This document shows positions 1 to 64,000 of a stretch of DNA of 64,000 bases, in pieces. Under the pieces are notes generated by a model, which saw only the letters and a program-made list of their open reading frames with translations, ran no database searches and was not told the DNA's origin. The stretch's first letter is position 1; every line of letters begins with the position of its first letter. The stretch comes from Myxococcota bacterium. GTDB taxonomy: Bacteria; Myxococcota_A; UBA9160; UBA4427. The DNA lies in NCBI GenBank assembly GCA_965250285.1, contig OZ252299.1, forward strand, positions 5,607,966-5,671,965. The letters are read 5' to 3'. The translations under genes and the position numbers were made by a program.

Positions 1-189
1 CGGGTCGACGACGACGAGCTGAGTGTCGATGGCGCGCGGCGCGGTGATCCATGGGCCGGGGCCGCCCACGAGAAAGGGCACCTCGGCCGAGAAGAACAGC
101 GCGTGCGCGAAGACGCCGATGAGCACCGCGCCGCTCGCGAGCAGCGCGATTCGAAGCCATCGGCCGAGCGCGGCTGCGTCGGAGCTCAC
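1..189 (-). CDS. membrane protein, N-terminal fragment (continues past left edge)
   Basis: My own reverse-strand translation from GTG 189-187 reads VSSDAAALGRWLRIALLASGAVLIGVFAHALFFSAEVPFLVGGPGPWITAPRAIDTQLVVVDP. It is open to base 1, has G/C-rich third positions and a hydrophobic helix. The GTG overlaps the TGA of the upstream GT2 gene (GTGA). It is absent from the ORF track because it is truncated. Confidence 0.4.
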   Translation of the reverse strand, partial: MSSDAAALGRWLRIALLASGAVLIGVFAHALFFSAEVPFLVGGPGPWITAPRAIDTQLVVVDP

Positions 190-968
190 GCGGCGCCGGG
201 GCCGCCGGTCTTCGCAGCGTCGCCGCGCAGGTAGCGCGACCGGATGCGCCCAATCTCGGCGATCGCCCGAACGAAGTCGGTCGCACGCACCTTCGATCCG
301 GCGACGTCGACCCACTGGCGAAGTGCGAGCTCGTAGACCACCCGCTCGGGCGCCGGGCCGCCGTCGCGCTGCCGAATGCAGATCAGCCGCGCGAGCACCT
401 CGACGTCGAAGACCCAGTTCGAGACGAAGGGCTCGGCGAAGAGCTCGCGGGTCAGCGGGCCGCTCCTGAAGAGCTTCGCACCGCACTGGGTGTCGTAGAC
501 CGGCAGCGCGAGCACGACCGAAGCGACCGTGGCGAAGACGCGACCGAGATAGTGCCGCACCGGGCTGCGCACGATGCGGCGACCGAGCAGCGCGACGCGA
601 GCGCCGTAGACGACCTGCCGCTCGGGATCGGTCTCGAGGCACTCGATGAAGCGCGGGATCTCTTCGAGGGGCGTCGCCAGGTCGGCGTCGAAGTAGCCGA
701 CGTAGGCCGCATTCGAGTCGAGCGCCCGCTGTAGACCCTGCCGGACGGCCTCGGCCTTGCCGACGTTGCGCGGCAAGTCGAGCACGTCGATCTGGTTCGA
801 GGCCTGATCGGCGGTCTTCTCGAGCACCCGGAGCGTGTCGTCCGCGCTGCCGTCGTTGACGAGCAGGAACCCCACTTCGGGGTGCGCCTTCGCGAACGCG
901 ACGATCTCGTCGCCTGGCAGGCGCCGGGCTTCGTTGAAGCACGGGATCACGACGATGGTGCGGGGCAT
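186..968 (-). CDS. glycosyltransferase family 2, polyprenol-phosphate hexosyltransferase-like (ALG5 / Dol-P-Glc synthase type)
   Basis: Within ORF 186..1136. The conserved core starts at MPRTIVVIPCFNE (ATG 968). Motifs VNDGSADDT, YFDADLATP (DxD) and DTQCGAKLF are present. The upstream 56 codons look non-coding. Confidence 0.8.
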   Translation of the reverse strand: MPRTIVVIPCFNEARRLPGDEIVAFAKAHPEVGFLLVNDGSADDTLRVLEKTADQASNQIDVLDLPRNVGKAEAVRQGLQRALDSNAAYVGYFDADLATPLEEIPRFIECLETDPERQVVYGARVALLGRRIVRSPVRHYLGRVFATVASVVLALPVYDTQCGAKLFRSGPLTRELFAEPFVSNWVFDVEVLARLICIRQRDGGPAPERVVYELALRQWVDVAGSKVRATDFVRAIAEIGRIRSRYLRGDAAKTGGPGAA

Positions 969-1221
969 GACGCGGGCGAGTCTACCATTCCGCGCTGCGC
1001 TCCGGACGTGCGCGTCATGTGGGATACCCTCCCGATCGTGCGAGGTCGGCTCGACGCGCCGCCCCGACCCGGCTGGGCTCGATCCGCCACGCCCCCTCAA
1101 AAAAGGAAAACGAAGAGGAGCGCGATTGACCGGCATCGCCGAAGGCCCCTCGGAAGGGATCGAGTCGAATGGGGGCGAATCCCGAGCTGCCGGCGCGCTG
1201 CCGACCAGCTGCGTCGTCGCG

Positions 1222-2820
1222 ATGGGCCTCTGCCTGGTGCTCTTCGTCGTGGCTCAGTACGGCCGGCTCGGTCAGCCGCTGCTGTGGCAGGACGAGGGCG
1301 AGACCGCGATGTTCGGCCGCCGCGTCCTCGAGTTCGGCTACCCGAAGGTGCACGGCGCCGAGGGGGTGGTCTACGGCATGAGCGTGCCGATGCGCTTCGC
1401 CGTCGACGCCGAGAGCGATGCGTACACCGGCAGTCTCTGGGGCCAGTACTACTTCGCGGCGTTCGCCGTCGGGCTCTCCGATCTCGCGACCGGTGCGTCG
1501 ACACGGACGGCGCTCGTTCGGTTGCCTTTCGCGCTCGCCGGAACGGCCGGGCTTGCGCTCGTCTGGCTCGCCTACGCGCCGGCGTTCGGGCCCCCTCGGC
1601 GTCGCTTCGGCTTCTTCTGTGCGTGGTGGGTCGGTCTCGCGTGCTCGGTCTCGTTGCTGCTTCACCTGCGCGAGGTGCGGTACTACGCGCTCGTCATGCT
1701 GCTCGTCGGTTTCGCGCTGTGGCTGCGTCAGCGCGCGCGGGGCTGGACGCGACGCGTCGGTCTCGCGCTCGCCTTTTTCGCGCTGTTCAACGTCTTCTAT
1801 CCGGCCGCCGTCGCGTTGGCGGTCTGGCTCGTCTTCGAGGGCGTGTGGCCGCTGCGGCACAGCGAGGCGCGCTCGCCGGGCGCGATTCGCGCGGCGGCGC
1901 TCGAGTGGGCGCCGCTGGTCGCGGCTGCGGTTGCGCTGGTCCCCGTCGTCCTCTGGTTTCGAGTGCTTCCACTCTCCGAGCTGATGTCGGCGCGCTACCA
2001 GTTCGGTCTGACCGATTACGCGACGAACGTCGCGGTGGTGGCGCGTCATCTGGCCGAGCACGAGTGGCTGGTGGCGGCTGGCTTGCTTCGCGTGGCCGCC
2101 TGGCAGCTCGCCCGGGGCGTCGAGGGGCCGGCGCTCGCCGCTTCGCTGTGGAGGCTCGTCGCGGTGTGGGTGGCGATCGGTGCGCGCAACCCGATCTTCT
2201 TCGAGCGCTACTTCGTCGCGCTCGGTCCGCTGCTCCTGATGGCGGCGCTGCTCGACTTCGACCGCGTTCTGCGCGACGCCGTCACACGCGGGCGGGGCAT
2301 GCGTTTCGCCGTCTCGATCGCGGCGGTCTGTGTCGTCGGTTCGCTGCTGCTCAAGGCGCCGGCGCTGGCAGGTCGCGTCACCGAGCTGATCACACCGGTG
2401 CGGGGCCCGCTCGATGTCGCCATCGAGTGGGTCGACGCGCGCGCGTCCGGCGCGGCACCGCCCGTCGTCGCGACGAACTACGAGGCGGAGGTGTGGATGT
2501 TCTATCTCGGGGCCCCCGTCGTCGGGCGGTTTCACGCCGACACCGAGGCGGCGGCGCGCGACGAAGCGGCCGTGCGCGCCGACTTCGTCGTGCCGCGCAA
2601 GGGATATCCGCACACGGTCGAGCGGCTTCGCGTCTACCTCGAGCCCGGTGCGTTCGAGCGTCACGTGCTCGAGATCGCCGATCTGCCCTACAACACGATC
2701 CCCGAGCTGAGCAGCGGTCGCGTCCTCGCGCGCACTCATCCGTTCCGCACCGTCTCGCCTGCCCATGAGGGCGAGGCGCTCGAGATCTGGCAGCGTCTGT
2801 CGTTGGAGACCTCGCCGTGA
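1222..2820 (+). CDS. polytopic membrane protein, GT-C-type glycosyltransferase candidate (ArnT/PMT-like)
   Basis: Within ORF 835..2820. The first ~129 codons are antisense to the GT2 gene. ATG 1222 (alternative TTG 1126) precedes TM1 MGLCLVLFVVAQ, followed by an acidic first loop LWQDEGETAMFGRRVLEFGYP. There are many hydrophobic segments and then a soluble C-terminal domain. Confidence 0.55.
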   Translation: MGLCLVLFVVAQYGRLGQPLLWQDEGETAMFGRRVLEFGYPKVHGAEGVVYGMSVPMRFAVDAESDAYTGSLWGQYYFAAFAVGLSDLATGASTRTALVRLPFALAGTAGLALVWLAYAPAFGPPRRRFGFFCAWWVGLACSVSLLLHLREVRYYALVMLLVGFALWLRQRARGWTRRVGLALAFFALFNVFYPAAVALAVWLVFEGVWPLRHSEARSPGAIRAAALEWAPLVAAAVALVPVVLWFRVLPLSELMSARYQFGLTDYATNVAVVARHLAEHEWLVAAGLLRVAAWQLARGVEGPALAASLWRLVAVWVAIGARNPIFFERYFVALGPLLLMAALLDFDRVLRDAVTRGRGMRFAVSIAAVCVVGSLLLKAPALAGRVTELITPVRGPLDVAIEWVDARASGAAPPVVATNYEAEVWMFYLGAPVVGRFHADTEAAARDEAAVRADFVVPRKGYPHTVERLRVYLEPGAFERHVLEIADLPYNTIPELSSGRVLARTHPFRTVSPAHEGEALEIWQRLSLETSP

Positions 2821-4292
2821 TGCGTGTCCTCGGGCTGCTCGTCGCCTCGTCGTTGGCGCTCGCCTGCGGCGGCGATTCCGCAACCACACGATCGGGAGAG
2901 CCCCGCCACCTGGTGCTGATCAGCGTCGACACGCTGGGCGCGCGTCACGTCGGCGCCTACGGTCACACCCGCGATACCTCTCCTGCGATCGATGCGCTCG
3001 CGGCCCGTGGCGTGCTGTTCGAGAACGCGTACACGCAGCAGGTCTGGACGCTCACCGCGCACATCACGATGATGACGAGCCTACATCCCCAGGCGCACGG
3101 CGCATCGGAGCGTCGCGCCGCCTGGCCGGGTATCCCGACGTTGGCCGGGACGCTCGCCGACGCCGGCTTCGACACCGCGGCGTTCACGGGCGTCGGTGCC
3201 TACATGAACCCACGCTTCGGGCTCGGTCGGGGCTTCGATACGTACGACATCGGTCGAAGTCACGACGAGCGCGACGACAGCGTGCGGCTCGACTGGCTGC
3301 GCGCGCAGGCCGCCGCCGCCGCCGCCGACCCGACGCACCGCTTCTTTCTCTTCGCGCACTACTTCGACGTGCACTCCGACGTCGGCACCGACGTCCCCTA
3401 TGTCGCGCCCGCCGAAGATGCCGAGCCCTATCTCGCCGAGGTGCTGGCCGAGGGCGAGACGTGGTCGCGCCGCGGCGACACCGATCTGCTGATCGAGCTC
3501 GAGAAGAGTGGCGAGGCGAGTGAGCGCGACCGCGCAGTGATCGGTGCGCTCTATGACGCCGGGGTCCGCTACACCGATCGAGAGGCGGTGGGTCGGCTGC
3601 TCCGGGCGATCGACGAGCTCGGGCTCGCCGAGTCGACGCTCGTCGTGCTCACCTCGGATCACGGCGAAGAGATCTTCGAGCACGGCATGGTGAGTCATCA
3701 GCAACCCTACGACGAAACCGCACGCGTGCCGCTCGTGTTCGCCGGGCCAGGCATCCCGCAGAACGAGCGTTTTGGCGAACTGGTCGAGCTGGTCGACGTG
3801 ATGCCGACCGTGCTGTCGTTGCTCGACGTGACGCCGCCGATGGGCATGCAGGGGCGCGATCTCTCGCCGCTGTGGAAGGGCGGGGCGATCGACGCGCGCG
3901 CGGCGCACGTCGACGGACTCTTCGGGGGGCTCCCGCACATGAAGTGGCGCTACCCGAGCGCGATCACGCGCGTCGTCGATGGCGTACGGTACAGCTACGT
4001 CGGCAAGGTGCACGAAGAGAAACGAGAGGACGGCTCGCGGCGTTTCTTCATGTACACCGAGGGTGAGCTCTACGACCTCGACGCCGATCCCGCCCAGAGC
4101 CACGACCTCGCGGGCGAACGTCCGCTGCTCGCCGAGCGCATGCGCAAGAGTCTGCTCGGCTGGTACGACGTCAACGAGCGCGTGGCGCGGCGACTCGAGG
4201 GGCGTGCGCGGGCGGCGGGGCAGGAGGCCCGGGTGCCGGCACCGACCGACGACGAGGCCGATCAGCTCCGAGCGCTCGGTTACACCGAGTAG
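2817..4292 (+). CDS. sulfatase-fold (alkaline-phosphatase superfamily) lipoprotein, Thr at nucleophile position
   Basis: GTG 2817 overlaps the upstream stop (GTGA; alternative ATG 2820). Lipobox LALAC. Motifs ISVDTLGARH and TSDHGEEIFEHG are present. WTLTAHITMMTS stands where true sulfatases have C/S-x-P-x-R. The protein ends in LRALGYTE. Confidence 0.8.
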   Translation: MMRVLGLLVASSLALACGGDSATTRSGEPRHLVLISVDTLGARHVGAYGHTRDTSPAIDALAARGVLFENAYTQQVWTLTAHITMMTSLHPQAHGASERRAAWPGIPTLAGTLADAGFDTAAFTGVGAYMNPRFGLGRGFDTYDIGRSHDERDDSVRLDWLRAQAAAAAADPTHRFFLFAHYFDVHSDVGTDVPYVAPAEDAEPYLAEVLAEGETWSRRGDTDLLIELEKSGEASERDRAVIGALYDAGVRYTDREAVGRLLRAIDELGLAESTLVVLTSDHGEEIFEHGMVSHQQPYDETARVPLVFAGPGIPQNERFGELVELVDVMPTVLSLLDVTPPMGMQGRDLSPLWKGGAIDARAAHVDGLFGGLPHMKWRYPSAITRVVDGVRYSYVGKVHEEKREDGSRRFFMYTEGELYDLDADPAQSHDLAGERPLLAERMRKSLLGWYDVNERVARRLEGRARAAGQEARVPAPTDDEADQLRALGYTE

Positions 4293-4329
4293 GCGAGCTC
4301 GAAGCGCGGTGGTCGGCACCTGCTCGGGG

Positions 4330-5328
4330 CTACGTCGCTTCGGCCCTGCGTCCAGCAAGAAACGAGGCGAGCCCCAGCCCCGCCCAGCCGAGATTCACCA
4401 GGCCGGTCAGCAGGCCGAGGGCCAGGGCGGCTTCGGCCGGCATCCCCAATCGCCCGAGCAACGCGACGAAGAGCAGCTCACGCACGCCGGTGCCGCCGAT
4501 CGAGATCGGCAGCATGCTGGCGAGCGTCACGAAGGGCACGACCACAGCGAACCAGGGCACGGCGACGTCGCCTTCGAGGGGGCGAGCGAGGGCCCAGACG
4601 GCCACGACGGGCAGCGCCTGGCACGCCAACGACAGCGCGATTGCGAGTGAGGTGCGTCGCGTGTCGTCGCGCACGGCCGCGAGCCCTTCACCCGCTTCGA
4701 GCGCGAGTGTGCGCACGCGACCGAACCGGCGAGGCAGCCGGTCGAAGACGGCGCGCGCGAACCGTGCGGCCCGGGGATGCAGCAGGCTGAAGGGGCCGAA
4801 GGTGCAGACCGCAGCGAGCGATACGCCTGCCGCGAAGAGACCGCGCGGGAGGGCGTCGCTCGGCGCCCAGGGCGCACCGCACAGCGCGACGAGCCCGAGG
4901 GCCTGCAAGCCGAGCACGCGCTCGAGCGTCACGACCCCGAGCACGGCAGGCCCCTTGCGCAGTCGGTCGTGGCCCTGCCAGACGCGCCAGGCGTCGCCGA
5001 GCACGCCCCCGGGCAGCACCGTGTTGAAGAACGTGGCCTCGAAGAAGAGCCGCAGGGCCGATCCGAATCGCGTGGGCACGTGGGCTGCGCGCATCAGCAG
5101 GTGAAAGCGCAGCGCGGCGAGCGTGAGCGTCGCGCCGAAGAGCGCGAAGCCGACGCCGATCCACATGAGCGTCTCGTCGCGGGGTGCATCGAACGCGTCG
5201 AACGTCGCCGCCCAGGCGATGCCGCCCGCCGCGTCGCGCGGCAGGGCGATGTGAAACGACCAAGCGAGCAGCGCGAGGGCCGGGATCCCGCGCAGCGCGA
5301 GCCGCAGCCAGGCGCGTTGGGCGCTCAC
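4330..5328 (-). CDS. UPF0104 / lysyl-PG-synthase-TM-domain family (flippase-like) membrane protein
   Basis: 332 aa, hydrophobic throughout. Family-typical C-terminal signature MLPISIGGTGVRELLFVALLG. Confidence 0.6.
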   Translation of the reverse strand: MSAQRAWLRLALRGIPALALLAWSFHIALPRDAAGGIAWAATFDAFDAPRDETLMWIGVGFALFGATLTLAALRFHLLMRAAHVPTRFGSALRLFFEATFFNTVLPGGVLGDAWRVWQGHDRLRKGPAVLGVVTLERVLGLQALGLVALCGAPWAPSDALPRGLFAAGVSLAAVCTFGPFSLLHPRAARFARAVFDRLPRRFGRVRTLALEAGEGLAAVRDDTRRTSLAIALSLACQALPVVAVWALARPLEGDVAVPWFAVVVPFVTLASMLPISIGGTGVRELLFVALLGRLGMPAEAALALGLLTGLVNLGWAGLGLASFLAGRRAEAT

Positions 5329-5372
5329 GAACGCTCGCCCCCCGCCCGGGCGATCGGTGAACCCACGCGCGC

Positions 5373-6191
5373 TCAGTCCTCTTTCCGGATGCGGTGGGGG
5401 TTGCGCGTCGTGAGGAAGGGAAAGAGTCGACCGAGCAAATTCAGCACGAAGGCGTCGACCTTCATGAAGGCGCGCAGCATCGGGCGTTCGGGGCGCCCTG
5501 CGAAGCTCGTGACGTGGCTGTAGTCGACGCCCCCCGGTGGCCGCGCCGTGAAGTAGTAGTTCGAGACGCAGAGCCGGGGCGCGTCGCCGGTGATCTCGGC
5601 GACGCCGTGCCAGCTCGTGGCATGCGTCTCCATGATCGCGAGACGGTTGAAGCGAGCGGGGAGGAGCGTCGCTTCGCGCACCCCTTCGTCCCAGAGCTCG
5701 AGCTCGCCGCCGTCTCTTTCGCCGAGATCGGGCGACGCGTAGTAGAGCACGTTGATCGCGCGATAGAGTCGGTTGTCGCCGTCGTGCGAGTTGTCGAGGT
5801 GCGGGTTCAGAAAGTCGCCGCGCAGCATGACCGAGAGCCCCGAGGCGTAGAGCGTCGGATCGGCTTCGAGCCCCTCGAGATCGGTGATCGCTTCGACGGC
5901 GCGCCGAACCGACTCGGCCTGGAACGCGTACGTCACGTCGTTGACGATCGGCTGGTAGGCCGCGACGTCGACGCCCACGCGCTTGCGCTCACGCCAGGTG
6001 TTGCGCAGCCGGAGCGTACTTGCGTCGGGAAAGGCCGCGGCGACGGCGCGGGCCGTATCCTCGGGGATCAGATCGTCGATCGTCACGCAGCGAAACGGGG
6101 TCGAGGCGGCCCAGGCTTCGCGCAGCCGGTCGCGATCGGCGACGAGGCGCGCGGCGATGTGTTCGGCGAGTTCGCTCCGCGACCAGCTCAC
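5373..6191 (-). CDS. 2OG-Fe(II) oxygenase, prolyl-hydroxylase-like
   Basis: HLDNSHD ... SWHGV gives an HxD...H iron triad. The N-terminus FRCVTIDDLIPEDTARAVAAAFPD resembles Tpa1/OGFOD-type hydroxylases (from memory). Confidence 0.65.
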   Translation of the reverse strand: MSWSRSELAEHIAARLVADRDRLREAWAASTPFRCVTIDDLIPEDTARAVAAAFPDASTLRLRNTWRERKRVGVDVAAYQPIVNDVTYAFQAESVRRAVEAITDLEGLEADPTLYASGLSVMLRGDFLNPHLDNSHDGDNRLYRAINVLYYASPDLGERDGGELELWDEGVREATLLPARFNRLAIMETHATSWHGVAEITGDAPRLCVSNYYFTARPPGGVDYSHVTSFAGRPERPMLRAFMKVDAFVLNLLGRLFPFLTTRNPHRIRKED

Positions 6192-6255
6192 ATGAGCCTC
6201 CGCTCGTGTCGGCGCACGGGTCGGCGCGATGTCGGCGTGCGCATCGGCTTCGGGG

Positions 6256-7380
6256 TCAACGCAGCAGCAGATCCTGGGCCAGGCTCTTCATGCCGTACCC
6301 ATAGTGAGTGTAGTGGCCGCGCACGGCTTCGCGCAGGATCGGACCGAGTCGGGCGATGAAGCCCGCCGGCAGCGCGTCGCGCACGCGTGAGTGCTCGACC
6401 TTGGCTTCGATGTGGCGGCGCAGCGCGGGGTCGACCTCGAACTCGGGGTGGGCGTCGAGGCGTCGACCGGCCTCGCCGAAGAGCTGGGCGGCGTGGTCGA
6501 AGGCGCGTTCGCTGATCTGCCCCCTCGCCTTCTCGATCTGCGCGCGCAGATCGAGCAGCGCGAGGCCGAACTGGTTGTCGGCGTGCAGGCGGTACTCGAC
6601 GAGGTCTTCGTCGAGGATGTCGAAGCCCGAGACCGCGGCCACCATGAACGCGACCCATGCGTCGTGCACGCTGCGCAGACGCGGGAAGGGCAGGACGAGC
6701 GGCAGATAGCGACCGCGAAAGGCGAACGTGTTGCCCGCGGCGACGACGTGGCGCATGAAGACGCGTGCGGCCTCGCCGCGATGCACCATGCGCTGCTCGC
6801 CCGCGTGAAAGCCCTGGGCGCGCCAGAGGTCGTAGCCGAGGGGTCGGCGGTCGTCGTCGACGACGCCGCCGTTGCAGAAGAGACCTCCCGTCTCGGGATG
6901 CGCGTCGAAGTGCGCGACCATGCGCTCGATCTTCGTCGGCCTCCAGACGTCGTCCTGGTCGGCGAAGAACACGATGTCGCGGTCGCAGCGGCCGATGGCG
7001 CGCTCGAAGTTGACGGTGGTTCGCGCGCGCTCCGTATTGCGCACGAGCTGCACTTCGAAGGGGGCATCGGCGGCGAAGCGCTCGACGCGCTCGCAGGTGT
7101 CGTCGCCCGAGACGTCGTCGCTCACGATGAGCTGGTCGGGCGGGCGCGTCTGTCTCGCCAGGCTCTCGAGCTGCTCGTCGATGAAGCGTGCGCCCTCGAA
7201 CGTCGCCATCGCCACCGAGACGGACGTTCGGTCGGCGGGCGATTCGGGACGTGCGTCTCGCGCTTCGGCTGCGATCGTCCTGTCTCCGTGACGTCGACGA
7301 CGAGGCGTCGCATCGGGTTCGCTCGCGCGCCGCTCCCAGGCGTTCGCCGCGCAGTGCGTGCCACCGCGCCGGGCGAGCAT
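6256..7380 (-). CDS. glycosyltransferase family 2 (rhamnosyl/hexosyl-transferase type)
   Basis: VSVAMATFEGARFIDEQLESLARQT, LIVSDDVSGDDT, FFADQDDVW (DxD). The start is uncertain: ATG at 7380, 7416 or 7479. The N-terminal ~50 aa are low-complexity. Confidence 0.7.
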   Translation of the reverse strand: MLARRGGTHCAANAWERRASEPDATPRRRRHGDRTIAAEARDARPESPADRTSVSVAMATFEGARFIDEQLESLARQTRPPDQLIVSDDVSGDDTCERVERFAADAPFEVQLVRNTERARTTVNFERAIGRCDRDIVFFADQDDVWRPTKIERMVAHFDAHPETGGLFCNGGVVDDDRRPLGYDLWRAQGFHAGEQRMVHRGEAARVFMRHVVAAGNTFAFRGRYLPLVLPFPRLRSVHDAWVAFMVAAVSGFDILDEDLVEYRLHADNQFGLALLDLRAQIEKARGQISERAFDHAAQLFGEAGRRLDAHPEFEVDPALRRHIEAKVEHSRVRDALPAGFIARLGPILREAVRGHYTHYGYGMKSLAQDLLLR

Positions 7381-7450
7381 AGAAGAAGCGCGAACGTGCG
7401 AGCCATGCTTCGACATGGCCCGCCGCGCTGCCGCTCGGTACCCTGCCGCC

Positions 7451-8926
7451 ATGCCCGGCCCCACTGCGCGACGCCGCATTCAGCGAATTGCGCGCGAGCT
7501 GCGCATTCGGGCCCGCGAGGCCGCGACGCTCTGCGCGCTGGCTTGCGTCGTCGTCGCCTGCGGCGAGGCCCCCGAAGCGACTCGGGCCCGCGATCCACGC
7601 CCCAACATCCTGATGATCTCGCTCGATACGACCCGGGCCGACCACCTCTCGGCCTACGGCTACGAGCGCGAGACCAGCCCGCGGCTCGCGGCCCTCGCGG
7701 CCGAGGGCGTGCGCTTCGACGCCGCATATGCGCCGTCGGCGACGACCGGGCCGACGCATGCGAGTCTGTTCACAGGCCTGGCCCCGATGGCCCACGACGT
7801 GCGCAAGAACGGCCAGCGACTCGCATCGACGCTGCCCACCCTCGCGGGCGTGCTCTCGGCGGCCGGATTCGAGACCGCCGGTGTGATCAGCTCGTTCGTC
7901 CTCTCCGAGCGCTTCGGTTTCGCGAGCGGCTTCGACGTGTGGAACGAAGACTTCTCGCAGGCGACGGCGCCCGAAGGGGTGACCGTCTGGGAAGGGCTCG
8001 AGGTCGAGGGGAAGTTCTACGGCAGCGCCGAAGACACGACGCGGCGCGCGCTGGCGTGGCTCGACGCGCGCGTCCATCCCGAGCGCCCTTTCTTTCTGCT
8101 GGTGCACTACTTCGACCCGCACGACCCGTACACGCCGCCCCCCGGCTACCGTCCGCCCTTCGATCCCGGGCCCAAGGCGGCGCTGAAGCAGGTTCGCACC
8201 GTCTTTCTCTACGATCTGCTGCTGGCGTACACCGACGAGCAGATGGGGCGACTGCTCGATGGCCTCGCCGAGCGCGGCCTCGATGCCGACACGCTCGTCG
8301 TCGTGGTGGGCGACCACGGTGAAGGGCTGATGGACCACGGGCACCCGTTTCACGGCGCGCAGATCTACGAAGAAGCGGTGCGGATCCCGTTCGTCGCGCG
8401 CTGGCCGGGCCGCATCGAGCCGGGCGGCGAGATCGCCGAGCCCGTTGCGCTGGTCGATCTGCCCTCGGTGCTGCTCGAGGCTGCCGGCGCGTCGAGCCGC
8501 GCGCTCACGGGGGCATCGCGCGGTCCGCTCGGCGAGCTCCTGACCCGGACCGACCCCGGCGACGAAGCAGGCGAGACCCCGGTCTTTCTCTACCGCCGCC
8601 ACTACGAGCCGGCCGATCTGACCGACACGGTCTCGGTCGCGGGCGAGCAGCTCGGCGTGCGCCTCGGTCGTTGGAAGCTGATTCGCGCGCCCGAGGAGGG
8701 TCGCCTCGAGCTGTACGACCTCGCGGTCGATCCGGGCGAGTCGAAGAACGTGGCCGACGAACATCCCGAACGTGTCGCCGCCCTGGGCGCGCTGCTGGAC
8801 GACTGGAGCGCCGATGCGGACCGCGTGCGCGAGACGTGGCGGCGCGCTTCGGGGGACGCGCGCGGTGAGCACGATCTCGACCCCGAAGAGCGCGCGCGGC
8901 TGGAGGCGCTCGGCTATGTCGAGTAG
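7451..8926 (+). CDS. sulfatase-fold lipoprotein, Thr at nucleophile position
   Basis: Within ORF 7358..8926; ATG 7451 (alternative 7415). Lipobox VVVAC. Motifs ISLDTTRADH and VGDHGEGLMDHG. SATTGPTHASLFTG stands in place of CxPxR. The protein ends in LEALGYVE. Confidence 0.8.
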   Translation: MPGPTARRRIQRIARELRIRAREAATLCALACVVVACGEAPEATRARDPRPNILMISLDTTRADHLSAYGYERETSPRLAALAAEGVRFDAAYAPSATTGPTHASLFTGLAPMAHDVRKNGQRLASTLPTLAGVLSAAGFETAGVISSFVLSERFGFASGFDVWNEDFSQATAPEGVTVWEGLEVEGKFYGSAEDTTRRALAWLDARVHPERPFFLLVHYFDPHDPYTPPPGYRPPFDPGPKAALKQVRTVFLYDLLLAYTDEQMGRLLDGLAERGLDADTLVVVVGDHGEGLMDHGHPFHGAQIYEEAVRIPFVARWPGRIEPGGEIAEPVALVDLPSVLLEAAGASSRALTGASRGPLGELLTRTDPGDEAGETPVFLYRRHYEPADLTDTVSVAGEQLGVRLGRWKLIRAPEEGRLELYDLAVDPGESKNVADEHPERVAALGALLDDWSADADRVRETWRRASGDARGEHDLDPEERARLEALGYVE

Positions 8927-8981
8927 AGCGGGGTCGAGTAACCGAGGGGCGAGTAGCGGAGGGTCGATCCGCGCGGGTTCG

Positions 8982-10508
8982 ATGAGAACCAGGTCGCGGC
9001 AAGCGCCGTCGCAGCGCGCCGTGCCCAGTCGCGGCCCGACCTCGCGGCGGACGTCCACAGCGTGGACCGTCGCGGCGCTCGTTCTGCTCATCGTCGTGGC
9101 CTTCGGTTGTTCGAGCGAGTCGACCCGGCCCGACGTGCTGCTCGTGACCATCGACACGCTGCGCCCCGACTTCCTCGAACCCTATGGCTTCGAGCAGCCG
9201 TCGTCGCCGGTGATCGCCGGCCTCGCCGAAGAGGGCGTCGTGTTCGACAACGCGATCGCGGCGGGGTCGCTCACCGCGCCGGCGCACGGCTCGATCATGA
9301 CGGGCCGCTTCGCACGGCAGCACTCGATCGGCGCGCTGAACGGCGAGACCCGCCTCGAAGGCGCGCCGACGCTGGCCGAGCAGTTCGCCGGTGCGGGCTA
9401 CGACACCGCCGCCTTCATCTCGAACGTGGTGCTGCGTCGCCGGCTCGGTCTCGATCGCGGCTTTGGCGTGTACGACGACGACCTGCCAGAGCAGGAGCTC
9501 AATCGGCCGTTGTACTTCGAGCGCACGGCCGACGAGACGGCGGCCCGCGCGCTCGAATGGCTCGCGTCGCGCGGCGACGAGCCGGTCTTCCTCTGGCTGC
9601 ATCTCCAGGATCCGCACGGGCCGTACACGCCCCCCGAAGAGACGCGCGGGCGCTTCGAAGACGTACCATTGCGCGTGAAGCAGCGCCTGCAGGTGCTCGA
9701 CAAGAACAGCGGACGCGCCGGTATTCCGGCCTACCAGGCGCTGCCCGGTGTCGATCGCCCGGGCGAGTACGCTGCGCGCTATGCCGAAGAGGTGCTCTTC
9801 GCCGATCGCTGGCTCGGCGAGGTGCTCGAGGCGGTGCGGGCGCGCCGCCCCGGCGTGCCGCCGATCGTCGTGCTCACGGCCGACCACGGCGAGAGCATGG
9901 GCGAGCAGGGCTGGTTCTTTCAGCATGGACAGGCCTCGACACCCGATCTCGCGCGCGTGCCCCTCCTGGCCGTCGTGCCCGGCGTCGAGCCGCGTCGCGA
10001 CGCGTCGTTCGTCAGCCATGCCGATCTCGCGCCGACGATCCTCGAACTCGCGGGTCTGTCTGCGCTCGAAGGGGCCACCGGAGACTCTCTGGCCGACCTG
10101 ATCCGTTCGGGGGACACGTTGGGTGAGCGTGTGATCTTCTGCGACACCGACGGCGAGTCGGCCGCCTACTTCGAGGGCGGCATCGTGCGGGCGCAGGGCG
10201 GCGCCGCCCACGCCGTGCCAGGCTCGGCAAGCGGCCCAACCCGGTTCACGGGCCTGCGCGAGAAGGAGCCAGGCGTCTGGCGCCCGATGCCCGTCGAAGA
10301 GACCGCCCGCGAGGCGCTCACGACCTACCTCGGCGCGGCGGTGCCCCTCGTGCCCGCAGGCGCCATGGAGCCCGAGCACATCGAGCACTTGCGCGCGCTC
10401 GGCTATCTCGACCCTGCGCTCGACCCCGATCTCGACCCCGACTCGGACGAGGGGCAGGCCGAGGCGGAAGCCGACGAGACGCACGATGGCGGGGCGGAGG
10501 CGCGCTGA
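8982..10508 (+). CDS. sulfatase-fold lipoprotein, Thr at nucleophile position
   Basis: Within ORF 8772..10508; ATG 8982 (alternative 8916). Lipobox VAFGC. Motifs VTIDTLRPD and TADHGESMGEQG. GSLTAPAHGSIMTG stands in place of CxPxR. LRALGYLD is followed by an acidic tail. Confidence 0.8.
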   Translation: MRTRSRQAPSQRAVPSRGPTSRRTSTAWTVAALVLLIVVAFGCSSESTRPDVLLVTIDTLRPDFLEPYGFEQPSSPVIAGLAEEGVVFDNAIAAGSLTAPAHGSIMTGRFARQHSIGALNGETRLEGAPTLAEQFAGAGYDTAAFISNVVLRRRLGLDRGFGVYDDDLPEQELNRPLYFERTADETAARALEWLASRGDEPVFLWLHLQDPHGPYTPPEETRGRFEDVPLRVKQRLQVLDKNSGRAGIPAYQALPGVDRPGEYAARYAEEVLFADRWLGEVLEAVRARRPGVPPIVVLTADHGESMGEQGWFFQHGQASTPDLARVPLLAVVPGVEPRRDASFVSHADLAPTILELAGLSALEGATGDSLADLIRSGDTLGERVIFCDTDGESAAYFEGGIVRAQGGAAHAVPGSASGPTRFTGLREKEPGVWRPMPVEETAREALTTYLGAAVPLVPAGAMEPEHIEHLRALGYLDPALDPDLDPDSDEGQAEAEADETHDGGAEAR

Positions 10509-10510
10509 CG

Positions 10511-11233
10511 ATGTATCGCGGCCTCAAGGTGATCGCGATCGCGCCCGTGCTCGACGAAGAGGTGAAGATTCGGGAGGTGGTGCGGCGGGTGCCCCGGGAC
10601 GTCGTCGACGAGGTGCTGGTGGTCGACGATGGCTCGACCGATCGCTCGGCCGACGTCGCCCGCGAGCAGGGCGCGCGGGTCGTCTCGATGGGCTACGTCG
10701 CCGGCGTGGGCGCTGCGCTTCGCCGAGGGTACGCCGAGGCTGTGGCGGGCGGCTTCGACGTGGCCGTGGTCATGGCCGGCAACAACAAGGACTCGCCCGA
10801 AGAGATCCCGCTGCTGCTCGACCCGATCGCCGACGGCCGCGCCGATTTCGTGCAGGGCTCGCGCTTTCTCAAGCCCGATGCGCAGTTCGGTGAGATGCCG
10901 ATCTACCGCCGCCTTGCGACGCGCATCCACCCGATCCTGTTCTCGATCGTGTCGGGTCGAAGGGTGACCGAGTCGACCAACGGCTTTCGCGCGATCCATA
11001 CGCGCGTGTTGCAGGACGAACGCCTCGATCTCGATCAGCCGTGGCTCGATGAGTACGAGCTCGAGCCCTACCTCTATTACAGGGTCATTCGAATGGGTTT
11101 CGCCACGGCGGAAGTGCCCGTGACGAAGATCTACCCGCCGAAGGCGCTCGGGCAGACGAAGATGAAGCCCGTCACGGGTTGGTGGTCGATGCTTCGGCCG
11201 CTCGTGTACCTTGGGCTCCGCATCAAGCACTAG
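10511..11233 (+). CDS. glycosyltransferase family 2, polyprenol-phosphate glycosyltransferase-like (ArnC/DPM1 type)
   Basis: VIAIAPVLDEEVKI, VVDDGSTDRS, and a short amphipathic C-terminus. It starts 3 nt after the preceding stop. Confidence 0.8.
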   Translation: MYRGLKVIAIAPVLDEEVKIREVVRRVPRDVVDEVLVVDDGSTDRSADVAREQGARVVSMGYVAGVGAALRRGYAEAVAGGFDVAVVMAGNNKDSPEEIPLLLDPIADGRADFVQGSRFLKPDAQFGEMPIYRRLATRIHPILFSIVSGRRVTESTNGFRAIHTRVLQDERLDLDQPWLDEYELEPYLYYRVIRMGFATAEVPVTKIYPPKALGQTKMKPVTGWWSMLRPLVYLGLRIKH

Positions 11234-11242
11234 GATGTCGGC

Positions 11243-12283
11243 ATGAGCGCAGATCCGCTGGTCCGCGTCGCCGTGGTCGGAGCCGGCCACTGGGGCCCGA
11301 ACCTCATCAACAATTTCGAGAGCAGTCTGCGCAGCCGGGTCGCGTGGGTGGTGGACCGGGACGCGCAGCGGCTCGAGCGCGTGCGCGAACGCTTTCCCGA
11401 CATGCGCACCACAGACGACGTGCGTCACGCGATCGACGATCCCGACGTCGATGCGGTGGTCATCGCCACGCCCACGAGCACGCACCTCGAGCTCGCGAAG
11501 GCCGCGCTCGAAGCGGGCAAGCACGTGCTGGTCGAGAAGCCGCTGGCCGATTCGGTGGCCGGCTGCGAAACGCTCTGCGAGCTGGCCGAGCGCGAGCAGC
11601 GCGTCTTGATGGTCGGGCACATCTTCGTCTACAACGACGCGGCCCGGAAGGTGAAGTCGATCATCGAGGCCGGGGACCTCGGCCGCATCTACTACATCGC
11701 GATGAACCGAACGAACCTCGGCCCGATTCGCGTCGACGTGAACGCGGCCTGGGATCTCGCGGCCCACGACATTGCGCTCGCGAGCGACTGGCTCGGCAGC
11801 TGGCCGCAGTCGGTGTCGGCCACCGGCGGTGCGTGGATCAACGAGGGCGTGGCCGACGCCGTCTTCGCGACCCTGCGCTACCCGGGCGACGTGCTGGTCA
11901 ACCTCCATGCGAGCTGGCTGAACCCGCGCAAAGCGCGCGACATCACCGTCGTCGGCGATACGCGCATGCTCACCTTCGACGACATCGACCTGCGCGAGCC
12001 GGTTCGCATCTACGACAAGCAGGTCTCGAACGAGCGCACGGGCGCGTCGTTCGTCGATACGTTCTCTTCGTTCCGCATGAGCGTGCTCGATGGGGACGTC
12101 AGCGTGCCGCGCTTCCCGATGGGTGAGCCGCTCAAGAACGAGTGCGAGCACTTTCTCGACTGCGTGATCGACGGCAAGGCAGCGCGCTCGGGGGGGCCGG
12201 AGGGGCTGGCGGTGGTGCGCGTGCTCGAGGCGCTGTCGCGCAGTCTCGAGCAGGGTGGCACCAGCGAGGCGACGGGGTTGTAG
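11243..12283 (+). CDS. Gfo/Idh/MocA family NAD-dependent sugar (NDP-sugar) dehydrogenase
   Basis: N-terminal Rossmann motif VAVVGAGHWGPNLINNF. EKPLA motif (VLVEKPLADS). Resembles WbpB-type 3-dehydrogenases. Confidence 0.85.
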   Translation: MSADPLVRVAVVGAGHWGPNLINNFESSLRSRVAWVVDRDAQRLERVRERFPDMRTTDDVRHAIDDPDVDAVVIATPTSTHLELAKAALEAGKHVLVEKPLADSVAGCETLCELAEREQRVLMVGHIFVYNDAARKVKSIIEAGDLGRIYYIAMNRTNLGPIRVDVNAAWDLAAHDIALASDWLGSWPQSVSATGGAWINEGVADAVFATLRYPGDVLVNLHASWLNPRKARDITVVGDTRMLTFDDIDLREPVRIYDKQVSNERTGASFVDTFSSFRMSVLDGDVSVPRFPMGEPLKNECEHFLDCVIDGKAARSGGPEGLAVVRVLEALSRSLEQGGTSEATGL

Positions 12284-13384
12284 ATGCCGATCCCCCTCGT
12301 CGATCTGCAGATCATGCACCGTGAGATCGAGGCCGAGGTGAACGCCGCCTTCGACCGCATCATGTCGAGTGGTGCGTTCGTGCTCGGCCCTGACGTCGCC
12401 GAGTTCGAGTCGGCGTTCGCGCGCTACTGCGAAGTCGATCACTGCATCGGGGTGGCGAACGGGACCGATGCACTCGAGCTCGCGATGCGTGCGCTCGACA
12501 TCGGCCCTGGCGACGAGGTCGTGCTGCCGGCCAACACGTTCATCGCGACGGCCCTCGCGGTCGCGCGCGTGGGTGCGACGCCAGTGCTCGTCGACGCGCG
12601 GGACGGCGATCTGCTGATCGATCCCGAGGCCGTCGAGGCCGCGGTCGGCGCATCGACGCGCGCGATCGTCGGGGTCGACCTCTTTGGCCAGGTGGCGCCG
12701 TTCGAGGCCCTCGTCCCCGTCGCGGAGCGCCACGGGCTCGCCCTGCTCGAAGACGCGGCCCAGAGCCAGGGCGCGCGTCGCGACGGGCGACGAGCCGGGT
12801 CGTTCGGCGACATCGCCGGCACGAGCTTCTACCCTGGCAAGAACCTCGGTGCCTACGGCGACGGGGGTGCAGTGACGACGGCGCGTGTCGACCTGGCCGA
12901 TCGGATCCGCCGCCTGCGCAACTACGGCAGCGAGATCAAGTACCACCACCCCGAGACCGGCTTCAACTCGCGCCTCGACACGCTCCAGGCAGCCGTGCTC
13001 AACGCAAAGCTCGCGCGCCTCGATGGCTGGAACGCACAGCGACGCGCGGCCGCCGAGCACTACGACGCCCTGCTTGCCGACACGGCAGAGGTGCGTCTGC
13101 CCGTCACGGATCGGCGCAACGAACCCGTCTGGCACATCTATCAGGTGCGCGTCCCCAGACGCGACGACGTGCTCGAGAAACTGCATGCGGCCGGGATCGG
13201 TGCGGGCATCCACTACCCCGTGCCGATTCATCTGCAGGGCGCGTTCGCGTCGCTCGGGCAGGGCGAAGGTCGGTATCCGGTCTCGGAGGCGGCCGCCGGC
13301 GAGATGATCTCGCTGCCGCTCTTTCCGGGCATCACCGAGGCCCAGCAGGCCGAGGTGGTGGACGCGCTACGCGGCGCGCTGTGA
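12284..13384 (+). CDS. DegT/DnrJ/EryC1/StrS family PLP-dependent sugar aminotransferase
   Basis: GVANGTDALELAMRAL, SFYPGKNLGAYGDGG (PLP lysine), YHHPETGFNSRLDTLQAAVL. The ATG directly abuts the preceding TAG. Confidence 0.9.
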   Translation: MPIPLVDLQIMHREIEAEVNAAFDRIMSSGAFVLGPDVAEFESAFARYCEVDHCIGVANGTDALELAMRALDIGPGDEVVLPANTFIATALAVARVGATPVLVDARDGDLLIDPEAVEAAVGASTRAIVGVDLFGQVAPFEALVPVAERHGLALLEDAAQSQGARRDGRRAGSFGDIAGTSFYPGKNLGAYGDGGAVTTARVDLADRIRRLRNYGSEIKYHHPETGFNSRLDTLQAAVLNAKLARLDGWNAQRRAAAEHYDALLADTAEVRLPVTDRRNEPVWHIYQVRVPRRDDVLEKLHAAGIGAGIHYPVPIHLQGAFASLGQGEGRYPVSEAAAGEMISLPLFPGITEAQQAEVVDALRGAL

Positions 13385-15663
13385 GCGACGCCCCTGCGCC
13401 CGAGCCGGCGCCCCGCGAGCGGCGGTGGCTCTGGTGGGGCCCCGTGCTCGGCGCCGCCACGCTCGTCGTACTCATTCGAAGCCTCGGCTTCGAGTACGTG
13501 TTCGTCGACGGCGAGGTCGTGTTTCCGCCCGCTGATCCTCAGTATCACTTGCGTCGTGGACTGCAGGTCTTCGAGCGGTTCCCGGACGTCTTGCTCTTCG
13601 ATCCCTACATCAACTACCCGGGCGGGGCACCGATCCCCTGGCCCCCGCTCTACGACATCGTGATGGGCGCCGTGCCGCGCTTCGCCGGCGCCGACGAGCA
13701 TGGCTTCGAGGTCTTCGCCGCGTGGCTGAGCCCGCTGTGTGCGCTGCTCGCGTGTGTGCCGATCGCGGGCATCGCAAGGCGGACGTCGGGCGAGCAGGGG
13801 CCGCGCGTGCCGGCGCTCGCCATCACGATCTTCGCGCTGGTCCCGCTGCTCGTGAGCTACGGCCGGGTCGGCATGGCCGACCATCACGCCGCCGTCTCGA
13901 TGATCGGGGCGTGGCTGCTGCTCTGTTGCGTGGCGCAGGTCGACCCCGGCCTGGGTGAGCGATCGGCCCGCCGCTGGATGTGGGCCCACGTCGCGGCGCG
14001 CCTTGCGCTGCTGCTGACCTGGCACGGCAGCCTGCTCTACCTGGGCATCGCCGAGGGGAGCCTGGCGCTGGCGTTCATCTCGACGGGCCGCCGCGGTCTC
14101 GCGCTTCATCAGGCGATCGGCGCGGCGGTGACGGCCTTGGTCCTCGTGCCCGTGCTCGCGGTGATGCCGACGCCGCTCGGCGGCCCGTATTCGGCGATCG
14201 CGCTCTCGCGTCTCCACGTGATCGCGATGCTCGGCGTCGCGATGGTTCTCGGGGCCGGGTTGCTCGCGACGCGGCAGTCGGCGCTCGATGCGCCCATCGC
14301 TCGACTCGGCGCGCTCGCGCTGGCATCGCTGGTGTTCATCGCGGGCGTGCTCGCGTTGCCCGGGCCGCGCGAGGGGCTCGGCCCGGCGCTCGAGTTTCTC
14401 ACCATGACCGATGGCGTCGGGGACGTGACGGGCGAGCAGCTGCCGATCTTCGATCTCGGAGCGCGCCGGGCCATCAAGCCGTTTCCGTTGGTGTGGAGCT
14501 GGTGGGCGCCGCTGATTCCGCTCGTGCCGATCGGCGTCGCGCTGGTCGCGCGTCGCCAGCCGCCGGGCAGCGCGGGTCGCGCCGCGGCGTGGATGCTCTG
14601 CCTCTGGACCGCGATCTTCGGCGCGCTCGCGATCACCCAGCGCCGCTACGGCAACGACTTCGGCCCGGCGGCGGCCGTCGGCCTGGCCCTGGGGTTCGTC
14701 TGGTTGGCGGATGCGCTCGCCGCGCGCCTCGTCGCATCGCCCCGGCGTTCGGCGGTCGCGACGAGCCTGGCGCTGCTGTTCGTCCTCCTGACGGCATGGC
14801 CGGCGCTGGCGCGCGTCCATGGCCCGCGCGCCGTGTCGAGCTGGCGCGCGCTGCGCGGTGACGAGGCGATCCGCGTTCAGGCGCGCACGGGCATTGGCGC
14901 AACGCTGTCGCGATTCCTGCGGCAGGTGCGACACCGGACGCCCGAGACGGCGGGCTACTTCGACGACGCGGGTGAGCCCGAGTACGGCGTCATTGCGCAT
15001 CCGAATCTCGGCCACGCGATTCAGTACGAAGCGCGCCGGCCGACGGCGACCGACCCCTTCTGGGCCTACATCGGGCGCGAGAACTGGGCGCTGACCCAGG
15101 GCTTCGTCGAAGCGACCGACGAGGCCGAGGCCCGCGTGCTCGCCGATCGGCTCGACGGTCGCTACGTGATCACGATGCCGCAGCTGCCGCCGGGCTCGGT
15201 GATGCAGCGACTGCACGACGGCTATGGCACGGCGACGCGCGACGCGCCGGGGCTCGGGCACTTCCGCTTCGTCGCCGAGGCGCCGAGCGGCGCGCCGGCG
15301 CTCGGCGAAGTGTTCCAACCCGGTGCCGCGCGCCGGGGCTCGCCCTACAAGCTCTTCGAGATCGTGGCCGGCGCCGACCTCGTGTTCGCATGCCCGGCGG
15401 GCACGCGCGCCCGGGTGCAGGCCCGCATCGAGCACGGTCGCGGCACGTTCGTGTGGCGGACCCACGCGTTGGCCGACGAGACGGGTCGGGTGAGGGTGCG
15501 CATCCCCTATGCAACGGCGAACGGCGAGGCGGCGGGCGGTGGCGTGGCCGATGGACCGCTGCGCGTCGAGTGCGGCGATCGAGCCTGGCCCGTGCGGATC
15601 CCGGCCGGCGCTGTTCGCGAAGGCCGCGAGGTGACGGCCCCCGCGCCGCCGCCCGTCGGCTGA
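13381..15663 (+). CDS. STT3/AglB-like oligosaccharyltransferase-family membrane protein with a degenerate WWDYG box
   Basis: GTG 13381 overlaps the upstream stop (GTGA). First loop ADPQYHLRRG resembles STT3 FDPWFNYR. NYPGGAPIPWPPLYD and GMADHHA are present. There are ~13 hydrophobic segments. YGVIAHPNLGHAIQY aligns by eye with YGV..WWDYGH.I.Y. GRYVITMP, FRFVAEAP and YKLFEIV match the STT3 C-terminal domain pattern (family signatures recalled from memory). Confidence 0.5.
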   Translation: MSDAPAPEPAPRERRWLWWGPVLGAATLVVLIRSLGFEYVFVDGEVVFPPADPQYHLRRGLQVFERFPDVLLFDPYINYPGGAPIPWPPLYDIVMGAVPRFAGADEHGFEVFAAWLSPLCALLACVPIAGIARRTSGEQGPRVPALAITIFALVPLLVSYGRVGMADHHAAVSMIGAWLLLCCVAQVDPGLGERSARRWMWAHVAARLALLLTWHGSLLYLGIAEGSLALAFISTGRRGLALHQAIGAAVTALVLVPVLAVMPTPLGGPYSAIALSRLHVIAMLGVAMVLGAGLLATRQSALDAPIARLGALALASLVFIAGVLALPGPREGLGPALEFLTMTDGVGDVTGEQLPIFDLGARRAIKPFPLVWSWWAPLIPLVPIGVALVARRQPPGSAGRAAAWMLCLWTAIFGALAITQRRYGNDFGPAAAVGLALGFVWLADALAARLVASPRRSAVATSLALLFVLLTAWPALARVHGPRAVSSWRALRGDEAIRVQARTGIGATLSRFLRQVRHRTPETAGYFDDAGEPEYGVIAHPNLGHAIQYEARRPTATDPFWAYIGRENWALTQGFVEATDEAEARVLADRLDGRYVITMPQLPPGSVMQRLHDGYGTATRDAPGLGHFRFVAEAPSGAPALGEVFQPGAARRGSPYKLFEIVAGADLVFACPAGTRARVQARIEHGRGTFVWRTHALADETGRVRVRIPYATANGEAAGGGVADGPLRVECGDRAWPVRIPAGAVREGREVTAPAPPPVG

Positions 15664-15705
15664 TGGGGAGCCGCCTGCTGACGGCGAGCCGCCGGGTCGG
15701 CCGCG

Positions 15706-17364
15706 TCATTCGACGCGGAAGCGGCCGTCGAAGATCAGCAGATGGGGGCGCGGGACGCGCACGGTGTAGAACGCGGGGGCGCCTTCGCCGTCGCGGTGCA
15801 CGTCGATCTCGAGCCCCTGCGCGCGCGCGACTTCGAGCAGACGCGGGCCGAGGCCGAAGAGGTCGGTCGCCTCGTCGTGAACGAGGTATCGCGTCCCTGC
15901 ATCGCCGCGATGGGCCCAGGGGCGACCGCTGCGAAGCGTGGCCGGGATCTCCCAGATGGCTTCGCGCACGTCGGCCGAGCGCGTGAGAAAGAGCAGAGGC
16001 TCGTGGAAGCCCCAGTCGAGACTCACGGCCTGACCGCCGTCGCGCTCGAGCACCGTGGCGAACTCGGTGAGCGCGTGGGTCCAGCGGCCGCGGCCGCCGG
16101 TCTGCTCGATCAGTGCGCGGGTATCGGCGATGCGACCGACCTGTCCGGCGGCGACGAATCCGATCGCCACACTCAGCACCGCCCGGGCGAGCACCGCCCG
16201 CCGTCGATCCCGCCACGGCCGGACGTAGAGGTCGTAGACAGCGACGCCGATGACGGCGTGCCAGAGCGGGAAGACGTTCAGCTGGTGATGCGCGCGCACG
16301 GCACCGGGCAGCGCGACCATCCCGGCGGTGACCAGCGCGGTGGTCGCGAGGAGCCACGCGCGCAGCGCGACGTCGCGGCGCGCGCCTGCGTCGCCGCGAC
16401 GTCGCAGGGTCTCGATGATGAGCAGCACGAAGCAGCCGAGCGCCGCCCCGAGCAGGGGCGTCGCCTCGGCGGGCGCTTCCAGCGTGCGCTCGAAGACACC
16501 GCCGGCCTCCATCAGCCGGTGAAAGCGCGTGCCGTCGAGGGTCTGCGTGAACAGCCAGAAGCGCTCGCTCGAGTCACCGCGATCGGCGATGGCCTCGCTG
16601 GTCGAGAACAAGGCGCCGAGGTTCGACCACATCGGCGCCGATGCGACGAGCAGCAGCGCGGCGCCCGCGAAGAGCGCCGGCCGGCGCGTACGAAGCGCCT
16701 CGCTGACCAGATCGCGGCGGAAGGCCAGCAGCGCAAGCCCGGCCGCGGCCAGCACCACGGCGAAGTCGGCGCGGCTGTAGATGCCGAGCCCGAACGCGAG
16801 CCCAGACAGGCCTGCCCACGCGATGCCCATCGCGCCGCGCGCGCGCCACGCGGCGAGCAACGCGCAGGCGCCGGCCGAGCGACACAGGAGGTTCGTCGTG
16901 AACGGTCCCCACTCGAACTGCGCCAGAAAGAAGAAGCTCGGGTCGCTCAGGGCGAGCAGGCCCGTCACGATCGCAGCCGGTGCGCCGAAGAGGGCGGCGA
17001 TCCACAGCATCGCGAGGCCGAGCGCGACGAGGGCGGTGGCGCACGTCGTCACGCGCAGCACACGGGGGGTGGCGCCGAAGACCGCAAACGCCGGGATCGC
17101 GAGCTGGCTCTTGAGCGAGCCGAGGTAGGCGGCGTTGTACGTGGGGAACGGTCGGCCGAACACCTCGACCGAGCGCACACTGCCGGGGTGGGTCGAGGGT
17201 CGCCCGACGTCGACGAAATCGCGGGCCTGCTGGGCCATGAAGGCCTCGTCGTAGTAGAGGCCAAGCCGGTCGGCGTCGTTCCAGGCGAAGCCGAGTACGA
17301 TGCTCGAGCCCAGCGCCCACGTGAGGGCGACGACCAGCAGGGGACGACCCAGGACCGTCGTCAA
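15706..17364 (-). CDS. polytopic membrane protein, GT-C-type glycosyltransferase candidate (GT39/ArnT-like)
   Basis: Within ORF 15706..17499. TTG 17364 overlaps the TGA of the upstream methyltransferase gene (TTGA); alternative ATG 17499. TM1 is followed by the loop NDADRLGLYYDEAFMAQQARDF (YxDE motif). Many TM segments and a C-terminal soluble domain. Confidence 0.55.
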   Translation of the reverse strand: MTTVLGRPLLVVALTWALGSSIVLGFAWNDADRLGLYYDEAFMAQQARDFVDVGRPSTHPGSVRSVEVFGRPFPTYNAAYLGSLKSQLAIPAFAVFGATPRVLRVTTCATALVALGLAMLWIAALFGAPAAIVTGLLALSDPSFFFLAQFEWGPFTTNLLCRSAGACALLAAWRARGAMGIAWAGLSGLAFGLGIYSRADFAVVLAAAGLALLAFRRDLVSEALRTRRPALFAGAALLLVASAPMWSNLGALFSTSEAIADRGDSSERFWLFTQTLDGTRFHRLMEAGGVFERTLEAPAEATPLLGAALGCFVLLIIETLRRRGDAGARRDVALRAWLLATTALVTAGMVALPGAVRAHHQLNVFPLWHAVIGVAVYDLYVRPWRDRRRAVLARAVLSVAIGFVAAGQVGRIADTRALIEQTGGRGRWTHALTEFATVLERDGGQAVSLDWGFHEPLLFLTRSADVREAIWEIPATLRSGRPWAHRGDAGTRYLVHDEATDLFGLGPRLLEVARAQGLEIDVHRDGEGAPAFYTVRVPRPHLLIFDGRFRVE

Positions 17365-17969
17365 ACCGGATCCGTTCGCAGCCGCGCGACGAAGTGAAGC
17401 CCGCGATCGAAGAACAGGCTCGCCGGAAACGGATAGAGCCCGAGGCGCGACTTCCACGTCTCGACCTCGAGCCCCACGTCGGCGAGCACGGCGCGCCACT
17501 CGCGCTCGCTCCAGTAGAGATGGGGCACGGCGACGCCGTGGCGAGCGTTGCCGACCCGGTCCATGAAACGCAGCGTCGCCTCGGCGAAGGGGCCATCGCG
17601 CGTGTGATCCTTCAGCAGGACCCAGCTGCGTGCGACACGCTTCGCGTCGTTCAAGAGCCTGCGGGCCTGCTCGGTGTGGTGGAGCACGTCGACGAAGAGC
17701 ACGACGTCGACCGCATCGTCTTCGGCGGGCAGATGCGCGCCATCGAAACGCTCGACCGGAATCGCCGTGTCATCGCGGACGAGGACGTCGACGCCGCGAA
17801 CCGAGATGTCGGGGCGCACCTGCTCGATCGCGCGCGCCAGTCGGCCGTCGCCGCTGCCCACGTCGAGCACGCTCGCGGCTTCGGGCAGCAGGGGCGCGAG
17901 GTGATCGACGAGGATGCGCACGCGCCGGTCGACGACGGTGTGGCGATGCATGTGCTCGACGGCGTTCAT
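17361..17969 (-). CDS. class I SAM-dependent methyltransferase
   Basis: VLDVGSGDGRLARAI (motif I) and VDVVLFVDVLHHTEQ (motif II/III region). Confidence 0.8.
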   Translation of the reverse strand: MNAVEHMHRHTVVDRRVRILVDHLAPLLPEAASVLDVGSGDGRLARAIEQVRPDISVRGVDVLVRDDTAIPVERFDGAHLPAEDDAVDVVLFVDVLHHTEQARRLLNDAKRVARSWVLLKDHTRDGPFAEATLRFMDRVGNARHGVAVPHLYWSEREWRAVLADVGLEVETWKSRLGLYPFPASLFFDRGLHFVARLRTDPV

Positions 17970-18003
17970 CGAAGAGGCGCCCCCTCGACGACACGTTGGC
18001 CGG

Positions 18004-19173
18004 TCACCGGCGATGCATCCCCAGAATCGACACGAAGAAGCCCGAGAGGATCGTCTGGAAACCCAGCGCGGCGAGCGTGACGCCGGGGATCACCCAGCGC
18101 AGCGTCGCCGGGTAGTCGAGCGCCCCGAAATCGTGCGCGAACCAGGTCGAAGCGGTCTGGCCGATCATCGCGAGCCCGGCGACGAACGCAGCGGCGCCGA
18201 TCAACAGGCCGCGCTCGAGCGTGGCCCAGCCGTAGAAGCGCTCGAGCCGCGCGTCGGGTGGCATCAGCCCGACGGTCGTGGCGAACGTCTTGCTGAAGAT
18301 GGCGAAGAGGATCGACTGATAGCCGAGCAGCAGCGACAGGCTTGCGACGAGCAGCGTGTGGACGCCGATCTGCGCGGGCCCGATGCGAATGCCGGGCAGC
18401 GCCAGCACGTAGCCCAGCAGGCCGGCGATCACGAGCAACGCGCCGGGCGCGAGGAAGAGCCAGCGCGGGCTGTACATGAGGAAGAAGCGGACCGTGCGCC
18501 ATCCGTCTCGGAACGTGCGCAGGTGCGGGCCGTGTGACTCGCGTCCGTCGGGATGCAGCGTGATCGGCACCTCGTCGATGCGGGCCCCGAGCAGCGTCGA
18601 CTTGATGATCATCTCGGTGGCGAACTCCATACCCGCGCAGCGCTGCTCGAGCCGGTCGTAGAGCTTCTTCGTGAAGCCGCGCATGCCGCAGTACACGTCG
18701 TGGATCGGCGTGCGAAACATGAAGCGAACCATGCGCGTGAGCATCGGGTTGCCGAGCCATCTGTGGAGCGGAGGCATGGCGCCCGGCAGCACGCGTCCGC
18801 CGCCCCAGGGCAGGCGGCAGCCCTGTACGAGATCGGCCCCCGCGCGCAGCTTCTCGACGAACTTCGGGATCTCGAGAAAGTCGTAGCTGTCGTCGGCGTC
18901 GCCCATCAGCACGAAGCGGCCGCGAGCCTCGGCGATGCCGCCCATGAGCGCGCTGCCGTAGCCGCGCTCGCTCACGTGCACGACGCGCGCGCCCAGCTCT
19001 TCGGCGATGGAGACCGATGCATCGGTCGAGCCGTTGTCGGCCACGATGATCTCGCCCACGATCTCGTGCTCGGTGAAGGCGGTCTGCGCCTTGCGAATGC
19101 AGGTCGCGAGCGTGTCCGCTTCGTTGAGGCACGGCATCACGACGCTGAGCTCGATGGAATCTCCGGCTTCCAT
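18004..19173 (-). CDS. glycosyltransferase family 2 with C-terminal TM domain (polyprenol-phosphate glycosyltransferase type)
   Basis: LSVVMPCLNEADTL, VADNGSTDAS, MGDADDSYD (DxD). Four C-terminal hydrophobic helices. Confidence 0.8.
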   Translation of the reverse strand: MEAGDSIELSVVMPCLNEADTLATCIRKAQTAFTEHEIVGEIIVADNGSTDASVSIAEELGARVVHVSERGYGSALMGGIAEARGRFVLMGDADDSYDFLEIPKFVEKLRAGADLVQGCRLPWGGGRVLPGAMPPLHRWLGNPMLTRMVRFMFRTPIHDVYCGMRGFTKKLYDRLEQRCAGMEFATEMIIKSTLLGARIDEVPITLHPDGRESHGPHLRTFRDGWRTVRFFLMYSPRWLFLAPGALLVIAGLLGYVLALPGIRIGPAQIGVHTLLVASLSLLLGYQSILFAIFSKTFATTVGLMPPDARLERFYGWATLERGLLIGAAAFVAGLAMIGQTASTWFAHDFGALDYPATLRWVIPGVTLAALGFQTILSGFFVSILGMHRR

Positions 19174-19349
19174 GCGCCAATCCTACAGCAACGGCGACGC
19201 GCGTCGGGCGGGGCGCTGCTACTCGAGGAAGTCGACACGCAGGGGACCGGCAGGCACGAACGCGTTTCGTCCTGCGACGTCCGTGCGCGGGGCGTTCGAC
19301 CCGGCGACGACGTGCGGGTGAGCGGGGCGATGGCGTATGCTCCCGCGCC

Positions 19350-20414
19350 ATGTCGAACGGGAACCCCGAGAGTGAGAGCGCACGCGACACGCTCGAGAAC
19401 GCCGGGCCCGTTCTCGTGGTCGGCGGCGCCGGCTACATCGGTTCACACATGCTGCGACTGCTCGTTCGAGAGGGCGTCGAATGCGCCGTCTTCGACGATC
19501 TCTCGACCGGCCACCGCGAGGCCGTCGGCGAGGCCAGGCTCCATGTCGCCAGCCTGGCGGATCGTGAGGCGCTCTCACGCGCCTTCGAGCAAGAGCGCCC
19601 CCGCTGCGTGATCCACTTCGCGGCCAAGTCGTATGTGGGCGAATCGGTCGAACGACCCGCGTTCTACTGGCGCGAGAATCTTGTGAACACGTGGAATCTG
19701 CTGGAGACGATGCGCGAGCACGACTGTGAGCGCATCGTCTTCTCGTCGACGTGCGCGACGTTCGGCGTGCCCGAACACTCGCCGATCGAAGACGATGCGC
19801 CGCAGAAGCCGATCACGGCCTACGGCCGCAGCAAGCTCGCGATCGAGCACATGCTCGACGACTACGCGATCGCCTATGGCCTGCGCTACGTCGCGCTTCG
19901 CTACTTCAACGCCGCTGGCGCGCACCACGATGGCGATCTCGGTGAGGATCACGATCCCGAGACCCATCTGATCCCGATCGTGCTCGAGGTCGCCGCGGGG
20001 CGCCGCGACGAGCTGTTGATGTTCGGCGACGACTATCCGACACCCGACGGCACCTGCATTCGCGACTACATCCACGTCGAAGACCTCGCAGATGCCCACC
20101 TCGCGGCGGCGAAGCTGCTCGCGCGCGAGCCCACGACGCTGTGCTGCAACCTCGGCACCGGGCGCGGCTATTCGGTGCGCGAGATCGCCGAGGTCGCGCG
20201 CCGGGTGACCGGGCATGCGATCCCCTCGCGCGTCGTCGATCGGCGCCCGGGTGACCCGCCCGAGCTGGTCAGCGGGGGGGGCCGCGCGAAGCAGGTGCTC
20301 GGCTTCGCGCCGAAGCGAAGCGACCTCGATGCGATCATCGAAGACGCCTGGCGATTCCATCGCTCGCACCCGGATGGCTACGGCTCCGACTCGCCCTCCG
20401 ACGCAAAGCGGTAA
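19350..20414 (+). CDS. galE: UDP-glucose 4-epimerase
   Basis: VLVVGGAGYIGSH, YGRSKLAIEHML (YxxxK), RYFNAAGA, DGTCIRDYIHVEDLA. Confidence 0.9.
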   Translation: MSNGNPESESARDTLENAGPVLVVGGAGYIGSHMLRLLVREGVECAVFDDLSTGHREAVGEARLHVASLADREALSRAFEQERPRCVIHFAAKSYVGESVERPAFYWRENLVNTWNLLETMREHDCERIVFSSTCATFGVPEHSPIEDDAPQKPITAYGRSKLAIEHMLDDYAIAYGLRYVALRYFNAAGAHHDGDLGEDHDPETHLIPIVLEVAAGRRDELLMFGDDYPTPDGTCIRDYIHVEDLADAHLAAAKLLAREPTTLCCNLGTGRGYSVREIAEVARRVTGHAIPSRVVDRRPGDPPELVSGGGRAKQVLGFAPKRSDLDAIIEDAWRFHRSHPDGYGSDSPSDAKR

Positions 20415-20431
20415 TCGACGAGGACGCTCTC

Positions 20432-22183
20432 CTGGCCCGCTCGAAGCAGAAGGCGAAGCGCTCCGCGAAGCCCGCCGAGAAGCGGTCGGCGAAGGGGTCG
20501 GCACCGGCGACGAAGGCGAAGGCCGGTCGCGTCGGTCTCTTCGGCCTGTGGGGTGCCTTCGCCGTCGTCGGACTCTTCGTCTACGGCCCGGCGCTCGGCG
20601 GCGACTTCATCTCGGACGACGACCACTACGTCAAGAACAACCCGTACGTGCACGACTTCATGGTGCCGGCGAACTTCGTCGCGATCTGGGATCCGACGAG
20701 CGTGGTCACGATCCTCGTCGAGAACTACGCGCCGGTGCACCTCGTGCTTCACGGCGTCGAGTGGCAGCTCTTCGGCGAACGCGTGGCGGGCTATCACGTC
20801 GTCAACGTCCTCATGCACGCGCTGGCCACGACCCTGCTCTTCGTGCTCTTTGCCCGCAGCGGCATTCCACGAATGCCGGCGCTCATCGGTGCAGCGATCT
20901 TCCTCGTGCACCCTGGCAACGTCGAGAGCGTGGCCTGGATCTCGCAGCTCAAGAGCTCGTCGTCGCTCGTCCTGACGTTGGCCGCCGTGCTGGCCCATCC
21001 GCGGCGCCCGTTGCTCGCGATCGTGTGCTTCGCCTTCGCCCTGCTTGCCAAGCCCTTCGCCGCGGTCGCGTTCTTCGCGGTGCTGCTCTTCGGGTGGGTC
21101 CGGAGCGCGCCGCGCGGAGAGCAGCCGGCCGACGGCGTCGGCGTCGATTGGCGATGGCGATGGCTCGGCGGCTGGGTGGCCGCGCTCGTCGGCTTCGCGA
21201 TCGTCGAGGCGCTCGCGTTCTCGAGCACGGCGGGCCAGGCGCCGACGCTCTATGCCGAGCCGCTGACGCGCATCTGCATGATGATCACGGCGGGCGGTCG
21301 CTACCTCTTCATGGCGCTCACCGGCATGGGGCTCTCGGTCTTTCACGAGCCCGCGCCGATCTCGAATCTGTTGCATCCGCAGGTGCTCGCTTCGCTCGTC
21401 GTGCTGATTGCGGTGGCGTGGCGGCTCGTCGTCGTGGTGCGCCGTCGCAGCGAGGAGGCGGTGTACTGGATCTGGGCGCTCATCTCGTTCGGGCCGCTCT
21501 CGGGCGTCGTGCCGCTGCCCTATCCCATCGCCGACCGGTACCTCTACTTCATCCTGCCCGGCCTGATCGGCGCCGTGCTGCTGGCACTGCCCGAGCTCGG
21601 TCGTTGGCTCGAAGCTCGGCTCGGTGAGCGCATCGACGCATCGACGCTCTCGCGCGGTGCCGTGGGGCTGGGCGTCGCGGCGTTGCTGGTCTTCGGTGCG
21701 CAGGCCCATGCGCGCGCCGACATCTGGCGCAGCGCCGAGGCGATGATGGCCGACTCGGAGCGCAACTATCCCGATGGCGCCGCCGCGAACACGCGCAAGG
21801 CCGGGCGCGCTGCCCGGTCGGGTGACTTCGCCGCCGCGGTCGGCCACCTCGAAGCAGCCCATGCGCGCGGCTACAACCGGCTCGATCACCTGCTGATCGA
21901 TTCGTCGTACCGCCCGATGCAGGCCTATCCGCCCTTCGTTGCGCTGAAGGAGACGATGGCGCAGGAGTGGATCGAGCGACTGGGTGCCGACGGCGCATCG
22001 TCGCAGGTCGAGGCGCGGGCGCTTGCGCAGGCCTACATCGTGCTCGACGACATCGAGCAGGCGCTGCAACTGGTCGAGTCGGCCGCGGTCCTGCCCGGTC
22101 CGATCACGACCGAGCTGCAGCGCGATGCCGACATGCTGCGCGCCGAGCTCGCGCGCCGCGAACGCCTGCGCGCGCTCCAGTAG
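20432..22183 (+). CDS. TMTC/PMT-like GT-C membrane protein with C-terminal TPR-like region; probable non-canonical (CTG) start
   Basis: The ORF track starts at GTG 20648. The same frame stays open upstream and encodes TM1 plus the family DD loop: RVGLFGLWGAFAVVGLFVYGPALGGDFISDDDHYVKNNPYV. There is no ATG/GTG/TTG in that stretch. CTG 20432 sits 7 nt after GAGGA. The downstream sequence HVVNVLMHA...VHPGNVESVAWIS is typical of the family. Confidence 0.6.
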   Translation: MARSKQKAKRSAKPAEKRSAKGSAPATKAKAGRVGLFGLWGAFAVVGLFVYGPALGGDFISDDDHYVKNNPYVHDFMVPANFVAIWDPTSVVTILVENYAPVHLVLHGVEWQLFGERVAGYHVVNVLMHALATTLLFVLFARSGIPRMPALIGAAIFLVHPGNVESVAWISQLKSSSSLVLTLAAVLAHPRRPLLAIVCFAFALLAKPFAAVAFFAVLLFGWVRSAPRGEQPADGVGVDWRWRWLGGWVAALVGFAIVEALAFSSTAGQAPTLYAEPLTRICMMITAGGRYLFMALTGMGLSVFHEPAPISNLLHPQVLASLVVLIAVAWRLVVVVRRRSEEAVYWIWALISFGPLSGVVPLPYPIADRYLYFILPGLIGAVLLALPELGRWLEARLGERIDASTLSRGAVGLGVAALLVFGAQAHARADIWRSAEAMMADSERNYPDGAAANTRKAGRAARSGDFAAAVGHLEAAHARGYNRLDHLLIDSSYRPMQAYPPFVALKETMAQEWIERLGADGASSQVEARALAQAYIVLDDIEQALQLVESAAVLPGPITTELQRDADMLRAELARRERLRALQ

Positions 22184-22186
22184 TCG

Positions 22187-22230
22187 ACGCCGCACCACGC
22201 CGCACCACGCCGCACCACGCCGCACCACGC
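22187..22230. repeat. 10-bp tandem repeat (CGCACCACGC x4 plus partial copies)
   Basis: Read directly: four perfect consecutive copies at 22191-22230, immediately after the TAG at 22181-22183, between convergent genes. Confidence 0.9.
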
Positions 22231-22240
22231 CGCGCACCCC

Positions 22241-22271
22241 CACGCACGCGCTCGGCGCGGTGGCGTGCGTG
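22241..22271. terminator. GC-rich hairpin between convergent genes (possible bidirectional terminator)
   Basis: CACGCACGC (22241-49), a 13-nt loop, then GCGTGCGTG (22263-71). Perfect 9-bp stem, no U-tract. Confidence 0.4.
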
Positions 22272-22284
22272 AACGGCGCCGGCG

Positions 22285-25200
22285 TCAGCGAGCGCCCGGC
22301 GGGCGCGCACCGAGGCGCCGGCGCAAGGCGGCCCGCTCCCCCGGCGCATACTGGCTCGGATCGACGCGTGTCTCGACGGCGAGGGCCACCCGGGCGAGCG
22401 CCACGTCGCGGTTCTTCCCTCGGTTGGCCCCTGCGAAGTCGGCCAGGGTCGCGATGGTCGCCGCATGCTGGCCCGCGCCGAGGTTGGCGCGTGCGCGCAG
22501 CAGCAGATCCTCACGCAGCCGCGGGCTGCCGGGGATCACGCGGTCGATCAACGCGACCGCGTCGGCTGCATGGGCAGGGTCGCCCCGCTCGATTCGCCAC
22601 CTGGCTTGGAGCCGGCGGGCCGCGTCGGTCGCCGGATGTGGATGGTCGATCGCGGCGAGGTCTTCGTCGAGCGCCGCGATCTGCGCCCACTCACCGGCGC
22701 GCGCCAGCGCCCACGCATCGACGACCACCTGCGAAGGCGCGTCGAGCCCCTCGGCGATCGTCTCGAACTCGTCGCTCGGCGTACGCCGCCACGGTCGCTG
22801 CGCCTCGAGCATGGCGAAGCGATGGCCGACCGCATCGGGGTTCGCCTCGAAGGCGCGCGCGAGCTCGCGGCGCACCGCGCCGCGGTCGAGCTGGCGCGCC
22901 GCGATCGCGCCGAGCGCGAGGGCCCGGTCGGCGGGGTCTTCGATCTGCTGCGCGCACGCCTTCGCGCGCGCGAAGTGATCGATGCGAAGCAGCGCGCGCA
23001 CGAGCTGCGACGTCGGCGTGCGGGCCGGGTGGGTGGCGTCGCAGGCCGCGGTGGGGGCGCCGAGCGTGTCGAGGGAGAGCACCCGGCGCTTCTCTCGCAC
23101 GAGCGCCGGGGATCGCATCTGCAGCAGGTTGCGTTCGTCCGTGCTCACCTCGCCGCGCTCGGCCAGCCGCCGCGCGCCCTTGGGATCGAAGGCGACGTGC
23201 GCAGCGATGTCGACCGCGTCCCGGATCCCGATCGCCGCATACGTCTCGGGCGCGCGATCGATGGCCGTGGGCCCGCTCGATTCGAGGTCGAGGGGCGCGT
23301 TCGAAGCGAAGAACACGACACCGGCGGGCTGCGGTTGGTGAACGGTGACGTAGGGAAAGACATCCTGAAGCGTCGCCACGAGCACCTCGAGCAGCGCCGG
23401 GTCGATGTAGGCGAGGCCCATCCACTGTACGAAGACGCCTTCGGGCTTCAGGTGCGATGCGACGAGCTCGAAGAACTCGCGGGTGTAGAGATGGGACGCC
23501 CCCGCGGTCCACGGATGAGAGGGCTGGGAGACGATCGCGTCGAAGCGGCGATCGGTGAGCGTGAGGGCCCCTCGCGCATCGTTCACGACGACGTGGATGC
23601 GCGGATCGGACAGCGGGTCGAAGCCGCGATGCGGCGCCATGTACGCGTTGGCGGCGACGACCTCGTCCTCGAGCTCGATGACCTGCACGTCCTCGACGAA
23701 GCCGGGCACCCATTCGAGGAGCACGCCGCCTCCGAGGCCGATCACGAGCATGTCGCGCATCTCGGGGCGAGCGAGCGCGGCCCCCGCGCCGAGCCAGTGG
23801 CTGACGCGATAGACGTCGCTGCGCCCGCCCGGCGGCTGGATCACCGCTTCGGGCAGACCGTTGGTCGCGAGGTGATGGGCGCCCATTCGCCGCAGCACCG
23901 TCACCGTCGCGCTGCGTCCGACCGCGTCGAAGGCGAGCGCACCCGTCGAGGTCTGCAGGCCGAGCGGCGCGGTGCGCAGCAGCGTCCAGGGCGTCGGGGG
24001 CGGAACGAGCAGCACCCCCAGCGCGACCACGGCGGCGGCCGCCATGCGCCCGATCGGCTGCCTGCCTGGTGCGGGCGCGCGCCATGCGACGAAGGCGGCG
24101 AGAAGGGCGTTGGTCGCGATGGCGAGCGAGATGGCGCGGGCGAAGCCGAGGGCCGGAATCAAGAAGAAGCCTGCGCCGAGCGCGCCGATGATCGCGCCGA
24201 CCGTGTTCCACGCGTAGACGCGGGCCGAAGCCGCCGCGGCCGTGGTCTCGTCGCGCGCGTAGAGGCGGACGGCGAGCGGAAACGTGGCGCCGAGGAGCAC
24301 GGTCGAGGGCAGCAGCACGGCGATGCTCGCGATGGCGTCGGCGGCGAGCCGGCTCGCGCCGCCGTCGGCGAGGGCGCGCGTGAAGACGGGCAGGGCGTCG
24401 ATCGCAAAGAACGCGCCGAGCGACAGCAGGCCGATGCCCAGCTGGCAGACGAAGAGCGCGCGAGCCGCGCTCGTCGTCGTGCGACTGAAGCGCGTCGCCG
24501 CGGCCGAGCCGAGCGCGATGCCGGTCAGGAAGCTCGCGAGCATCGTGGCGAATGCGTACACGCTGCCGCCGAGCACCTGGCCGAGCAGCCTCGTCCAGAG
24601 CACCTCGTAGCTGAACGAGACCGCGCCGCTCGCGAGCATGACGGGCAGCACCCAGCCATGCGCGAAGCCGCCGCGTCGACTCGCGGCGACGTCGGGGCCT
24701 GCGTCGGTCGCTGCTTCGCCGCGCACGCCGACACTGGCCGCCGCCACGAACACGGCCGCGTTGGCGGCGACGGCCACCCACACGGTGCCCGACAAGCCGA
24801 GCGCCGGCAGCAGCCAGAACCCGGCGAGAAGGGTGCCGATCACGGCGCCGGCCGTGTTCAGTGCGTAGAGGATCGCGATGCGAGGCCCGACGTCGCGTTG
24901 CCGATGGATCGCCTCGCGTGCGAGCAGCGGGAGCGTGGCGCCCATGAGACCGGTCGGCACGATCAGCACCGCGAACGCCGTGACCAGGTAGAAGATCGCG
25001 TGCACCGGGTGGCCGGCGGCGGGCGGCGCCCCCGACGTCGCGAAGAGCCAGGCGTGGAGCGCGTCGGCGCCGCGCAGCGCGAAGGGCACGCAGAGCGCCG
25101 AGACGGCGATGGCGCCTTCGAGGACGCCGTAGACGAGCACCGGTCGCCGCACTCGGCCGACGAGGCGCGCCGCAACGGCGGCGCCGACGGCGAGCCCGGC

Positions 25201-25479
25201 CATGTAGGCGGCGAGGACGGTCGCCACGGCGAGCTCGCTCGTGCCGAAGACGAAGGCGAACGTGCGCGTCCACGCGGTCTGATAGATCAACGCGGCGAGG
25301 CCAGAGAGGAAGAAGCACAGCAGCAGCAGCGCGAACGACGACCGCGAGGGCTCGGCGCCGTTCGGTACGCCGCCTGTCGCCGTCGAACCGCCGTCGTTCG
25401 ATGCGCCGAGCGCGCTGGCGTTCGATTCGCCGCTCGAAGCCGAGTGTTCGACGGGTTCGGGCTCGCTCGCCTCGGTCAT
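22285..25479 (-). CDS. fused polytopic-membrane / spermidine-synthase-like / TPR protein
   Basis: Within ORF 22285..25527; ATG 25479 avoids overlap with the upstream TPR gene. The N-terminal ~500 aa are hydrophobic (MFS-like). LVIGLGGGVLLEW, VVNDARGAL and FDAIVSQPSHPWTAGASHLYTREFF match the fused MFS/SpeE-like family. The C-terminal ~300 aa are helical repeats. Confidence 0.75.
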   Translation of the reverse strand: MTEASEPEPVEHSASSGESNASALGASNDGGSTATGGVPNGAEPSRSSFALLLLCFFLSGLAALIYQTAWTRTFAFVFGTSELAVATVLAAYMAGLAVGAAVAARLVGRVRRPVLVYGVLEGAIAVSALCVPFALRGADALHAWLFATSGAPPAAGHPVHAIFYLVTAFAVLIVPTGLMGATLPLLAREAIHRQRDVGPRIAILYALNTAGAVIGTLLAGFWLLPALGLSGTVWVAVAANAAVFVAAASVGVRGEAATDAGPDVAASRRGGFAHGWVLPVMLASGAVSFSYEVLWTRLLGQVLGGSVYAFATMLASFLTGIALGSAAATRFSRTTTSAARALFVCQLGIGLLSLGAFFAIDALPVFTRALADGGASRLAADAIASIAVLLPSTVLLGATFPLAVRLYARDETTAAAASARVYAWNTVGAIIGALGAGFFLIPALGFARAISLAIATNALLAAFVAWRAPAPGRQPIGRMAAAAVVALGVLLVPPPTPWTLLRTAPLGLQTSTGALAFDAVGRSATVTVLRRMGAHHLATNGLPEAVIQPPGGRSDVYRVSHWLGAGAALARPEMRDMLVIGLGGGVLLEWVPGFVEDVQVIELEDEVVAANAYMAPHRGFDPLSDPRIHVVVNDARGALTLTDRRFDAIVSQPSHPWTAGASHLYTREFFELVASHLKPEGVFVQWMGLAYIDPALLEVLVATLQDVFPYVTVHQPQPAGVVFFASNAPLDLESSGPTAIDRAPETYAAIGIRDAVDIAAHVAFDPKGARRLAERGEVSTDERNLLQMRSPALVREKRRVLSLDTLGAPTAACDATHPARTPTSQLVRALLRIDHFARAKACAQQIEDPADRALALGAIAARQLDRGAVRRELARAFEANPDAVGHRFAMLEAQRPWRRTPSDEFETIAEGLDAPSQVVVDAWALARAGEWAQIAALDEDLAAIDHPHPATDAARRLQARWRIERGDPAHAADAVALIDRVIPGSPRLREDLLLRARANLGAGQHAATIATLADFAGANRGKNRDVALARVALAVETRVDPSQYAPGERAALRRRLGARPPGAR

Positions 25480-25495
25480 GATGGCCGGACCGTTC

Positions 25496-28018
25496 TCAGG
25501 AGGGATCCGTCTGGGGCGCAGCACCACCTGCGCCGCCGTCGAGGGCGCCCAGCGCGGTCTGCGACGGTGCGTGCCGGGGGTCGATCTCGAGCGCGCGTGC
25601 GTAGGCGTCGCGGGCCTTCTCGGGTCGGCTCATCTGCTCGAGGGCCTGGCCGAGATGCAGCAGGTAGTCGGCGTTCGGCGGCCGTGCGTGGTCGGCCGCG
25701 AAGCTGAACTGGTACATCGCGGCGTCGAAGAGCCCCTTGGCCATGTAGACCCGGCCCAGGGCATCGGCCGCCGCGACCTGATCGCCCGGCACGGCCACGG
25801 CCTCGCGAGCCAGCTGTTCGGCGCGGTCGAGGTCGCCGCCGAGCGCGACGAGCAGCGTCGCGGTGTCGGCCTTCAGCATCGTGAACTGAGCGCCCTCGTC
25901 GAGCGCCTCTTCGAAGAGCGCCAACGCTTCGCTCGCACGGCCCTGCTGCGCGAGCATGCGGCCGAGCACGACCTTGCGGTGCACCGTCAAGGTGCCCCGG
26001 GCGCGCTGCTGTTGGAGCGTCTCGATCACCGCTTCGGGGCTCGAAGCCGCGTTCGCGAGCGTCATCAGGACGGCGAGCGCGTCATCCCCCTGGCCGCGTC
26101 GCAGTGAGAGCGCGCGCTCGGCGTCGGTGCGTGCCGCCTTGGCGTTGCCGATGACCAGCATGAGTCGGGCACGGATCTCGTAGAGCCGCGGATCGAGGCG
26201 ACGCTGCGCGAGGGCATTCTTCACACGCACGAGCGCGACGTTCGGCTCGCCGAGAGCGAGATCGGTCTCGATGAGGGCCTCGAACACGCGTGTGTCTCCG
26301 GGCGTCCGTTCGTGGGCGCCGGCCAGGGCCATGCGCGCGGCGTGCAGGGTCTGCGGGTGGTCGCGCTCGCGTTCGAAGAGCTCGACGGCGGCTTCGTTCG
26401 GAGCATCCGGACGGTCGACGAGGCGGAGCAGCCGGCTCCGCCCGGCGGCCCGTCGACCGAGGTCGTACTCGATCCGCGCGCGCAGGAGCAGCTGATTCGG
26501 GGTGAGGTCGTCGCCCCGGTCGAGCTGTCGGAGCGCAGCGAATGCCGCCTCGGGCTGACCCAGGCGGCGCAGCAGCTCGGCCTTGTGCGCCCACAGCGCG
26601 GCGTCGAACTGCTTCGAGTCTTCGATCTGTCGCTCGACCGTCGCGAGGGCGTCCTCGAGCAGCCCCAACTGCTCTTGCGCGCGAGCCAGCACGCGGAGCG
26701 CCTCATTGTCGCCGGTCGAGGCCGCGATCGGCTGGATCGTCTCGAGCGCCTCGCGCGGCGCGTTGGCCCGCAGCGCCCGGCGCGCGATCAGCAGGCGTGT
26801 CTGGATGTCGTCGGGATGCCGCGCCTGCAGCTCCTCGAGCGCACGAGCCGCATCGGCGGGGCGCCCGTTTCGCGCCTGGATCTGCACGATCTGCGCGAGG
26901 AGGATCGGCGTGTCGTCTCCAGCCTCGATGCGCCCTCGCAGATGAGCCACCGCGTCGGCGCGCCCGCGATCGACCTCGATGGCGCGCGCGACCACGACGT
27001 GCGTGCGCGAGTCGTCGCCGGCCTGATCGAGCAGGGCCTCGACGATGGGCTGCGTCGGTTGGCCCGCGTTGCGCGCCAGCTGGATGCGCGACTCCCAGCG
27101 ATCGATGCGCTTCGGTTCGAGCTCGGTGAGCCGTTCGACCGCAAAGAGCATCGATGCGCGGTCGCCCCGCGAGCGGGCGAATCGCGACAGGGCTTCGAGG
27201 GCGTTCACCTCGGCCGCCGTGTCACCGCGGGCGGCTTCGACCGCGGCTCGGTACTGCGTCATGGCGTCGTCCTGGCGACCGGGCCAGCCCGCGAGCAGCT
27301 TCGCCTTCGAGATGAGGACGGTCGACAGCTCTGTCCCGCCCTTCGCGATGTAGGCGTCGTAGGCCCGGAGCGCCGCCTGGAAGTCGGCGGGGTTCAGCAC
27401 CGTGCGCCCGGGCTTGAGCCGAAGGATGCGGATGCGCGTGCCGTAGACGCGGGCCCGAGTCCACTCGACGTCGGCGAGATCGGGGGCCTGGGCCTCGGCC
27501 TCTTGGACGCGGCGCACGGCGGCCCCGTGATCGTCGTTCAGGGCGTCGGCTTCGGCGCCGACGAGCAGCGCATTGACGTGACCGGGGGCGTCGGCGAGCA
27601 CCGCCGTGGCGATCTCGGCGGCCCGTTTCGGGTCGCTGAAGAGCAGCGCCCGAGCGAGGTCGACCCTGTAGTCGTGCTGGCCGGGGTCGAGCGCGACCGC
27701 TTCTTCGAGATAGAGCTGCGCCTCTTCGACGACGCCGAGCCGCAACATCGCGCGGCCGAGCAGCGCATGGGCGCGGGGGTTGCTCGGGTCGAGCTCGACG
27801 GCGTTGCGAAGCTCGATCGCGGCTTCCCGCACGTCGAGCACACCGCGCGGATCGTCGAGCAGGCGCTCGCCCTCGGCGACGTGGTCGGCGGCGCGCTCTT
27901 CGGGCCCCTTGCAAGCGACCCCGAGCATGGCGACGCACGCGAACACCGCGGCGAGCCCGAACACCGCGCCGCGCCGGGCGGGCCGGCGCGGCGATTGGTC
28001 GGTCCATCCCGAACGCAT
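25496..28018 (-). CDS. TPR-repeat lipoprotein, PrsT-like (PEP-CTERM system TPR lipoprotein candidate)
   Basis: 840 aa. Signal/lipobox AMLGVAC. TPR-like repeats throughout. Its start lies 8 nt after the stop of the upstream TPR gene, with GAGG in between. Confidence 0.75.
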   Translation of the reverse strand: MRSGWTDQSPRRPARRGAVFGLAAVFACVAMLGVACKGPEERAADHVAEGERLLDDPRGVLDVREAAIELRNAVELDPSNPRAHALLGRAMLRLGVVEEAQLYLEEAVALDPGQHDYRVDLARALLFSDPKRAAEIATAVLADAPGHVNALLVGAEADALNDDHGAAVRRVQEAEAQAPDLADVEWTRARVYGTRIRILRLKPGRTVLNPADFQAALRAYDAYIAKGGTELSTVLISKAKLLAGWPGRQDDAMTQYRAAVEAARGDTAAEVNALEALSRFARSRGDRASMLFAVERLTELEPKRIDRWESRIQLARNAGQPTQPIVEALLDQAGDDSRTHVVVARAIEVDRGRADAVAHLRGRIEAGDDTPILLAQIVQIQARNGRPADAARALEELQARHPDDIQTRLLIARRALRANAPREALETIQPIAASTGDNEALRVLARAQEQLGLLEDALATVERQIEDSKQFDAALWAHKAELLRRLGQPEAAFAALRQLDRGDDLTPNQLLLRARIEYDLGRRAAGRSRLLRLVDRPDAPNEAAVELFERERDHPQTLHAARMALAGAHERTPGDTRVFEALIETDLALGEPNVALVRVKNALAQRRLDPRLYEIRARLMLVIGNAKAARTDAERALSLRRGQGDDALAVLMTLANAASSPEAVIETLQQQRARGTLTVHRKVVLGRMLAQQGRASEALALFEEALDEGAQFTMLKADTATLLVALGGDLDRAEQLAREAVAVPGDQVAAADALGRVYMAKGLFDAAMYQFSFAADHARPPNADYLLHLGQALEQMSRPEKARDAYARALEIDPRHAPSQTALGALDGGAGGAAPQTDPS

Positions 28019-28026
28019 GAAGCGCC

Positions 28027-30459
28027 TCAGGACTCCCTCAGCTGATCGAGCGCCGCCTGTGCCTCCTGCGCCTCGGGGAAGGTGTCGCCGCCGAGTGCCT
28101 TGGTCAGGATCTCGCGCGCTCCCTCCTTGTCGCCGCTCGCCGAGCGAGCGAGACCGAGTCGGTACTCGATCGACGGCGAGTCGGGACGCGCATCGAGTGC
28201 GCGCGTCAGGACGGTGATGGCCTGGTCGACATCGCCCCGCTTGAGGTGCACGTAGCCCAGGGTGTCGAGGGTCTCAGCCGTGCGATCGAGGCGCACCGCC
28301 CGCTGGGCGAACGCGAGCGCATCGTCGAGCCGCTGACCGCCCTGGGCGAGCAGGAAGGCGAGATCGTTGTTGGCACCGAGGTGGCCCGGGTCGAGCTCTA
28401 CGGCCGCGCGCAGCCGCTCCACGGCGCCATCGATGTCCCCCATCATCAACGACACCTGGGCGCCCGAGTAGAAGTACGCGGCCGTGTCGTCCGATGCTTC
28501 TGCGGCCTTGTCGTAGTAGATGCGCGCCTCATCGAAGCGACCGGCCTCACGCGCGAGCGAGCCCATGCCGTCGAGCGAGAGCGCGAAGTCGGGGTCGGCC
28601 GCGAGCACCTGCTCGAACTTCTTGCGCGCCTGATCCGAGCGTCCCGTCGCGGCCAGCACACGGGCGTGCAGGTCGATGTTCGTGAGCGACTCCGGGTTCT
28701 TCGCCGCGGCGCTGGCGACGCGGCGCTGGGCCTCGTCGCCTCGGCCGACCTCGAGCAGGTTGGTCGCGAGTGCGCGAAGGACCTCGACGTTCGTTGCTGC
28801 ATCGAGATCGATCGGCGCCTCGAGGATCGCATCGGCCGCGGCCTGGGGGCCCTCCCTGCGGCGCTTCAGCTCGGCGAACTCGACGTAGGGCCGAGCGCTC
28901 TCGGGCTCGCGCGTCTTGAGGTTCTGCAGGACGCCTTCGGCTTGCTCCCAGTTCTCGAGCTCGATGTGCGAGCGCGCTGCGATGACGTGCGCGCGGTCGT
29001 TGATGAAGGGCCGCTTGGTCATCTGTCGCGAGGCGAACTGCTGCGCGTTGCCCCAGGCGCCCTGGCCGTAGTAGATCTCGGCGAGCCGGAGTGCTGCGTC
29101 CGTCTCGCTCTCGCCCACGCGCACCGCCTCGCGGAACTCCGTGATGGCGCGCTCTTCGTCGCCGACGCCGAGGGCGGCGCGACCGGCGAGATAGCGTGCG
29201 CCGGCGTTGTTCGGCCAGAGCCGCAGGCCCGTCTCGAGCTTGGCCAGCGCAGCCGCCGGCTCGTCGCGCTCGAGCAGGATCGCGCCGTCGAGCAGGTTGC
29301 GGTAGCTCGGCTCGTTGATCGAAGCGGCGACCTCTTCTGCGCGGTCGAGGTCGCCCTCTTCGATGAGCATGTCGGCGAGCGCGAATCGCAGCGGCGGCGT
29401 CACGTTGCCCGAGCGCTCCATGGCGGCCTCGAGGGCTTCACGTGCCTTGCCGGGCTCGCCGAGCTTGCGATAGAAGCTCGACAGCATGCGCCAGGCCTGG
29501 GGCGTGTCGAAGAGCTCGACCGTCTCCTGCAAGAACGCTTCGCCCTCTTCGCGGTGCGCTTCGTCCGAGAGCAGATCGGCGAGCTTGCCGCGCAGCCCGA
29601 GGTCTTCGGGCGTCGCATCGACCGCCTTGCGCCAGACGTCGATCGCCTTCGCGGGCTGTCCCGTCTCGATATAGAAGTCGGCGACCCACTGCTGCACGAG
29701 CGGGTTGGCGGGATACGCCTCGAGGCATTCGTCGAACTGCTCGGCGGCCTTCTCGTCTTCTTTCTGGCTGCGGTAGAAGGTCGCGACGGCCGAGCACTTG
29801 CGGGCCGCGTCATCGTCGTTGCCCGACGCGCTCGCGCGCTCGTACAGACCCTGCCAGAGCGCCTCGGCCTCATCGACGCGATTGAGGTCGATCAGCGCGC
29901 CACCGCGCAGGCTGGTCGCGGCCGTATCGTCGGGACGCAGCGCCAGGATGGCGTCGGCGTCTTCGAGCGTCTTCTCGGGCTGACCGGCGACGAGGTTCGC
30001 GTTCGCGCGCGTGAAGAGCGCGGTCACGTTCTCGGGCTCGAGATCGAGCACCTTCGTTGCCGCGCGGACGGCTTCTTCATTGGTGCCGTTCTGCATCAAG
30101 GTCGACGCGAGCAGCAGGCCGGCCGGGACCGCGTGGCTGTCGGTCTGGCTCGCCTTCTGGAGCGGCCAGACCGCCAGGCTCGGTCGACCGGTCTGGACGA
30201 GGGCGATGCCGAGCCGGTAGTTGGCCTCGGGGTGATCGGGCTCGTCCGACAGCACCTGGCGAAGGGGGGCGATCGACGGATCGAACTGGCCCGCTTCCTG
30301 GAGCGAGCGGATCTCGGACATCTTCGTCTCGGTGCCCCCCTGGCAGCCGATGCCCAGGGCGACGATCGAGGTGAGCGTCCACAGCACGAGCGAGTGCTGA
30401 AAACGCGGCAACTGTCCGAAAAGAGTGCGCTTTTCGGGCGAGGGGGGAAAAGGCGACAT
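28027..30459 (-). CDS. TPR-repeat lipoprotein, PrsT-like
   Basis: Within ORF 28027..30618; ATG 30459 gives MSPFPPSPEKRTLF...SIVALGIGC (lipobox). TPR repeats run to the C-terminus. Confidence 0.75.
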   Translation of the reverse strand: MSPFPPSPEKRTLFGQLPRFQHSLVLWTLTSIVALGIGCQGGTETKMSEIRSLQEAGQFDPSIAPLRQVLSDEPDHPEANYRLGIALVQTGRPSLAVWPLQKASQTDSHAVPAGLLLASTLMQNGTNEEAVRAATKVLDLEPENVTALFTRANANLVAGQPEKTLEDADAILALRPDDTAATSLRGGALIDLNRVDEAEALWQGLYERASASGNDDDAARKCSAVATFYRSQKEDEKAAEQFDECLEAYPANPLVQQWVADFYIETGQPAKAIDVWRKAVDATPEDLGLRGKLADLLSDEAHREEGEAFLQETVELFDTPQAWRMLSSFYRKLGEPGKAREALEAAMERSGNVTPPLRFALADMLIEEGDLDRAEEVAASINEPSYRNLLDGAILLERDEPAAALAKLETGLRLWPNNAGARYLAGRAALGVGDEERAITEFREAVRVGESETDAALRLAEIYYGQGAWGNAQQFASRQMTKRPFINDRAHVIAARSHIELENWEQAEGVLQNLKTREPESARPYVEFAELKRRREGPQAAADAILEAPIDLDAATNVEVLRALATNLLEVGRGDEAQRRVASAAAKNPESLTNIDLHARVLAATGRSDQARKKFEQVLAADPDFALSLDGMGSLAREAGRFDEARIYYDKAAEASDDTAAYFYSGAQVSLMMGDIDGAVERLRAAVELDPGHLGANNDLAFLLAQGGQRLDDALAFAQRAVRLDRTAETLDTLGYVHLKRGDVDQAITVLTRALDARPDSPSIEYRLGLARSASGDKEGAREILTKALGGDTFPEAQEAQAALDQLRES

Positions 30460-30874
30460 GGGGCGCGTCGTGCCTCCTGGGGTCGAGGGGAGCCAGAGCA
30501 TAGAGGGATCTTCAGCGCGATCCAAGCAAGAACGCGGCCAGACATCCGATCTCCGCTCGGGACGTGGGTGGCCCGACCGTGCGCGAAGGTGATCACCTCG
30601 CTCGACGGTGCTCTGCACGACTCATCTGCCCTGCGAAGCGTCCGGTGGACGCCCGCGCGGGACGCGATGCGGGCGGGCGGACCGGTTGCCACTGTGATGT
30701 TCGGTGCGGTGTGGGAAGTCGCTTTCCTACATTGGGAACGCCCTTGGAGTCGGTCGAAAGACATTTCCCATCTGAGAAGCGACTGAAGAGCCTCTCGTTC
30801 AGAATTCGAGACTCTGAGGCCGACCTGAACAGGTCGCCCGCGGGGTTCCAGATGCCGCGCAGCGGGGCTGCGCG

Positions 30875-30891
30875 TGGCACAGCCTGTGCAT
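30875..30891 (+). promoter_or_regulatory. sigma54 (-24/-12) promoter candidate
   Basis: TGGCAC-AGCCT-GTGCAT. The GG and GC dinucleotides have the canonical spacing of TGGCAC-N5-TTGCW. It points toward the PEP-CTERM gene about 600 nt downstream. Confidence 0.4.
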
Positions 30892-31498
30892 TTGTGAGCC
30901 CCCGGTCGATGGCCCGGAAGGGGCTGCGCCGCGCGCAGGGCACGGCTTCGGGCTCGATCGGTCGAGTGATACGGTCCGCGTGGAAATGTCTCTAGAGCGG
31001 AAAAAACGGCCCTAGAGCCTCAAAATGGTGGACAAATCACACGGCAGAGATGCAGAATCACCCCACCGATCGCACCCTCGTCCGCTCAAGTTGCTCGGCG
31101 GTCGGAGAAGAGGGTGGGGTCGCTGCTCGATCTGCCGGTCGATGCGGAAAGCGGAAGCGAGAGCTGACGCAGAAGCAGAAGCAGAAGCCGAAACAGAAGC
31201 TGAAGTCGAACGCGGCGCTGGAGCCATGCGGAGTGGAAGCCGAGTCGAAAGCCGACGCTGGATCAGTGGTCGACTGAGATTCAAGGCGCAAAAAGCACGA
31301 AAGCCACGAAACCAGGATCCAGAGTCGACGGCAGCGAGCGGTCTGCACCACGCAAGTCCCGGTTGTGCCAAGCGATTTCAAGCGCGGCCGGCGCCTTGTG
31401 AGACCAGGACCGAAGGAAAGACGCGCAAGTCAAGCAAGACAGAGAGACGGCAAGACAGGCAGAGCAACACAACAGCAAGTGAGAGAACCACAAAAGGG

Positions 31499-32473
31499 AT
31501 GCACATGATGTTACGCAAGTTCTTAGTGCTTCTGGCGGCTCTCGGCTTGATCGTGAGCACCGCCGGAACGGCGGCAGCCGGTGTCCTGGCGGCCCCGGAT
31601 TCGGAGTTCACGTTCAGGCTGGGCAGCCTCGCCCCGATCAGCGTCACGGGTTCGTACCAGGACGGCGGCAACGCCACGCTCAGCGACAATGGCGCTGCGC
31701 ACGACCTGGTCGAGACGGGCGGCATCTGGGCGACCGCTGGCAAGGCGGCCGGTACGAGCCTCTTCACGGGCGTCGCGCTGATCACGGACCTCGTCCTGTC
31801 GGCGACCGACGACTCGGGCACCTTCACCGCGAGCTTCTCGGCCCCGAACTCGGTGGGCGGCAACCTCAGCGGTGGTGGCCAGACGGTCTACTCGGGCACC
31901 CTGTGCCCGACGGGCTGCCTCGGCGGCACGGCCGGCATCACCGGTCAGCTCGTCGTTCAGGTGGCCGGCGCGCCGTTCCCCTACGCCCTGGGCGTCGTGG
32001 GTATCGGTGGCAAGCAGACCCTGACCATCGGCACCGACCAGATCGTCGCCACGGGCGGCCCCTGGCTCACGGGTAAGATGCGCATCACGGGCGTTACGAC
32101 GAACGTGATCCAGCTGCCCAACCGCCCGGGCTCGCCGACGGGTGTCGGCGTCACGCTGAACCCGACCTCGATGGAGGAGGTGAAGACCTTCACCACGATG
32201 GGTGGCTTCCGCACGGACAACGAGGGTGCCCCGATCCTGACGCAGGGTACGGTGACCGTCAGCGGCACGAACGCGCTCGCATCGGCTTCGGCCGCGGGCA
32301 CGGTGACGCTGATCTCGCCGCTCCGCGTCGACACCGGGCCGCTCGCGGTCGGCACCATCCCGGGCGTCGCGACCAAGAAGTTCGTGTTCGCCCCCGAGCC
32401 GGGCACGCTGCTGCTGCTCGCTTCGGGCGCCGCGGGTCTGGTCCTGATCGGACGACGCCGGATCAACAAGTAG
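31499..32473 (+). CDS. PEP-CTERM sorting-domain secreted protein, Gly/Thr/Ser-rich (paralog 1)
   Basis: Within ORF 31025..32473. The upstream part has A-ending codons and looks non-coding. MHMMLRKFLVLLAALGLIVSTAGTAAAG is a signal peptide (alternative ATG 31505/31508). C-terminal APEPGTLLLLASGAAGLVLIGRRRINK gives PEP + TM + basic tail. Confidence 0.85.
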   Translation: MHMMLRKFLVLLAALGLIVSTAGTAAAGVLAAPDSEFTFRLGSLAPISVTGSYQDGGNATLSDNGAAHDLVETGGIWATAGKAAGTSLFTGVALITDLVLSATDDSGTFTASFSAPNSVGGNLSGGGQTVYSGTLCPTGCLGGTAGITGQLVVQVAGAPFPYALGVVGIGGKQTLTIGTDQIVATGGPWLTGKMRITGVTTNVIQLPNRPGSPTGVGVTLNPTSMEEVKTFTTMGGFRTDNEGAPILTQGTVTVSGTNALASASAAGTVTLISPLRVDTGPLAVGTIPGVATKKFVFAPEPGTLLLLASGAAGLVLIGRRRINK

Positions 32474-32511
32474 GTCTCCGACCTCCTTCGCTGATCCAGC
32501 GGACGAAATGA

Positions 32512-32550
32512 GGCGGTCACCCCGAAAGGGGTGGCCGCCTTCTTCGTTTT
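32512..32550 (+). terminator. rho-independent terminator
   Basis: GGCGGTCACCCC-GAAA-GGGGTGGCCGCC (12-bp stem with one G-U pair), followed by TTCTTCGTTTT. Confidence 0.8.
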
Positions 32551-32767
32551 GGGGCCCGTGCCGCCGAGCTCGAGGTCAGCCAGCTTTGACCCGCGGGGAA
32601 CACATTCGTGCGCGGGCCGGCCCAAAAATTCTCGACTTTGCCTGACCCGGTCTTCAAAATGATCCTGTCGGAAGTTCCGACGCTGTGTCTTTCGTCAAAC
32701 ACAGCACCCTCCCATGTCACGGAACCGGCTTGGCTCCGCGGCATACGACATAAGGACTGACTCGAAC

Positions 32768-33736
32768 ATGCTGAAGAAGTTATTGGCAATCGGGGCTGGC
32801 CTCGCCTTGACCATTTCGCTGAGCGGAACGGCCATGGCGGGTGTCTTCAGTGCTCCGGATTCAGAGAGTTTCGTTCAGCTCGGTGGTGGCAACGCCATCA
32901 CCTACCCCGGTACGTACCAGGGTGGCGGCTACGCAACGCTGAGCGACAACGGCTCTGCGCACGACCTGACGGTCGGCGCGGACGTCTTCGTGACGACGGC
33001 CAACAATGCAGGGACCAGCCTCTTCACGGGCCTGGCTCTCATTACCGACCTCGTGATCACGGCGGCGAACAACAGTGGCAACTACACCGCGAGCTTCTCG
33101 GCCCCGAACTCGGTGGGCGGCAACCTCAGCGGTGGTGGCCAGACGGTGTACTCCGGCACGATCTGCCCGACGGGCTGCCTCGGCGGCACGTCGTCGGTCG
33201 ACGGCCAGACCGTCGTTCTCGTGGCCGGTGGTGTGCCCTTCCCGCTTCCGACGTCGGTGCTCGGTGTCGGCGGCAAGACGACGCTGGTGCTCGGTACCGA
33301 TCAGCTCGTCGTGACCGGTGGCCCCTGGCTCACGGGTAAGATGCGCATCACGGGCATCACGACGAACGTGATCTCGCTGCCGAACCGCCCGGGCGCGCCC
33401 ACGGGTGTCGGCGTCACGCTGCAGCCTTCGTCGATGGAGGAGGTCAAGACCTTCACCACGATGGGTGGCTTCCGCACGACGAACGAAGGCGCCCCGATCC
33501 TGACGCAGGGTACGGTGACCGTCAGTGGCACGAACGCGCTCGCTTCGGCTTCGGCCGCGGGCACGGTGACGCTGATCTCGCCCCTGCGCATCGACACGGG
33601 TCCGCTCGGCATCGGCACCATCCCCGGCATCGTGAAGAACACGTACGTGTTCGTGCCCGAGCCGGGCACGCTCCTGCTGCTCGCTTCGGGTGGTGTGGGC
33701 CTCGTCCTTCTGGGACGCCGCCGGATGAACAAGTAG
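32768..33736 (+). CDS. PEP-CTERM sorting-domain secreted protein, Gly/Thr/Ser-rich (paralog 2)
   Basis: Within ORF 32714..33736; ATG 32768 gives MLKKLLAIGAGLALTISLSGTAMAG, with AAGGA upstream. C-terminal VPEPGTLLLLASGGVGLVLLGRRRMNK. Long identical runs with paralog 1. Confidence 0.85.
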   Translation: MLKKLLAIGAGLALTISLSGTAMAGVFSAPDSESFVQLGGGNAITYPGTYQGGGYATLSDNGSAHDLTVGADVFVTTANNAGTSLFTGLALITDLVITAANNSGNYTASFSAPNSVGGNLSGGGQTVYSGTICPTGCLGGTSSVDGQTVVLVAGGVPFPLPTSVLGVGGKTTLVLGTDQLVVTGGPWLTGKMRITGITTNVISLPNRPGAPTGVGVTLQPSSMEEVKTFTTMGGFRTTNEGAPILTQGTVTVSGTNALASASAAGTVTLISPLRIDTGPLGIGTIPGIVKNTYVFVPEPGTLLLLASGGVGLVLLGRRRMNK

Positions 33737-33774
33737 GCCGACGACCTACTTCGCTGATCCAGCGAACGAACCGA

Positions 33775-33813
33775 GGCGGTCACCCCGAGAGGGGTGGCCG
33801 CCTTCTTCGTTTC
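33775..33813 (+). terminator. rho-independent terminator (duplicate of 32512-32550)
   Basis: GGCGGTCACCCC-GAGA-GGGGTGGCCGCC followed by TTCTTCGTTTC. The flanking CGCTGATCCAGCG is also conserved. Confidence 0.8.
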
Positions 33814-33932
33814 GGGGCTCGCGAAGCGGCGGCACGCTTCGATTCTCTTGCTCTAAGAGCCCGATTTTGTTAATCAAATCGTTCCGCCGGCGGGCTTGAT
33901 CGCCGGTTCCCCCGATTGGGAGGCGCCCGCCG

Positions 33933-35420
33933 TTGCTCCGCAAGATCCTCGATTCGCCCTGGCCCTACTTCGCGCTGGCCGCGGTGTTGCTGGTCGCCGG
34001 CGTCCTGTCGCAGATCGAGTTCGAGCGGCCCAAGCCGCCGCGTGAGGGGCCCGAGGCGCTGCTCGACCTGCGCGATCGCGACGACCTCAACGTGATCTTC
34101 ATCCTGGTCGACACGCTGCGGGCCGACCGCCTGCAGCCCTACGGCTACGAGCGGCCGACGAGTCCGTTCCTCGATCGGCTGGCGAGCCGGGGCATCGTGT
34201 TCGATCACGTCGAGAGTCAGTCGAGCTGGACGAAGGCCTCGATGGCCTCACTGTGGCTGGGCATGTATCCCGAGCGCACCGGCGTGCAGCGCTTCATGCA
34301 CGGCGTGCCCGCCGAAGCCGTCATGCCGGCCGAGCTCTTCCAGGAGGCCGGCTACCGCACGGCGGGCATCTGGCGAAACGGCTGGGTCGCCAACAACTTC
34401 GGCTTCGATCAGGGCTTCGACCTGTACTACCGGCCGTCCCGCAACAAGCCCGTGAACGCGGTGCGCAAGCACAACCCGGGCGTGCAGCGCATCCCCGGGA
34501 CCGATCTCGACGCGACCGAGTCGGCGATGGAGTTCATCCTCGGCAACGTGCAGGATCGGTTCTTCCTCTACATCCACTACATGGACGTGCACCAGTACCT
34601 GTACACCGACACGACCCCCGACTTCGGCACGGCCTTTCCCGACATCTACGACATGTCGATCCACTGGACGGATCAGAACATCAAGCTGCTGATGGAGATG
34701 CTCGAGGAGCAGGGTCTGGCCGACAAGACGCTGGTCGTCATCTCGTCGGATCACGGCGAAGCGTTCTGGGAGCACGGGATGGAGGGGCACGCGCGCAACC
34801 TCTACCGCGAGACCCAGGAGGTGCCGTGGATCATCGTGCCGCCGTTCGAGCTCGAGCGGATCGACGTCGAGGAGCGCGTCGCGAACATCGACGTCTGGCC
34901 GACGATCCTCGACCTCGTGGGCATCCCCGCGCCGCCCGGCATGGACGGCCGCTCGTTGGTACCGCTGATCCTCGCGTCGGCGGGCATCGAGTCGCCCGAG
35001 GCCGAAGAGCTGCGCAGCCGCACGCTCTTCTCGCAGCTCGATCGCTCGTGGGGGCAGCCCGACAAGGATTCGAACCCGATCATCGCTGCGGTCCGCGACG
35101 ACCACCGCTACGTCGAGTTCATCCTGAAGCGCGACGAGGGCGAGCTCTTCGATCGCAGCGAAGATCCCCTCGAACGCTTCAATCTGCTCTCGAAGCAGGA
35201 AGACAAGGCCGAGGAGCTCCGCGGGGCGATCGATGGTCTGCTCGAGGCCCCGAAGCCCGAATGGGGCGGATCGCTCGAGGTCGAGCTCGACGAGATGAAG
35301 CGCAATCAGCTGCGCGCATTGGGCTACGTGATCCCGGCGCAGGATCGGCGCAAGGCCGCTCGCGAGGAAGCCGAGCAAGAGGGCGGCGAGGCGGCCGACG
35401 GCGCCGACACCGAGCAGTAG
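33933..35420 (+). CDS. sulfatase-fold membrane-anchored protein, Thr at nucleophile position
   Basis: TTG start. N-terminal TM YFALAAVLLVAGVL. Motifs FILVDTLRADR and SSDHGEAFWEHG. SSWTKASMASLWLG stands in place of CxPxR. LRALGYVI is followed by an acidic tail. Confidence 0.8.
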   Translation: MLRKILDSPWPYFALAAVLLVAGVLSQIEFERPKPPREGPEALLDLRDRDDLNVIFILVDTLRADRLQPYGYERPTSPFLDRLASRGIVFDHVESQSSWTKASMASLWLGMYPERTGVQRFMHGVPAEAVMPAELFQEAGYRTAGIWRNGWVANNFGFDQGFDLYYRPSRNKPVNAVRKHNPGVQRIPGTDLDATESAMEFILGNVQDRFFLYIHYMDVHQYLYTDTTPDFGTAFPDIYDMSIHWTDQNIKLLMEMLEEQGLADKTLVVISSDHGEAFWEHGMEGHARNLYRETQEVPWIIVPPFELERIDVEERVANIDVWPTILDLVGIPAPPGMDGRSLVPLILASAGIESPEAEELRSRTLFSQLDRSWGQPDKDSNPIIAAVRDDHRYVEFILKRDEGELFDRSEDPLERFNLLSKQEDKAEELRGAIDGLLEAPKPEWGGSLEVELDEMKRNQLRALGYVIPAQDRRKAAREEAEQEGGEAADGADTEQ

Positions 35421-35644
35421 CGCGGCGCCCTACGCGTCTTCGCCGACGCTGATTCCTGAGCGCGGCGCGCTGTGGGTCATCGCCGACGCGGACTCAGTAG
35501 CGCGGCGCCCGACGCGTCTTCGCCGACACCGAGCAGTAACGCGGCGCCCTACGCGTCTTCGCCGACACCGAGCAGTAACGCGGCGCCCTACGCGTCTTCG
35601 CCGACACCGAGCGGTAGCGCGGCGCCCTACGCGTCCTCGCCGAC
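35403..35644. repeat. 39-40 bp tandem repeat, ~6 copies, between convergent genes
   Basis: Units at 35403, 35442, 35482, 35522, 35561 and 35600, plus a partial copy at 35639. The consensus is GCCGACACCGAGCAGTAGCGCGGCGCCCTACGCGTCTTC. Units 2-3 are degenerate and units 4-5 identical. Confidence 0.9.
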
Positions 35645-36751
35645 GTCCACCGGGCCCGGGCGGCGATAGCTCGTCTCGAGCCTTGCCCGGGCGTGATGAC
35701 GCTCCATCGCCAGCTCGATCAACCGGTCGAGCAGCATCGGGTACGAGAGCCCGGTGGCCTCCCACATCTTGGGATACATGCTGCCATCGGTGAAGCCGGG
35801 CAGGCTGTTGAGCTCGTTGATGTAGAGGTCGCCGGTTGCGCGGTCGAGAATGAAGTCGACGCGCGCGAGCCCCTCTGCCTCGAGCGTCTGATACGCAGCG
35901 ACCGCCATCTCGCGGATCTTCGCCGTCGTCGGCTCGTCGAGCTCGGCGGGGATCACGAGCTCGGTGGCATCGTCGTGGTACTTCGACTCGTAGTCGTAGA
36001 ACGCACTCGTGCAGCGAATCTCGCCGGGCAGCGACGCCTCGGGTCGCTCGTTGCCGAGCACGGCGACCTCGATCTCGCGCGGATCGAGCCCGCGCTCGAT
36101 CAGGATCTTGCGGTCGTAGCGGAGCGCGTCTCGAATCGCCCGCACCAGCTCAGCGCGGTTCTCGGCCGGCGAGATGCCGACCGAGCTGCCTGAGTTGGCC
36201 GGTTTCACGAAAACGGGCCAGCCGAGGGTGCGCTCGCTCTCGTCGAGTGTGGCTTCGAGGGCGGCGCCTTCGAGCTCGTGGGCGCGCCGGGTGATCCAGG
36301 GGACGACGGGCAGGCCGGCATCGCGCAGCAGTCGCTTCGCGACGTCCTTGTCCATCTGAACCGACGAGCCGAGCACGCCCGAGCCAACGTAGGGCAGGTC
36401 GGCGAGCTCGAGCAGACCCTGAAGCGCGCCGTCCTCGCCGCCCTTGCCATGGATGAGCGGCAGCACGACGTCGAGCGATCGCGCGACGGCTTCGGGGCTA
36501 TCGGCAGACGGTACGAGCGTCACGTCGCCGGGGCGCGCCGGCATCAGCACCTCGCCGGGGGTCTCCGGCACGTCGGCCAAGAGCTGGCCGCCCGAGCCCA
36601 GATGCCAGCGGCCGTCGTGGTCGACACCGATCAGGGTCACGTCGTAGCGGCTCGGATCGAGTGCCTGCAGCACCGAGGTCGCCGAAACCACCGACACCTC
36701 GTGCTCGACGGAGCGTCCACCAAAGAGCAGCCCGACTCGCAGCTTGGCCAT
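35627..36751 (-). CDS. ddl: D-alanine--D-alanine ligase
   Basis: Within ORF 35627..37723. The true start is ATG 36751 (MAKLRVGLLFGGRSVEHEVSVVSA), preceded by GGAGGGGGG. Typical Ddl ATP-grasp sequence follows to the end. Confidence 0.9.
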   Translation of the reverse strand: MAKLRVGLLFGGRSVEHEVSVVSATSVLQALDPSRYDVTLIGVDHDGRWHLGSGGQLLADVPETPGEVLMPARPGDVTLVPSADSPEAVARSLDVVLPLIHGKGGEDGALQGLLELADLPYVGSGVLGSSVQMDKDVAKRLLRDAGLPVVPWITRRAHELEGAALEATLDESERTLGWPVFVKPANSGSSVGISPAENRAELVRAIRDALRYDRKILIERGLDPREIEVAVLGNERPEASLPGEIRCTSAFYDYESKYHDDATELVIPAELDEPTTAKIREMAVAAYQTLEAEGLARVDFILDRATGDLYINELNSLPGFTDGSMYPKMWEATGLSYPMLLDRLIELAMERHHARARLETSYRRPGPVDVGEDA

Positions 36752-37027
36752 GTTCCCCCCCTCCACGCGGCCCATGATAGGCCCGGGCTGAGCGCTCTGC
36801 CGTGGCGCGCATGTTCTAGAGCATCGGCCGCTTGCCGCAGATCTTGCGCGCGGGCTGCCGGCGCCGTGCGGGGGGCGTCGCGAGACCGGGCGCCTGGGCG
36901 CCCGAGCGCTCGGTTCTGGGCGCCGTGCGGCCCCATCGGCTCGTTCGCGGCCCCACCGGGCCTGGTCAGTGCACGCCCGGCCGCGCGGTTGACCGCATCC
37001 GCCACCCCTCGTACCGTGCCCCCCGAG

Positions 37028-37912
37028 ATGACCCCCCCGCCGCCCGCGCAGCCCCTCGAAGCGGCCCAGACCGCGCTCTCGCCCGAGCTTCGTGCGAAGG
37101 AGGCCCGGCTGCGCGAGCAGCTGGCGGCCGCCGGCCCGCTCGTGGTCGCGTTCTCGGGGGGCGTCGATTCGAGCTACCTCGCCTGGGTGGCCCACGATGT
37201 CCTCGGTCACGACGCGCTTGCCGTCACCGCGCTCTCGGCTTCGTATCCCGCCCACCACCGCGAGATGGCCGAGCAGATCGCGCGCGACTTCGCGCTGCCC
37301 CATCGCTTCGTCGAGACCGACGAGATGACGAACGCGGCCTACCGCGCGAACGCGCCCGACCGCTGTTACCACTGCAAGACGGCGCTCTTCGAGCGCCTCG
37401 ATCGGCTCGTTGCCGAAGAGGGGCAGGCCGCCATCGCGTACGGCGTGAACGCCGACGACGCGAGCGACTTTCGTCCCGGTCACCGCGCGGCTGCCGAGCA
37501 CCGGGTGCTCTCGCCGCTGCTCGATGCCGGTCTCGACAAGGCCGAAGTGCGCGCGCTCTCGCGCGCGGCGGGGCTGCCGACGTGGGATCTGCCCGCCTCG
37601 GCGTGTCTGTCTTCGCGGCTGCCCTACGGCACCGAAGTGACGCCCGAACGCCTGCGTCAGGTCGAAGCGGGTGAGGCCCGGCTGCGCGAGCTCGGTTTCG
37701 CGCAGGTGCGACTGCGACACCATGGCGATCTCGCGCGCGTCGAGATCGCGCCCGAAGAGATGCCCCGAGCCCTCGACGCCGAGATGGCGGAGCGGATCAG
37801 CGCCGCGATCAAGCCGCTCGGGTTTCGCTGGGTGAGCCTCGACCTGGATGGCTACCGCATGGGCTCACTGAACGAAGTGCTCTTCATTCGAAGCGAAGAC
37901 GCCAAGAGCTGA
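37028..37912 (+). CDS. PP-loop ATP-pyrophosphatase, LarE / TIGR00268-like
   Basis: Within ORF 36278..37912; ATG 37028. VAFSGGVDSS (PP-loop), CYHCK, ACLSSRLPYG, VRLRHHGDLARVE. Confidence 0.75.
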   Translation: MTPPPPAQPLEAAQTALSPELRAKEARLREQLAAAGPLVVAFSGGVDSSYLAWVAHDVLGHDALAVTALSASYPAHHREMAEQIARDFALPHRFVETDEMTNAAYRANAPDRCYHCKTALFERLDRLVAEEGQAAIAYGVNADDASDFRPGHRAAAEHRVLSPLLDAGLDKAEVRALSRAAGLPTWDLPASACLSSRLPYGTEVTPERLRQVEAGEARLRELGFAQVRLRHHGDLARVEIAPEEMPRALDAEMAERISAAIKPLGFRWVSLDLDGYRMGSLNEVLFIRSEDAKS

Positions 37913-37973
37913 CGCCCGTGCGCGCGTCACCGGGAGAAGCGTCGGCGCCGTCGCGCGCCGCGCCACGAGGATC

Positions 37974-38879
37974 ATGATCGAGACCTTCGAGTGCACCGGA
38001 CAGCCCCGAAACATGGGCTCCGATCAGGGACGGGCGCAGGCGCCGGCGATCCGCCGCTGCGTCGAGGCCGCGGGGTTGCCGCTTCGCCGATCGCGTCTCG
38101 CGAACCTGCGCCCCTTCGTGGTCGGGGGCACGCGGGGCGGCGGCGACGGCCGCGAGCTGATCCGCCACTTCACGCACCTCTCGGAGCGCATCGACGGGAT
38201 CGCGCGCTTCGCCGACGTCGACGTCGACAGTGTGTTCGAGCTGCATCTCCGCACCGCCCGGGGCGCGGGCGGCGCAGGCCCGCTCGTCGCCCCGGCGGTC
38301 GCCGTCGCGGGGCCAGGGCTCGCCGGGTCGGCCGGGCTTGGGCTCTCGCGCGGGCTGCCCGTCGAGATCGGCGACGTCGATGCGTACTGCATCCGACGCA
38401 GCCGGCCCGAGGTCGGCTTCGCCTCGCTCGAGGTCACGCTGCCTTGGCTGGCCTCGTCGCTGGCCGGCGTCAACGCAGCAGGCGTCTGCGTGGCCCTCGC
38501 GCCGCTGCGCGCACGACCGCGTGGGCTCGGCGCGGCCGCACCCTCCTACCTGCTGGTGCAGGAGTGCCTGCAGCGCTTCGAGGATGTCGAAGGCTGCATC
38601 GACTGGTGCCTCAAGCGGCCCGTGCTCGGCGACGCGACGCTCGTGCTCGCCGACGCGCGGGGCGAGACGGCGACGATCGATCTGCAGGGACGCGCGCGGC
38701 GGGTCGAGCGCCGTGAGAAGGGCCCGATCGGCGCGAATGCGACCGGGCCCGTCGAGGCCTCGTCGGCCGATGTCTCGCCCGGCGAGGGCGGCCTCTGCGT
38801 CGACCTCGACGCCGACTCGCGACGGCTCACCCTGCGACGGATCGGGGACGACGCCGAGCGCGTCACGCTCACGCTCTAG
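37974..38879 (+). CDS. hypothetical protein, C45 / Ntn-hydrolase (acyltransferase)-like
   Basis: N-terminus GQPRNMGSDQGRAQAPAIRR. LAGVNAAGVCVAL. PSYLLVQECLQRFEDVEGCIDWC...LVLADARGETATIDL resembles the C45 pattern (from memory). I did not identify the catalytic Cys. Confidence 0.45.
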   Translation: MIETFECTGQPRNMGSDQGRAQAPAIRRCVEAAGLPLRRSRLANLRPFVVGGTRGGGDGRELIRHFTHLSERIDGIARFADVDVDSVFELHLRTARGAGGAGPLVAPAVAVAGPGLAGSAGLGLSRGLPVEIGDVDAYCIRRSRPEVGFASLEVTLPWLASSLAGVNAAGVCVALAPLRARPRGLGAAAPSYLLVQECLQRFEDVEGCIDWCLKRPVLGDATLVLADARGETATIDLQGRARRVERREKGPIGANATGPVEASSADVSPGEGGLCVDLDADSRRLTLRRIGDDAERVTLTL

Positions 38880-38916
38880 TCGAGCGAGCCACTCGGCCCC
38901 GGCTTGGCGCCAGCCG

Positions 38917-40317
38917 CTACGGCGGCGCAGGCGCTTCGGGTTCGTGTCCCGGCGCGTCCTCGCGCGGGCCGCGCCATCCCCGCACCTCTTCGAGCACGGC
39001 CTTGGTCAGACGCGTGATCGCCAGCCCCATCAAGAACGCGACGCTCGCGCTGCGCAGCACGCGCACCCAGATCGGCCAGTGGGGCTTGGCGAGGAAGCGC
39101 CACGTGTCGAGCAGCAGCAGGTGCTCGGTCAGCCAGGCGTAGAGCCCCCAGATGTAGAGACTGCAGAGCAGCTGCGCCGCGATCGCCAGGGGCCATCCCG
39201 CGAAGAACCAGAGCGGCAGCGACCAGGCGAGATACTGGAAGGCAAAGAAGTTGGTGAACGCGAGCACGATCGCGTAGCCCTGGGCCACGGTCGCGGCGAT
39301 CGCGTCGGGCGATCGGTGTCGTCGCCGAAGCCACGCCCAGGCGATCACGAGCGCCGTGACGATCTGGCCGTCGGCGCGGTAGTAGCCGTTCGCGAGCGTC
39401 ACGAACGTGCGGCGGGCCGGCGCCGAGAGCGCGTGGAGCTCTGGATAGAAGACCTGGGGGCCCCAGATCAGGACGCCGCTCGTCGTCTGGATGCGCAGCC
39501 CCGAGTAGAGAAACACGGCCTCGATCGTCGCGCGCGGGTCGACGAGCAGCGCCGGGGCGAAGCCGACGAACGCCGTCGCGCCGAGGGCCGCCGCGAATCG
39601 AAAGCGCGCCTGCAGGTCGGGCAGGACGAGAAAGAGCGCCGGCGCGGCGAGCAGGCCCGGGATCTTGATCGAGGCGCCGAGGCCGAGCGCGACGCCGGCC
39701 CAGCCCGGCCGACCGTGGGCGACCGTGACGACCGCCCAGACCAGCGAACAGGCGACGACCGAGTCGGTATTGCCGTGGTGCGCCGAGAAGACGATCGCGA
39801 GGGGCGCGCACCAGTACAGCGCGCCGAGCAGATGCCGGTGCGCGCGAAACCAGGCGCGCTCACTGGTGGCCGCCAGCGCCACGACACCGAACGCGGTCGC
39901 GGCATCGACGAACACGAAGGGCAAGCGCAGCAGGAGGGGGAAGCTCGGACCGCCGGCCTCGGCGATGCGATGCAGGCCGGTGACCGCAAAGCCGGCGAGC
40001 GGCGGATGATTGAAGATGAATTCGCCGCCGCCGTAGTAGGTCACGAGCCCGAGTCGCTCGATCTCTCGGGCGTGGCCGGCCCACACATCGACGTCGACGG
40101 TGCCGGGGCTCCAGCCGACCAGCGCGGCGCGCAGGCCGAGGCCGATCGCGACGAGCACGCCGATCCCGATCTGCTCACGTGTGAGACCCATCACGTTCGC
40201 GGCGCTCGGCGTCGGCGGCTCCGTCGCGGCCTTCGGCTCGGTCGGCGCCTGGGGCTTGATCGGCGCCTGCGGCTCGGTCGGCGCCTGCGGCTTGGTCGGC
40301 GCCTGCGGCTTGGTCAA
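38917..40317 (-). CDS. polytopic membrane protein, GT-C-type candidate (DUF2029/GT87-like)
   Basis: Within ORF 38917..40557. Start is either TTG 40317 (GGAGA 9 nt upstream, which adds a Pro-rich repeat N-terminus) or ATG 40191. First loop DVDVWAGHAREIERLGLVTYYGGGEFIFNHPPLAG. Many TM segments. Confidence 0.5.
   Translation of the reverse strand: MTKPQAPTKPQAPTEPQAPIKPQAPTEPKAATEPPTPSAANVMGLTREQIGIGVLVAIGLGLRAALVGWSPGTVDVDVWAGHAREIERLGLVTYYGGGEFIFNHPPLAGFAVTGLHRIAEAGGPSFPLLLRLPFVFVDAATAFGVVALAATSERAWFRAHRHLLGALYWCAPLAIVFSAHHGNTDSVVACSLVWAVVTVAHGRPGWAGVALGLGASIKIPGLLAAPALFLVLPDLQARFRFAAALGATAFVGFAPALLVDPRATIEAVFLYSGLRIQTTSGVLIWGPQVFYPELHALSAPARRTFVTLANGYYRADGQIVTALVIAWAWLRRRHRSPDAIAATVAQGYAIVLAFTNFFAFQYLAWSLPLWFFAGWPLAIAAQLLCSLYIWGLYAWLTEHLLLLDTWRFLAKPHWPIWVRVLRSASVAFLMGLAITRLTKAVLEEVRGWRGPREDAPGHEPEAPAPP
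40207..40314. repeat. 18-bp tandem repeat x6
   Basis: Units CGGCGCCTGCGGCTTGGT (the last two identical; earlier copies diverge). On the minus strand they encode TKPQAP/TEPQAP-type hexapeptides. Confidence 0.85.
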
Positions 40318-40459
40318 AGAAAGACGTCTCCTGCCCGATGGGTTCGACTGGCATCTTCGCGCGACGTGGGGTTCCCTGCGCAGGGCGCATTCCCATGGCA
40401 CGCCCGAGGCTGGCCCACGCCCGGCGCCCGCCGCGTGCGATCGGAGCATAGAGAAGCCC

Positions 40460-42634
40460 GTGACGCCCAGGTCGACCGAGCAGACGAGCTTCTGGCTGGG
40501 ATGCGTGGGCGTCGCGCTCTTCTGGCTCGCGATCGGCTGGCCGGTCTTCGAGGGCACGGTCTACACCGACTCGGATCTCGGCAACTTCCACCTGCCGATG
40601 CGCTTCTTCTACGCCGAAGCGCTCGAGCGGGGCAGTGACTTTCACTGGTTTCCCTACGCATACAACGGTTTTCACCTCCACGGGGAGGGACAGGCGAGCC
40701 TCTATCACCCGCTCAACTGGCTGATCTACCGCTGGCTGCCGCTCGACGTCGCGTTCGTGCTCGACATCCTGCGAAACTACGTCTTTCTCGCCGTGGGCGC
40801 GTTCTTCTTTCTGCGCCGTGTCGAGGTGCGACGCGATGCCGCGGTGCTCGGAGCTGGTCTGCTCGCCTTCGGCAGCTTCTCGATGCTGCACTTCATGCAT
40901 CTGAACGTGATGGCCATCGTGGCGCACCTGCCGTGGGCGTTGCTCGCGATCGACATCGCCCTGCGATCGAAGCGCAGCGACCATGCGGCGTGGGCCACGG
41001 TCGCCGTCGCTGCGTTGACGGCGTCGCAGCTGCTCTTCGGTCATCCCCAGTTCGTGTGGATGTCTCTGGTCGCCGAGGCGGCCTACGCGCTCTTCGTGCT
41101 GCGGCGTGGCGCCGAGCGGCTGCGCTGGGCATGGCTGCTGGCCGCCACGCTGGTTGCGTTTCCGATGGCGGCGGTGCAGATGATCCCGCAGTGGGAGACG
41201 CTGGGGCTGTCCGAGCGAGCCCAGCCCCATGACTTCTTCGCGTATACCCTCTCGCTGCGACCCGAGAACCTCACGCAGCTCGTCTCGCCGCTCTTCTTTC
41301 GCGCGCGCGCCGTCGGCGGTGTCGAGGCGACCGAGTTCGCGGTCTACTCGGGCTCGCTCGTGCCCGTGCTGCTCGGCTGGATCGTCGTGCGTCGGCGCGC
41401 GTTCGGGCGCGCGGGGCCGCTGCTCTACGCCGCGCTCGGCTTCGCCGCGTTCGGCTTTCTGATGGCGCTCGGCGAGTACGGCCCGATCTACTGGATGCAG
41501 GCGAATCTGCCGGTCATCGAGGTGTTCCGAGGCCCGGCGCGCTATGTGCTGCTCGGGCAGCTCGGGCTCGCCGTCGCCTCTGCGATCGCCTTTGCCGATC
41601 TCGCCCGCTTCTGTGAACGCCGCGCGCGCGGCGAGACGGCGACAGAAGACGGCGATCTGCGCTGGCTGGCCCTGCCGCTCGGCCTGGCCCTGGTCGTGCT
41701 CGTGCTCGGCCTGGCGAACCCGTTCAGCGGGTCGGTTGCGCGGGCGGTGTCGACGCCCGGCCGACTCGCGATGGGCGTCGTCGGGATCGCGGTCTTCACC
41801 GGGCTCGTGTTTCTCGCCGCGCGAGGCGTGCGGTTCGTGCTGCCCGCGTTGATCGCGCTCGCGCTGCTCGATCTCGGTGTCTACGGCATGACGTGGATGC
41901 GCCGCGAGAAGCCGGTCGACCTCGAGCGATTCGTCGCCCGGCGACGTGTGCCCGAGTGGACCGACCGCTACCGCATGCACTGGGGGCCCCAGGCCCTCTC
42001 AATGCGTCACATCCGACTGGCGAACGGCTATGCCGCGATGGTGCCCGAGCGGCGTCTGCCGCTCGAGGTGGTCGACATCGGCGCGCGCGCGCCTTCGCCC
42101 GAGATGTGGGCGGCGCTGCGCATCGCAGGGGTGGGCTTCGCGTACGGACGCCTGATCGATGATCCGCTGCCGCGGGTGCGCCTCGTTTCGCGGGGCGTGC
42201 GCGCCGAGCGGCTGCTCGAGCAGCTTCGCTCGATCGACCCGCGACGCATGGCGATCGTCGACGGCGACTTCCTGCTCGGGGGCGGACCGCCCGGCGACGT
42301 GCTCGTGCTCGATGATCTGCCCGGCGAGCTGCGCGTCGAGACGAGCGCGCCGACGCGTCAGATCCTCGTCTTCGCCGAGTCGCATCATCCCGGCTGGGTC
42401 GCGCGTCTCGACGGCGAGCCCGCCGAGATCCTGCGCGTGTATGGCGACTTCATGGGGGTGGGCGTGCCGAAGGGCGTCCACGAGATCGAGCTGCGCTTCG
42501 AGCCGAGCAGCGTGCGCACCGGACGCCTCGTCTCGCTCGCTGGCTGCGCCGCGCTCGTGCCGATCTGGTTCGGAGTGCGACGAAGCGGTCGGGGCCGCGA
42601 TGCAGCGGCCCCTCGAGCGAGTGACTCCGACTAG
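40460..42634 (+). CDS. YfhO-like GT-C-type membrane protein
   Basis: Within ORF 40100..42634; GTG 40460 is the first start not overlapping the divergent gene. N-terminal TM then TDSDLGNFHLPMRFFYAEALERGSDFHWFPYAYNGFHLHGEGQ, which is YfhO-like from memory. ~12 TM segments and a C-terminal beta-rich domain. Confidence 0.5.
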   Translation: MTPRSTEQTSFWLGCVGVALFWLAIGWPVFEGTVYTDSDLGNFHLPMRFFYAEALERGSDFHWFPYAYNGFHLHGEGQASLYHPLNWLIYRWLPLDVAFVLDILRNYVFLAVGAFFFLRRVEVRRDAAVLGAGLLAFGSFSMLHFMHLNVMAIVAHLPWALLAIDIALRSKRSDHAAWATVAVAALTASQLLFGHPQFVWMSLVAEAAYALFVLRRGAERLRWAWLLAATLVAFPMAAVQMIPQWETLGLSERAQPHDFFAYTLSLRPENLTQLVSPLFFRARAVGGVEATEFAVYSGSLVPVLLGWIVVRRRAFGRAGPLLYAALGFAAFGFLMALGEYGPIYWMQANLPVIEVFRGPARYVLLGQLGLAVASAIAFADLARFCERRARGETATEDGDLRWLALPLGLALVVLVLGLANPFSGSVARAVSTPGRLAMGVVGIAVFTGLVFLAARGVRFVLPALIALALLDLGVYGMTWMRREKPVDLERFVARRRVPEWTDRYRMHWGPQALSMRHIRLANGYAAMVPERRLPLEVVDIGARAPSPEMWAALRIAGVGFAYGRLIDDPLPRVRLVSRGVRAERLLEQLRSIDPRRMAIVDGDFLLGGGPPGDVLVLDDLPGELRVETSAPTRQILVFAESHHPGWVARLDGEPAEILRVYGDFMGVGVPKGVHEIELRFEPSSVRTGRLVSLAGCAALVPIWFGVRRSGRGRDAAAPRASDSD

Positions 42635-43398
42635 TCCCGGTCGTGGGCGAACGTGCCGAGGCTGCCCATGAACGACGTCATCCAGCGGCGCGGGGTCACG
42701 CGCCCGAGCACCTCGAGCGCGCGATTGCCGAGGCCCGGGACGACGAGGGGGCCGCGCCGCTTTCGCATCGCGCGCAGCGAGGCGTCGACGACCTTCTCGG
42801 GCGGCATCGCGAAGAAATCGAGCAGGCCGAGAAACCGCTCGAGCCCGGCGCGCCCGAGAAACCCGGTGCGCGTGACGCCGGGGCAGAGGCCCTGCACGTA
42901 GACGCCGCGCCGCTTCGACTGGTACCAGAGCGACTCGCTGAACGACGCGAGGAAGCACTTCGTTGCGACATAGGTGGGTTGCACCGGCGTCGGCAGCCAG
43001 TTGGTGATCGACGAGAGATTGATCAGGGCATCCCCGGGTCGCGCCTGGGCCAGGTGGGCGTGGGCGAGCCGGATGGCCGCCGCACAGTTGACCGACAGGA
43101 TCGCGAGCTCGTCCTCGACGTCGGCGTCGGCGAAGTCGCCGAACAGGCTGTAGCCCGCGTTGTTCACGAGCAGTGCGACCGGCTCGGCGCCCAGGTGATC
43201 GGTGCACCGCGTGAGCCCGGCATCGGTGCCGAGGTCGGCGACGAGCGGCCTGTGGCCTTCACCCGCGAGCTCGGTCATCAGCTCGGCGAGGCGCAGCTCG
43301 TTGCGCGCGACCGCCGTGATCGCGTAGCCCTCGCGCGCGAGTCGCAGCGCAAACGCGCGTCCCAGGCCTTCGCTCGCGCCGGTCACCATGGCTCTCAC
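42631..43398 (-). CDS. short-chain dehydrogenase/reductase (SDR)
   Basis: Within ORF 42631..43596; GTG 43398 is preceded by GAGGAG. VTGASEGLG, NNAG, YVATK (YxxxK). Confidence 0.85.
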   Translation of the reverse strand: MRAMVTGASEGLGRAFALRLAREGYAITAVARNELRLAELMTELAGEGHRPLVADLGTDAGLTRCTDHLGAEPVALLVNNAGYSLFGDFADADVEDELAILSVNCAAAIRLAHAHLAQARPGDALINLSSITNWLPTPVQPTYVATKCFLASFSESLWYQSKRRGVYVQGLCPGVTRTGFLGRAGLERFLGLLDFFAMPPEKVVDASLRAMRKRRGPLVVPGLGNRALEVLGRVTPRRWMTSFMGSLGTFAHDRD

Positions 43399-43423
43399 GA
43401 TCGTTTCTCCTCGCCGGCTCGAA

Positions 43424-45469
43424 TCACCGCAGCCGCCACACTTCGTACACGCCAAAGCGCGCGATCGGCGCGTAGTGCGCGCGGAGATGCGCGTCGAGTC
43501 GGGGCAGGGCGCGTCGCACGCGTCGCCCCGCGTCGTCGTCGACGACGACCACCACCGTCTCGGGCTGGGCGCGCAGGGCGGGGATCCAGCCGCCATCCTC
43601 CAGACCCGCGAGCTCGCGCAGCGGCAGCATGTCGAGCACGGTGTTGTAGATCGCGTAGTCGTGCTCGGGGCGAAGCGGGGGTCGGCCGGTCACGTGGTGG
43701 AGCATCGCGTCGCCGCCGATCAGGAGCAGCGGTGCGGACGGAACCGCGGCGAGGGCGGCGACCAGCGCCTCGACGTCGCCCAGATGGCCGCGTTCGATAT
43801 CGGCTCGCTTCACGGTGAGCCCCTCGGTGCGTGGCAGGGCGAGCGCGCGCGCCGGCGCATCGCGCAGGCGCCACGTGCGCAGCGCCACGGGCCAGGCCAG
43901 CCAGATCGGGACGATGAGCAGGAGCACCGCCATGGCGCTGCGTTGCGCGGTCGACGCGCCAGGGGCAAAGCGGCGCCAGGGCTCGTAGAGCACGATGGCG
44001 AGGAGCGGCATCCACACGGGCTGCGCGAACCAGGCGTTGTGCGCCCCGCGCGGGAACACCTGGTAGCAGAGCAGCGCCGAGAAGAAGGCGATCGGCAGCA
44101 GGGCGCGCAGGCGCGCGCGTTCGGCCGGATCGGGCTCGCCGCGTGCGATGCGCGGACCGAAGACCGCGACCGCGCCGAGCACGATGCCGGTGTGTATCAC
44201 CCAGTCGAAGAGCGAGGCCGACCGCGTGAGCACCGCCGCGGTGTAGAGACGCGGGTTGGCGTGGGGCACGACGAGCACCGCGAGGGCCATGAGGAGGATG
44301 CCGAGGCCCGCCGTCGCCCGCGCCGCCCGGGGCGCGCGCCGGGCGCTGATGAGAAACGCCCCGGCGATCACGCCACTCGCGCCGATCGCGAACGTCGCGA
44401 TGCTGGCCCCCGGTGTCATCGCCGGGATCGCGTAGTTCCGCCGACGCAGGGGGCGCTCGAACATGCCGACGAGCAGGTCATCGAGATGCCCGCTCACGAG
44501 ATAGAAGAGCGCGACGAGCACGACGGGCACGAGGCCGCCGATCGCGAAGGGCAGCGCGCGGCTCTGCACGAAGGCGACGAGCGAGGGGCCGCTCGGCTGG
44601 CGGACGAGCGCGACGGCGACGCAGGCCATGAGGGCGTGGATCGGCGCGATGTGCACGAGATACTCGGCCACGCCCAGAAAGCGCGCGCCCGGCACGAAGA
44701 GCAGGGCTGCGGCGACTGCCCACGCGATCAGCCAGCCGGTGCGACTCGCGCCCGCGCCTTCGCGGGGGCGCGCCTCGAGGCCGGCGAGGGGCACCGCGGC
44801 GACCGCCAGCGACAGTCCGTAGGCGTTCATCACGCCGATGTTCTGCTTGAAGAACACCGCGAGCCCGGCCACGACCCCCGCCGCAACGAGCCCTCGGCGG
44901 CTCGGCGCGTCGCCTTCGCGCTGCAGCGCCCACGCGAGCAGCCCGGCGGCGGCGAGGCAGAGCGGGATCGTGAACAGCGCGGCGTGGGGCGCATTCACGT
45001 TCATGCTGGCGCGGCCCCAGTACACGATGCCGAGCAGGCCGACACCGAACGCGACGGGCAGCGGCACGAGCAGGCGCGCCACGCAGAAGCCGAGCACCAC
45101 GGCCAGCGCCTTCCACACGGCGATCGCCTGGCGCACGAAGAGGATCTCGCCGTCGCCCCCGCGTACGAGCGCGCCCAGCACGGCGATGGCGCCCGGACCG
45201 TAGTCTTCGACGAAGTCGCGGTGGGGCACCTCGCCCTGAGCCATGCGATGGCCCAGGCGCAGCAGGTAGCCCTCGTCGGTCATGTGGAAGGTGCGGTCGA
45301 GCGTCAGCCCGAACCAGAAGAGGGCGAGGCCGAAGAGCAGCAGCCCGCTGCCCGGCTCGAGAGGGCGCCGGATCGGGTGGATCGCCGACGTCGGCGGCGC
45401 ATCGGCGCCGACGCTCGAATCAGCTGCGGTCTCCACCTCGAGAGGACGAGGGCGCTCGTCCACCGTCAC
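43424..45469 (-). CDS. polytopic membrane protein, GT-C-type candidate (ArnT/PMT_2-like)
   Basis: TM1 then the loop DRTFHMTDEGYLLRLGHRMAQGEVPHRDF (DE motif). ~14 hydrophobic segments and a C-terminal soluble domain. The start is uncertain: ATG 45469 overlaps the helicase 3' end by 50 nt; alternative GTG 45436. Confidence 0.5.
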   Translation of the reverse strand: MTVDERPRPLEVETAADSSVGADAPPTSAIHPIRRPLEPGSGLLLFGLALFWFGLTLDRTFHMTDEGYLLRLGHRMAQGEVPHRDFVEDYGPGAIAVLGALVRGGDGEILFVRQAIAVWKALAVVLGFCVARLLVPLPVAFGVGLLGIVYWGRASMNVNAPHAALFTIPLCLAAAGLLAWALQREGDAPSRRGLVAAGVVAGLAVFFKQNIGVMNAYGLSLAVAAVPLAGLEARPREGAGASRTGWLIAWAVAAALLFVPGARFLGVAEYLVHIAPIHALMACVAVALVRQPSGPSLVAFVQSRALPFAIGGLVPVVLVALFYLVSGHLDDLLVGMFERPLRRRNYAIPAMTPGASIATFAIGASGVIAGAFLISARRAPRAARATAGLGILLMALAVLVVPHANPRLYTAAVLTRSASLFDWVIHTGIVLGAVAVFGPRIARGEPDPAERARLRALLPIAFFSALLCYQVFPRGAHNAWFAQPVWMPLLAIVLYEPWRRFAPGASTAQRSAMAVLLLIVPIWLAWPVALRTWRLRDAPARALALPRTEGLTVKRADIERGHLGDVEALVAALAAVPSAPLLLIGGDAMLHHVTGRPPLRPEHDYAIYNTVLDMLPLRELAGLEDGGWIPALRAQPETVVVVVDDDAGRRVRRALPRLDAHLRAHYAPIARFGVYEVWRLR

Positions 45470-46976
45470 GGCGATTGCCTCCCCCTCGCGATCGACCGCC
45501 CCGGCGGCGTCGCTTGCGCGGGCGGTCCCCGTCGCCCCCCGAGTGCGAAGCGCCGTCGTCGCTCTGGCTCTGACCGCCGGCGCGCTCCTCGGCCTCGGCT
45601 GCGGCTTCGGCGCCGATCGGCTTCTTGGCCTTCTTCTTCGGCGCGTCTTCGGTGATGGTCGTCTCGGGTCGGTGATCGTGCAGATAGGCCGCGGCGATGC
45701 CGGCCAGGTCGCGGCGACCTTCGCGGGTCTCGGCCATCTCTTCGACGATCGGGATCAGGCGATCGATCTGCACCTTGAGCTCGTCTTCGGGCGCGTGCCG
45801 CATCTCCTGCTCGACCTTGACCGTCAGACGTTCGCGCAGGCGATTGCGCATGTCCTTCTCGGCGGGCGCCTTGCGCTCGGTCATCGAGATCTTGTTGACG
45901 TGCTGCATGCTCTTGAAGTTGCCGATGTCGAGCCCCGAGACCAGTGAAATCGCGGTGCCCGACTTGCCCGCGCGGCCGGTGCGTCCCGTGCGGTGGACGT
46001 AGGTCTCGGCCGAGTCGCTGGCGGCGTAGCTGATCACGTGGGAGAGGTCGCTGATGTCGATGCCGCGTGCGGCGACGTCGGTGGCGACGAGGAACTTGAG
46101 GTCGCCGGCCTTGATCTTGGCCAGCGCCTTCTCGCGGGCGGCCTGCTGCAGATCGCCCGAGATCTGGTCGGCCTGGAACCCGCGCCGCTGCAGATACGAG
46201 GTGACGTAGCGCACGTCGGCCTTGGTGTTGCAGAAGATGATCGCGCTCTCGGGGTCTTCGTACTCGAGGATGCGCGCGAGCAGCTTCTCCTTCTCGCTCG
46301 CCTGGCACATGTAGAAGACGTGCTCGATCTGCTGCGGGGAGTCGGTCTCCTGATCCATCGCGACGAACTCGGGATCGTTCAGGAAGAACCGCGACAGCGA
46401 CCGCACCTTCTCGGGGATCGTCGCCGAGAACAGGTAGCTGCGGCGCTGCTTCGGGAGGTACGACTCGATCTCGCGCATGTCGGGCCAGAAGCCGAGCGAG
46501 AGCATCTCGTCGGCTTCGTCGAAGACCAGCGTCTTCAGGTGGTCGACGTCCATGCGGCCGTTCGAGAGGTGGTCGAGGATGCGGCCGGGCGTGCCGACCA
46601 CGACGTGCGCCCCCTCCTCGAGGCCCTCGAGCTGGGCGGCGTAGCCGACGCCGCCGTAGACCGCGAGCACGCGCACGCCGGCGTGCGAGCCGAGGGTCTC
46701 GACCTCTTGCTGCACCTGCAGCGCCAGCTCGCGGGTGGGCGCCATCACCAGGGCCTGCACCTGGGGCAGGCTCGTGTCGATGGCCTCGATGATCGGAATG
46801 CCGAAGGCGCCGGTCTTGCCGCTGCCGGTGTGGGCCTGGACGATCAGGTCGCGGCCCTCGCGCATCAGGGGAATCGTGGCGGCCTGGACGGGCATCGCCT
46901 TCGTCCAGCCGAGGTCGTGCAGGGCTTTCTGGATGTTTTCGGGAATGCCCTGGAATACAGCGTCGAGTTCACTCAT
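45420..46976 (-). CDS. DEAD-box ATP-dependent RNA helicase with RGG-rich C-terminal tail
   Basis: Within ORF 45420..47027; ATG 46976 (MSELDAVF). AHTGSGKTGAF, VFDEADEM, SAT, HRTGRTGRAG. Confidence 0.9.
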   Translation of the reverse strand: MSELDAVFQGIPENIQKALHDLGWTKAMPVQAATIPLMREGRDLIVQAHTGSGKTGAFGIPIIEAIDTSLPQVQALVMAPTRELALQVQQEVETLGSHAGVRVLAVYGGVGYAAQLEGLEEGAHVVVGTPGRILDHLSNGRMDVDHLKTLVFDEADEMLSLGFWPDMREIESYLPKQRRSYLFSATIPEKVRSLSRFFLNDPEFVAMDQETDSPQQIEHVFYMCQASEKEKLLARILEYEDPESAIIFCNTKADVRYVTSYLQRRGFQADQISGDLQQAAREKALAKIKAGDLKFLVATDVAARGIDISDLSHVISYAASDSAETYVHRTGRTGRAGKSGTAISLVSGLDIGNFKSMQHVNKISMTERKAPAEKDMRNRLRERLTVKVEQEMRHAPEDELKVQIDRLIPIVEEMAETREGRRDLAGIAAAYLHDHRPETTITEDAPKKKAKKPIGAEAAAEAEERAGGQSQSDDGASHSGGDGDRPRKRRRRGGRSRGGGNRRDGGRAPSSSRGGDRS

Positions 46977-47000
46977 GAGGGGCGGCAGGCTAGCAGGTCT

Positions 47001-47409
47001 GCGCTCGGCTGCGGACGCCCGGAGCACGGCATCTCCGGCACCTTCTCCCTGCGCCGACCTTCACCGTTCTTGCGCTCGGCTGCGGACGCGTGGAGCACCC
47101 CAGCTCCGGCACCTTCTCCCTGCGCCGATCCTCGGCGTACACGAGTACGCCTGCGGCCGGCTTCGGTCCGAGGGCGCCGGATCTGTGGCACTCCACGCGC
47201 CCTCGCTGCGAGCGACGTGACGGGGGAGAGTGCTCGGCTGCGGTCGTGTGGAGCACCTCAGCTCCGGCACCTTCTCCCTGCGCCGATCCTCGGCGTACAC
47301 GAGTACGCCTGCGGCCGGCTTCGGTCCGAGGGCGCCGGATCTGTGGCACTCGACGCGCCCTCGCTGCGAGCGACGTGAGGGGGGAGAGTGCTCGGCTGCG
47401 GACGTGCGG
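47001..47409. repeat. 158-bp tandem repeat: two full copies plus truncated copies at both ends
   Basis: Full copies at 47072-47229 and 47230-47387, nearly identical. A 71-bp partial copy at 47001-47071 and a ~22-bp partial copy at 47388-47409. Each full copy carries the hairpin GGCGTAC-ACGA-GTACGCC (47134-47151 and 47292-47309). Confidence 0.9.
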
Positions 47410-47529
47410 CCTTGCTGGGACGACGATGTGGGATTCTCGATGTCTTTGGCGTCGGGTGCGGGATCTGGGGAGTGGGGACGGGGGCTCTCGGCCCGCGGTG
47501 GTGGGGGGAGGCTGCTAGATTGGGCCGCC

Positions 47530-47829
47530 ATGTCGACGTTTACCCGTGAGGACGTGATTCGTGTGGCCGAGCTGGCGCGGCTCGAGCTGAGCGACGACGA
47601 GGCCGAGCGCATGAGCGCCGAGCTCGGGCTGATCCTCGATCACGTCGAGGCGCTGCAGGCGCTCGATACCGAAGGCATCGTGCCGACGGCCCACGCGATC
47701 CCGCTGGCGACGCCGATGCGGGCCGACGTGCCCGAGCCGGGCATCGACCCCGACCGTGCGCTCGCCAACGCGCCCCGGCGGGAGGGCGACGCGTTCGCCG
47801 TACCCAAGGTGCTCGAGGACGACGGATGA
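47530..47829 (+). CDS. gatC: Asp/Glu-tRNA amidotransferase subunit C
   Basis: Within ORF 47230..47829; ATG 47530. MSTFTREDVIRVAELARLELSDDE is a typical GatC N-terminus. Confidence 0.9.
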   Translation: MSTFTREDVIRVAELARLELSDDEAERMSAELGLILDHVEALQALDTEGIVPTAHAIPLATPMRADVPEPGIDPDRALANAPRREGDAFAVPKVLEDDG

Positions 47830-49297
47830 GCGACGCGCGCGTCCCCGAAGACAGCCTGGCGGGCCAGCGAGCGGCCCTCGAAGCCGGCGAGTCGACGTCG
47901 GCCGGTCTGGTGGCGCAGGCGCTCGAGCGCTGCGCGGGGCCGGGGCGACGGCTCGGCGCGGTGATCGGCCTGCGCGAAGACGCAGCGCGGGCCGACGCCG
48001 AGGCGGCCGATGCCCGCCGCGCCGCCGGTGATGTGCGCGGGCCCCTCGATGGCGTGCCGCTGCTCTTGAAGGACAACATGGTGCAGCGCGGCGAGCCGAC
48101 GAGCTGCGCCTCGCGCATTCTCGAAGGCTTCGTATCGCCCTATGACAGCACGGTCGTCGAGCGGCTGCAGGCCGCCGGCGCCGTCATCGTGGGCCGCGCG
48201 AACATGGACGAGTTCGCGATGGGCAGCTCGACCGAGAACTCGGTGTACGGGCCGGCGAAGAACCCGTTCGACGAGACGCGCACCTGCGGCGGATCGTCGG
48301 GGGGCTCGGCGGCCGCGGTCGCCGCGGGGCTCGTGCCCTTCGCGCTCGGCAGCGACACGGGGGGATCGATCCGACAGCCCGCATCGTTCTGCGGGGTCAC
48401 CGGCCTCAAGCCCACATACGGACGTATCTCGCGCTGGGGGCTCGTCGCGTTCGCGTCGTCGCTCGATCAGATCGGGCCGTTCACGCACACCGCCGAAGAG
48501 GCCGCATGGGTGCTGCAGGCGATCGCCGGCCACGATCCGCGCGATTCGACGTCGATCCCGGCGGCGGTGCCCGACTTCGCCGCCGAGCTCTCGGGGGACG
48601 TCTCGGGGCTGACGATCGGCATCCCGCACGAAGCCTTCGAGACCGCGGGCCTCGACGCCGACGTGCGTGCGCTCGTCGAAGCGGCGATCGCCGAGATCGA
48701 GGCGGCAGGCGCCAAGACGATGCCCGTGCAGCTCCCGCACCTGAAGTACGGCGTCGACGCCTACTACGTGATCGCGACCGCCGAAGCGTCGAGCAACCTC
48801 GCGCGCTTCGACGGCGCAAGGTACGGCCGCCGCGCCGAGGGCGTGCGCGATCTCGACGAGATGTACCGGCGCTCGCGCAGCGAGGGCTTCGGGGACGAGG
48901 TGAAGCGGCGCATCCTGCTGGGCACGTTCGTGCTTTCGGCGGGCTACTACGACGCGTACTACAAGAAGGCGCAGCAGGTGCGGACGCTCGTGCGCGGCGA
49001 CTTCGACCGCGCCTTCGAGCAGTGCGACGTCGTGGCGATGCCGACGTATCCCGAGCCGGCCTTCCCCCTCGGTGAGAAGAGCGAGGATCCGCTCTCGATG
49101 TATCTCGGCGACATCTTCACGGTCACGGCGAACCTCGCGGGTCTGCCCGGCGTCTCGATCCCGTGTGGCGAGACGCAGGGGCTGCCGGTCGGCCTGCAGC
49201 TGCTCGGCGCTCCGCTCGAAGAGGGGCGGCTGCTGCGGGTGGCCGACGCGTTCCAGCGCCGCACCGAGCATCACCTCGCCAGGCCGGAGGATGTGAA

Positions 49298-49301
<4 letters not shown>
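47826..49301 (+). CDS. gatA: Asp/Glu-tRNA amidotransferase subunit A
   Basis: Amidase signature GGSSGGSAAAVA and GSDTGGSIRQPA. ATGA overlap with gatC. Confidence 0.95.
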
Positions 49302-50821
<1,520 letters not shown>

Positions 50822-50988
50822 GCGGCGGGGTCTGCGAGGGGCGTTCTCGCTCGCTCGGCTCCCGCATAGGTCGCCTGAGACACGTTCGCTCGGGCACGCG
50901 GGCCACTCCGAAGCGATCCGATGGGATCGCGCGACGCCACTTGGGTAATCTGTGCGTTCGGGTCGGGAGGGATGCTGAGGAAGACGTC

Positions 50989-52191
50989 GTGGTGCGTGTT
51001 GCTGTTCTCATTCCGATTCTCGCGCTGACTCAGATCGGCTGCACCGAGGTCGAGCCCGCGAGCGATGAGCCGCCGCGCATCGAGCTCGTGTCCGACGCCC
51101 GCGAGGCAGTCGTCGAGCAGCTGAGCTGCAGCGGGTTCGACCCGATGGAAGGCGCCATCGACTGCGCGCTCTCGGCCGAGTGGCCGTCCTCGCCGGACGC
51201 CGCCTTCGGCCCCTTCTCGGACGCCTTTCACCGCTCGACGGTGACGCCGACCGCCTTCTCGTTCACGGCGGAGGCGCGTCAGCACTTCACGCAGCCCGCG
51301 ACGACACCGCCTTTCGGGATCATCGACAACGAATTCGTCTGGTTCGACGTCACCTTCGACGTGCTGCAGCCGGTGCGCATCAACATGTCGGGGCTCAAGG
51401 AGGCCGATCTGACGGCGGTCAGCGAAGCGGATGTCTTCTTGTATCGCGGAACCGACGTCGAGTACCGGCCGATCCACCCCTTCGAGCGCAACGGGTTCGA
51501 CGACTCGCGTGTACTCGAGCCGGACCGCTACCGGCTCTTCGCGCAGGCGCTCGCGCCCAACTGGGTGAATGGATCGATGGCCGATGTGGAGCTCGACGTG
51601 ACGTTCGAGCCCGCCGACGCGATGCCGCCGAGGTCGCCCAGCACGGGCGACGAGGTGGTCGTCGCGGTCGATGCCCGATCGGCCGAGCGCACCGAGCTCG
51701 ATTGCCGTTCGGTCGCGGCGGGGCCGTGCCCCGAGCCCCAGGTCGTCGTGACCGGACCCCCGGCCCCCGGTGCGGACTGGGTTACCGACACCTTCGATTC
51801 GACGTTCGATCTCGCGGCCGGCACGGCGAGCGCTGTGGCCTGGACCAGGCGTGAGGGCCTGCTCTCGGCTCCAGGGGGGGCACCCGGCGACTACGCGACG
51901 CGCGATGCGTTCGTCTACGACGTCACGTTCGAGGCGCGCGCGCGGGTCGAGCTCGAGATCGAAGGCAACCGGGGTGCGATTTCTCCGTGTGAGGCCTCGT
52001 TCGAGGTGTACCGCGGCTCGGCGAAGCTCTTCGACGCCATCTCGTCTGCGCCGGGTTCGACGTTCTCGTATCGCGGCGTGCTCGAGCCCGGCCCGTTTCG
52101 AATCGTCGCGACGGCCGGGGGCGGTTTCGATTGCTTGTATTCCTCAACATTCGATTTCGAAGCTGCATGGTGGCCGGTCGAGTCACGCTGA
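50989..52191 (+). CDS. hypothetical lipoprotein
   Basis: Within ORF 50941..52191; GTG 50989 sits 5 nt after GAGGAAG. VVRVAVLIPILALTQIGC has a lipobox. I recognised no domain. Confidence 0.5.
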   Translation: MVRVAVLIPILALTQIGCTEVEPASDEPPRIELVSDAREAVVEQLSCSGFDPMEGAIDCALSAEWPSSPDAAFGPFSDAFHRSTVTPTAFSFTAEARQHFTQPATTPPFGIIDNEFVWFDVTFDVLQPVRINMSGLKEADLTAVSEADVFLYRGTDVEYRPIHPFERNGFDDSRVLEPDRYRLFAQALAPNWVNGSMADVELDVTFEPADAMPPRSPSTGDEVVVAVDARSAERTELDCRSVAAGPCPEPQVVVTGPPAPGADWVTDTFDSTFDLAAGTASAVAWTRREGLLSAPGGAPGDYATRDAFVYDVTFEARARVELEIEGNRGAISPCEASFEVYRGSAKLFDAISSAPGSTFSYRGVLEPGPFRIVATAGGGFDCLYSSTFDFEAAWWPVESR

Positions 52192-52423
52192 CCCGACGCC
52201 GTGCGGGTTCGGAACGCGACACTTCTCGGTCCGCCGACGCCTGCGCAAACCACGTCGCTGCGGTCGCATTGCGCATCGCCTGCCAACGCATGCGCACGCG
52301 ATGCGGCGCCTGTGCAGCTACGCAAAAAATGTGGGGATCATCACCCAGGGTCTGAGCCGAACCTGCCGAAACGTGACCATCGGACGGGGTGTCCGAGCAC
52401 GGTTTGCGTTTCGGGGGGAGAGC

Positions 52424-54061
52424 ATGGCTTCGGCGATTCACGCGCCCGCAGACGAAGGGGCGCCGCTTCGTTCACCGGAGATCGAGAGCGAGGCGAGCAA
52501 GCGCGGCCCGGGGGCCAGCCGGCATGCAGCGGCGGCCTTCGAGGGCGATCTGCGCGATTTCGACTTCGCGATGCTGCTGCATCGGCTCCATGTCGAGCGC
52601 GCCACCGGCGTGTTGATGCTGCAGAACGCGAAGAAGAAGAAGGCGGTCCAGCTCAAGGACGGCCACCCGGTCTCAGTCAAGTCGAACCTCGTCGAGGAGT
52701 GCCTGGGGCACATGCTCGTTCGCCAGGGCGTGATCGATCAGGATCAGGCGCGCCATTCGCTCGAGCAGGCCCGCAAGAAGGGGGGTCTGCAGGGCGAGAT
52801 CCTCGTCGCGATGGATTGGATCGATGAGGAGCGACTGGCCGAGGCGCTGCGCGCCCAGGCCGTCGACAAGCTCTACGAGATCTTCACGTGGAAGCGCGGT
52901 GGCTTCGGCTTCAAGCCGGGCAAGCGCATCAAGGGCGGCAACGCCCTGGCCCTCGATTACAGCGTGGCCAACATGATTCTCGCCGGCTGCCGCGACTACG
53001 TGCCCAGCCGCCGCGTCGACGACTTCTTCACGCGCTACGCGCTCGTCGAGATGGGCCGGGCTTCGAACGAGTTCGATCGCTTTCAAGACGTCACGGTCAG
53101 CCAGGCCGAAGAGAAGGTGATCTGCGAGGTCGCCGAGGGCGTGCTCGTCGGCGAGTACGTCGCCGAGGCCGACCGGGTGCGTCGCGCCGTCTACGGGCTC
53201 GTGGCCACCGGCCTGGTCGATACCAGCGGCGAGCCCGCAGCCGCCGTACCGGCCCGCAACCGCGAGGCCGAAGCCGACGACTCGCAGCCCGCGGTCATGC
53301 CCGAAGGCGTTGCGCCGGCGCCGCCGGCGGCCGACGTCGACGCCGAAGCGAAGGAGATCTCGACCTGGCTCGATGCTGCGCGCGGTCGCAGCCACTACGA
53401 GCTGCTCGAGGTCACTTCGACGGCCGGCGATGACGGCATCCGCGAAGCCTACGAGCGGCTCGCGAAGCGCTTCCACCGCGACCGCTTCCGCAACGCGACG
53501 GCGGCCGTGCAGCGAATCGCCGACGAGGCTGCGGCGCGCATCCACCGCGCCTACGAAGCGATCGCGACGGCCGATGCCCGCCTGGCGTACGCCGCCTCGG
53601 TCAAGCGCGAGGCGAGCGAGGACAAGGACCGCGCCGAGACCAAGCGCGTGCTGAGGGCCGAAGCGGCCTTCCAGCGCGGCGAGGCGGCGCTGCGGGGTCG
53701 CGACTACGAAGCGGCGCTCGAACACTTCGGGGCCGCCGTGCAGGCCTATCCCGAGGAGGGCGAGTACCACGCCCACTACGGCTGGGCGCTCCATCTCTGC
53801 CATCCCGACGATGCCGCGATCGCGCACGAGGCGATCGATCACGTCAAGAAGGGCGCCAAGCTGGCGCCCGATCGGGAGAAGCCCTACCTCTTTCTCGGCC
53901 GCCTCTGCAAGGCGGTGGGCCGGCTCGATGCCGCCGAGAAGATGTTCACGAAGGCTGTTCGACTGCGGCCCGAGTGCGTCGAGGCGCTGCGCGAGCTGCG
54001 GCTGATCAACATGCGTCGGGAGAAGGGCAAGGGCCTGATCGGCCGTCTGCTGGGTCGCTAG
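52424..54061 (+). CDS. DUF4388 (PatA-N-like) / J-like domain / TPR protein
   Basis: Within ORF 51770..54061; ATG 52424 follows GGGGGGAGAGC. GDLRDFDFAMLLHRLHVERATGVLML is DUF4388-like. SHYELLEV...AYERLAKRFHRDRF is a J domain with HRD in place of HPD. C-terminal TPR-like repeats. Confidence 0.65.
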   Translation: MASAIHAPADEGAPLRSPEIESEASKRGPGASRHAAAAFEGDLRDFDFAMLLHRLHVERATGVLMLQNAKKKKAVQLKDGHPVSVKSNLVEECLGHMLVRQGVIDQDQARHSLEQARKKGGLQGEILVAMDWIDEERLAEALRAQAVDKLYEIFTWKRGGFGFKPGKRIKGGNALALDYSVANMILAGCRDYVPSRRVDDFFTRYALVEMGRASNEFDRFQDVTVSQAEEKVICEVAEGVLVGEYVAEADRVRRAVYGLVATGLVDTSGEPAAAVPARNREAEADDSQPAVMPEGVAPAPPAADVDAEAKEISTWLDAARGRSHYELLEVTSTAGDDGIREAYERLAKRFHRDRFRNATAAVQRIADEAAARIHRAYEAIATADARLAYAASVKREASEDKDRAETKRVLRAEAAFQRGEAALRGRDYEAALEHFGAAVQAYPEEGEYHAHYGWALHLCHPDDAAIAHEAIDHVKKGAKLAPDREKPYLFLGRLCKAVGRLDAAEKMFTKAVRLRPECVEALRELRLINMRREKGKGLIGRLLGR

Positions 54062-54160
54062 CCCGGCGTCTTCGCCGCTCCCCCATGCGCGCGACGGCGT
54101 CGCGCGAGGTGAACGGCGCGAGGCGCACGGTGCAGGGCACCACGTGGAAGGAACGGCTCG

Positions 54161-55096
54161 ATGGGCGACAACCCCGCCGCAGGTGTGACCGGCGATTGGA
54201 TCTGGCTCGACGGTGAGTGGGTGCCGTGGGCGGATGCGAACGTCCACATCCTGACGCACAGCCTCCACTACGGCCTCGGCGTCTTCGAAGGCATCCGCTG
54301 CTACAAGACCGAAGACGGTCGCAGCGCCGTCTTTCGACTGCCCGAACACATGCGCCGGCTCTACGACTCGGCGCACATCAACCTGATGGACGTGCCCTAC
54401 GACATCGACCTCGTGACCGAGGCGGTGTGCGAATCGCTGCGGCGCAACGGCCTCGACGAGGGCTACATCCGACCGCTCGTGTTCATCGGCGATGGCGCGA
54501 TGGGTCTGCACCCCGGCGACAACCCCGTGCGGGTGGCGGTGATCAGCTGGGCATGGGGCAAGTATCTCGGCGAAGACGGCATGGCGCGCGGCATTCGGGC
54601 GAAGGTGTCGACCTTCTCGCGCCATCACGTCAACGCGAAGATGACCAACGGCAAGACCTGCGGCGACTATGTGAACTCGATCCTCGCGAAGCGCGAGGCC
54701 GTGCTCGATGGCTACGACGAAGCGGTCATGCTCGACACGCAGGGGCTGGTGTCGGAGTGCACGGGCGAGAACATCTTCGTTGTCCGCGACGGGGTGATCC
54801 ACACGCCGCTCGCGCACAGCGTGCTGAACGGGATCACCCGGGCGTCGATGATCGAGCTGGCTCGTTCGAGGGGCATCGAGGTCGTCGAGACGACGCTGAC
54901 CCGCGACGATCTCTACATCGCCGACGAGATCTTCCTGACCGGGACCGCCGCCGAGGTCACGCCGATCCGCGAGCTCGACCACCGGCAGGTGGGCGAGGGC
55001 AAGCGGGGGCCGATCGCCGAGCAGCTGCAGGCCGCCTACTTCGACGTCGTCAGCGGGCGCGACCCGAAGCATCTCGACTGGCTCACTTTCCTCTGA
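54161..55096 (+). CDS. ilvE: branched-chain amino acid aminotransferase
   Basis: WLDGEWVPWADANVHILTHSLHYGLGVFEGIRCY, ECTGENIF, LNGITR, FLTGTAAEVTPI. Confidence 0.9.
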   Translation: MGDNPAAGVTGDWIWLDGEWVPWADANVHILTHSLHYGLGVFEGIRCYKTEDGRSAVFRLPEHMRRLYDSAHINLMDVPYDIDLVTEAVCESLRRNGLDEGYIRPLVFIGDGAMGLHPGDNPVRVAVISWAWGKYLGEDGMARGIRAKVSTFSRHHVNAKMTNGKTCGDYVNSILAKREAVLDGYDEAVMLDTQGLVSECTGENIFVVRDGVIHTPLAHSVLNGITRASMIELARSRGIEVVETTLTRDDLYIADEIFLTGTAAEVTPIRELDHRQVGEGKRGPIAEQLQAAYFDVVSGRDPKHLDWLTFL

Positions 55097-55167
55097 TTTT
55101 CCAGGTGCTTATGAGCGAGTCTGCGCCTCGCCGCGGGGTGCAGGCACCGGCTTGCATTGCGGCTGTA

Positions 55168-55187
55168 TCACGTTGTGTCACGTTGTG
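55168..55187 (+). promoter_or_regulatory. perfect 10-bp tandem direct repeat (TCACGTTGTG x2) abutting the start codon
   Basis: Read directly. It ends 4 nt before ATG 55192 of a ribbon-helix-helix-like protein, so it could be an operator. Confidence 0.3.
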
Positions 55188-55191
55188 ATGC

Positions 55192-55929
55192 ATGGACACA
55201 CATGATGATCGCGACTTCGAGAAGGGCGGCGCCGCAGAGCCGGAGAGCGACGACCCCACGCGCCGGGAGCAGGCCCGTGAGGCGGGCGACAAGCGGGAGC
55301 GCCGCGAGGAGCGCTCGGGCAGCGGCTGCGGCTCGCGCGAGCGGCATCGACGCCACCGGCGTCATCGTCGACACCACCGCCACGGGGGCCGCAAGGAGCG
55401 GGTGCTGCACACCCGGGTCTCCGAGCAGCTGTCCGAGGACATTCGCCGCCTGGCCGACGATCTGCGCGTGCCGGCCTCGAACCTGGTGCGCAACGTGCTC
55501 GAAGAGGTCTTCACCGTCGTCGAGAACGTGAGCGACGACATGGGCGGCCTCTTCGAGGATCTGGTCGAGGAGGCCGAAGGGGCGCGGGATCGGCTGCGCG
55601 AGCGAGAGCGACGCGGTCGACGCCGATCGCGCTCACGGCGCCGAACGCGCCGCGACTTCGACGACGACGTCGAAGCCGAGCTGCGCGACGACGAACGCGA
55701 AGAGGCGTCGGACCGTGAAGACGATGCCGCTGCCGCGAGCCGCGAGCCGGATCGGCCCGACGAGCCCGCGTTCCCCGACGTGCTCGGCTGGCAGCCCCTC
55801 GTGCTGAACCACGCGCGCGTGTGTGCGCGCTGCGGGGCCGAGCTGTCGCGCGGCCACCGGGGCTTCATCGGCGTGACGGCGAACGGCCTCTCCGACATCA
55901 TGCTCTGTCGCTCGTGCGTCGGTACCTAG
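55192..55929 (+). CDS. hypothetical protein: His/Arg-rich tract + ribbon-helix-helix-like segment + acidic linker + C-terminal Cys cluster
   Basis: High GC3 in this frame. RERHRRHRRHRRHHRHGG. VLHTRVSEQLSEDIRRLADDLRVPASNLVRNVLEE is RHH-like. CARCG...CRSC. Confidence 0.5.
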   Translation: MDTHDDRDFEKGGAAEPESDDPTRREQAREAGDKRERREERSGSGCGSRERHRRHRRHRRHHRHGGRKERVLHTRVSEQLSEDIRRLADDLRVPASNLVRNVLEEVFTVVENVSDDMGGLFEDLVEEAEGARDRLRERERRGRRRSRSRRRTRRDFDDDVEAELRDDEREEASDREDDAAAASREPDRPDEPAFPDVLGWQPLVLNHARVCARCGAELSRGHRGFIGVTANGLSDIMLCRSCVGT

Positions 55930-56039
55930 TCGGGCGCCCGGCCCGCTGAACGGTACGCTTCACGCGGCCCTCTCGGCGACGGGATCGATGCGATCCGGCC
56001 GGCCCGGTGGGCTCACCCGGGCCTCGGAGAGCGACCGAC

Positions 56040-57026
56040 ATGACGAGCGTGCACGACCTGCGGACCCCGGCGCTGTTGCTCGATGTGCCGGCCTTCGAGC
56101 ACAACCTGCGCACGATGGCCGACGCACTGCCGGGCTCACGCATGCGTCCGCACGTGAAGGCCCACAAGTGTACGGCGCTCGCGAAGCGCCAGTTCGAAGC
56201 GGGGCACCGGGCCTTCTGCGCGGCGGTCCCGCGTGAGATCGAAGGACTCGCCGCGGCCGGGCTTGGTGAAGACCTGCTGCTCGCCAACGAAACCCTCGAT
56301 ACCAAGCGACTGGGCGCGCTCGATGCGCGCGTGACGATCGCCGTCGACTCGCCCGAGACGATCGCGGCCGTTGCCGAAGGCGGTCTGCGCGAAGTCTTGA
56401 TCGACGTCAACGTCGGCCTGCCGCGTTGCGGCTGTCGGCCGGAGGATGCGGGGCGCCTCGCCGACGCGGCGCGAAAGCGGGGCCTCGAGGTGCGCGGTGT
56501 GATGGGGTACGAGGGGCACATCGTGGGCCTGGCCGAGCGCGACAAGCGCGAGGCCGGCTGCAAGAAGAGCATGGAGCTGCTCGCTTCGGCCCACGCCGAC
56601 GTCGGGGGCGAGATCGTTTCGGCCGGCGGCACCGGAACGTTCGACTTGAACGATGTGGCCACTGAAATTCAAGCAGGTTCGTACGTGCTGATGGATACGG
56701 CGTACTCGAAGCTCGGGCTCCCGTTTCGCCCGGCGCTGCAGCTCCTGGCCACCGTCGTTTCGGTGTCGGCCGACTGGGCGGTGGCCGACACGGGCCTCAA
56801 GTCGCTCGGGATGGACCACGGCAACCCCGAGATCGAGCATGGCCGCGTGCTGTTCTGCTCGGACGAGCACGTCACGTTCGTCCCCGAGACGCCGGTCTGC
56901 GTCGGCGACAAGCTGCGGGTGGCGCCCGCCCACTGCGACCCGACGGCGGCGTACCACGAGCGCTACGCGCTCGTCGAGGGCGAGCAGGTGGTCGATTCGT
57001 GGGGGATCGACCTGCGGGGCTGGTAG
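56040..57026 (+). CDS. DSD1-family PLP enzyme (D-serine dehydratase / D-threonine aldolase-like, alanine-racemase fold)
   Basis: Within ORF 56007..57026; ATG 56040. TPALLLDVPAFEHNLRTM, RPHVKAHKC (PLP lysine). Confidence 0.7.
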   Translation: MTSVHDLRTPALLLDVPAFEHNLRTMADALPGSRMRPHVKAHKCTALAKRQFEAGHRAFCAAVPREIEGLAAAGLGEDLLLANETLDTKRLGALDARVTIAVDSPETIAAVAEGGLREVLIDVNVGLPRCGCRPEDAGRLADAARKRGLEVRGVMGYEGHIVGLAERDKREAGCKKSMELLASAHADVGGEIVSAGGTGTFDLNDVATEIQAGSYVLMDTAYSKLGLPFRPALQLLATVVSVSADWAVADTGLKSLGMDHGNPEIEHGRVLFCSDEHVTFVPETPVCVGDKLRVAPAHCDPTAAYHERYALVEGEQVVDSWGIDLRGW

Positions 57027-57187
57027 GCGAGGGCGAGCGGGCCGCGAGACGAGGCAGCGCCGTGCCCGATCGGCGGGCAGGGCAGAGCCGGGGCTCCGCG
57101 CGCCCGCGGCGAGGATCGGCTGAATTCAGCGATATACTGCAGGTCCCGGCCCATCTGACTGGCATGTGGCTTGCTTGAGTAGACCGA

Positions 57188-58696
57188 ATGCCTCCCCCGC
57201 CTCCGGATACGTCCTCAGACTCGGATCGCGCCGAAGCCCTGGGCTACCGCGGTCTCCCGAATCACTTCGACGGCCTCGTCGACGAACACGGCGAGGTGCG
57301 CGCCGCGTCGAAGATGCTCGACCGGGCCCTCAAGGAGCTGGGCGTCGAGGGGCTCGAGGAGGTGCAGCGAAACGCCGAGCTGTCGCTCCTGAACCAGGGC
57401 ATCACGTTCACCGTCTACGCCGACGATCGCGGCACCGAGAAGATCTTTCCCGTCGACGTGATCCCGCGCATCGTCACGGCGAAGCGTTGGGCGCACATCG
57501 AGGCGGGGCTGCAGCAGCGGCTGCGCGCCCTGAACATGTTCCTTCGCGATCTCTACGGCGAGCAGCGCATTCTGCGCGATGGCGTCGTGCCCACCGATCT
57601 GGTGGTCAACTCACAGCACTTCTGTCGCTCGATCGTCGGGTCGAAGATCCCGGGTGACGTCTTCATTCACGTCTCGGGCACCGACCTGATCCTGGACGAA
57701 ACGGGCAACCCGCTCGTGCTCGAGGACAACCTGCGCGTGCCGTCGGGTGTCTCGTACGTGCTCGAGAATCGGATCGTGATGTCGCGGGTGCTCCCCGAGC
57801 TCTTGCAGAGCTACCGGGTTCGGCAGGTCGATCAGTATCCCCAGATGCTGCTCTCGGCGCTGCGGTCGCTGGCGCCCGATCCCCAGGCCGAGATCGCCGT
57901 GCTCACCCCGGGCATCTACAACTCGGCCTACTTCGAGCACTCGTTCCTCGCCGCACAGATGGGCGTGCAGCTGGTCGAGGGGCGCGATCTCGTCGTCGAC
58001 GACGACGTGCTCTACATGAAGACGACGTCGGGCATGCGTCGCATCGACGTGCTGTATCGCCGCGTCGACGACGCCTTTCTCGACCCGATCGCGTTCCGGC
58101 CCGACAGCGTGCTCGGTGTGCCGGGCCTGATGAGCGCGTACCGCGCCGGCAACGTCGTGCTGGCGAACGCGCCGGGGGCCGGCGTCGTCGACGACAAGGC
58201 GATGTATGCCTACGTGCCGCGAGCGATCCGCTACTACCTCGAAGAAGAGCCGATTCTCGATCAGGTACCGACGTACCTGTGCCGCGAGTCCGACGGCCTC
58301 GCCTACGTGCTCGATCATCTCGAAGAGCTCGTGCTCAAGCCCACCGATGGGTCGGGTGGATACGGCCTGCTCGTCGGCACGGCGGCGACGAAGGACGAGC
58401 TCGCCGAGGCGCGGGCGGCGATCCGAGAAGAGCCCGAGCACTTCATTGCTCAGCCGATCCAGAAGCTCTCGACCCTGCCGACGCTCGTGGGTGAGGGCTC
58501 GCGTGAGGTCGCGCCGCGCCACGTCGATCTGCGCCCGTTCTCGGTCTGCAGCGCCCGCGAGCGCGTGGACGTACTGCCTGGCGGGCTGACGCGCGTCGCC
58601 CTGCGTGAGGGGAGCCTGATCGTCAACTCGTCGCAGGGTGGGGGCAGTAAGGATACCTGGGTGCTCTACGACGATGGGGAGTCGACCCATGCTTAG
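57188..58696 (+). CDS. circularly permuted ATP-grasp type 2 protein
   Basis: 502 aa with the typical family layout (FTVYADDRGTEKIFPVDVIPR, LKPTDGSGGYG). Confidence 0.8.
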   Translation: MPPPPPDTSSDSDRAEALGYRGLPNHFDGLVDEHGEVRAASKMLDRALKELGVEGLEEVQRNAELSLLNQGITFTVYADDRGTEKIFPVDVIPRIVTAKRWAHIEAGLQQRLRALNMFLRDLYGEQRILRDGVVPTDLVVNSQHFCRSIVGSKIPGDVFIHVSGTDLILDETGNPLVLEDNLRVPSGVSYVLENRIVMSRVLPELLQSYRVRQVDQYPQMLLSALRSLAPDPQAEIAVLTPGIYNSAYFEHSFLAAQMGVQLVEGRDLVVDDDVLYMKTTSGMRRIDVLYRRVDDAFLDPIAFRPDSVLGVPGLMSAYRAGNVVLANAPGAGVVDDKAMYAYVPRAIRYYLEEEPILDQVPTYLCRESDGLAYVLDHLEELVLKPTDGSGGYGLLVGTAATKDELAEARAAIREEPEHFIAQPIQKLSTLPTLVGEGSREVAPRHVDLRPFSVCSARERVDVLPGGLTRVALREGSLIVNSSQGGGSKDTWVLYDDGESTHA

Positions 58697-59729
58697 TCGC
58701 ATTGCGCGTGGCCTCTACGGCCTCGGCCGTGAAGTCGAGCGCGCACAGAACGTGATTCGCGTGCTCGAAGTCAACCACAAGATGAACCTCGAACGCGCCG
58801 CGGTCGACGAGGCCAACGTCTGGAGCGCCATCGCCGACGCGTTCGGTTGTTGCGAGGACCAGCCCGACGAGCGCAGTCTCTATGACTGTCTCGTGCTGTC
58901 GGACGATCACGACTACTCGGTGCGCCGCTGCATTCACAGCGCGCGCGACGAGGGTCGGTCGATGCGCGACCACATCAGCGAGGAGATGTGGCTCCACTTG
59001 AATCGGACGTGGCTCGACCTGGCCGATCTCAGCTTCACCCGCGTGCTGCGGATGGGGCGCTCCGAGTTCAACCGGCAGATCGAGGTGTTCTGCGACGCCT
59101 TCCACGGGCTGGCCGACGACACGATGATTCGCGGCGAGTCGTGGGCGTTCCTGCGGTCGGGCAAGCTGTTCGAGCGCGCGCTGCTCATCTGCCGGATCCT
59201 CGAGATCAAGCGGAAGTCGCTGGCGTTGGCTACCACGACGGTCGGCGACCCGCTCGAGGTGCATCAGTGGCAGGCGCTGCTGCGTTCGCTGTCGGGCTAC
59301 GAGCCCTACCGTCGGGCGTACGACGCGCGGATCATTCCGCACCGGGTACTCGAGTTCGTGTTGCAGCGCGCCGACTTTCCAAGGTCGCTGGCGTGCACGC
59401 TCTACGGTCTGCAGTCGACGCTCGGTGAGATGAACGGCGCCAACGCGCGGCAGACCCACGTCGCGGTCGATCTCGACCGTCTCATCAAGCAGGTCGGCGC
59501 GATCGACACCGACGAGATCGTCCGCTCGGGCAGCTTCGAGCACGAGCTGCACTGGATCGAAGAGCGCCTGGTCGCTCTCATTGCCGACTTCGAGATGGGC
59601 TACTTCACGAGCTCGCGACCGGCGTCGGAGCCGATTACGGCCGCACCGGGGGCCGCGCTGGTGCCACAGCAGCAGCAACAGCAGCAGCGGCCCCGACAGA
59701 TGCGTTTCGCCGGGAGGACTGCACAGTGA
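58689..59729 (+). CDS. alpha-E domain protein (DUF403)
   Basis: ATG 58689 overlaps the upstream stop by 8 nt. MLSRIARGLYGLGREVERAQNVIRVLEV is a typical alpha-E N-terminus. The C-terminus carries a Q7 tract. Confidence 0.8.
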   Translation: MLSRIARGLYGLGREVERAQNVIRVLEVNHKMNLERAAVDEANVWSAIADAFGCCEDQPDERSLYDCLVLSDDHDYSVRRCIHSARDEGRSMRDHISEEMWLHLNRTWLDLADLSFTRVLRMGRSEFNRQIEVFCDAFHGLADDTMIRGESWAFLRSGKLFERALLICRILEIKRKSLALATTTVGDPLEVHQWQALLRSLSGYEPYRRAYDARIIPHRVLEFVLQRADFPRSLACTLYGLQSTLGEMNGANARQTHVAVDLDRLIKQVGAIDTDEIVRSGSFEHELHWIEERLVALIADFEMGYFTSSRPASEPITAAPGAALVPQQQQQQQRPRQMRFAGRTAQ

Positions 59730-60601
59730 AGCCGTGGGATGCGAAGGGCATGGCGATGCTGCTCGTGACCCACGAGACGCGGCTCGCCTATGCCGAGCCC
59801 GTCGTCGAGGCGCACACCGAGATTCGCAAGACGCCGATCGATACGGGGCTGCAGCGGGTGGTGACCCACAAGGTCGACGTGTGGCCCCCCGCCAACGTCA
59901 AGTGGTATCGCGACTACTTCGACAGCTGGGTGCACTACTTCAATCTGCTCGAGCCGCACTCGGAGCTGATGATCCGGGCCGAGGCCGTGGTCGAGACGGC
60001 CGATGCCGTCTGCTGCGGTCCGCAGCGAACCTTCGACGACCGGCCCTGGCAGGCTCGCTTCGCCGAGTTCCTGCACTGGTCGCCTTCGGTGCCGCCCCTC
60101 GACGAGTACAATTCGATCGACAACCCGGTGCAGAGCGACCTCGGACCCGACGAGTTCCTCGATGCCTTGCGCGAGCTCGGCGCGATCTTCCAGGCCAAGT
60201 TCCGCTACGACCCCGAAGCGACCGACGTGAACTCGAGCCCGAAGGCGCTCTTCGAAGCCGGGGGGGGTGTCTGCCAGGATCTCGCCCACGCGATGATCGG
60301 GGTGCTGCGCACGCACGGCGTCGCATCGCGCTACGTCAGCGGGTACGTCTACGACCCGCTCGGCGATGATGAAGGCGATCACGTGCAGGGCGCTGCGGCG
60401 AGCCATGCGTGGGTGCAGGCCTGGCACCCCGAGCTGGGCTGGGTGGGGATCGACCCGACCAACCACAAGCTCGTCGACTGGCAGTACATCCGCGTCGCCG
60501 CCGGTCGCGACTACACTGACGTGCAGCCGCTGCGCGGCGTGTTCGTCGGCGCCGAAGAGCAGACGCTGAGCGTCGAGGTGAGCGTCCGTCGCATCGGGTA
60601 G
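59726..60601 (+). CDS. transglutaminase-family protein (N-terminal Bact_transglu_N-like + TGase core)
   Basis: GTG 59726 overlaps the upstream stop (GTGA); alternative ATG 59750/59756. GVCQDLAH (Cys), HAWVQAW (His), GIDPTN (Asp). Confidence 0.85.
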   Translation: MKPWDAKGMAMLLVTHETRLAYAEPVVEAHTEIRKTPIDTGLQRVVTHKVDVWPPANVKWYRDYFDSWVHYFNLLEPHSELMIRAEAVVETADAVCCGPQRTFDDRPWQARFAEFLHWSPSVPPLDEYNSIDNPVQSDLGPDEFLDALRELGAIFQAKFRYDPEATDVNSSPKALFEAGGGVCQDLAHAMIGVLRTHGVASRYVSGYVYDPLGDDEGDHVQGAAASHAWVQAWHPELGWVGIDPTNHKLVDWQYIRVAAGRDYTDVQPLRGVFVGAEEQTLSVEVSVRRIG

Positions 60602-60887
60602 CGACACGCGGTGTGCGCTCGGCTCGCGGGCCGAGGCAGTCGCCCCCGCTCTAGACCGTCCCGACGGCTCCACATGTCAATCGATGGGTCTCAGTCGACC
60701 CATTCGGCCCGCCCAATCGACACGCGCAGGCGATCTTGCTTGCCGATCCGCTCGGCCGATGATCCAATGACGATCGTCGCGATTCGCGTTCGCCTCGGTG
60801 CTGCGCGGATGAATCGATTGGGGTCGCGAGCACGAGACATCGGCGAGCGCCGAGCCGCGATGCTCTTCCGATCGGAGGAGGCAGGCC

Positions 60888-61325
60888 ATGAGGACCCGCG
60901 AGATCGTGTGGATCGTCGGCATTGCGGCGGCGCTCGGCGCAGTCGCGATCACGGCTTCCGTGGCAGGGACTGTCAACGACGTGGATGGAGACGGCGTCCC
61001 CGACGCGTACGACAACTGTGTGTTGGAGCCGAATGGGCCTTTGGCGGGCAAGTGTCGACTTCAGCAGGATGGCGACGAAGACGGCTTTGGGAACGCGTGC
61101 GATGCCGACTTCAACAACGACGGGGCGTGGGGCATCGACGATATCTCGTACATGCTTGCGGAGATTGGGAGCACCGAGCCGCAGCTCGATTTGAACTGCG
61201 ATGGAGCTGCAGGGGTCGACGATCTGTCCCGCATGCTGGAGAACCTCGGTGCCGTGCCCGGTCCATCGGGCCTGCCCTGCCAGGATTCGAATGCGTCCGG
61301 TTTGGGGACCTGCCCGCCGTACTGA
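60888..61325 (+). CDS. small secreted protein with TSP type-3-like and dockerin/EF-hand-like Ca-binding repeats
   Basis: GGAGGAGG SD. Signal/TM IVWIVGIAAALGAVAITA. DVDGDGVPDAYDNC, DGDEDGFGNACD, DLNCDGAAGVDDL. Confidence 0.6.
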   Translation: MRTREIVWIVGIAAALGAVAITASVAGTVNDVDGDGVPDAYDNCVLEPNGPLAGKCRLQQDGDEDGFGNACDADFNNDGAWGIDDISYMLAEIGSTEPQLDLNCDGAAGVDDLSRMLENLGAVPGPSGLPCQDSNASGLGTCPPY

Positions 61326-61406
61326 GCGAGAACGCCGCGACAGCACTTCGGGCACTGCCCCGTCGCCCTGTGGTGTATGCTGATCCTCTCATCGGAGGCG
61401 ATCGTC

Positions 61407-62561
61407 ATGCCGGCTTCCTCCCCCCTGGCCGACGGCGAAACGCTGCTCTTCGTCGGCACCTGCAAGGGCATCTTCTTTCTGCGTTCGAGCGATGCGCGCG
61501 CGAGCTTCAAGCTCGAGGGGCCGCACTTTCTCGGCCACCTCGCGTATCACGTCGTGCTCGATCCCCGCGATGGCCGCACCCTGCTCGCGGCGACGAAGAC
61601 GGGCCATCTCGGCCCGGCGATCTTCCGCAGTGAAGATCTCGGTCGGACGTGGCAAGAGGTCGCCCAGCCGCCTGCCTTCCCGAAAGTGCCCGACGGCGAG
61701 ACGGGCCGGGTCGTTGATCACGCATTCTGGCTGCAGCCCTCGACCGCCGCCGAGCCCGGGGTCTGGTACGCCGGCACGTCGCCCCCCGCGCTGTTTCGAA
61801 GTGAGGACGCCGGGCGATCGTGGCACCCGGTGGCCGGCTTCAACGATCACCCCAAGTGGGGCGACTGGACGGAGGAGGGGGCCGACGGCACACCCGATGG
61901 ATCGATCCTGCACTCGATCACCGTCGACCCCCGCGACTCGGCGCATCTCTACGTCGGCTGCTCGGGCGGAGGCGTCTTCGAGAGCACGGATGCGGGCGCG
62001 GCGTGGCATCCCCTGAACGCGGGCTGCGAGGCGAACTTCAACCCCGACCCGAATCCCGAGTACGGCCACGACCCCCACTGCCTGCGCGTGCATCCGGCGA
62101 AGCCCGACGTGCTCTGGCAGCAGAACCACTGCGGCATCTACCGCATGGATCGAAACGAAGGGGTGTGGGAGCGCATTGGCAACGCGATGCCCCCGGATGT
62201 CGGCGACATCGGGTTCCCGATCGAGCTGCACCCGCGCGACCCCGATACGGCGTGGGTCTATCCGATGGACGGCTCGGACGTGTGGCCGCGGACGTGCCCG
62301 GGCGGCCGGCCGGCGGTGTATCGCACGCGCGATCGCGGGCAGAGCTGGCAACGCCTCGACGCCGGCCTGCCGCCCGAGCACGCCTGGCTGACGGTGCTGC
62401 GGCAGGCGATGGCGGTCGACGATCACGACCCGACCGGGGTCTACTTCGGGACGACGACGGGCGAGATCTTCGCCAGCGCCGACGAGGGCGAGTCGTGGCG
62501 CTCGATCGCGCGTCATCTGCCGCACGTGTTCAGCGTCGAAGTCGCGAGGGCGCCGGCGTGA
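61407..62561 (+). CDS. BNR/Asp-box repeat beta-propeller protein
   Basis: Within ORF 61377..62561; ATG 61407 sits 8 nt after GGAGG. Five Asp-boxes: SEDLGRTW, SEDAGRSW, STDAGAAW, TRDRGQSW, SADEGESW. Confidence 0.75.
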   Translation: MPASSPLADGETLLFVGTCKGIFFLRSSDARASFKLEGPHFLGHLAYHVVLDPRDGRTLLAATKTGHLGPAIFRSEDLGRTWQEVAQPPAFPKVPDGETGRVVDHAFWLQPSTAAEPGVWYAGTSPPALFRSEDAGRSWHPVAGFNDHPKWGDWTEEGADGTPDGSILHSITVDPRDSAHLYVGCSGGGVFESTDAGAAWHPLNAGCEANFNPDPNPEYGHDPHCLRVHPAKPDVLWQQNHCGIYRMDRNEGVWERIGNAMPPDVGDIGFPIELHPRDPDTAWVYPMDGSDVWPRTCPGGRPAVYRTRDRGQSWQRLDAGLPPEHAWLTVLRQAMAVDDHDPTGVYFGTTTGEIFASADEGESWRSIARHLPHVFSVEVARAPA

Positions 62562-62815
62562 GGGTGCGCATCCCGACGCCGCTGCAGTCGTACACCGAGG
62601 GCGTCGAGGTCGACGCCGACGGGGGGACGGTGGCCGAGCTGCTCGCCGACCTCGATCGGCGCTATCCCGGCATCCGCCACCGCATGATCGACGAGCAGGA
62701 CGGGATCCGTCCGCACATGCGCATCTTCGTGAACCGCGAGCGCGTCGTATCGATCGAGTCGGTGCTCGAGCTCGGCGACGAGATTCAGATTCTGCAGGCG
62801 CTGTCGGGGGGGTAG
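62558..62815 (+). CDS. MoaD/ThiS-family ubiquitin-like small protein (C-terminal GG)
   Basis: GTG 62558 overlaps the upstream stop (GTGA). 85 aa, beta-grasp-like, VRVRIPTPLQSY...DEIQILQALSGG-stop. Confidence 0.7.
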   Translation: MRVRIPTPLQSYTEGVEVDADGGTVAELLADLDRRYPGIRHRMIDEQDGIRPHMRIFVNRERVVSIESVLELGDEIQILQALSGG

Positions 62816-62832
62816 GGCGAGTGTGGCGCGCC

Positions 62833-62852
62833 ATGCGTCGGAACCGACGCAT
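62833..62852. promoter_or_regulatory. perfect 9+9 bp palindrome ATGCGTCGG-AA-CCGACGCAT
   Basis: Read directly. It lies in the 127-bp gap between the MoaD-like gene and the PEP-CTERM gene, and could be an operator or a hairpin. Confidence 0.3.
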
Positions 62853-62942
62853 CCGAATGCCACGCATCGACGCGATGACGTGCGACACTGTAGGAGCCGA
62901 CGCCGGCCGCCGAGCCACGGCCCGCGCGAGGAGGCCCGCCCG

Positions 62943-63617
62943 ATGCGTTCGCAGCTCTTCCGTTTCTGGCTCGTCGTGATCGCGATGCTCATGGTCTCGC
63001 CCGCGGCGAGTGCGATCTCTCTGAGGATGATTCCGACCAGCGGCGATCCGACGTGGCTGATCCCGGGCGAATCGTTCACCGTCGCGCTCGTGCTCGATAC
63101 CGAGGGGACGATCGGCATCGAATCCTTCTCGGTGGGACTGACGTTCGATCCCGAGGTCATCACCTACAACGTCGGCGAGTCGGATCTGACGGACTGGGTG
63201 CTCTACACATGGAACGGGGGCAAGACGCCGACGTGGCTCGAGCCGACGCACGAGCCTCCGTTGTACTCGCCCACGGCGCTGTACCCGATGTACGCCCAGC
63301 TCAATCTGGCGTTCATCGAACCGAACCTGAGATCGACCGACGTGGCAGGGGACGGGATCGTGCTCGGTCACCTGAGATTCGATCAGCGCCCGAACCAGAT
63401 GGGCGAGGTCTCACCGCTCTTACTCGGCTTCTTCGGCGGGGGAACGCACTTCCTGGTCGATGGTGCGGACGTGTCCGACGAGGTGAGTCTCAACGAGTTC
63501 TTCGTGCTCATTGCGCCCGAGCCCGGCACCGCACTGCTCGTGGGCGCCGGGCTCTTCGGTCTGGGCGCCGCGGCGCGGCGGCGATCGAAGCGGCCCGGGC
63601 GACCACCCGCGCCCTAG
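62943..63617 (+). CDS. PEP-CTERM sorting-domain secreted protein (cohesin-like beta domain?)
   Basis: Within ORF 62823..63617; ATG 62943. Signal WLVVIAMLMVSPAASA. C-terminal APEPGTALLVGAGLFGLGAAARRRSKR. Confidence 0.8.
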   Translation: MRSQLFRFWLVVIAMLMVSPAASAISLRMIPTSGDPTWLIPGESFTVALVLDTEGTIGIESFSVGLTFDPEVITYNVGESDLTDWVLYTWNGGKTPTWLEPTHEPPLYSPTALYPMYAQLNLAFIEPNLRSTDVAGDGIVLGHLRFDQRPNQMGEVSPLLLGFFGGGTHFLVDGADVSDEVSLNEFFVLIAPEPGTALLVGAGLFGLGAAARRRSKRPGRPPAP

Positions 63618-63931
63618 CGCTCGGGCACCTCGATGCGCGGCTTCTCGTCGTTTCGGCGATAGAGGATCACCGTGTGGCCGACGAGGCCGCACAGCTCGGC
63701 GCGGCCCATCCGGGCCAGCTCGGCCGCAGCGGCCTTCTTGTCGTCGGGCCGGTGCAGCTTGACTTTCACGAGCTCGTGGTGCTCGAGCGCATCGTCGAGT
63801 GCGCGGCCGACCGCATCGGAGAGGCCGCCATCGCCCACCGAGACGACGGGCTTCAGCCCGTGCGCGAGCTTGCGCAGGTGCTTGCGCTGATAGCCGGCGA
63901 GCGTGCCGGGGTTCGGGGCTGAGTCGGTCAT
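63614..63931 (-). CDS. yhbY: YhbY/CRM-domain RNA-binding protein
   Basis: LAGYQRKHLRKLAHGLKPVVSVGDGGLSDAV...HELVKVKL...GHTVILYR. Confidence 0.85.
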   Translation of the reverse strand: MTDSAPNPGTLAGYQRKHLRKLAHGLKPVVSVGDGGLSDAVGRALDDALEHHELVKVKLHRPDDKKAAAAELARMGRAELCGLVGHTVILYRRNDEKPRIEVPER

Positions 63932-64000
63932 GGGGGGTCTCCGCAGCCGGGGCGGGGCGAGCAGGGCGGGCCTCGGCGAGCGCGGCAGGGTAGCGGGGCC

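Follow-up and report, generated by a model that had tools for sequence, protein, structure and literature searches.

Whether proteins with a PEP-CTERM sorting signal are glycosylated, and by which enzymes, is a question of some standing, since their glycosylation has been suspected while the machinery is not known (PMC1569441, PMC12188702, PMC9850573). A 64,000-nucleotide stretch of a Myxococcota genome (the window) encodes two such proteins in tandem among numerous putative glycosylation genes. Do these genes modify the co-encoded proteins, or do they build a glycolipid or polysaccharide?

Gene content of the two blocks

Gene coordinates are based on GC3-based gene calling, which reproduced those of an earlier sequence-only reading. 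That reading described an island at 186–45469. A true Ddl, LarE and one hypothetical gene (35627–38879) split it into two blocks, 186–35420 and 38917–45469, with the following genes.

186–968, −: GT2a glycosyltransferase (PF00535, 60.7 bits)
1222–2820, +: GTC1, polytopic candidate GT-C, WQDEGE after TM1 (motif, TM profile)
2817–4292, +: Sulf1, Thr-type sulfatase-fold lipoprotein (PF00884, 126.8 bits)
4330–5328, −: UPF0104/LPG_synthase_TM flippase-like membrane protein (PF03706, 116.9 bits)
5373–6191, −: 2OG-Fe(II) oxygenase, prolyl-hydroxylase-like (PF13640, 51.9 bits)
6256–7380, −: GT2b glycosyltransferase, EpsE/TuaG-like (PF00535, 67.7 bits; NCBIfam EpsE/TuaG weak)
7358–8926, +: Sulf2, Thr-type sulfatase-fold lipoprotein, start uncertain (PF00884, 171.9 bits)
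9021–10508, +: Sulf3, Thr-type sulfatase-fold lipoprotein (PF00884, 140 bits)
10511–11233, +: GT2c, polyprenol-phosphate sugar synthase type, AglJ-like (PF00535)
11243–12283, +: Gfo/Idh/MocA oxidoreductase, UDP-GlcNAc 3-dehydrogenase-like (PF01408)
12284–13384, +: DegT/DnrJ/EryC1 sugar aminotransferase (PF01041, 378.5 bits)
13381–15663, +: AglB-type STT3 GT-C enzyme, HPNLG in place of WWDYG (TIGR04154, 197 bits)
15706–17364, −: PMT_2-family GT-C, YYDE after TM1 (PF13231, 31.9 bits, cut-off 26.1)
17361–17969, −: SAM-dependent methyltransferase (PF13489, 54.7 bits)
18004–19173, −: GT2d, polyprenol-phosphate sugar synthase type, C-terminal TM helices (PF00535, 90.5 bits)
19350–20414, +: UDP-glucose 4-epimerase GalE (TIGR01179, 405.5 bits, cut-off 262.3)
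20432–22183, +: GT-C-fold enzyme, FISDDxHYV motif, C-terminal TPR domain (AF2 pLDDT 90.7, Foldseek)
22285–25527, −: MFS-like membrane domain fused to spermidine-synthase-like domain (NF037959, 126 bits, cut-off 40)
25496–28018, −: TPRa, large TPR lipoprotein, PrsT-like under cut-off (TPR Pfam families, lipobox Cys)
28027–30618, −: TPRb, large TPR lipoprotein, PrsT-like under cut-off, start uncertain (TIGR02917, lipobox)
31499–32473, +: PEP1, Gly/Thr-rich all-beta PEP-CTERM protein, signal peptide (canonical tail)
32768–33736, +: PEP2, tandem paralogue of PEP1 (PF07589, 21.4 bits; TIGR02595, 20.7 bits)
33933–35420, +: Sulf4, Thr-type sulfatase-fold enzyme, N-terminal membrane anchor (PF00884, 155 bits)
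38917–40317, −: GT87-family GT-C (PF09594, 40.8 bits, cut-off 25)
40460–42634, +: YfhO-like polytopic GT-C (PF09586, 30.5 bits, cut-off 28.5)
42631–43389, −: short-chain dehydrogenase/reductase (PF00106, 103.5 bits)
43424–45469, −: PMT_2-superfamily GT-C, TDEG after TM1 (homologue-based PF13231 support)

Pfam and NCBIfam profiles bear out the four GT2 enzymes, UPF0104 protein, GalE, Gfo/Idh/MocA, DegT, methyltransferase, SDR and 2OG oxygenase that had been proposed; the MFS/spermidine-synthase fusion (1080 aa) is an addition to that list. The predicted absences were likewise recovered: no called ORF of the window matched a Wzx, Wzy, Wzc, Wza, ABC exporter, initiating phosphoglycosyltransferase or exosortase family, and no exosortase was found in any scanned neighbour locus. 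TPRa and TPRb, labelled "PrsT-like", stay under the curated TIGR02917 cut-off of 312 bits, with 122 and 223 bits respectively.

The best NCBIfam matches of GT2c are AglJ (TIGR04182, 87.5 bits), Dol-P hexose transferase and PpgS, with 73–90% identity among relatives, and GT2d matches AglJ at 111.5 bits, its orthologs carrying PF26629 (GT2_TM_C). GT2a, with an ortholog in L002 (55% identity), appears weakly ArnC/PpgS/PgfS-like (best NCBIfam matches PgaC, ArnC, PpgS and PgfS, all far under cut-off). The 19350–20414 product scores as a true GalE. The Gfo/Idh/MocA protein best matches archaeal UDP-GlcNAc 3-dehydrogenase (NF040723, 160 bits, cut-off 450), DegT has PseC/ArnB-type matches under cut-off, and the UPF0104 protein, whose gene also adjoins the 2OG oxygenase gene in L001, reaches 41.7 bits with the TIGR00374 flippase-like domain (cut-off 43.2). 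All four proposed Thr-type sulfatase-fold proteins match PF00884 and show T-x-P/x-x-H/M versus C-x-P-x-R at the nucleophile position, with Thr for Cys/Ser. Sulf1 combines a lipobox Cys with a C-terminal LRALGY tail, Sulf2 has an LEALGY tail (and a lipobox if the long reading is used), Sulf3 an LRALGY motif and a lipobox, and Sulf4 an LRALGY tail.

GT-C enzymes

An acidic motif directly follows TM1 in all seven polytopic proteins. Their proposed assignment to GT-C is supported by profile or fold for six; GTC1 has the motif but no match to Pfam, NCBIfam or PDB profiles, and its homologues adjoin a PEP/Sulf4 module in L035 and L029. The PMT_2 enzyme at 15706–17364 has orthologs across most related loci, and the one at 43424–45469 has 626 homologues, 31 of 46 aligned ones matching PF13231 (best E=4.4e-10). 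The GT87 gene has an ortholog in L086 (45% identity). The YfhO model covers only the C-terminal ~60 residues of 40460–42634 (751–812), which also shows weak PgfM1/PgfM2 matches.

For the 20432–22183 product, the predicted model confirms a GT-C fold: the membrane-domain PDB matches found with Foldseek are all GT-C (ArnT, AftA, AglB, STT3, Pmt4, DPY19; probability 0.99–1.0). D62-D63 is invariant in the family and TPRs occur in 19 of 28 homologues, an architecture resembling that of TMTC (GT-C plus C-terminal TPR).

The family profile of the STT3 enzyme (13381–15663) matches Archaeoglobus fulgidus AglB over both TM and C-terminal domains (E=7e-53) versus E=0.075 for PglB. D52, D167-H168-H169, E352 and R422 are invariant, and the alignment with AfAglB pairs D52 with D47, DHH with DHH, TGE with TIAE and HANLG with WWDYG. 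The catalytic Asp/His/Glu are common to both, whereas the position of WWDYG reads H(A/P)NLG throughout the family (117 homologues). As the WWDYG motif binds the sequon Ser/Thr, its loss would make the usual N-X-S/T recognition impossible, and the enzyme, with an intact catalytic core, must, judging by these residues, follow another acceptor rule. The neighbouring genes share this archaeal flavour (best NCBIfam matches AglJ and UDP-GlcNAc 3-dehydrogenase).

So large a GT-C set would be no less suited to assembling a glycolipid or polysaccharide than to modifying a protein, seven such enzymes being commoner in those assembly lines than in protein glycosylation. A precedent for a protein acceptor is the Pgf system of S. 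mutans, in which a GT2, an epimerase and YfhO-type GT-C enzymes glycosylate sortase-sorted, Thr-rich adhesins (PMC5856776).

PEP-CTERM proteins and their gene neighbourhoods

Both PEP proteins proposed earlier have canonical tails and share 72–73% identity. PEP2 exceeds the PF07589 (20.7) and TIGR02595 (16) cut-offs and PEP1 falls just under the former (20.0 bits). PEP1 contains 17% Gly and 15% Thr, and in the mature proteins Thr is enriched three-fold and Gly two-fold. The PEP2 model (pLDDT 85; 150 homologues) is all-beta and had no match in the PDB. A third PEP-CTERM gene of the window (62823–63617) lies in an unrelated gene context.

Gene order is preserved in relatives at 35–55% identity. 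The order GT-C/TPR/TPR/PEP-CTERM/Thr-sulfatase recurs in at least nine related loci; the forward synteny set was anchored on the GT-C gene and is therefore subject to ascertainment bias. The canonical arrangement, GT2d-(GalE)-GT-C/TPR-(MFS/SpdSyn)-TPRa-TPRb-PEP-Sulf4, occurs in L005, L007, L008, L009, L010, L040, L086, L088 and L089 (PEP identity 35–53%), and in almost every related locus Sulf4 comes after the PEP gene. The TPR-bearing GT-C, TPR lipoprotein, PEP-CTERM protein, Thr-type sulfatase-fold enzyme and MFS/SpdSyn fusion also recur in rearranged paralogous modules with PEP proteins distantly related to PEP1/2 (MFS/SpdSyn-TPRa-TPRb-PEP-Sulf4-GT-C-TPRb in L025; GT-C-TPRb-PEP-Sulf4-GTC1-MFS/SpdSyn in L035; GT-C..AglB-like-TPRb-PEP in L024; PEP-GT-C-PMT_2 in L022; others in L026 and L074). 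TPRb is the tightest PEP-CTERM neighbour (L005, L007–L010, L024, L025, L035, L040, L086–L089), and the fusion recurs in L010, L011, L013, L015, L016, L018, L019, L025, L035 and L074. In look-ups anchored on the PEP protein, GT-C or TPR/sulfatase genes adjoin each time, even in unrelated contexts (a GT87-MT-GT4 operon beside a PEP paralogue in L084 and L085; Sulf-PEP-TPR-Sulf in L087).

The link, first put forward as mere co-location, is thus stronger, exceeding a single co-location through conserved order, recurring modules and PEP-anchored look-ups; the acceptor role is still an inference from that recurrence. Several observations, besides the number of GT-C enzymes, weigh against a simple acceptor reading. 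The unrelated housekeeping genes Ddl, LarE and a DEAD helicase are as syntenic as the glycosylation genes, so part of the conservation is plain collinearity. The GT-C anchoring of the synteny set, the lack of an exosortase in the window and scanned neighbours, the PrsT scores under cut-off and the third PEP-CTERM gene elsewhere in the window count similarly, as do L008, which keeps the PEP gene without an AglB-like gene, and L011, where no PEP gene was found in the usual slot. There was no N-X-S/T sequon with strong conservation, and PEP1/2 are predicted to be compact and all-beta, unlike the disordered Ser/Thr-rich linkers that bacterial O-glycosylation usually targets.

A proposed glycosylation pathway

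The enzymatic logic suggested earlier, loading of polyprenol phosphate by GT2 enzymes, flipping and periplasmic GT-C transfer without Wzx/Wzy/ABC, fits the family assignments. In the cytoplasm, GalE, the UDP-GlcNAc 3-dehydrogenase-like oxidoreductase and DegT would supply nucleotide sugars, including a 3-amino sugar. At the inner membrane face the AglJ/Dol-P-hexose-transferase-like GT2 enzymes would place sugars on polyprenol monophosphate, as in euryarchaeal N-glycosylation, which also dispenses with a phosphoglycosyltransferase. The lipid-linked sugars might be flipped by the UPF0104 protein, and transfer at the periplasmic face would fall to the AglB-type enzyme, joined by five or six other GT-C enzymes (two of PMT_2 type, the TPR-bearing TMTC-like, GT87 and YfhO-like). 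The family and fold of these transferases are established here. The Gly/Thr-rich all-beta PEP-CTERM proteins would be the likely acceptors, bound or presented by the TPR domain of the 20432–22183 product together with TPRa and TPRb. The periplasmic Thr-type sulfatase-fold lipoproteins might, speculatively, add or remove phosphoryl-type substituents, and an exosortase encoded elsewhere would remove the PEP-CTERM anchor.

The earlier interpretation is partly supported, and the Myxococcota island adds a variant to the polyprenol-phosphate/GT-C systems already known. Tentatively, and with somewhat less than even confidence, we regard the two blocks as one lineage-specific system for envelope glycosylation in uncultured-type Myxococcota, the most likely job of which would be to glycosylate the co-encoded PEP-CTERM proteins. 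For the glycosylation long suspected in PEP-CTERM proteins, its GT-C genes are the strongest candidate to date.

Gene content of the island and its polytopic proteins

The window has a G+C content of about 70%, on account of which raw ORF lists are noisy; GC3-based gene calling gave a clean tiling that agrees almost gene for gene with the coordinates of an earlier sequence-only reading, in which a PEP-CTERM cargo glycosylation island had been proposed at 186-45469. Pfam and NCBIfam scans were run on every called ORF of the window. The features needed for the discussion, with the names used for them below, are the following:

186-968, GT2 glycosyltransferase (GT2a)
1222-2820, polytopic protein, GT-C candidate (GTC1)
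2817-4292, sulfatase-fold protein (Sulf1)
4330-5328, UPF0104/LPG_synthase_TM protein
5373-6191, 2OG-Fe(II) oxygenase
6256-7380, GT2 glycosyltransferase (GT2b)
7358-8926, sulfatase-fold protein (Sulf2)
9021-10508, sulfatase-fold protein (Sulf3)
10511-11233, GT2 glycosyltransferase (GT2c)
13381-15663, STT3/AglB homologue (AglB-like)
15706-17364, PMT_2 protein
18004-19173, GT2 glycosyltransferase (GT2d)
20432-22183, polytopic protein, predicted TPR-bearing GT-C
22285-25527, minus strand, MFS/spermidine-synthase-like fusion (MFS/SpdSyn)
25496-28018, large TPR lipoprotein (TPRa)
28027-30618, large TPR lipoprotein (TPRb)
31499-32473, PEP-CTERM protein (PEP1)
32768-33736, PEP-CTERM protein (PEP2)
33933-35420, sulfatase-fold protein (Sulf4)
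37016-37912, LarE
38917-40317, GT87 protein
40460-42634, YfhO-like protein
43424-45469, PMT_2-like protein

The island further encodes a Gfo/Idh/MocA oxidoreductase, a DegT aminotransferase, a methyltransferase, an SDR and GalE, the latter a true family member (NCBIfam, 405 bits; cut-off 262). All of these, as well as the oxygenase, the four GT2 enzymes and the UPF0104 flippase-like protein, had been named from the sequence and are matched by the family scans. The statement that the machinery of polysaccharide export is missing likewise stands: no called ORF of the window has a Pfam match to Wzx/Wzy, Wzc/Wza, ABC export or initiating phosphoglycosyltransferase families, no exosortase was found among these ORFs or among ten unassigned ORFs of related loci, and the window does not have the make-up of a classical Wzx/Wzy- or ABC-dependent polysaccharide locus. 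Rfam and tRNA scans of the window were empty. The Ddl and PP-loop genes were rejected as parts of the system, as NCBIfam assigns them to a true D-Ala-D-Ala ligase and to LarE; split by Ddl and LarE, the "island" is really two blocks. Genes for a circularly permuted ATP-grasp, an Alpha-E domain protein and a transglutaminase-like protein follow one another at 57188-60601 (plus strand) and appear unrelated to it; a protein in which DUF4388 is joined to a DnaJ domain and TPRs (51770-54061, plus strand), downstream of gatCAB, has no relation to it.

Seven polytopic proteins had been proposed as GT-C enzymes, and each has an acidic motif directly after TM1, in the first extracytoplasmic loop (WQDEGE, VDGE..ADP, YYDE, FISDDD, VDVDVW, YTDSD and MTDEG). 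Per-protein profile or fold evidence supports the assignment for six of them. The protein at 13381-15663 matches AglB-like profiles, PMT_2 and GT87 are passed by 15706-17364 (31.9 bits) and 38917-40317 (40.8 bits), YfhO is passed by 40460-42634 in a match confined to the last 60 residues, and 43424-45469, which has no direct match of its own, is assigned to PMT_2 through its homologues (31 of the 46 aligned). The protein at 20432-22183 has no Pfam match, including to any GT-C model. With its AlphaFold model (pLDDT 90.7, from an alignment of 52 homologues), a PDB fold search retrieved exclusively GT-C enzymes for the membrane domain (ArnT, AftA, AglB, STT3, Pmt4 and DPY19; probability 0.99-1.0, TM-score 0.3-0.4), the remaining matches being TPR proteins. 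Its homologues bear Pfam TPRs, residues D62-D63 are invariant, and the predicted architecture is TMTC-like. The seventh protein, 1222-2820, has no match to a GT-C family by profile, by PDB search or by Pfam scan of its homologues and is retained, for its acidic motif, as a candidate. Alignments by hhalign of the TPR-bearing GT-C family with the PMT_2 family (5.7% probability) and of the 1222-2820 family with the PMT_2-like family (5%) were uninformative, and PDB sequence-profile searches with the PMT_2, 1222-2820 and 43424-45469 families found nothing.

The AglB-type enzyme and the proposed supply of sugar-lipids

The sole NCBIfam match of the enzyme at 13381-15663 is the archaeosortase-A-associated STT3 (TIGR04154), at 197 bits, below the cut-off of 450; its Pfam matches are STT3, AglB_core-like and AglB_L1. 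A family profile built from 50 homologues finds AglB of Archaeoglobus fulgidus (AfAglB) as best PDB match (E=7e-53), with homology extending over residues 12-591 and 642-738, i.e., the 13-TM core/membrane and C-terminal globular domains; human STT3A (6.5e-5) and Campylobacter PglB (0.075) are matched more weakly. The catalytic acidic residues are present and invariant across 117 homologues: D52 aligns with the EL1 Asp of AfAglB (ND(P)), D167-H168-H169 (EL2, D-x-H) with its NDHH, and E352 (EL5) with the Glu of TIAE.

In STT3, AglB and PglB, the WWDYG motif clamps Ser/Thr at position +2 of the N-X-S/T sequon. At this position, where Y-G-V-I-A-H-A-N-L-G-H of the family pairs with Y-G-V-I-S-W-W-D-Y-G-H of AglB, the window enzyme has HPNLG and the 117 homologues H(A/P)NLG. 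Judged by these alignments, the enzyme has kept the catalytic core and lost the +2 Ser/Thr clamp, and with the clamp gone its acceptor rule must differ. A literature search found no paper describing a bacterial AglB clade without WWDYG.

The genes upstream of the AglB-like gene seem, by their best matches, to have an archaeal flavour. GT2c and GT2d are closest to AglJ, to a haloarchaeal Dol-P hexose transferase and to mycobacterial PpgS (87-111 bits; cut-off 325), and the Gfo/Idh/MocA protein to an archaeal UDP-GlcNAc 3-dehydrogenase, all of these matches being below equivalog cut-offs; GT2a is weakly ArnC/PpgS-like and GT2d orthologues bear GT2_TM_C. In Euryarchaeota, glycans of the Agl pathway are carried on polyprenol monophosphate, which fits enzymes of this kind in a locus devoid of a phosphoglycosyltransferase. 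The island resembles euryarchaeal N-glycosylation in its AglB-type STT3, AglJ-like GT2s and UDP-GlcNAc 3-dehydrogenase-like enzyme and in having no phosphoglycosyltransferase; it also resembles archaeosortase A/PGF-CTERM in a cargo with a C-terminal exo/archaeosortase-type signal. It differs in its bacterial host, in the family-wide H(A/P)NLG in place of WWDYG, in scores that miss all equivalog cut-offs and in the addition of six GT-C enzymes, TPR lipoproteins and Thr-type sulfatase-fold enzymes.

Between the DegT and AglB-like genes, the related locus L002 encodes a hexapeptide-repeat acetyltransferase (9389-9964), and a gap of matching size (~650 nt) occurs in L005, L006 and L009. The acetyltransferase is absent from this slot in the window, L001, L010 and L011, so that the 3-amino sugar may stay unacetylated in this genome.

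PEP-CTERM proteins and their recurring neighbours

The two tandem PEP-CTERM proteins of the sequence-only reading have canonical tails. Each carries an N-terminal signal peptide and ends (...FAPEPGTLLLLASGAAGLVLIGRRRINK and ...FVPEPGTLLLLASGGVGLVLLGRRRMNK) in a PEP motif, a hydrophobic helix and a basic cluster; PEP2 exceeds the cut-offs of TIGR02595 (20.7 bits; cut-off 16) and PF07589 (21.4 bits; cut-off 20.7), and PEP1, at 20.0 bits, is marginally under the latter. They are 72-73% identical and their mature forms contain 17% Gly, 15% Thr and 7-8% Ser, versus 8.8%, 4.8% and 4.7% in the other window proteins. PEP2 is predicted by AF2 as a compact all-beta protein (pLDDT 85), for which a fold search of the PDB gave no credible match (probability <=0.28, TM-score <=0.21). 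Several Asn, Thr and Gly residues are invariant among 150 PEP2 homologues and no N-X-S/T is strongly conserved among them. Canonical N-X-S/T glycosylation of PEP1 and PEP2 was rejected in view of the sequons (2-4, none strongly conserved) and of an AglB-type enzyme without WWDYG. Most of the 150 homologues lie on contigs of only 1-2 kb, which suggests that assemblies break at PEP2-family genes; tandem paralogues such as PEP1/PEP2, or strain variation, may be the cause. A third PEP-CTERM protein (62823-63617, plus strand; PF07589 19.9 bits, with weak EDSAP-1 and floc PepA tail matches) has a body unrelated to PEP1/2 and adjoins ThiS, a BNR-repeat protein and YhbY, outside any glycosylation context.

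Upstream of PEP1 lie 880 gene-free nt (30619-31498), within which a sigma-54-like TGGCAC-N5-GTGCA occurs at 30875-30890 (plus strand), 624 nt before the PEP1 start; this site is not significant by itself, and the pattern occurs 18 times in the window versus 15.8 expected, not above chance overall. In L008, L035, L084 and L085, TGGCAT-N5-TTGCA (one mismatch to TGGCAC-N5-TTGCA) is found 116-223 nt upstream of PEP genes. A long upstream intergenic region with sigma-54-type sites is the pattern described for PEP-CTERM genes (Haft 2006, PMC1569441), which the putative sites upstream of the related PEP genes match.

Four Thr-type sulfatase-fold enzymes had been proposed, and both fold and Thr are seen. 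Type I (formylglycine) sulfatases have a C/S-x-P-x-R nucleophile motif whose Cys or Ser becomes formylglycine; all four window proteins have instead T-x-x-x-H/M, with Thr for Cys/Ser and His or Met for Arg, and the Thr-type motif is also present in 20/20 related ORFs with a locatable motif. A lipobox Cys in three of the four and in both large TPR proteins, and a membrane anchor in the fourth sulfatase-fold protein, place them in the periplasm. At or near the C-terminus all four share L(R/E)ALGY(V/T/L)(E/D/I) (4232-4292, 8866-8926, 10400-10508 and 35300-35420); this type of tail recurs in 34/40 related sulfatase-fold ORFs of Myxococcota loci and in Phosphodiest-family proteins near PEP paralogues (L084 and L085), and may be recognized by the neighbouring TPR proteins.

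The description of the TPR proteins as PrsT-like holds in part: they are large lipoproteins (~800-860 aa, lipobox Cys) adjoining PEP-CTERM genes, in at least 12 loci in the case of TPRb, but they miss the PrsT cut-off (TIGR02917; 223 bits for TPRb and 122 for TPRa versus 312), and TPR proteins cross-match many models. The gene next to them, absent from the sequence-only list, encodes a 1080-aa fusion of an MFS-like polytopic part and a spermidine-synthase-like part (NF037959, 126 bits), which recurs between GT-C and TPR genes in L010, L011, L013, L015, L016, L018, L019, L025, L035 and L074.

Homologues of the AglB-like enzyme, the TPR-bearing GT-C and PEP2 elsewhere all come from uncultured Myxococcota/Deltaproteobacteria MAGs, and gene order is kept around AglB-like homologues of 64%, 49% and 43% identity. 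In a synteny set anchored on the TPR-bearing GT-C gene and completed by tblastn of all window proteins, the order GT2c-Gfo-DegT-AglB-like-PMT_2-MT-GT2d-(GalE)-GT-C/TPR-(MFS/SpdSyn)-TPRa-TPRb-PEP-Sulf4-Ddl-LarE is found in L005, L007, L008, L009, L010 and L040. Look-ups anchored on PEP2 homologues recovered the same long order, reaching GT87 and the DEAD helicase, in L086, L088 and L089; in L084 and L085 they recovered PEP paralogues elsewhere, divergent from a GT87-methyltransferase-GT4 operon, and in L087 they recovered the group Sulf-PEP-TPR-Sulf at a distance of 5 kb from the query gene. Rearranged, paralogous modules occur as well.

Gene order of paralogous modules in related loci
L022: PEP-GT-C-PMT_2
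L024: GT-C...AglB-like-TPRb-PEP
L025: MFS/SpdSyn-TPRa-TPRb-PEP-Sulf4-GT-C-TPRb
L026: Sulf-Sulf-GT-C-PEP
L035: GT-C-TPRb-PEP-Sulf4-GTC1-MFS/SpdSyn
L074: MFS/SpdSyn-GT-C-PEP-GT-C-TPR

BLASTP showed the PEP genes of these modules, which an HMM for the body of PEP1/2 had missed, to be distantly related to PEP1/2 (26-48% identity over 65-420 residues). Related islands therefore do co-occur with PEP-CTERM genes, in recurrent adjacency across loci and modules, and this coupling speaks for the cargo interpretation of the sequence-only reading; against it, Ddl, LarE and the DEAD helicase are as conserved in position as the island genes, and part of the conservation is therefore simple inheritance. That PEP-CTERM and glycosylation genes are neighbours solely through inherited gene order, with no functional link, is very unlikely: these three genes in the same order and the origin of all relatives in one Myxococcota MAG group are what it would predict, but PEP and GT-C genes stay associated where they have been rearranged, duplicated or moved into other genomic contexts, which plain collinearity does not explain. 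Quite unlikely too is a general periplasmic glycosylation of many targets, in which PEP-CTERM proteins would be abundant neighbours or one substrate class. PMT-, YfhO- and OST-type enzymes elsewhere do act on many proteins (PMC5856776; bioRxiv 10.1101/2024.05.05.592596), L008 keeps its PEP gene without an AglB-like gene, and PEP-CTERM genes are found away from the island; however, PEP genes directly adjoin GT-C, TPR and sulfatase-fold genes in the rearranged modules and in the PEP-anchored look-ups, and this repeated immediate adjacency favours a dedicated relation.

The synteny argument has further limits, besides L008 and the third PEP-CTERM gene of the window. The slot after TPRb is occupied in L011 by another membrane/TPR protein, and the PEP homologue of its MAG is the L084 copy beside GT87. 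The density of PEP-CTERM-like ORFs per 100 kb is 2.4 in the Myxococcota loci and 1.2 in the distant ones, figures that refer to the loci only. In L025, a 222-aa ORF (14583-15251, minus strand) ends in ...PSTGCGLLGPEGLLVLGAVALRRRERARPA, a Cys-containing tail of the MYXO-CTERM kind that is consistent with the Myxococcota origin of these MAGs. Acidobacteriaceae MAGs (L045, L049, L061, L072 and L080) encode a ~220-aa PEP-CTERM protein, 45-72% identical among loci, 6.7-7.6 kb from a distant homologue of 20432-22183; this pattern may reflect synteny within the lineage, or PEP-CTERM proteins may be linked more widely with TPR-bearing GT-C enzymes.

Possible roles and relation to known systems

The best-supported reading, held tentatively, is that of a periplasmic glycosylation system of the polyprenol-phosphate/GT-C kind, with PEP-CTERM proteins as its sole or central cargo. 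The TPR domains would act as substrate adaptors, an idea raised for PrsT by analogy with OGT (Haft et al., PMC1569441), and the Thr-type sulfatase-fold enzymes would modify the glycosylation product. The closest functional precedents are the Pgf system of Streptococcus mutans (PMC5856776), actinobacterial PMT and euryarchaeal AglB with archaeosortase cargo. In Pgf, a GT2 (PgfS), an epimerase (PgfE) and YfhO-type GT-C enzymes (PgfM1/PgfM2) glycosylate LPXTG-sorted Thr-rich adhesins (PMC5856776); the island similarly has a GT2, a GalE-type epimerase, a YfhO-like GT-C and, as candidate substrates, Thr-rich surface proteins with a C-terminal sorting signal, and direct matches to PgfS and PgfM1/M2 are marginal (18-34 bits). 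It differs in the Gram-negative host, the exosortase-type signal, the far larger number of enzymes and substrates predicted to be folded beta proteins. As in O-mannosylation (Ppm1/DPM1 with PMT; TMTC1-4), a PMT_2 GT-C is accompanied by polyprenol-phosphate sugar synthases, and one GT-C has a C-terminal TPR domain comparable to the luminal TPR domains of TMTC1-4; unlike the actinobacterial and eukaryotic systems, there is no MIR domain and the TPR-bearing enzyme has no Pfam GT-C match. With XrtA/PEP-CTERM/PrsT the island shares PEP-CTERM proteins, large TPR lipoproteins similar in size to PrsT, a long intergenic stretch before the PEP gene and sigma-54-type sites upstream of some PEP orthologues (Haft 2006, PMC1569441), but the window lacks exosortase, PrsK/PrsR and EPS export genes, its TPR proteins are under the PrsT cut-off, and the neighbours are GT-C enzymes rather than cytoplasmic GT4/GT2 enzymes of EPS synthesis.

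The main rival, which we regard as rather unlikely, is that the enzymes act on an envelope glycoconjugate other than protein, which they would build or decorate at the periplasmic face; PEP proteins would bind to it or be anchored in it instead of being substrates. One form would be a polyprenol-phosphate-fed lipoglycan or polysaccharide; the assembly of mycobacterial LM, LAM and arabinogalactan (PimE, other GT87, Emb and Aft) also employs several periplasm-facing, polyprenol-phosphate-fed GT-C enzymes, and GT87 and PpgS-like GT2s are present here, yet the host is Gram-negative, PI, arabinan and galactan genes are missing and the association is with PEP-CTERM. Another would be LPS/EPS side-branches made by three-component systems (ArnC/ArnEF/ArnT, GtrA/GtrB/Gtr*, pentofuranose), which are widespread (PMC11127046) and likewise join a polyprenol-phosphate GT2, a putative flippase and a GT-C, with, as in Arn, an aminotransferase adjoining a GT2; the island differs from them in having UPF0104 for the GtrA/ArnEF-type flippase, no LPS/O-antigen genes and many GT-C enzymes, not one. 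The number of different GT-C enzymes alongside several GT2s of the polyprenol-phosphate sugar synthase type, the nature of GT87 as a family of lipoglycan mannosyltransferases, the AglB-like enzyme without a peptide-sequon motif and the role of PEP-CTERM proteins in tying EPS to cells in flocs (PMC9850573) all argue for a glycoconjugate. So does the gene content of some relatives: an AlgX-like/MBOAT pair, suggestive of O-acetylation of a glycan, lies between a hypothetical gene and GT87 in L086 (16318-18961), L088 (15890-18524) and L089 (16202-18830), replacing the YfhO-like/SDR/PMT_2-like block of the window (40460-45469), and L024 has a UbiA prenyltransferase and a GDSL esterase. Against this, the window and related loci have no polymerase, exporter, primer phosphoglycosyltransferase or lipid-A/core gene, the TPR fused to a GT-C and the big TPR lipoproteins indicate protein partners, and the PEP-CTERM genes themselves are the tightest recurring neighbours of GT-C genes. 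General glycosylation and pure collinearity are less likely than either cargo glycosylation or the glycoconjugate.

A bolder and improbable variant draws on anchoring. Eukaryotic GPI anchoring employs Dol-P-Man-fed GT-C mannosyltransferases, phosphoethanolamine transferases and a transamidase. By this variant the island would build an amine-bearing periplasmic glycolipid or glycan anchor, and the exosortase would ligate the cleaved C-terminus of the cargo to the amine, either a 3-amino sugar made by Gfo/DegT or a phospho-substituent added by the Thr-type enzymes of the alkaline-phosphatase superfamily; the AglB-type enzyme, lacking WWDYG, would have been co-opted for an acceptor other than a sequon. 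It is prompted by the 3-amino-sugar genes, the phosphotransferase-like enzymes and the precedent of T9SS cargo, which is linked to A-LPS through an amino sugar of the Wbp pathway (PMC7468200). If true, it would be a bacterial counterpart of GPI anchoring and of the T9SS/A-LPS linkage (PMC7468200), and exosortase would have the acceptor molecule that has long been missing.

PEP-CTERM/exosortase systems are widespread in environmental Gram-negative bacteria. After twenty years, the fate of the cargo after cleavage and its glycosylation remain in question (PMC1569441, PMC12188702), PEP-CTERM glycosylation is still a suspicion in the literature (PMC12188702, PMC9850573), and a literature search found no paper linking PEP-CTERM with GT-C enzymes. 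The kinds of parts described here are known (AglB/STT3; the PMT_2, GT87 and YfhO families; AglJ/DPM1-type GT2s; PEP-CTERM proteins). Three features are new: GT-C enzymes are genetically coupled, and repeatedly so, to a superfamily of PEP-CTERM proteins; a TPR lipoprotein, a Thr-type sulfatase-fold enzyme, a TPR-bearing GT-C and an MFS/spermidine-synthase fusion recur as a quartet; and a bacterial AglB clade is without WWDYG. This clade offers a natural experiment in how oligosaccharyltransferases select their acceptors, and it might supply new enzymes for glyco-engineering. The locus and its recurring modules provide a concrete and testable gene set (TPR-bearing GT-C, TPR lipoproteins, Thr-type sulfatase-fold enzyme, MFS/spermidine-synthase fusion and AglB-type transferase) that is genetically tied to one PEP-CTERM superfamily.

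Follow-up and report, generated by a model that had tools for sequence, protein, structure and literature searches.

Why would a bacterium of the Myxococcota encode a relative of the archaeal oligosaccharyltransferases (OSTs) from which the hallmark WWDYG motif is missing, and what would such an enzyme modify? The protein in question, here called STT3L, lies within a 64-kb window, that is, the whole stretch of 64,000 nucleotides that was analyzed. Our analysis suggests that this archaeal-type OST relative probably glycosylates a target other than the N-X-S/T sequon. A published description of this variant was not found in the literature.

An AglB-Like Protein in a Compact Gene Cluster

The STT3L gene closes a cluster at 8982-15663, which follows a further sulfatase-fold gene:

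7358..8926, + strand: sulfatase-fold protein, first of a tandem pair (Pfam Sulfatase 2.5e-50; synteny)
8982..10508, + strand: sulfatase-fold lipoprotein, second of the tandem pair (Pfam Sulfatase 9e-41; signal and lipobox; synteny)
10511..11233, + strand: soluble GT2 of 240 aa, polyprenyl-phosphate sugar synthase type, AglJ/DPM1/PpgS-like (Pfam Glycos_transf_2 1e-11; NCBIfam; PDB)
11243..12283, + strand: Gfo/Idh/MocA oxidoreductase, probable NDP-sugar 3-dehydrogenase (Pfam GFO_IDH_MocA E=1e-29; NCBIfam)
12284..13384, + strand: DegT-family aminotransferase, sugar C3-aminotransferase type (Pfam DegT E=5e-113; PDB matches)
13381..15663, + strand: STT3L, 760-aa AglB/STT3-family GT-C protein (Pfam, TIGR04154, profile against PDB, AF2, Foldseek)

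The original prediction described five tightly packed genes, and the ORF coordinates agree, with gaps of 2 nt, 9 nt, and 0 nt; its domain calls are all backed by Pfam. The GTGA overlap, read directly at 13381-13384, translationally couples the DegT gene to that of STT3L. The start at 8982 is an ATG within a longer ORF (8772-10508) and is preferred because the upstream sulfatase gene stops at 8926. The resulting signal peptide ends in a lipobox-like VAFGC, and the gene is syntenic in orthologous loci. At the nucleophile position this protein has T-A-P-A-H and the first of the pair has T-G-P-T-H.

STT3L has about 13 transmembrane (TM) helices and, within its periplasmic domain, a peripheral domain of the AglB_L1 type. 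Among Pfam families, AglB_L1 scores above cutoff (29.2 bits), and STT3 (22.6 bits) and an AglB_core-like family (24.8 bits) score slightly under theirs. The NCBIfam model TIGR04154, whose name ties it to the archaeosortase A system, matches with 197 bits (E=5.6e-58), under its 450-bit cutoff. A family profile compared with the PDB matched AglB-L of A. fulgidus (3waj) across the TM, core, and peripheral domains with E=7e-55, as against E=2e-3 for PglB. The AlphaFold (AF2) model (pLDDT 94.6, pTM 0.93) retrieved AfAglB in Foldseek (7e9s_A, E=7e-29, TMq 0.76) ahead of STT3, PglB, DPY19, and ArnT, the last with a TMq of 0.37-0.39. These comparisons bear out the view that the protein is STT3-like rather than ArnT-like, and by profile and predicted fold STT3L is a genuine STT3/AglB homolog. 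The peptides originally quoted for it (ADPQYHLRR, NYPGG...PWPPLY, GMADHH, GRYVIT, FRFVAEAP, YKLFEIV, and YGVIAHPNLGHAIQY) all occur in the translation.

Loss of the Sequon Pocket and Retention of the Active Site

The segment that stands where WWDYG is expected is the following:

14998..15012, + strand: His540-Pro-Asn-Leu-Gly544, in place of WWDYG (three alignments; column statistics)

Residues 540-544 correspond to WWDYG 550-554 of AfAglB-L in the pairwise phmmer, family-profile, and 233-sequence MAFFT alignments, as had been claimed. Gly544 and the following His545 are the only residues here that STT3L and AglB have in common. The rest of the 760-aa protein contains no WWD string, and translation of the 64-kb window in all reading frames gives none either. 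Of the first 120 homologs, about 105 carry the pattern x[AP]N[LIF]GH and none carries WWD, and on these alignments the replacement is a family trait. Among 232 relatives, WWD is confined to a basal pair (P0257/P0258). At the position of the DK motif the relatives have no conserved Asp or Lys, and the HMM alignment pairs Thr598 of STT3L with D611. WWDYG and DK/MI together make up the Ser/Thr-binding site (PMC8342417). A rooted NJ tree places the change as stepwise, from WWDLGH through xW[GT]xGH and xP[SN]xGH to H[AP]NLGH. In the crown group H[AP]N[LIF]GH has become fixed, with Asn in 52/69 sequences at its column, an invariant Gly, and His545 in 65/69. Judged from the tree and these columns, the motif is a new constraint rather than decay.

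Conservation of the catalytic residues was counted over the 232 relatives in the MAFFT alignment of 233 sequences, with AfAglB numbering as the reference:

13534..13536, + strand: Asp52, equivalent of AfAglB Asp47, first DXD motif (profile alignment; D in 231/232)
13879..13887, + strand: Asp167-His168-His169, equivalent of AfAglB Asp161-His162-His163, second DXD motif (232/232, 229/232, 228/232)
14434..14436, + strand: Glu352 in external loop 5, equivalent of AfAglB Glu360, TIXE motif (E in 232/232)
14644..14646, + strand: Arg422, equivalent of AfAglB Arg426 (R in 232/232)

In AfAglB, Asp47 is a metal ligand and takes part in acceptor activation, Asp161-His162-His163 belong to the metal site, and Arg426 adjoins the donor phosphate (PMC8342417). 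External loop 5 of STT3L has lost the T-I of TIXE and kept the flank E-Q-x-P-L-F; this E-x-x-P-[LF]-F half, which in AfAglB pairs with the acceptor peptide (PMC8342417), is conserved among the relatives. The phosphate-site His81 of AfAglB is replaced by Pro in 167/232 family members. The metal, acid, and phosphate-site residues are 98-100% conserved at overall identities down to about 30%, and STT3L, whose metal site and catalytic acid pair are preserved along with the arginine at the donor phosphate, is probably an active glycosyltransferase. With WWD and DK gone and the catalytic residues intact, STT3L therefore cannot recognize N-X-S/T by the known mechanism, and a changed acceptor rule, as was first proposed from the motif, is the natural reading. 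The first proposal also named an O-linked or nonprotein acceptor as a possibility.

The Probable Donor-Side Genes

The cluster had been likened to the Arn pathway. This is loosely right as regards its logic, but the cassette is not of the Arn type. The DegT protein has its top PDB matches among the C3 aminotransferases DesV (2oga), QdtB, and WbpE, with 370, 341, and 279 bits versus only 164-173 bits for ArnB. The oxidoreductase is not of the ArnA type; it is a Gfo-type protein whose top NCBIfam match is archaeal UDP-GlcNAc 3-dehydrogenase (160 bits, under cutoff) and whose PDB matches include 7bvj (E=1e-19), which we take to be GnnA. The GT2, which is better conserved than any other protein of the operon (75-92% identity between loci), scores 87 bits with AglJ, 69 with Dol-P hexose transferase, 66 with PpgS, and 27 with ArnC, and its top PDB match is P. 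furiosus DPMS (5mlz). Thus the dehydrogenase resembles GnnA/WbpB, the aminotransferase DesV/QdtB/WbpE, and the GT2 AglJ/DPM1, and the logic of the cassette is nearer to the euryarchaeal dolichol-phosphate Agl pathway than to the Arn pathway.

In six orthologous loci a hexapeptide acetyltransferase gene separates DegT from the STT3-like gene, and in four others a gap of the corresponding size lies there. About half of the orthologous loci add this enzyme, and the sugar therefore need not be cationic. Some orthologous loci (L014 and L017) lack the amino-sugar cassette, as do the more distant clades; therefore, any donor assignment is at best valid for the clade of the window. By its distribution, the cassette is a donor module particular to one clade rather than the partner by which the STT3-like family is defined.

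The Genomic Island and Its PEP-CTERM Proteins

STT3L lies in a conserved island of about 42 kb in uncultured Myxococcota, all carriers being uncultured MAGs. Besides sulfatase-fold lipoproteins, the island encodes further predicted membrane glycosyltransferases, two PrsT-like TPR proteins, and a dedicated PEP-CTERM family. Its upstream part (186..7479) is syntenic in L002-L004, L011, L012, L034, and L036:

186-1136, - strand: GT2
835-2820, + strand: 661-aa multi-TM protein without a family match
2817-4292, + strand: third sulfatase-fold protein
4330-5328, - strand: LPG_synthase_TM flippase-like protein
5373-6191, - strand: 2OG-Fe(II) oxygenase
6256-7479, - strand: GT2

Downstream of STT3L follow:

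15706..17499, - strand: membrane-bound GT-C of the PMT_2 type, in convergent orientation to STT3L (Pfam PMT_2 31.9 bits, above cutoff)
17361..17969, - strand: SAM-dependent methyltransferase (Pfam Methyltransf_23 1e-14; synteny)
18004..19173, - strand: AglJ/AglD/GtrB-like polyprenyl-phosphate glycosyltransferase, a GT2 that ends in four TM helices (Pfam; NCBIfam AglJ 111 bits)
19350..20414, + strand: UDP-glucose 4-epimerase GalE (TIGR01179 405 bits, above cutoff)
20414..22183, + strand: multi-TM protein that has the motif G-D-F-I-S-D-D-D in a loop and resembles TPRs weakly at its C-terminus (synteny)
22285..25527, - strand: fused MFS/spermidine-synthase-like membrane protein, 1080 aa (NF037959 126 bits, above cutoff)
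25496..28018, - strand: TPR lipoprotein (Pfam TPR families; lipobox-like N-terminus)
28027..30618, - strand: PrsT-like TPR protein (TIGR02917 PrsT 223 bits, E=5e-66, under the 312-bit cutoff; synteny)
31508..32473, + strand: PEP-CTERM protein, paralog 1, divergent from the TPR genes (C-terminal FAPEPGTLLLLASGAAGLVLIGRRRINK; identical to P0271)
32768..33736, + strand: PEP-CTERM protein, paralog 2 (Pfam PEP-CTERM 21.4 and TIGR02595 20.6 bits, both above cutoff)

The PMT_2 gene directly follows STT3L in 18 loci and also adjoins the WWD-retaining basal member; its probable partner is the GT2 at 18004-19173 (67-75% identity across loci). The multi-TM protein at 20414-22183, found together with STT3L in 21 loci, may from its architecture be a GT-C of the TMTC/PMT type; its ORF has no ATG, GTG, or TTG from the upstream stop to 20648. 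The MFS/spermidine-synthase-like gene co-occurs with STT3L even in the more distant clade, and the TPR genes do so in 23 loci. PrsT is also the top NCBIfam match of the TPR lipoprotein (122 bits, under cutoff). Many distant STT3L paralogs lie in unrelated neighborhoods. The scanned ORFs across the window include no match to a phosphoglycosyl-transferase family.

The association with PEP-CTERM genes that had been anticipated is backed by synteny: homologs of the window's PEP-CTERM protein (paralog 2) occupy the same island position in 4/4 contigs with a visible upstream flank, and in L018, L030, L042, and L044, as in the window, PEP-CTERM and TPR genes are arranged head-to-head. This genome is rich in PEP-CTERM genes, with three in 64 kb, and mere closeness to STT3L is therefore weak evidence. 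The synteny does not tell a substrate apart from a co-functioning surface component. An exosortase gene was not found in the 64-kb window.

Proposed Function and Alternatives

From homology, fold, residue conservation, motif loss, and synteny we infer an activity, a donor, a monophosphate carrier, and an acceptor for STT3L. The explanation we favor, with a probability of roughly 45%, is that STT3L is an AglB-derived periplasmic glycosyltransferase that has lost the sequon pocket, uses a polyprenyl-phosphate donor, and selects its acceptor by a different rule. As part of this explanation, it would descend from a euryarchaeal "long" AglB oligosaccharyltransferase and would be catalytically competent and periplasm-facing. 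The Gfo-type 3-dehydrogenase and the C3 aminotransferase would convert a UDP-HexNAc to its 3-amino derivative, which in about half of the relatives the acetyltransferase would turn into a 3-acetamido sugar. The AglJ/DPM1-like GT2 would load the sugar onto polyprenyl monophosphate; the closest characterized relative uses a dolichol-monophosphate donor (PMC8342417; PMC11407970). The lipid-linked sugar, which the soluble GT2s of the island may extend, would be flipped across the membrane, and the AglB-like enzyme would transfer it in the periplasm. The acceptor would most likely be a secreted protein, and the leading candidate is the PEP-CTERM family, a constant member of the island that adjoins the two PrsT-like TPR proteins.

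It is possible, if unlikely, that STT3L instead acts as ArnT does and passes a single amino sugar from polyprenyl phosphate to a nonprotein acceptor, be it lipid A/LPS core, a glycolipid anchor, or exopolysaccharide; with no peptide to bind, the enzyme would have lost its Ser/Thr pocket. Systems that modify lipid A or polysaccharides (ArnC/ArnT, PpgS/Rv3779) typically pair a GT2 with a GT-C beside amino-sugar genes, and the order of NDP-sugar oxidation, transamination, GT2, and GT-C is found here. The Gfo/DegT pair also represents GnnA/GnnB chemistry, which serves lipid A GlcN3N. Complete loss of WWD and DK would be expected if the sequon went unread, and the window and its relatives are rich in polysaccharide-type functions (GT87, YfhO-like, MBOAT/AlgX O-acetylation). 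Against this stand the entirely kept AglB-L periplasmic domain, modeled with high confidence, the retained acceptor-pairing half of external loop 5, and a fold much closer to AglB than to ArnT; moreover, the amino-sugar cassette is not universal, whereas the TPR and PEP-CTERM proteins recur.

The pairing of intact catalytic residues with absent peptide-reading motifs would also suit a dedicated hydrolase that frees periplasmic glycans from their lipid, to be decorated by the sulfatase-fold lipoproteins, in analogy to osmoregulated periplasmic glucans. Donor hydrolysis is a known side activity of OSTs, including AfAglB, when peptide is absent (PMC8342417). Sulfatase-fold genes adjoin even the WWD-retaining basal member, and their products have Thr-x-Pro-x-His versus the C/S-x-P-x-R of true sulfatases. 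Within this fold, Thr is the usual nucleophile of the members that carry out phosphoryl transfer. We nevertheless consider a hydrolase improbable, as it leaves unexplained both the conserved new motif H[AP]NLGH and the linkage with the TPR and PEP-CTERM genes. An ordinary N-oligosaccharyltransferase acting on Asn-X-Ser/Thr, with HPNLG functionally replacing WWDYG, is highly improbable. The AglB fold and catalytic residues agree with it, Asn542 occupies the place of Asp552 and could still hydrogen-bond, and the PEP-CTERM proteins of the island contain a few N-X-S/T triplets. However, STT3L has lost both tryptophans and the DK element, and the Ser/Thr site is built from WWDYG and DK/MI (PMC8342417). 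Furthermore, the Asn residues that never vary in the co-conserved PEP-CTERM family, N200 in TTNVI and N256 in GTNxL, lie outside sequons. In PglB and Stt3, mutation of WWDYG abolishes N-glycosylation. Least probable of all is a noncatalytic relic or scaffold of a former OST. The lost hallmark motif and the Pfam STT3 and TIGR04154 scores under curated cutoffs would agree with such a relic, but the near-invariant active site argues otherwise, as does an ORF that is intact and translationally coupled to its neighbor.

STT3L Belongs to the Archaeal AglB Lineage

The 760-aa GT-C protein encoded by the last gene of the five-gene operon (hereafter STT3L) is, by sequence and by predicted fold, a homolog of the "long" AglB oligosaccharyltransferases (OSTs) of Euryarchaeota, represented here by that of Archaeoglobus fulgidus (AfAglB-L). 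Its single NCBIfam match is TIGR04154 (E=5.6e-58, 197 bits, residues 23-598), a family named [quoted passage not shown] with a cut-off of 450 bits. In Pfam, AglB_L1 passes its cut-off (29.2 vs 23.6 bits), STT3 (22.6 vs 24.5) and AglB_core-like (24.8 vs 27) fall slightly below theirs, and neither PMT nor PMT_2 matches. A database search returned 150 homologs, many with precomputed PF02516 matches; those that bear a name are annotated as "STT3 domain-containing protein [Myxococcota bacterium]" or in comparable terms, and their public annotation goes no further than this. A profile built from 69 of the 150 aligns with AfAglB-L (3WAJ/5GMY) at E=7e-55, from the TM region through the central core to the peripheral domain at the C-terminus. 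PglB and the eukaryotic STT3 proteins (GT66) share the GT-C fold and the catalytic architecture but are much more distant (E=2e-3 for C. lari PglB and E=2e-6 for human STT3A).

Structural comparison leads to the same placement. The AlphaFold2 model computed from the 69-sequence alignment (pLDDT 94.6, pTM 0.93) has the approximately 13 TM helices and the C-terminal periplasmic/lumenal domain of a GT-C enzyme, and AfAglB-L (3WAJ, 5GMY, 7E9S) has the same number of helices followed by the central core and the AglB_L1 peripheral domain in the same order. When the model was compared with the PDB using Foldseek, four AfAglB-L structures ranked on top (E down to 7e-29, TMq 0.70-0.76), followed by STT3 subunits (TMq ~0.57), PglB (0.46), and the DPY19 C-mannosyltransferase (0.53), with E-values of 1e-13 to 1e-9 for PglB and STT3. 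ArnT (5f15/5ezm) scored far below AglB (E ~1e-6, TMq 0.37-0.39), and the HMM and fold comparisons together rule out an ArnT-like identity. Because the profile, HMM, model, and Foldseek results agree, STT3L is best regarded as an AglB-L homolog and not as an ArnT-type enzyme. The original prediction, which had called the protein STT3-like rather than ArnT-like, is thereby borne out through significant HMM and structural matches, although TIGR04154 and Pfam STT3 both score below their curated cut-offs.

The Catalytic Center Is Retained and the Sequon Pocket Is Replaced

The STT3, AglB, and PglB enzymes are equated with Asn-X-Ser/Thr glycosylation and have WWDYG as their textbook signature. In PglB and STT3, which use pyrophosphate-linked donors, WWDYG together with MI/DK is needed for reading the sequon. 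In structural terms, WWDYG and DK/MI jointly make the pocket that binds the Ser/Thr of the acceptor, whereas the acceptor amide is activated by the acidic residue of the first DXD motif and the Glu of TIXE (PMC8342417). We mapped STT3L onto AfAglB-L using the 69-sequence profile alignment, with roles assigned according to the same source.

Correspondence of active-site residues between STT3L and AfAglB-L
STT3L D52; AfAglB-L D47; first DXD motif
STT3L D167-H168-H169; AfAglB-L D161-H162-H163; second DXD motif, metal site
STT3L E352; AfAglB-L E360; Glu of TIXE, followed in both by x-x-P-[LF]-F
STT3L R422; AfAglB-L R426; donor-phosphate site
STT3L P86; AfAglB-L H81; phosphate-site His
STT3L H540-P-N-L-G544; AfAglB-L W550-W-D-Y-G554; flanked in both by Y-G-V-I-[SA] before, H after, and (D/N)-P-F further on
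STT3L T598; AfAglB-L D611; start of the "DKi" motif, in STT3L without a conserved Lys after it

Based on this mapping and the published roles, the half of the active site that carries the chemistry is present in STT3L and the half that reads the sequon is absent. A MAFFT alignment of 232 full-length family members with AfAglB-L extends the pattern to the family. The columns of D47, D161, H162, H163, E360, and R426 are kept in 231, 232, 229, 228, 232, and 232 of the 232 members, respectively, so that both DXD-type metal motifs, the catalytic Glu of EL5, and the donor-phosphate Arg are 98-100% conserved. The T-I of TIXE is not kept in the family. At the WWD position the three columns hold mainly H/P/D, then P/A/W, then N/S/G; the equivalents of Gly554 and His555 directly after them are retained in 230 and 216 members, and in the 69-sequence set Asn542 is found in 52, Gly544 in 69, and His545 in 65. 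The DK position is less sharply placed, since D611 pairs with Thr598 (Thr in 65/69) in the HMM alignment but falls in a variable column in MAFFT, making the register uncertain; neither alignment has a conserved Asp or Lys there.

All the peptide strings on which the original prediction relied are present in the STT3L translation, and pairwise, profile, and MAFFT alignments agree on its central claim that HPNLG occupies the position of WWDYG. No canonical WWDYG occurs elsewhere in the protein or in any of the six frames of the window. Among 257 family members, only the basal relatives P0257 and P0258 have WWD, in both cases as WWDLGH. Judged from these alignments, it seems nearly certain that STT3L represents an AglB lineage with an intact catalytic center and a lost Ser/Thr pocket. 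Given that STT3L lacks WWDYG and DK/MI and scores under the TIGR04154 and Pfam STT3 cut-offs, we file it as a GT66 homolog on the same scaffold that, by sequence, is a divergent bacterial subfamily of the AglB lineage, and not as an N-oligosaccharyltransferase.

The Operon and Its Predicted Donor

The window has a G+C content of approximately 70%, and the operon comprises the following genes, identified in the ORF table and searched against Pfam, which confirmed the domains of the first four.

Genes of the STT3L operon
8982-10508, + strand, sulfatase-fold protein
10511-11233, + strand, GT2 glycosyltransferase
11243-12283, + strand, Gfo/Idh/MocA dehydrogenase
12284-13384, + strand, DegT aminotransferase
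13381-15663, + strand, STT3L (760 codons)

The first gene lies within a longer ORF (8772-10508); as the sulfatase gene before it stops at 8926, we take the ATG at 8982 as its start. The signal peptide of its product ends in a lipobox-like VAFGC. The genes are separated by 2, 9, and 0 nt and then by a GTGA start/stop overlap, read directly in the sequence, and within the run we found neither a convincing terminator nor a sigma-70 promoter. The gene content, gaps, and overlap had thus been described accurately from the sequence alone.

The operon GT2 is a soluble protein of 240 aa whose best NCBIfam families are AglJ, the haloarchaeal Dol-P-hexose transferase, and mycobacterial PpgS, with a weak match to ArnC (27 bits); its nearest solved relative is the Dol-P-mannose synthase of P. 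furiosus. No other protein of the operon is as conserved, its identity being 75-92% across loci where STT3L has 41-70%. Between the GT2 and STT3L genes lies the cassette formed by the Gfo/Idh/MocA dehydrogenase and the DegT aminotransferase. The latter is nearest to the C3 aminotransferases DesV, QdtB, and WbpE (370-279 bits in the PDB comparison vs 164-173 for ArnB); with scores about twice that of ArnB, C4 transamination of the ArnB type is ruled out. The dehydrogenase has as its top NCBIfam match, under the cut-off, the archaeal UDP-GlcNAc 3-dehydrogenase, and its PDB matches include 7bvj, which we take to be GnnA. In some relatives a hexapeptide-repeat acetyltransferase is encoded between the DegT and STT3L genes (L002, at 9311-9886, L004, L011, L012, L015, and L032), and in four more loci the gap at this place is of the right size for it; the gene is absent from the window, L001, L003, L016, L034, and L048. 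This distribution suggests that lineages may differ in the transferred sugar, some using a 3-acetamido and others a 3-amino form.

The operon does share with ArnB/ArnC/ArnT and with PpgS/Rv3779 an overall logic in which a nucleotide amino sugar is loaded by a GT2 onto polyprenyl phosphate and transferred by a GT-C enzyme outside the membrane. The Arn-type amino-sugar cassette that had originally been proposed does not stand, however, as the aminotransferase is of the C3 type, the oxidoreductase is Gfo-type and not ArnA, the match of the GT2 to ArnC is weak, the GT-C enzyme belongs to the AglB family and not to GT83, and ArnE/F are absent, as are ArnA- or ArnD-like genes among the scanned ORFs of the window. 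A closer parallel is found in WbpB/WbpE/WbpD and GnnA/GnnB, which oxidize, transaminate, and N-acetylate UDP-GlcNAc(A) at C3 and in which a Gfo-type dehydrogenase likewise adjoins a WbpE-like C3 aminotransferase; the acetyltransferase would supply the WbpD-like step in the six loci that encode it. Given these affinities and the optional acetyltransferase, the cassette is, as far as sequence can indicate, a Wbp/Gnn-like module for C3 oxidation, C3 transamination, and optional N-acetylation of a UDP-HexNAc, although all of its scores are under the equivalog cut-offs. The cassette is missing from L014, L017, and the more distant clades, which marks it as a variable donor module. We give even odds that the donor of STT3L is made by the adjacent cassette.

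The wider neighborhood resembles the Dol-P-based Agl pathway of Haloferax volcanii, in which AglJ, soluble GTs, a methyltransferase, and AglB act before a GT-C enzyme adds a second Dol-P-linked sugar. Besides the AglB-like enzyme and the AglJ-like GT2, the island encodes a methyltransferase, soluble GT2s, and a further pair consisting of a GT2 with TM segments and a PMT_2 GT-C protein. Unlike in Haloferax, no component here reaches an equivalog cut-off, the OST is without a sequon pocket, and the sulfatase-fold lipoproteins, TPR proteins, MFS/spermidine-synthase fusion, and PEP-CTERM protein described below have no Agl counterpart. Euryarchaeota use Dol-P carriers, with one sugar added after transfer from its own Dol-P carrier (PMC11407970), and their AglBs take dolichol-monophosphate donors (PMC8342417, PMC11407970). 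As no phosphoglycosyl transferase was found among the ORFs scanned in the window, we infer a polyprenyl-monophosphate donor, and since the hosts are Myxococcota metagenome-assembled genomes the carrier is presumably a bacterial polyprenol and not dolichol. Gene content therefore suggests that the clade of the window uses as its donor a HexNAc with a 3-amino or 3-acetamido group, linked to polyprenyl monophosphate, to which the soluble GT2s of the island may add further sugars.

A Conserved Island Links STT3L to PEP-CTERM Proteins

We compared 48 loci from GTDB representative genomes, nearly all labeled as Myxococcota or "Deltaproteobacteria" metagenome bins. Loci of the orthologous clade have the order GT2, 661-aa membrane protein, GT2, sulfatase, sulfatase, GT2, Gfo, DegT, (acetyltransferase), STT3L, and then PMT_2 GT-C on the opposite strand, methyltransferase, GT2 with TM, GalE, orf511 (a multi-TM protein), (MFS/spermidine-synthase fusion), TPR, TPR, where parentheses mark optional genes. 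In a more distant clade the order is TPR, TPR, STT3L, (GDSL), MFS/spermidine synthase, orf511. Clustering of all neighbors gave the following counts.

Neighbors that accompany STT3L, by number of loci
TPR proteins, 23
GT2s, 21
orf511, 21
sulfatase-fold proteins, 19
PMT_2, 18

In the window this island extends to approximately 42.6 kb and includes a dedicated PEP-CTERM protein; two tandem paralogs are encoded divergently from the TPR pair.

PEP-CTERM genes of the island
31508-32473, + strand, paralog 1
32768-33736 (ORF 32714-33736), + strand, paralog 2, with Pfam PEP-CTERM (21.4 bits) and TIGR02595 (20.6 bits) both above cut-off

The paralogs are Gly/Thr/Ala-rich proteins of approximately 320 aa in a stretch whose G+C content is 0.65 compared with approximately 0.70, and a third, unrelated PEP-CTERM-like protein is encoded at 62823-63617 (+ strand; Pfam 19.9 bits, slightly below cut-off). 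Both TPR proteins have PrsT of the XrtA/PEP-CTERM system (TIGR02917) as their top NCBIfam match, at 223 and 122 bits against a cut-off of 312. PEP-CTERM genes occur head to head in the same position in L018 (two genes), L030, L042, and L044, and nearby in L025, L027, and L038. The relationship also holds in the reverse direction. The PEP-CTERM protein of the window has 104 homolog clusters in public data, mostly on short metagenome contigs, and in all four cases with a visible upstream flank the homolog adjoins the same block of TPR, TPR, orf511, GT2, methyltransferase, and PMT_2 genes and is followed by the same sulfatase, Ddl, ..., GT87, and YfhO genes as in the window; one distant homolog departs from this pattern. 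Since this genome is rich in PEP-CTERM genes, with three in 64 kb, it is conserved position and not proximity that supports the suggested tie between STT3L and PEP-CTERM systems. The ORFs scanned across the 64-kb window included no exosortase. The PEP-CTERM family has an invariant Asn at N200 (in TTNVI) and at N256 (in GTNxL), neither with Ser/Thr at +2; these residues are compatible with a sequon-independent enzyme but are not evidence for one, and could equally be structural.

Proposed Function and Alternatives

We propose that STT3L would act in the periplasm as a glycosyltransferase whose donor is an amino sugar or short glycan on polyprenyl phosphate and whose acceptor is picked by a rule different from N-X-S/T. 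The acceptor would most likely be a secreted protein, for which the PEP-CTERM protein of the island is a concrete candidate. We infer the donor, the acceptor, and the activity itself, and assign the whole chain a probability of roughly 0.45. The parts differ in strength. That STT3L is an active transferase with a lipid-phosphate donor appears probable, a protein acceptor is a tentative suggestion with somewhat less than an even chance, and the PEP-CTERM protein as the specific acceptor is unlikely, if concrete. The conservation of the catalytic residues disfavors a non-catalytic relic, which is the least probable of the readings considered, and the motif data similarly make a still-canonical OST highly improbable. 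A dedicated donor hydrolase that produces free periplasmic glycans is a further, improbable reading.

The main rival is an ArnT-like transfer of the sugar to lipid A, LPS, or a polysaccharide, which is favored by the layout of GT2, GT-C, and amino-sugar genes and by the polysaccharide genes of the island; we consider it less likely than the proposed reading. Returning to a secreted protein as the acceptor, AfAglB-L and STT3L are both linked to sortase-type sorting systems, the archaeal family to PGF-CTERM/archaeosortase by its NCBIfam name and STT3L to PEP-CTERM by synteny. By analogy, and as a long shot, the island might be a bacterial counterpart of the archaeal AglB/archaeosortase pairing, in which a retooled, sequon-independent OST would either glycosylate the PEP-CTERM protein or build an amino-sugar glycan to which exosortase would attach it. 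The latter option would parallel the linking sugar of type IX secretion cargo, which derives from a Wbp pathway (PMC7468200). If this counterpart reading were true, the system would constitute a new class of GT66 protein glycosylation and provide a first biochemical handle on the fate of PEP-CTERM proteins.

Evolution and Origin of the STT3L Clade

An exhaustive profile search of 1.84 billion representatives recovered 5557 proteins at E<=1e-3, of which 1837 reach E<=1e-30. The best 150 matches all have E<1e-129, and at this level the STT3L clade comprises at least 150 clusters at 50% identity. In a rough NJ tree rooted on AfAglB-L, P0257 is at the base, followed by a clade in which the second Trp alone survives (xW[GT]xGH), a diverse xP[SN]xGH grade, and a crown group with H[AP]N[LIF]GH that includes the protein of the window. 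The clade therefore combines a strictly conserved catalytic core with a new conserved motif in place of the sequon pocket and intermediates leading back to a WWD relative. A newly constrained motif beside an untouched catalytic center favors a change of specificity over decay. The basal protein P0257 (L049: GCA_029260795.1, JAJDCO010000108.1, 10001-12238), still with WWDLGH, has a sulfatase-fold gene directly downstream, as well as a downstream PMT_2 gene, and is a natural comparator for determining when the sequon pocket was lost. Two or three STT3L paralogs per genome are found in L002/L025/L037, L013/L021, L027, and L028, and in L027 and L028 two STT3L-like copies are arranged back to back.

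The clade shows evolutionary structure and is confined to uncultured Myxococcota, probably mostly marine ones, a habitat that we assume from isolate names such as TMED72/TMED88; the "Spirochaetaceae" label of a few loci is a binning label of metagenome bins. A few bacterial AglB homologs were previously placed inside the euryarchaeal clade, with at least two transfers from archaea to bacteria (PMC4973528). Together with the far greater similarity of STT3L to AfAglB-L than to PglB, this is consistent with an origin of STT3L through an archaea-to-bacteria transfer separate from that of PglB. STT3L would thus mark a second, independent OST transfer, accompanied by what appears to be an Agl-like polyprenyl-monophosphate pathway logic. 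Full-text literature searches on WWD-less bacterial AglB/STT3 homologs, Myxococcota OSTs, and PEP-CTERM glycosylation returned no account of the STT3L clade, nor any of WWD-less bacterial AglB homologs or their link to PEP-CTERM islands. Provided that these enzymes are active, they represent a redirection of GT66 chemistry toward a new class of acceptors, which would bear on the evolution of OST specificity, on glyco-engineering, where sequon-independent OSTs are wanted, and on the unsolved fate of PEP-CTERM proteins.

Other Genes of the Island

Four sulfatase-fold paralogs are encoded in the island, all on the + strand (2817-4292, 7358-8926, 8982-10508, and 33933-35420). Those at 7358-8926 and 8982-10508 carry T-G-P-T-H and T-A-P-A-H in place of the C/S-x-P-x-R of true sulfatases, and Thr in this fold suggests phosphoryl-transfer or phosphodiesterase chemistry. 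The protein orf511 (20414-22183, + strand), which may be TMTC/PMT-like judging by a motif and its architecture, has no Pfam or PDB match for its TM part. Its conserved N-terminus, consisting of TM1 and G-D-F-I-S-D-D-D-H-Y-V, precedes the first canonical start (20648) in the same frame, and no ATG, GTG, or TTG occurs between the TAA of GalE (20412-20414) and that position, whereas homologs elsewhere start normally; either a rare start (ATC at 20414 or CTG at 20432) is used or the start was mis-sequenced.

The MFS/spermidine-synthase fusion (22285-25527, - strand; 1080 aa) joins an MFS-like domain of 14-15 TM segments to a spermidine-synthase-like domain (NF037959) and accompanies STT3L even in the distant TPR-TPR-STT3L clade; a literature search for it returned nothing. 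The 661-aa protein (835-2820, + strand), syntenic in orthologous loci and predicted to contain 8 or more TM segments, matches no Pfam or NCBIfam family and could be another membrane glycosyltransferase or polymerase; its start is probably over-called, as it overlaps a GT2 call at 186-1136 (- strand). Over-calling is also probable at 35627-37723 (- strand), where D-Ala-D-Ala ligase domains occupy residues 329-670 of a 698-codon ORF and homologs in related islands are approximately 365 aa long. At the syntenic far end of the island are two GT-C-type membrane proteins, a GT87 protein (38917-40557, - strand) and a protein with a YfhO C-terminal match (40100-42634, + strand), whose overlap of approximately 450 nt implies that at least one start is over-called. 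In the relatives L051 and L053, MBOAT and AlgX O-acetylation genes lie between the Ddl and GT87 genes.
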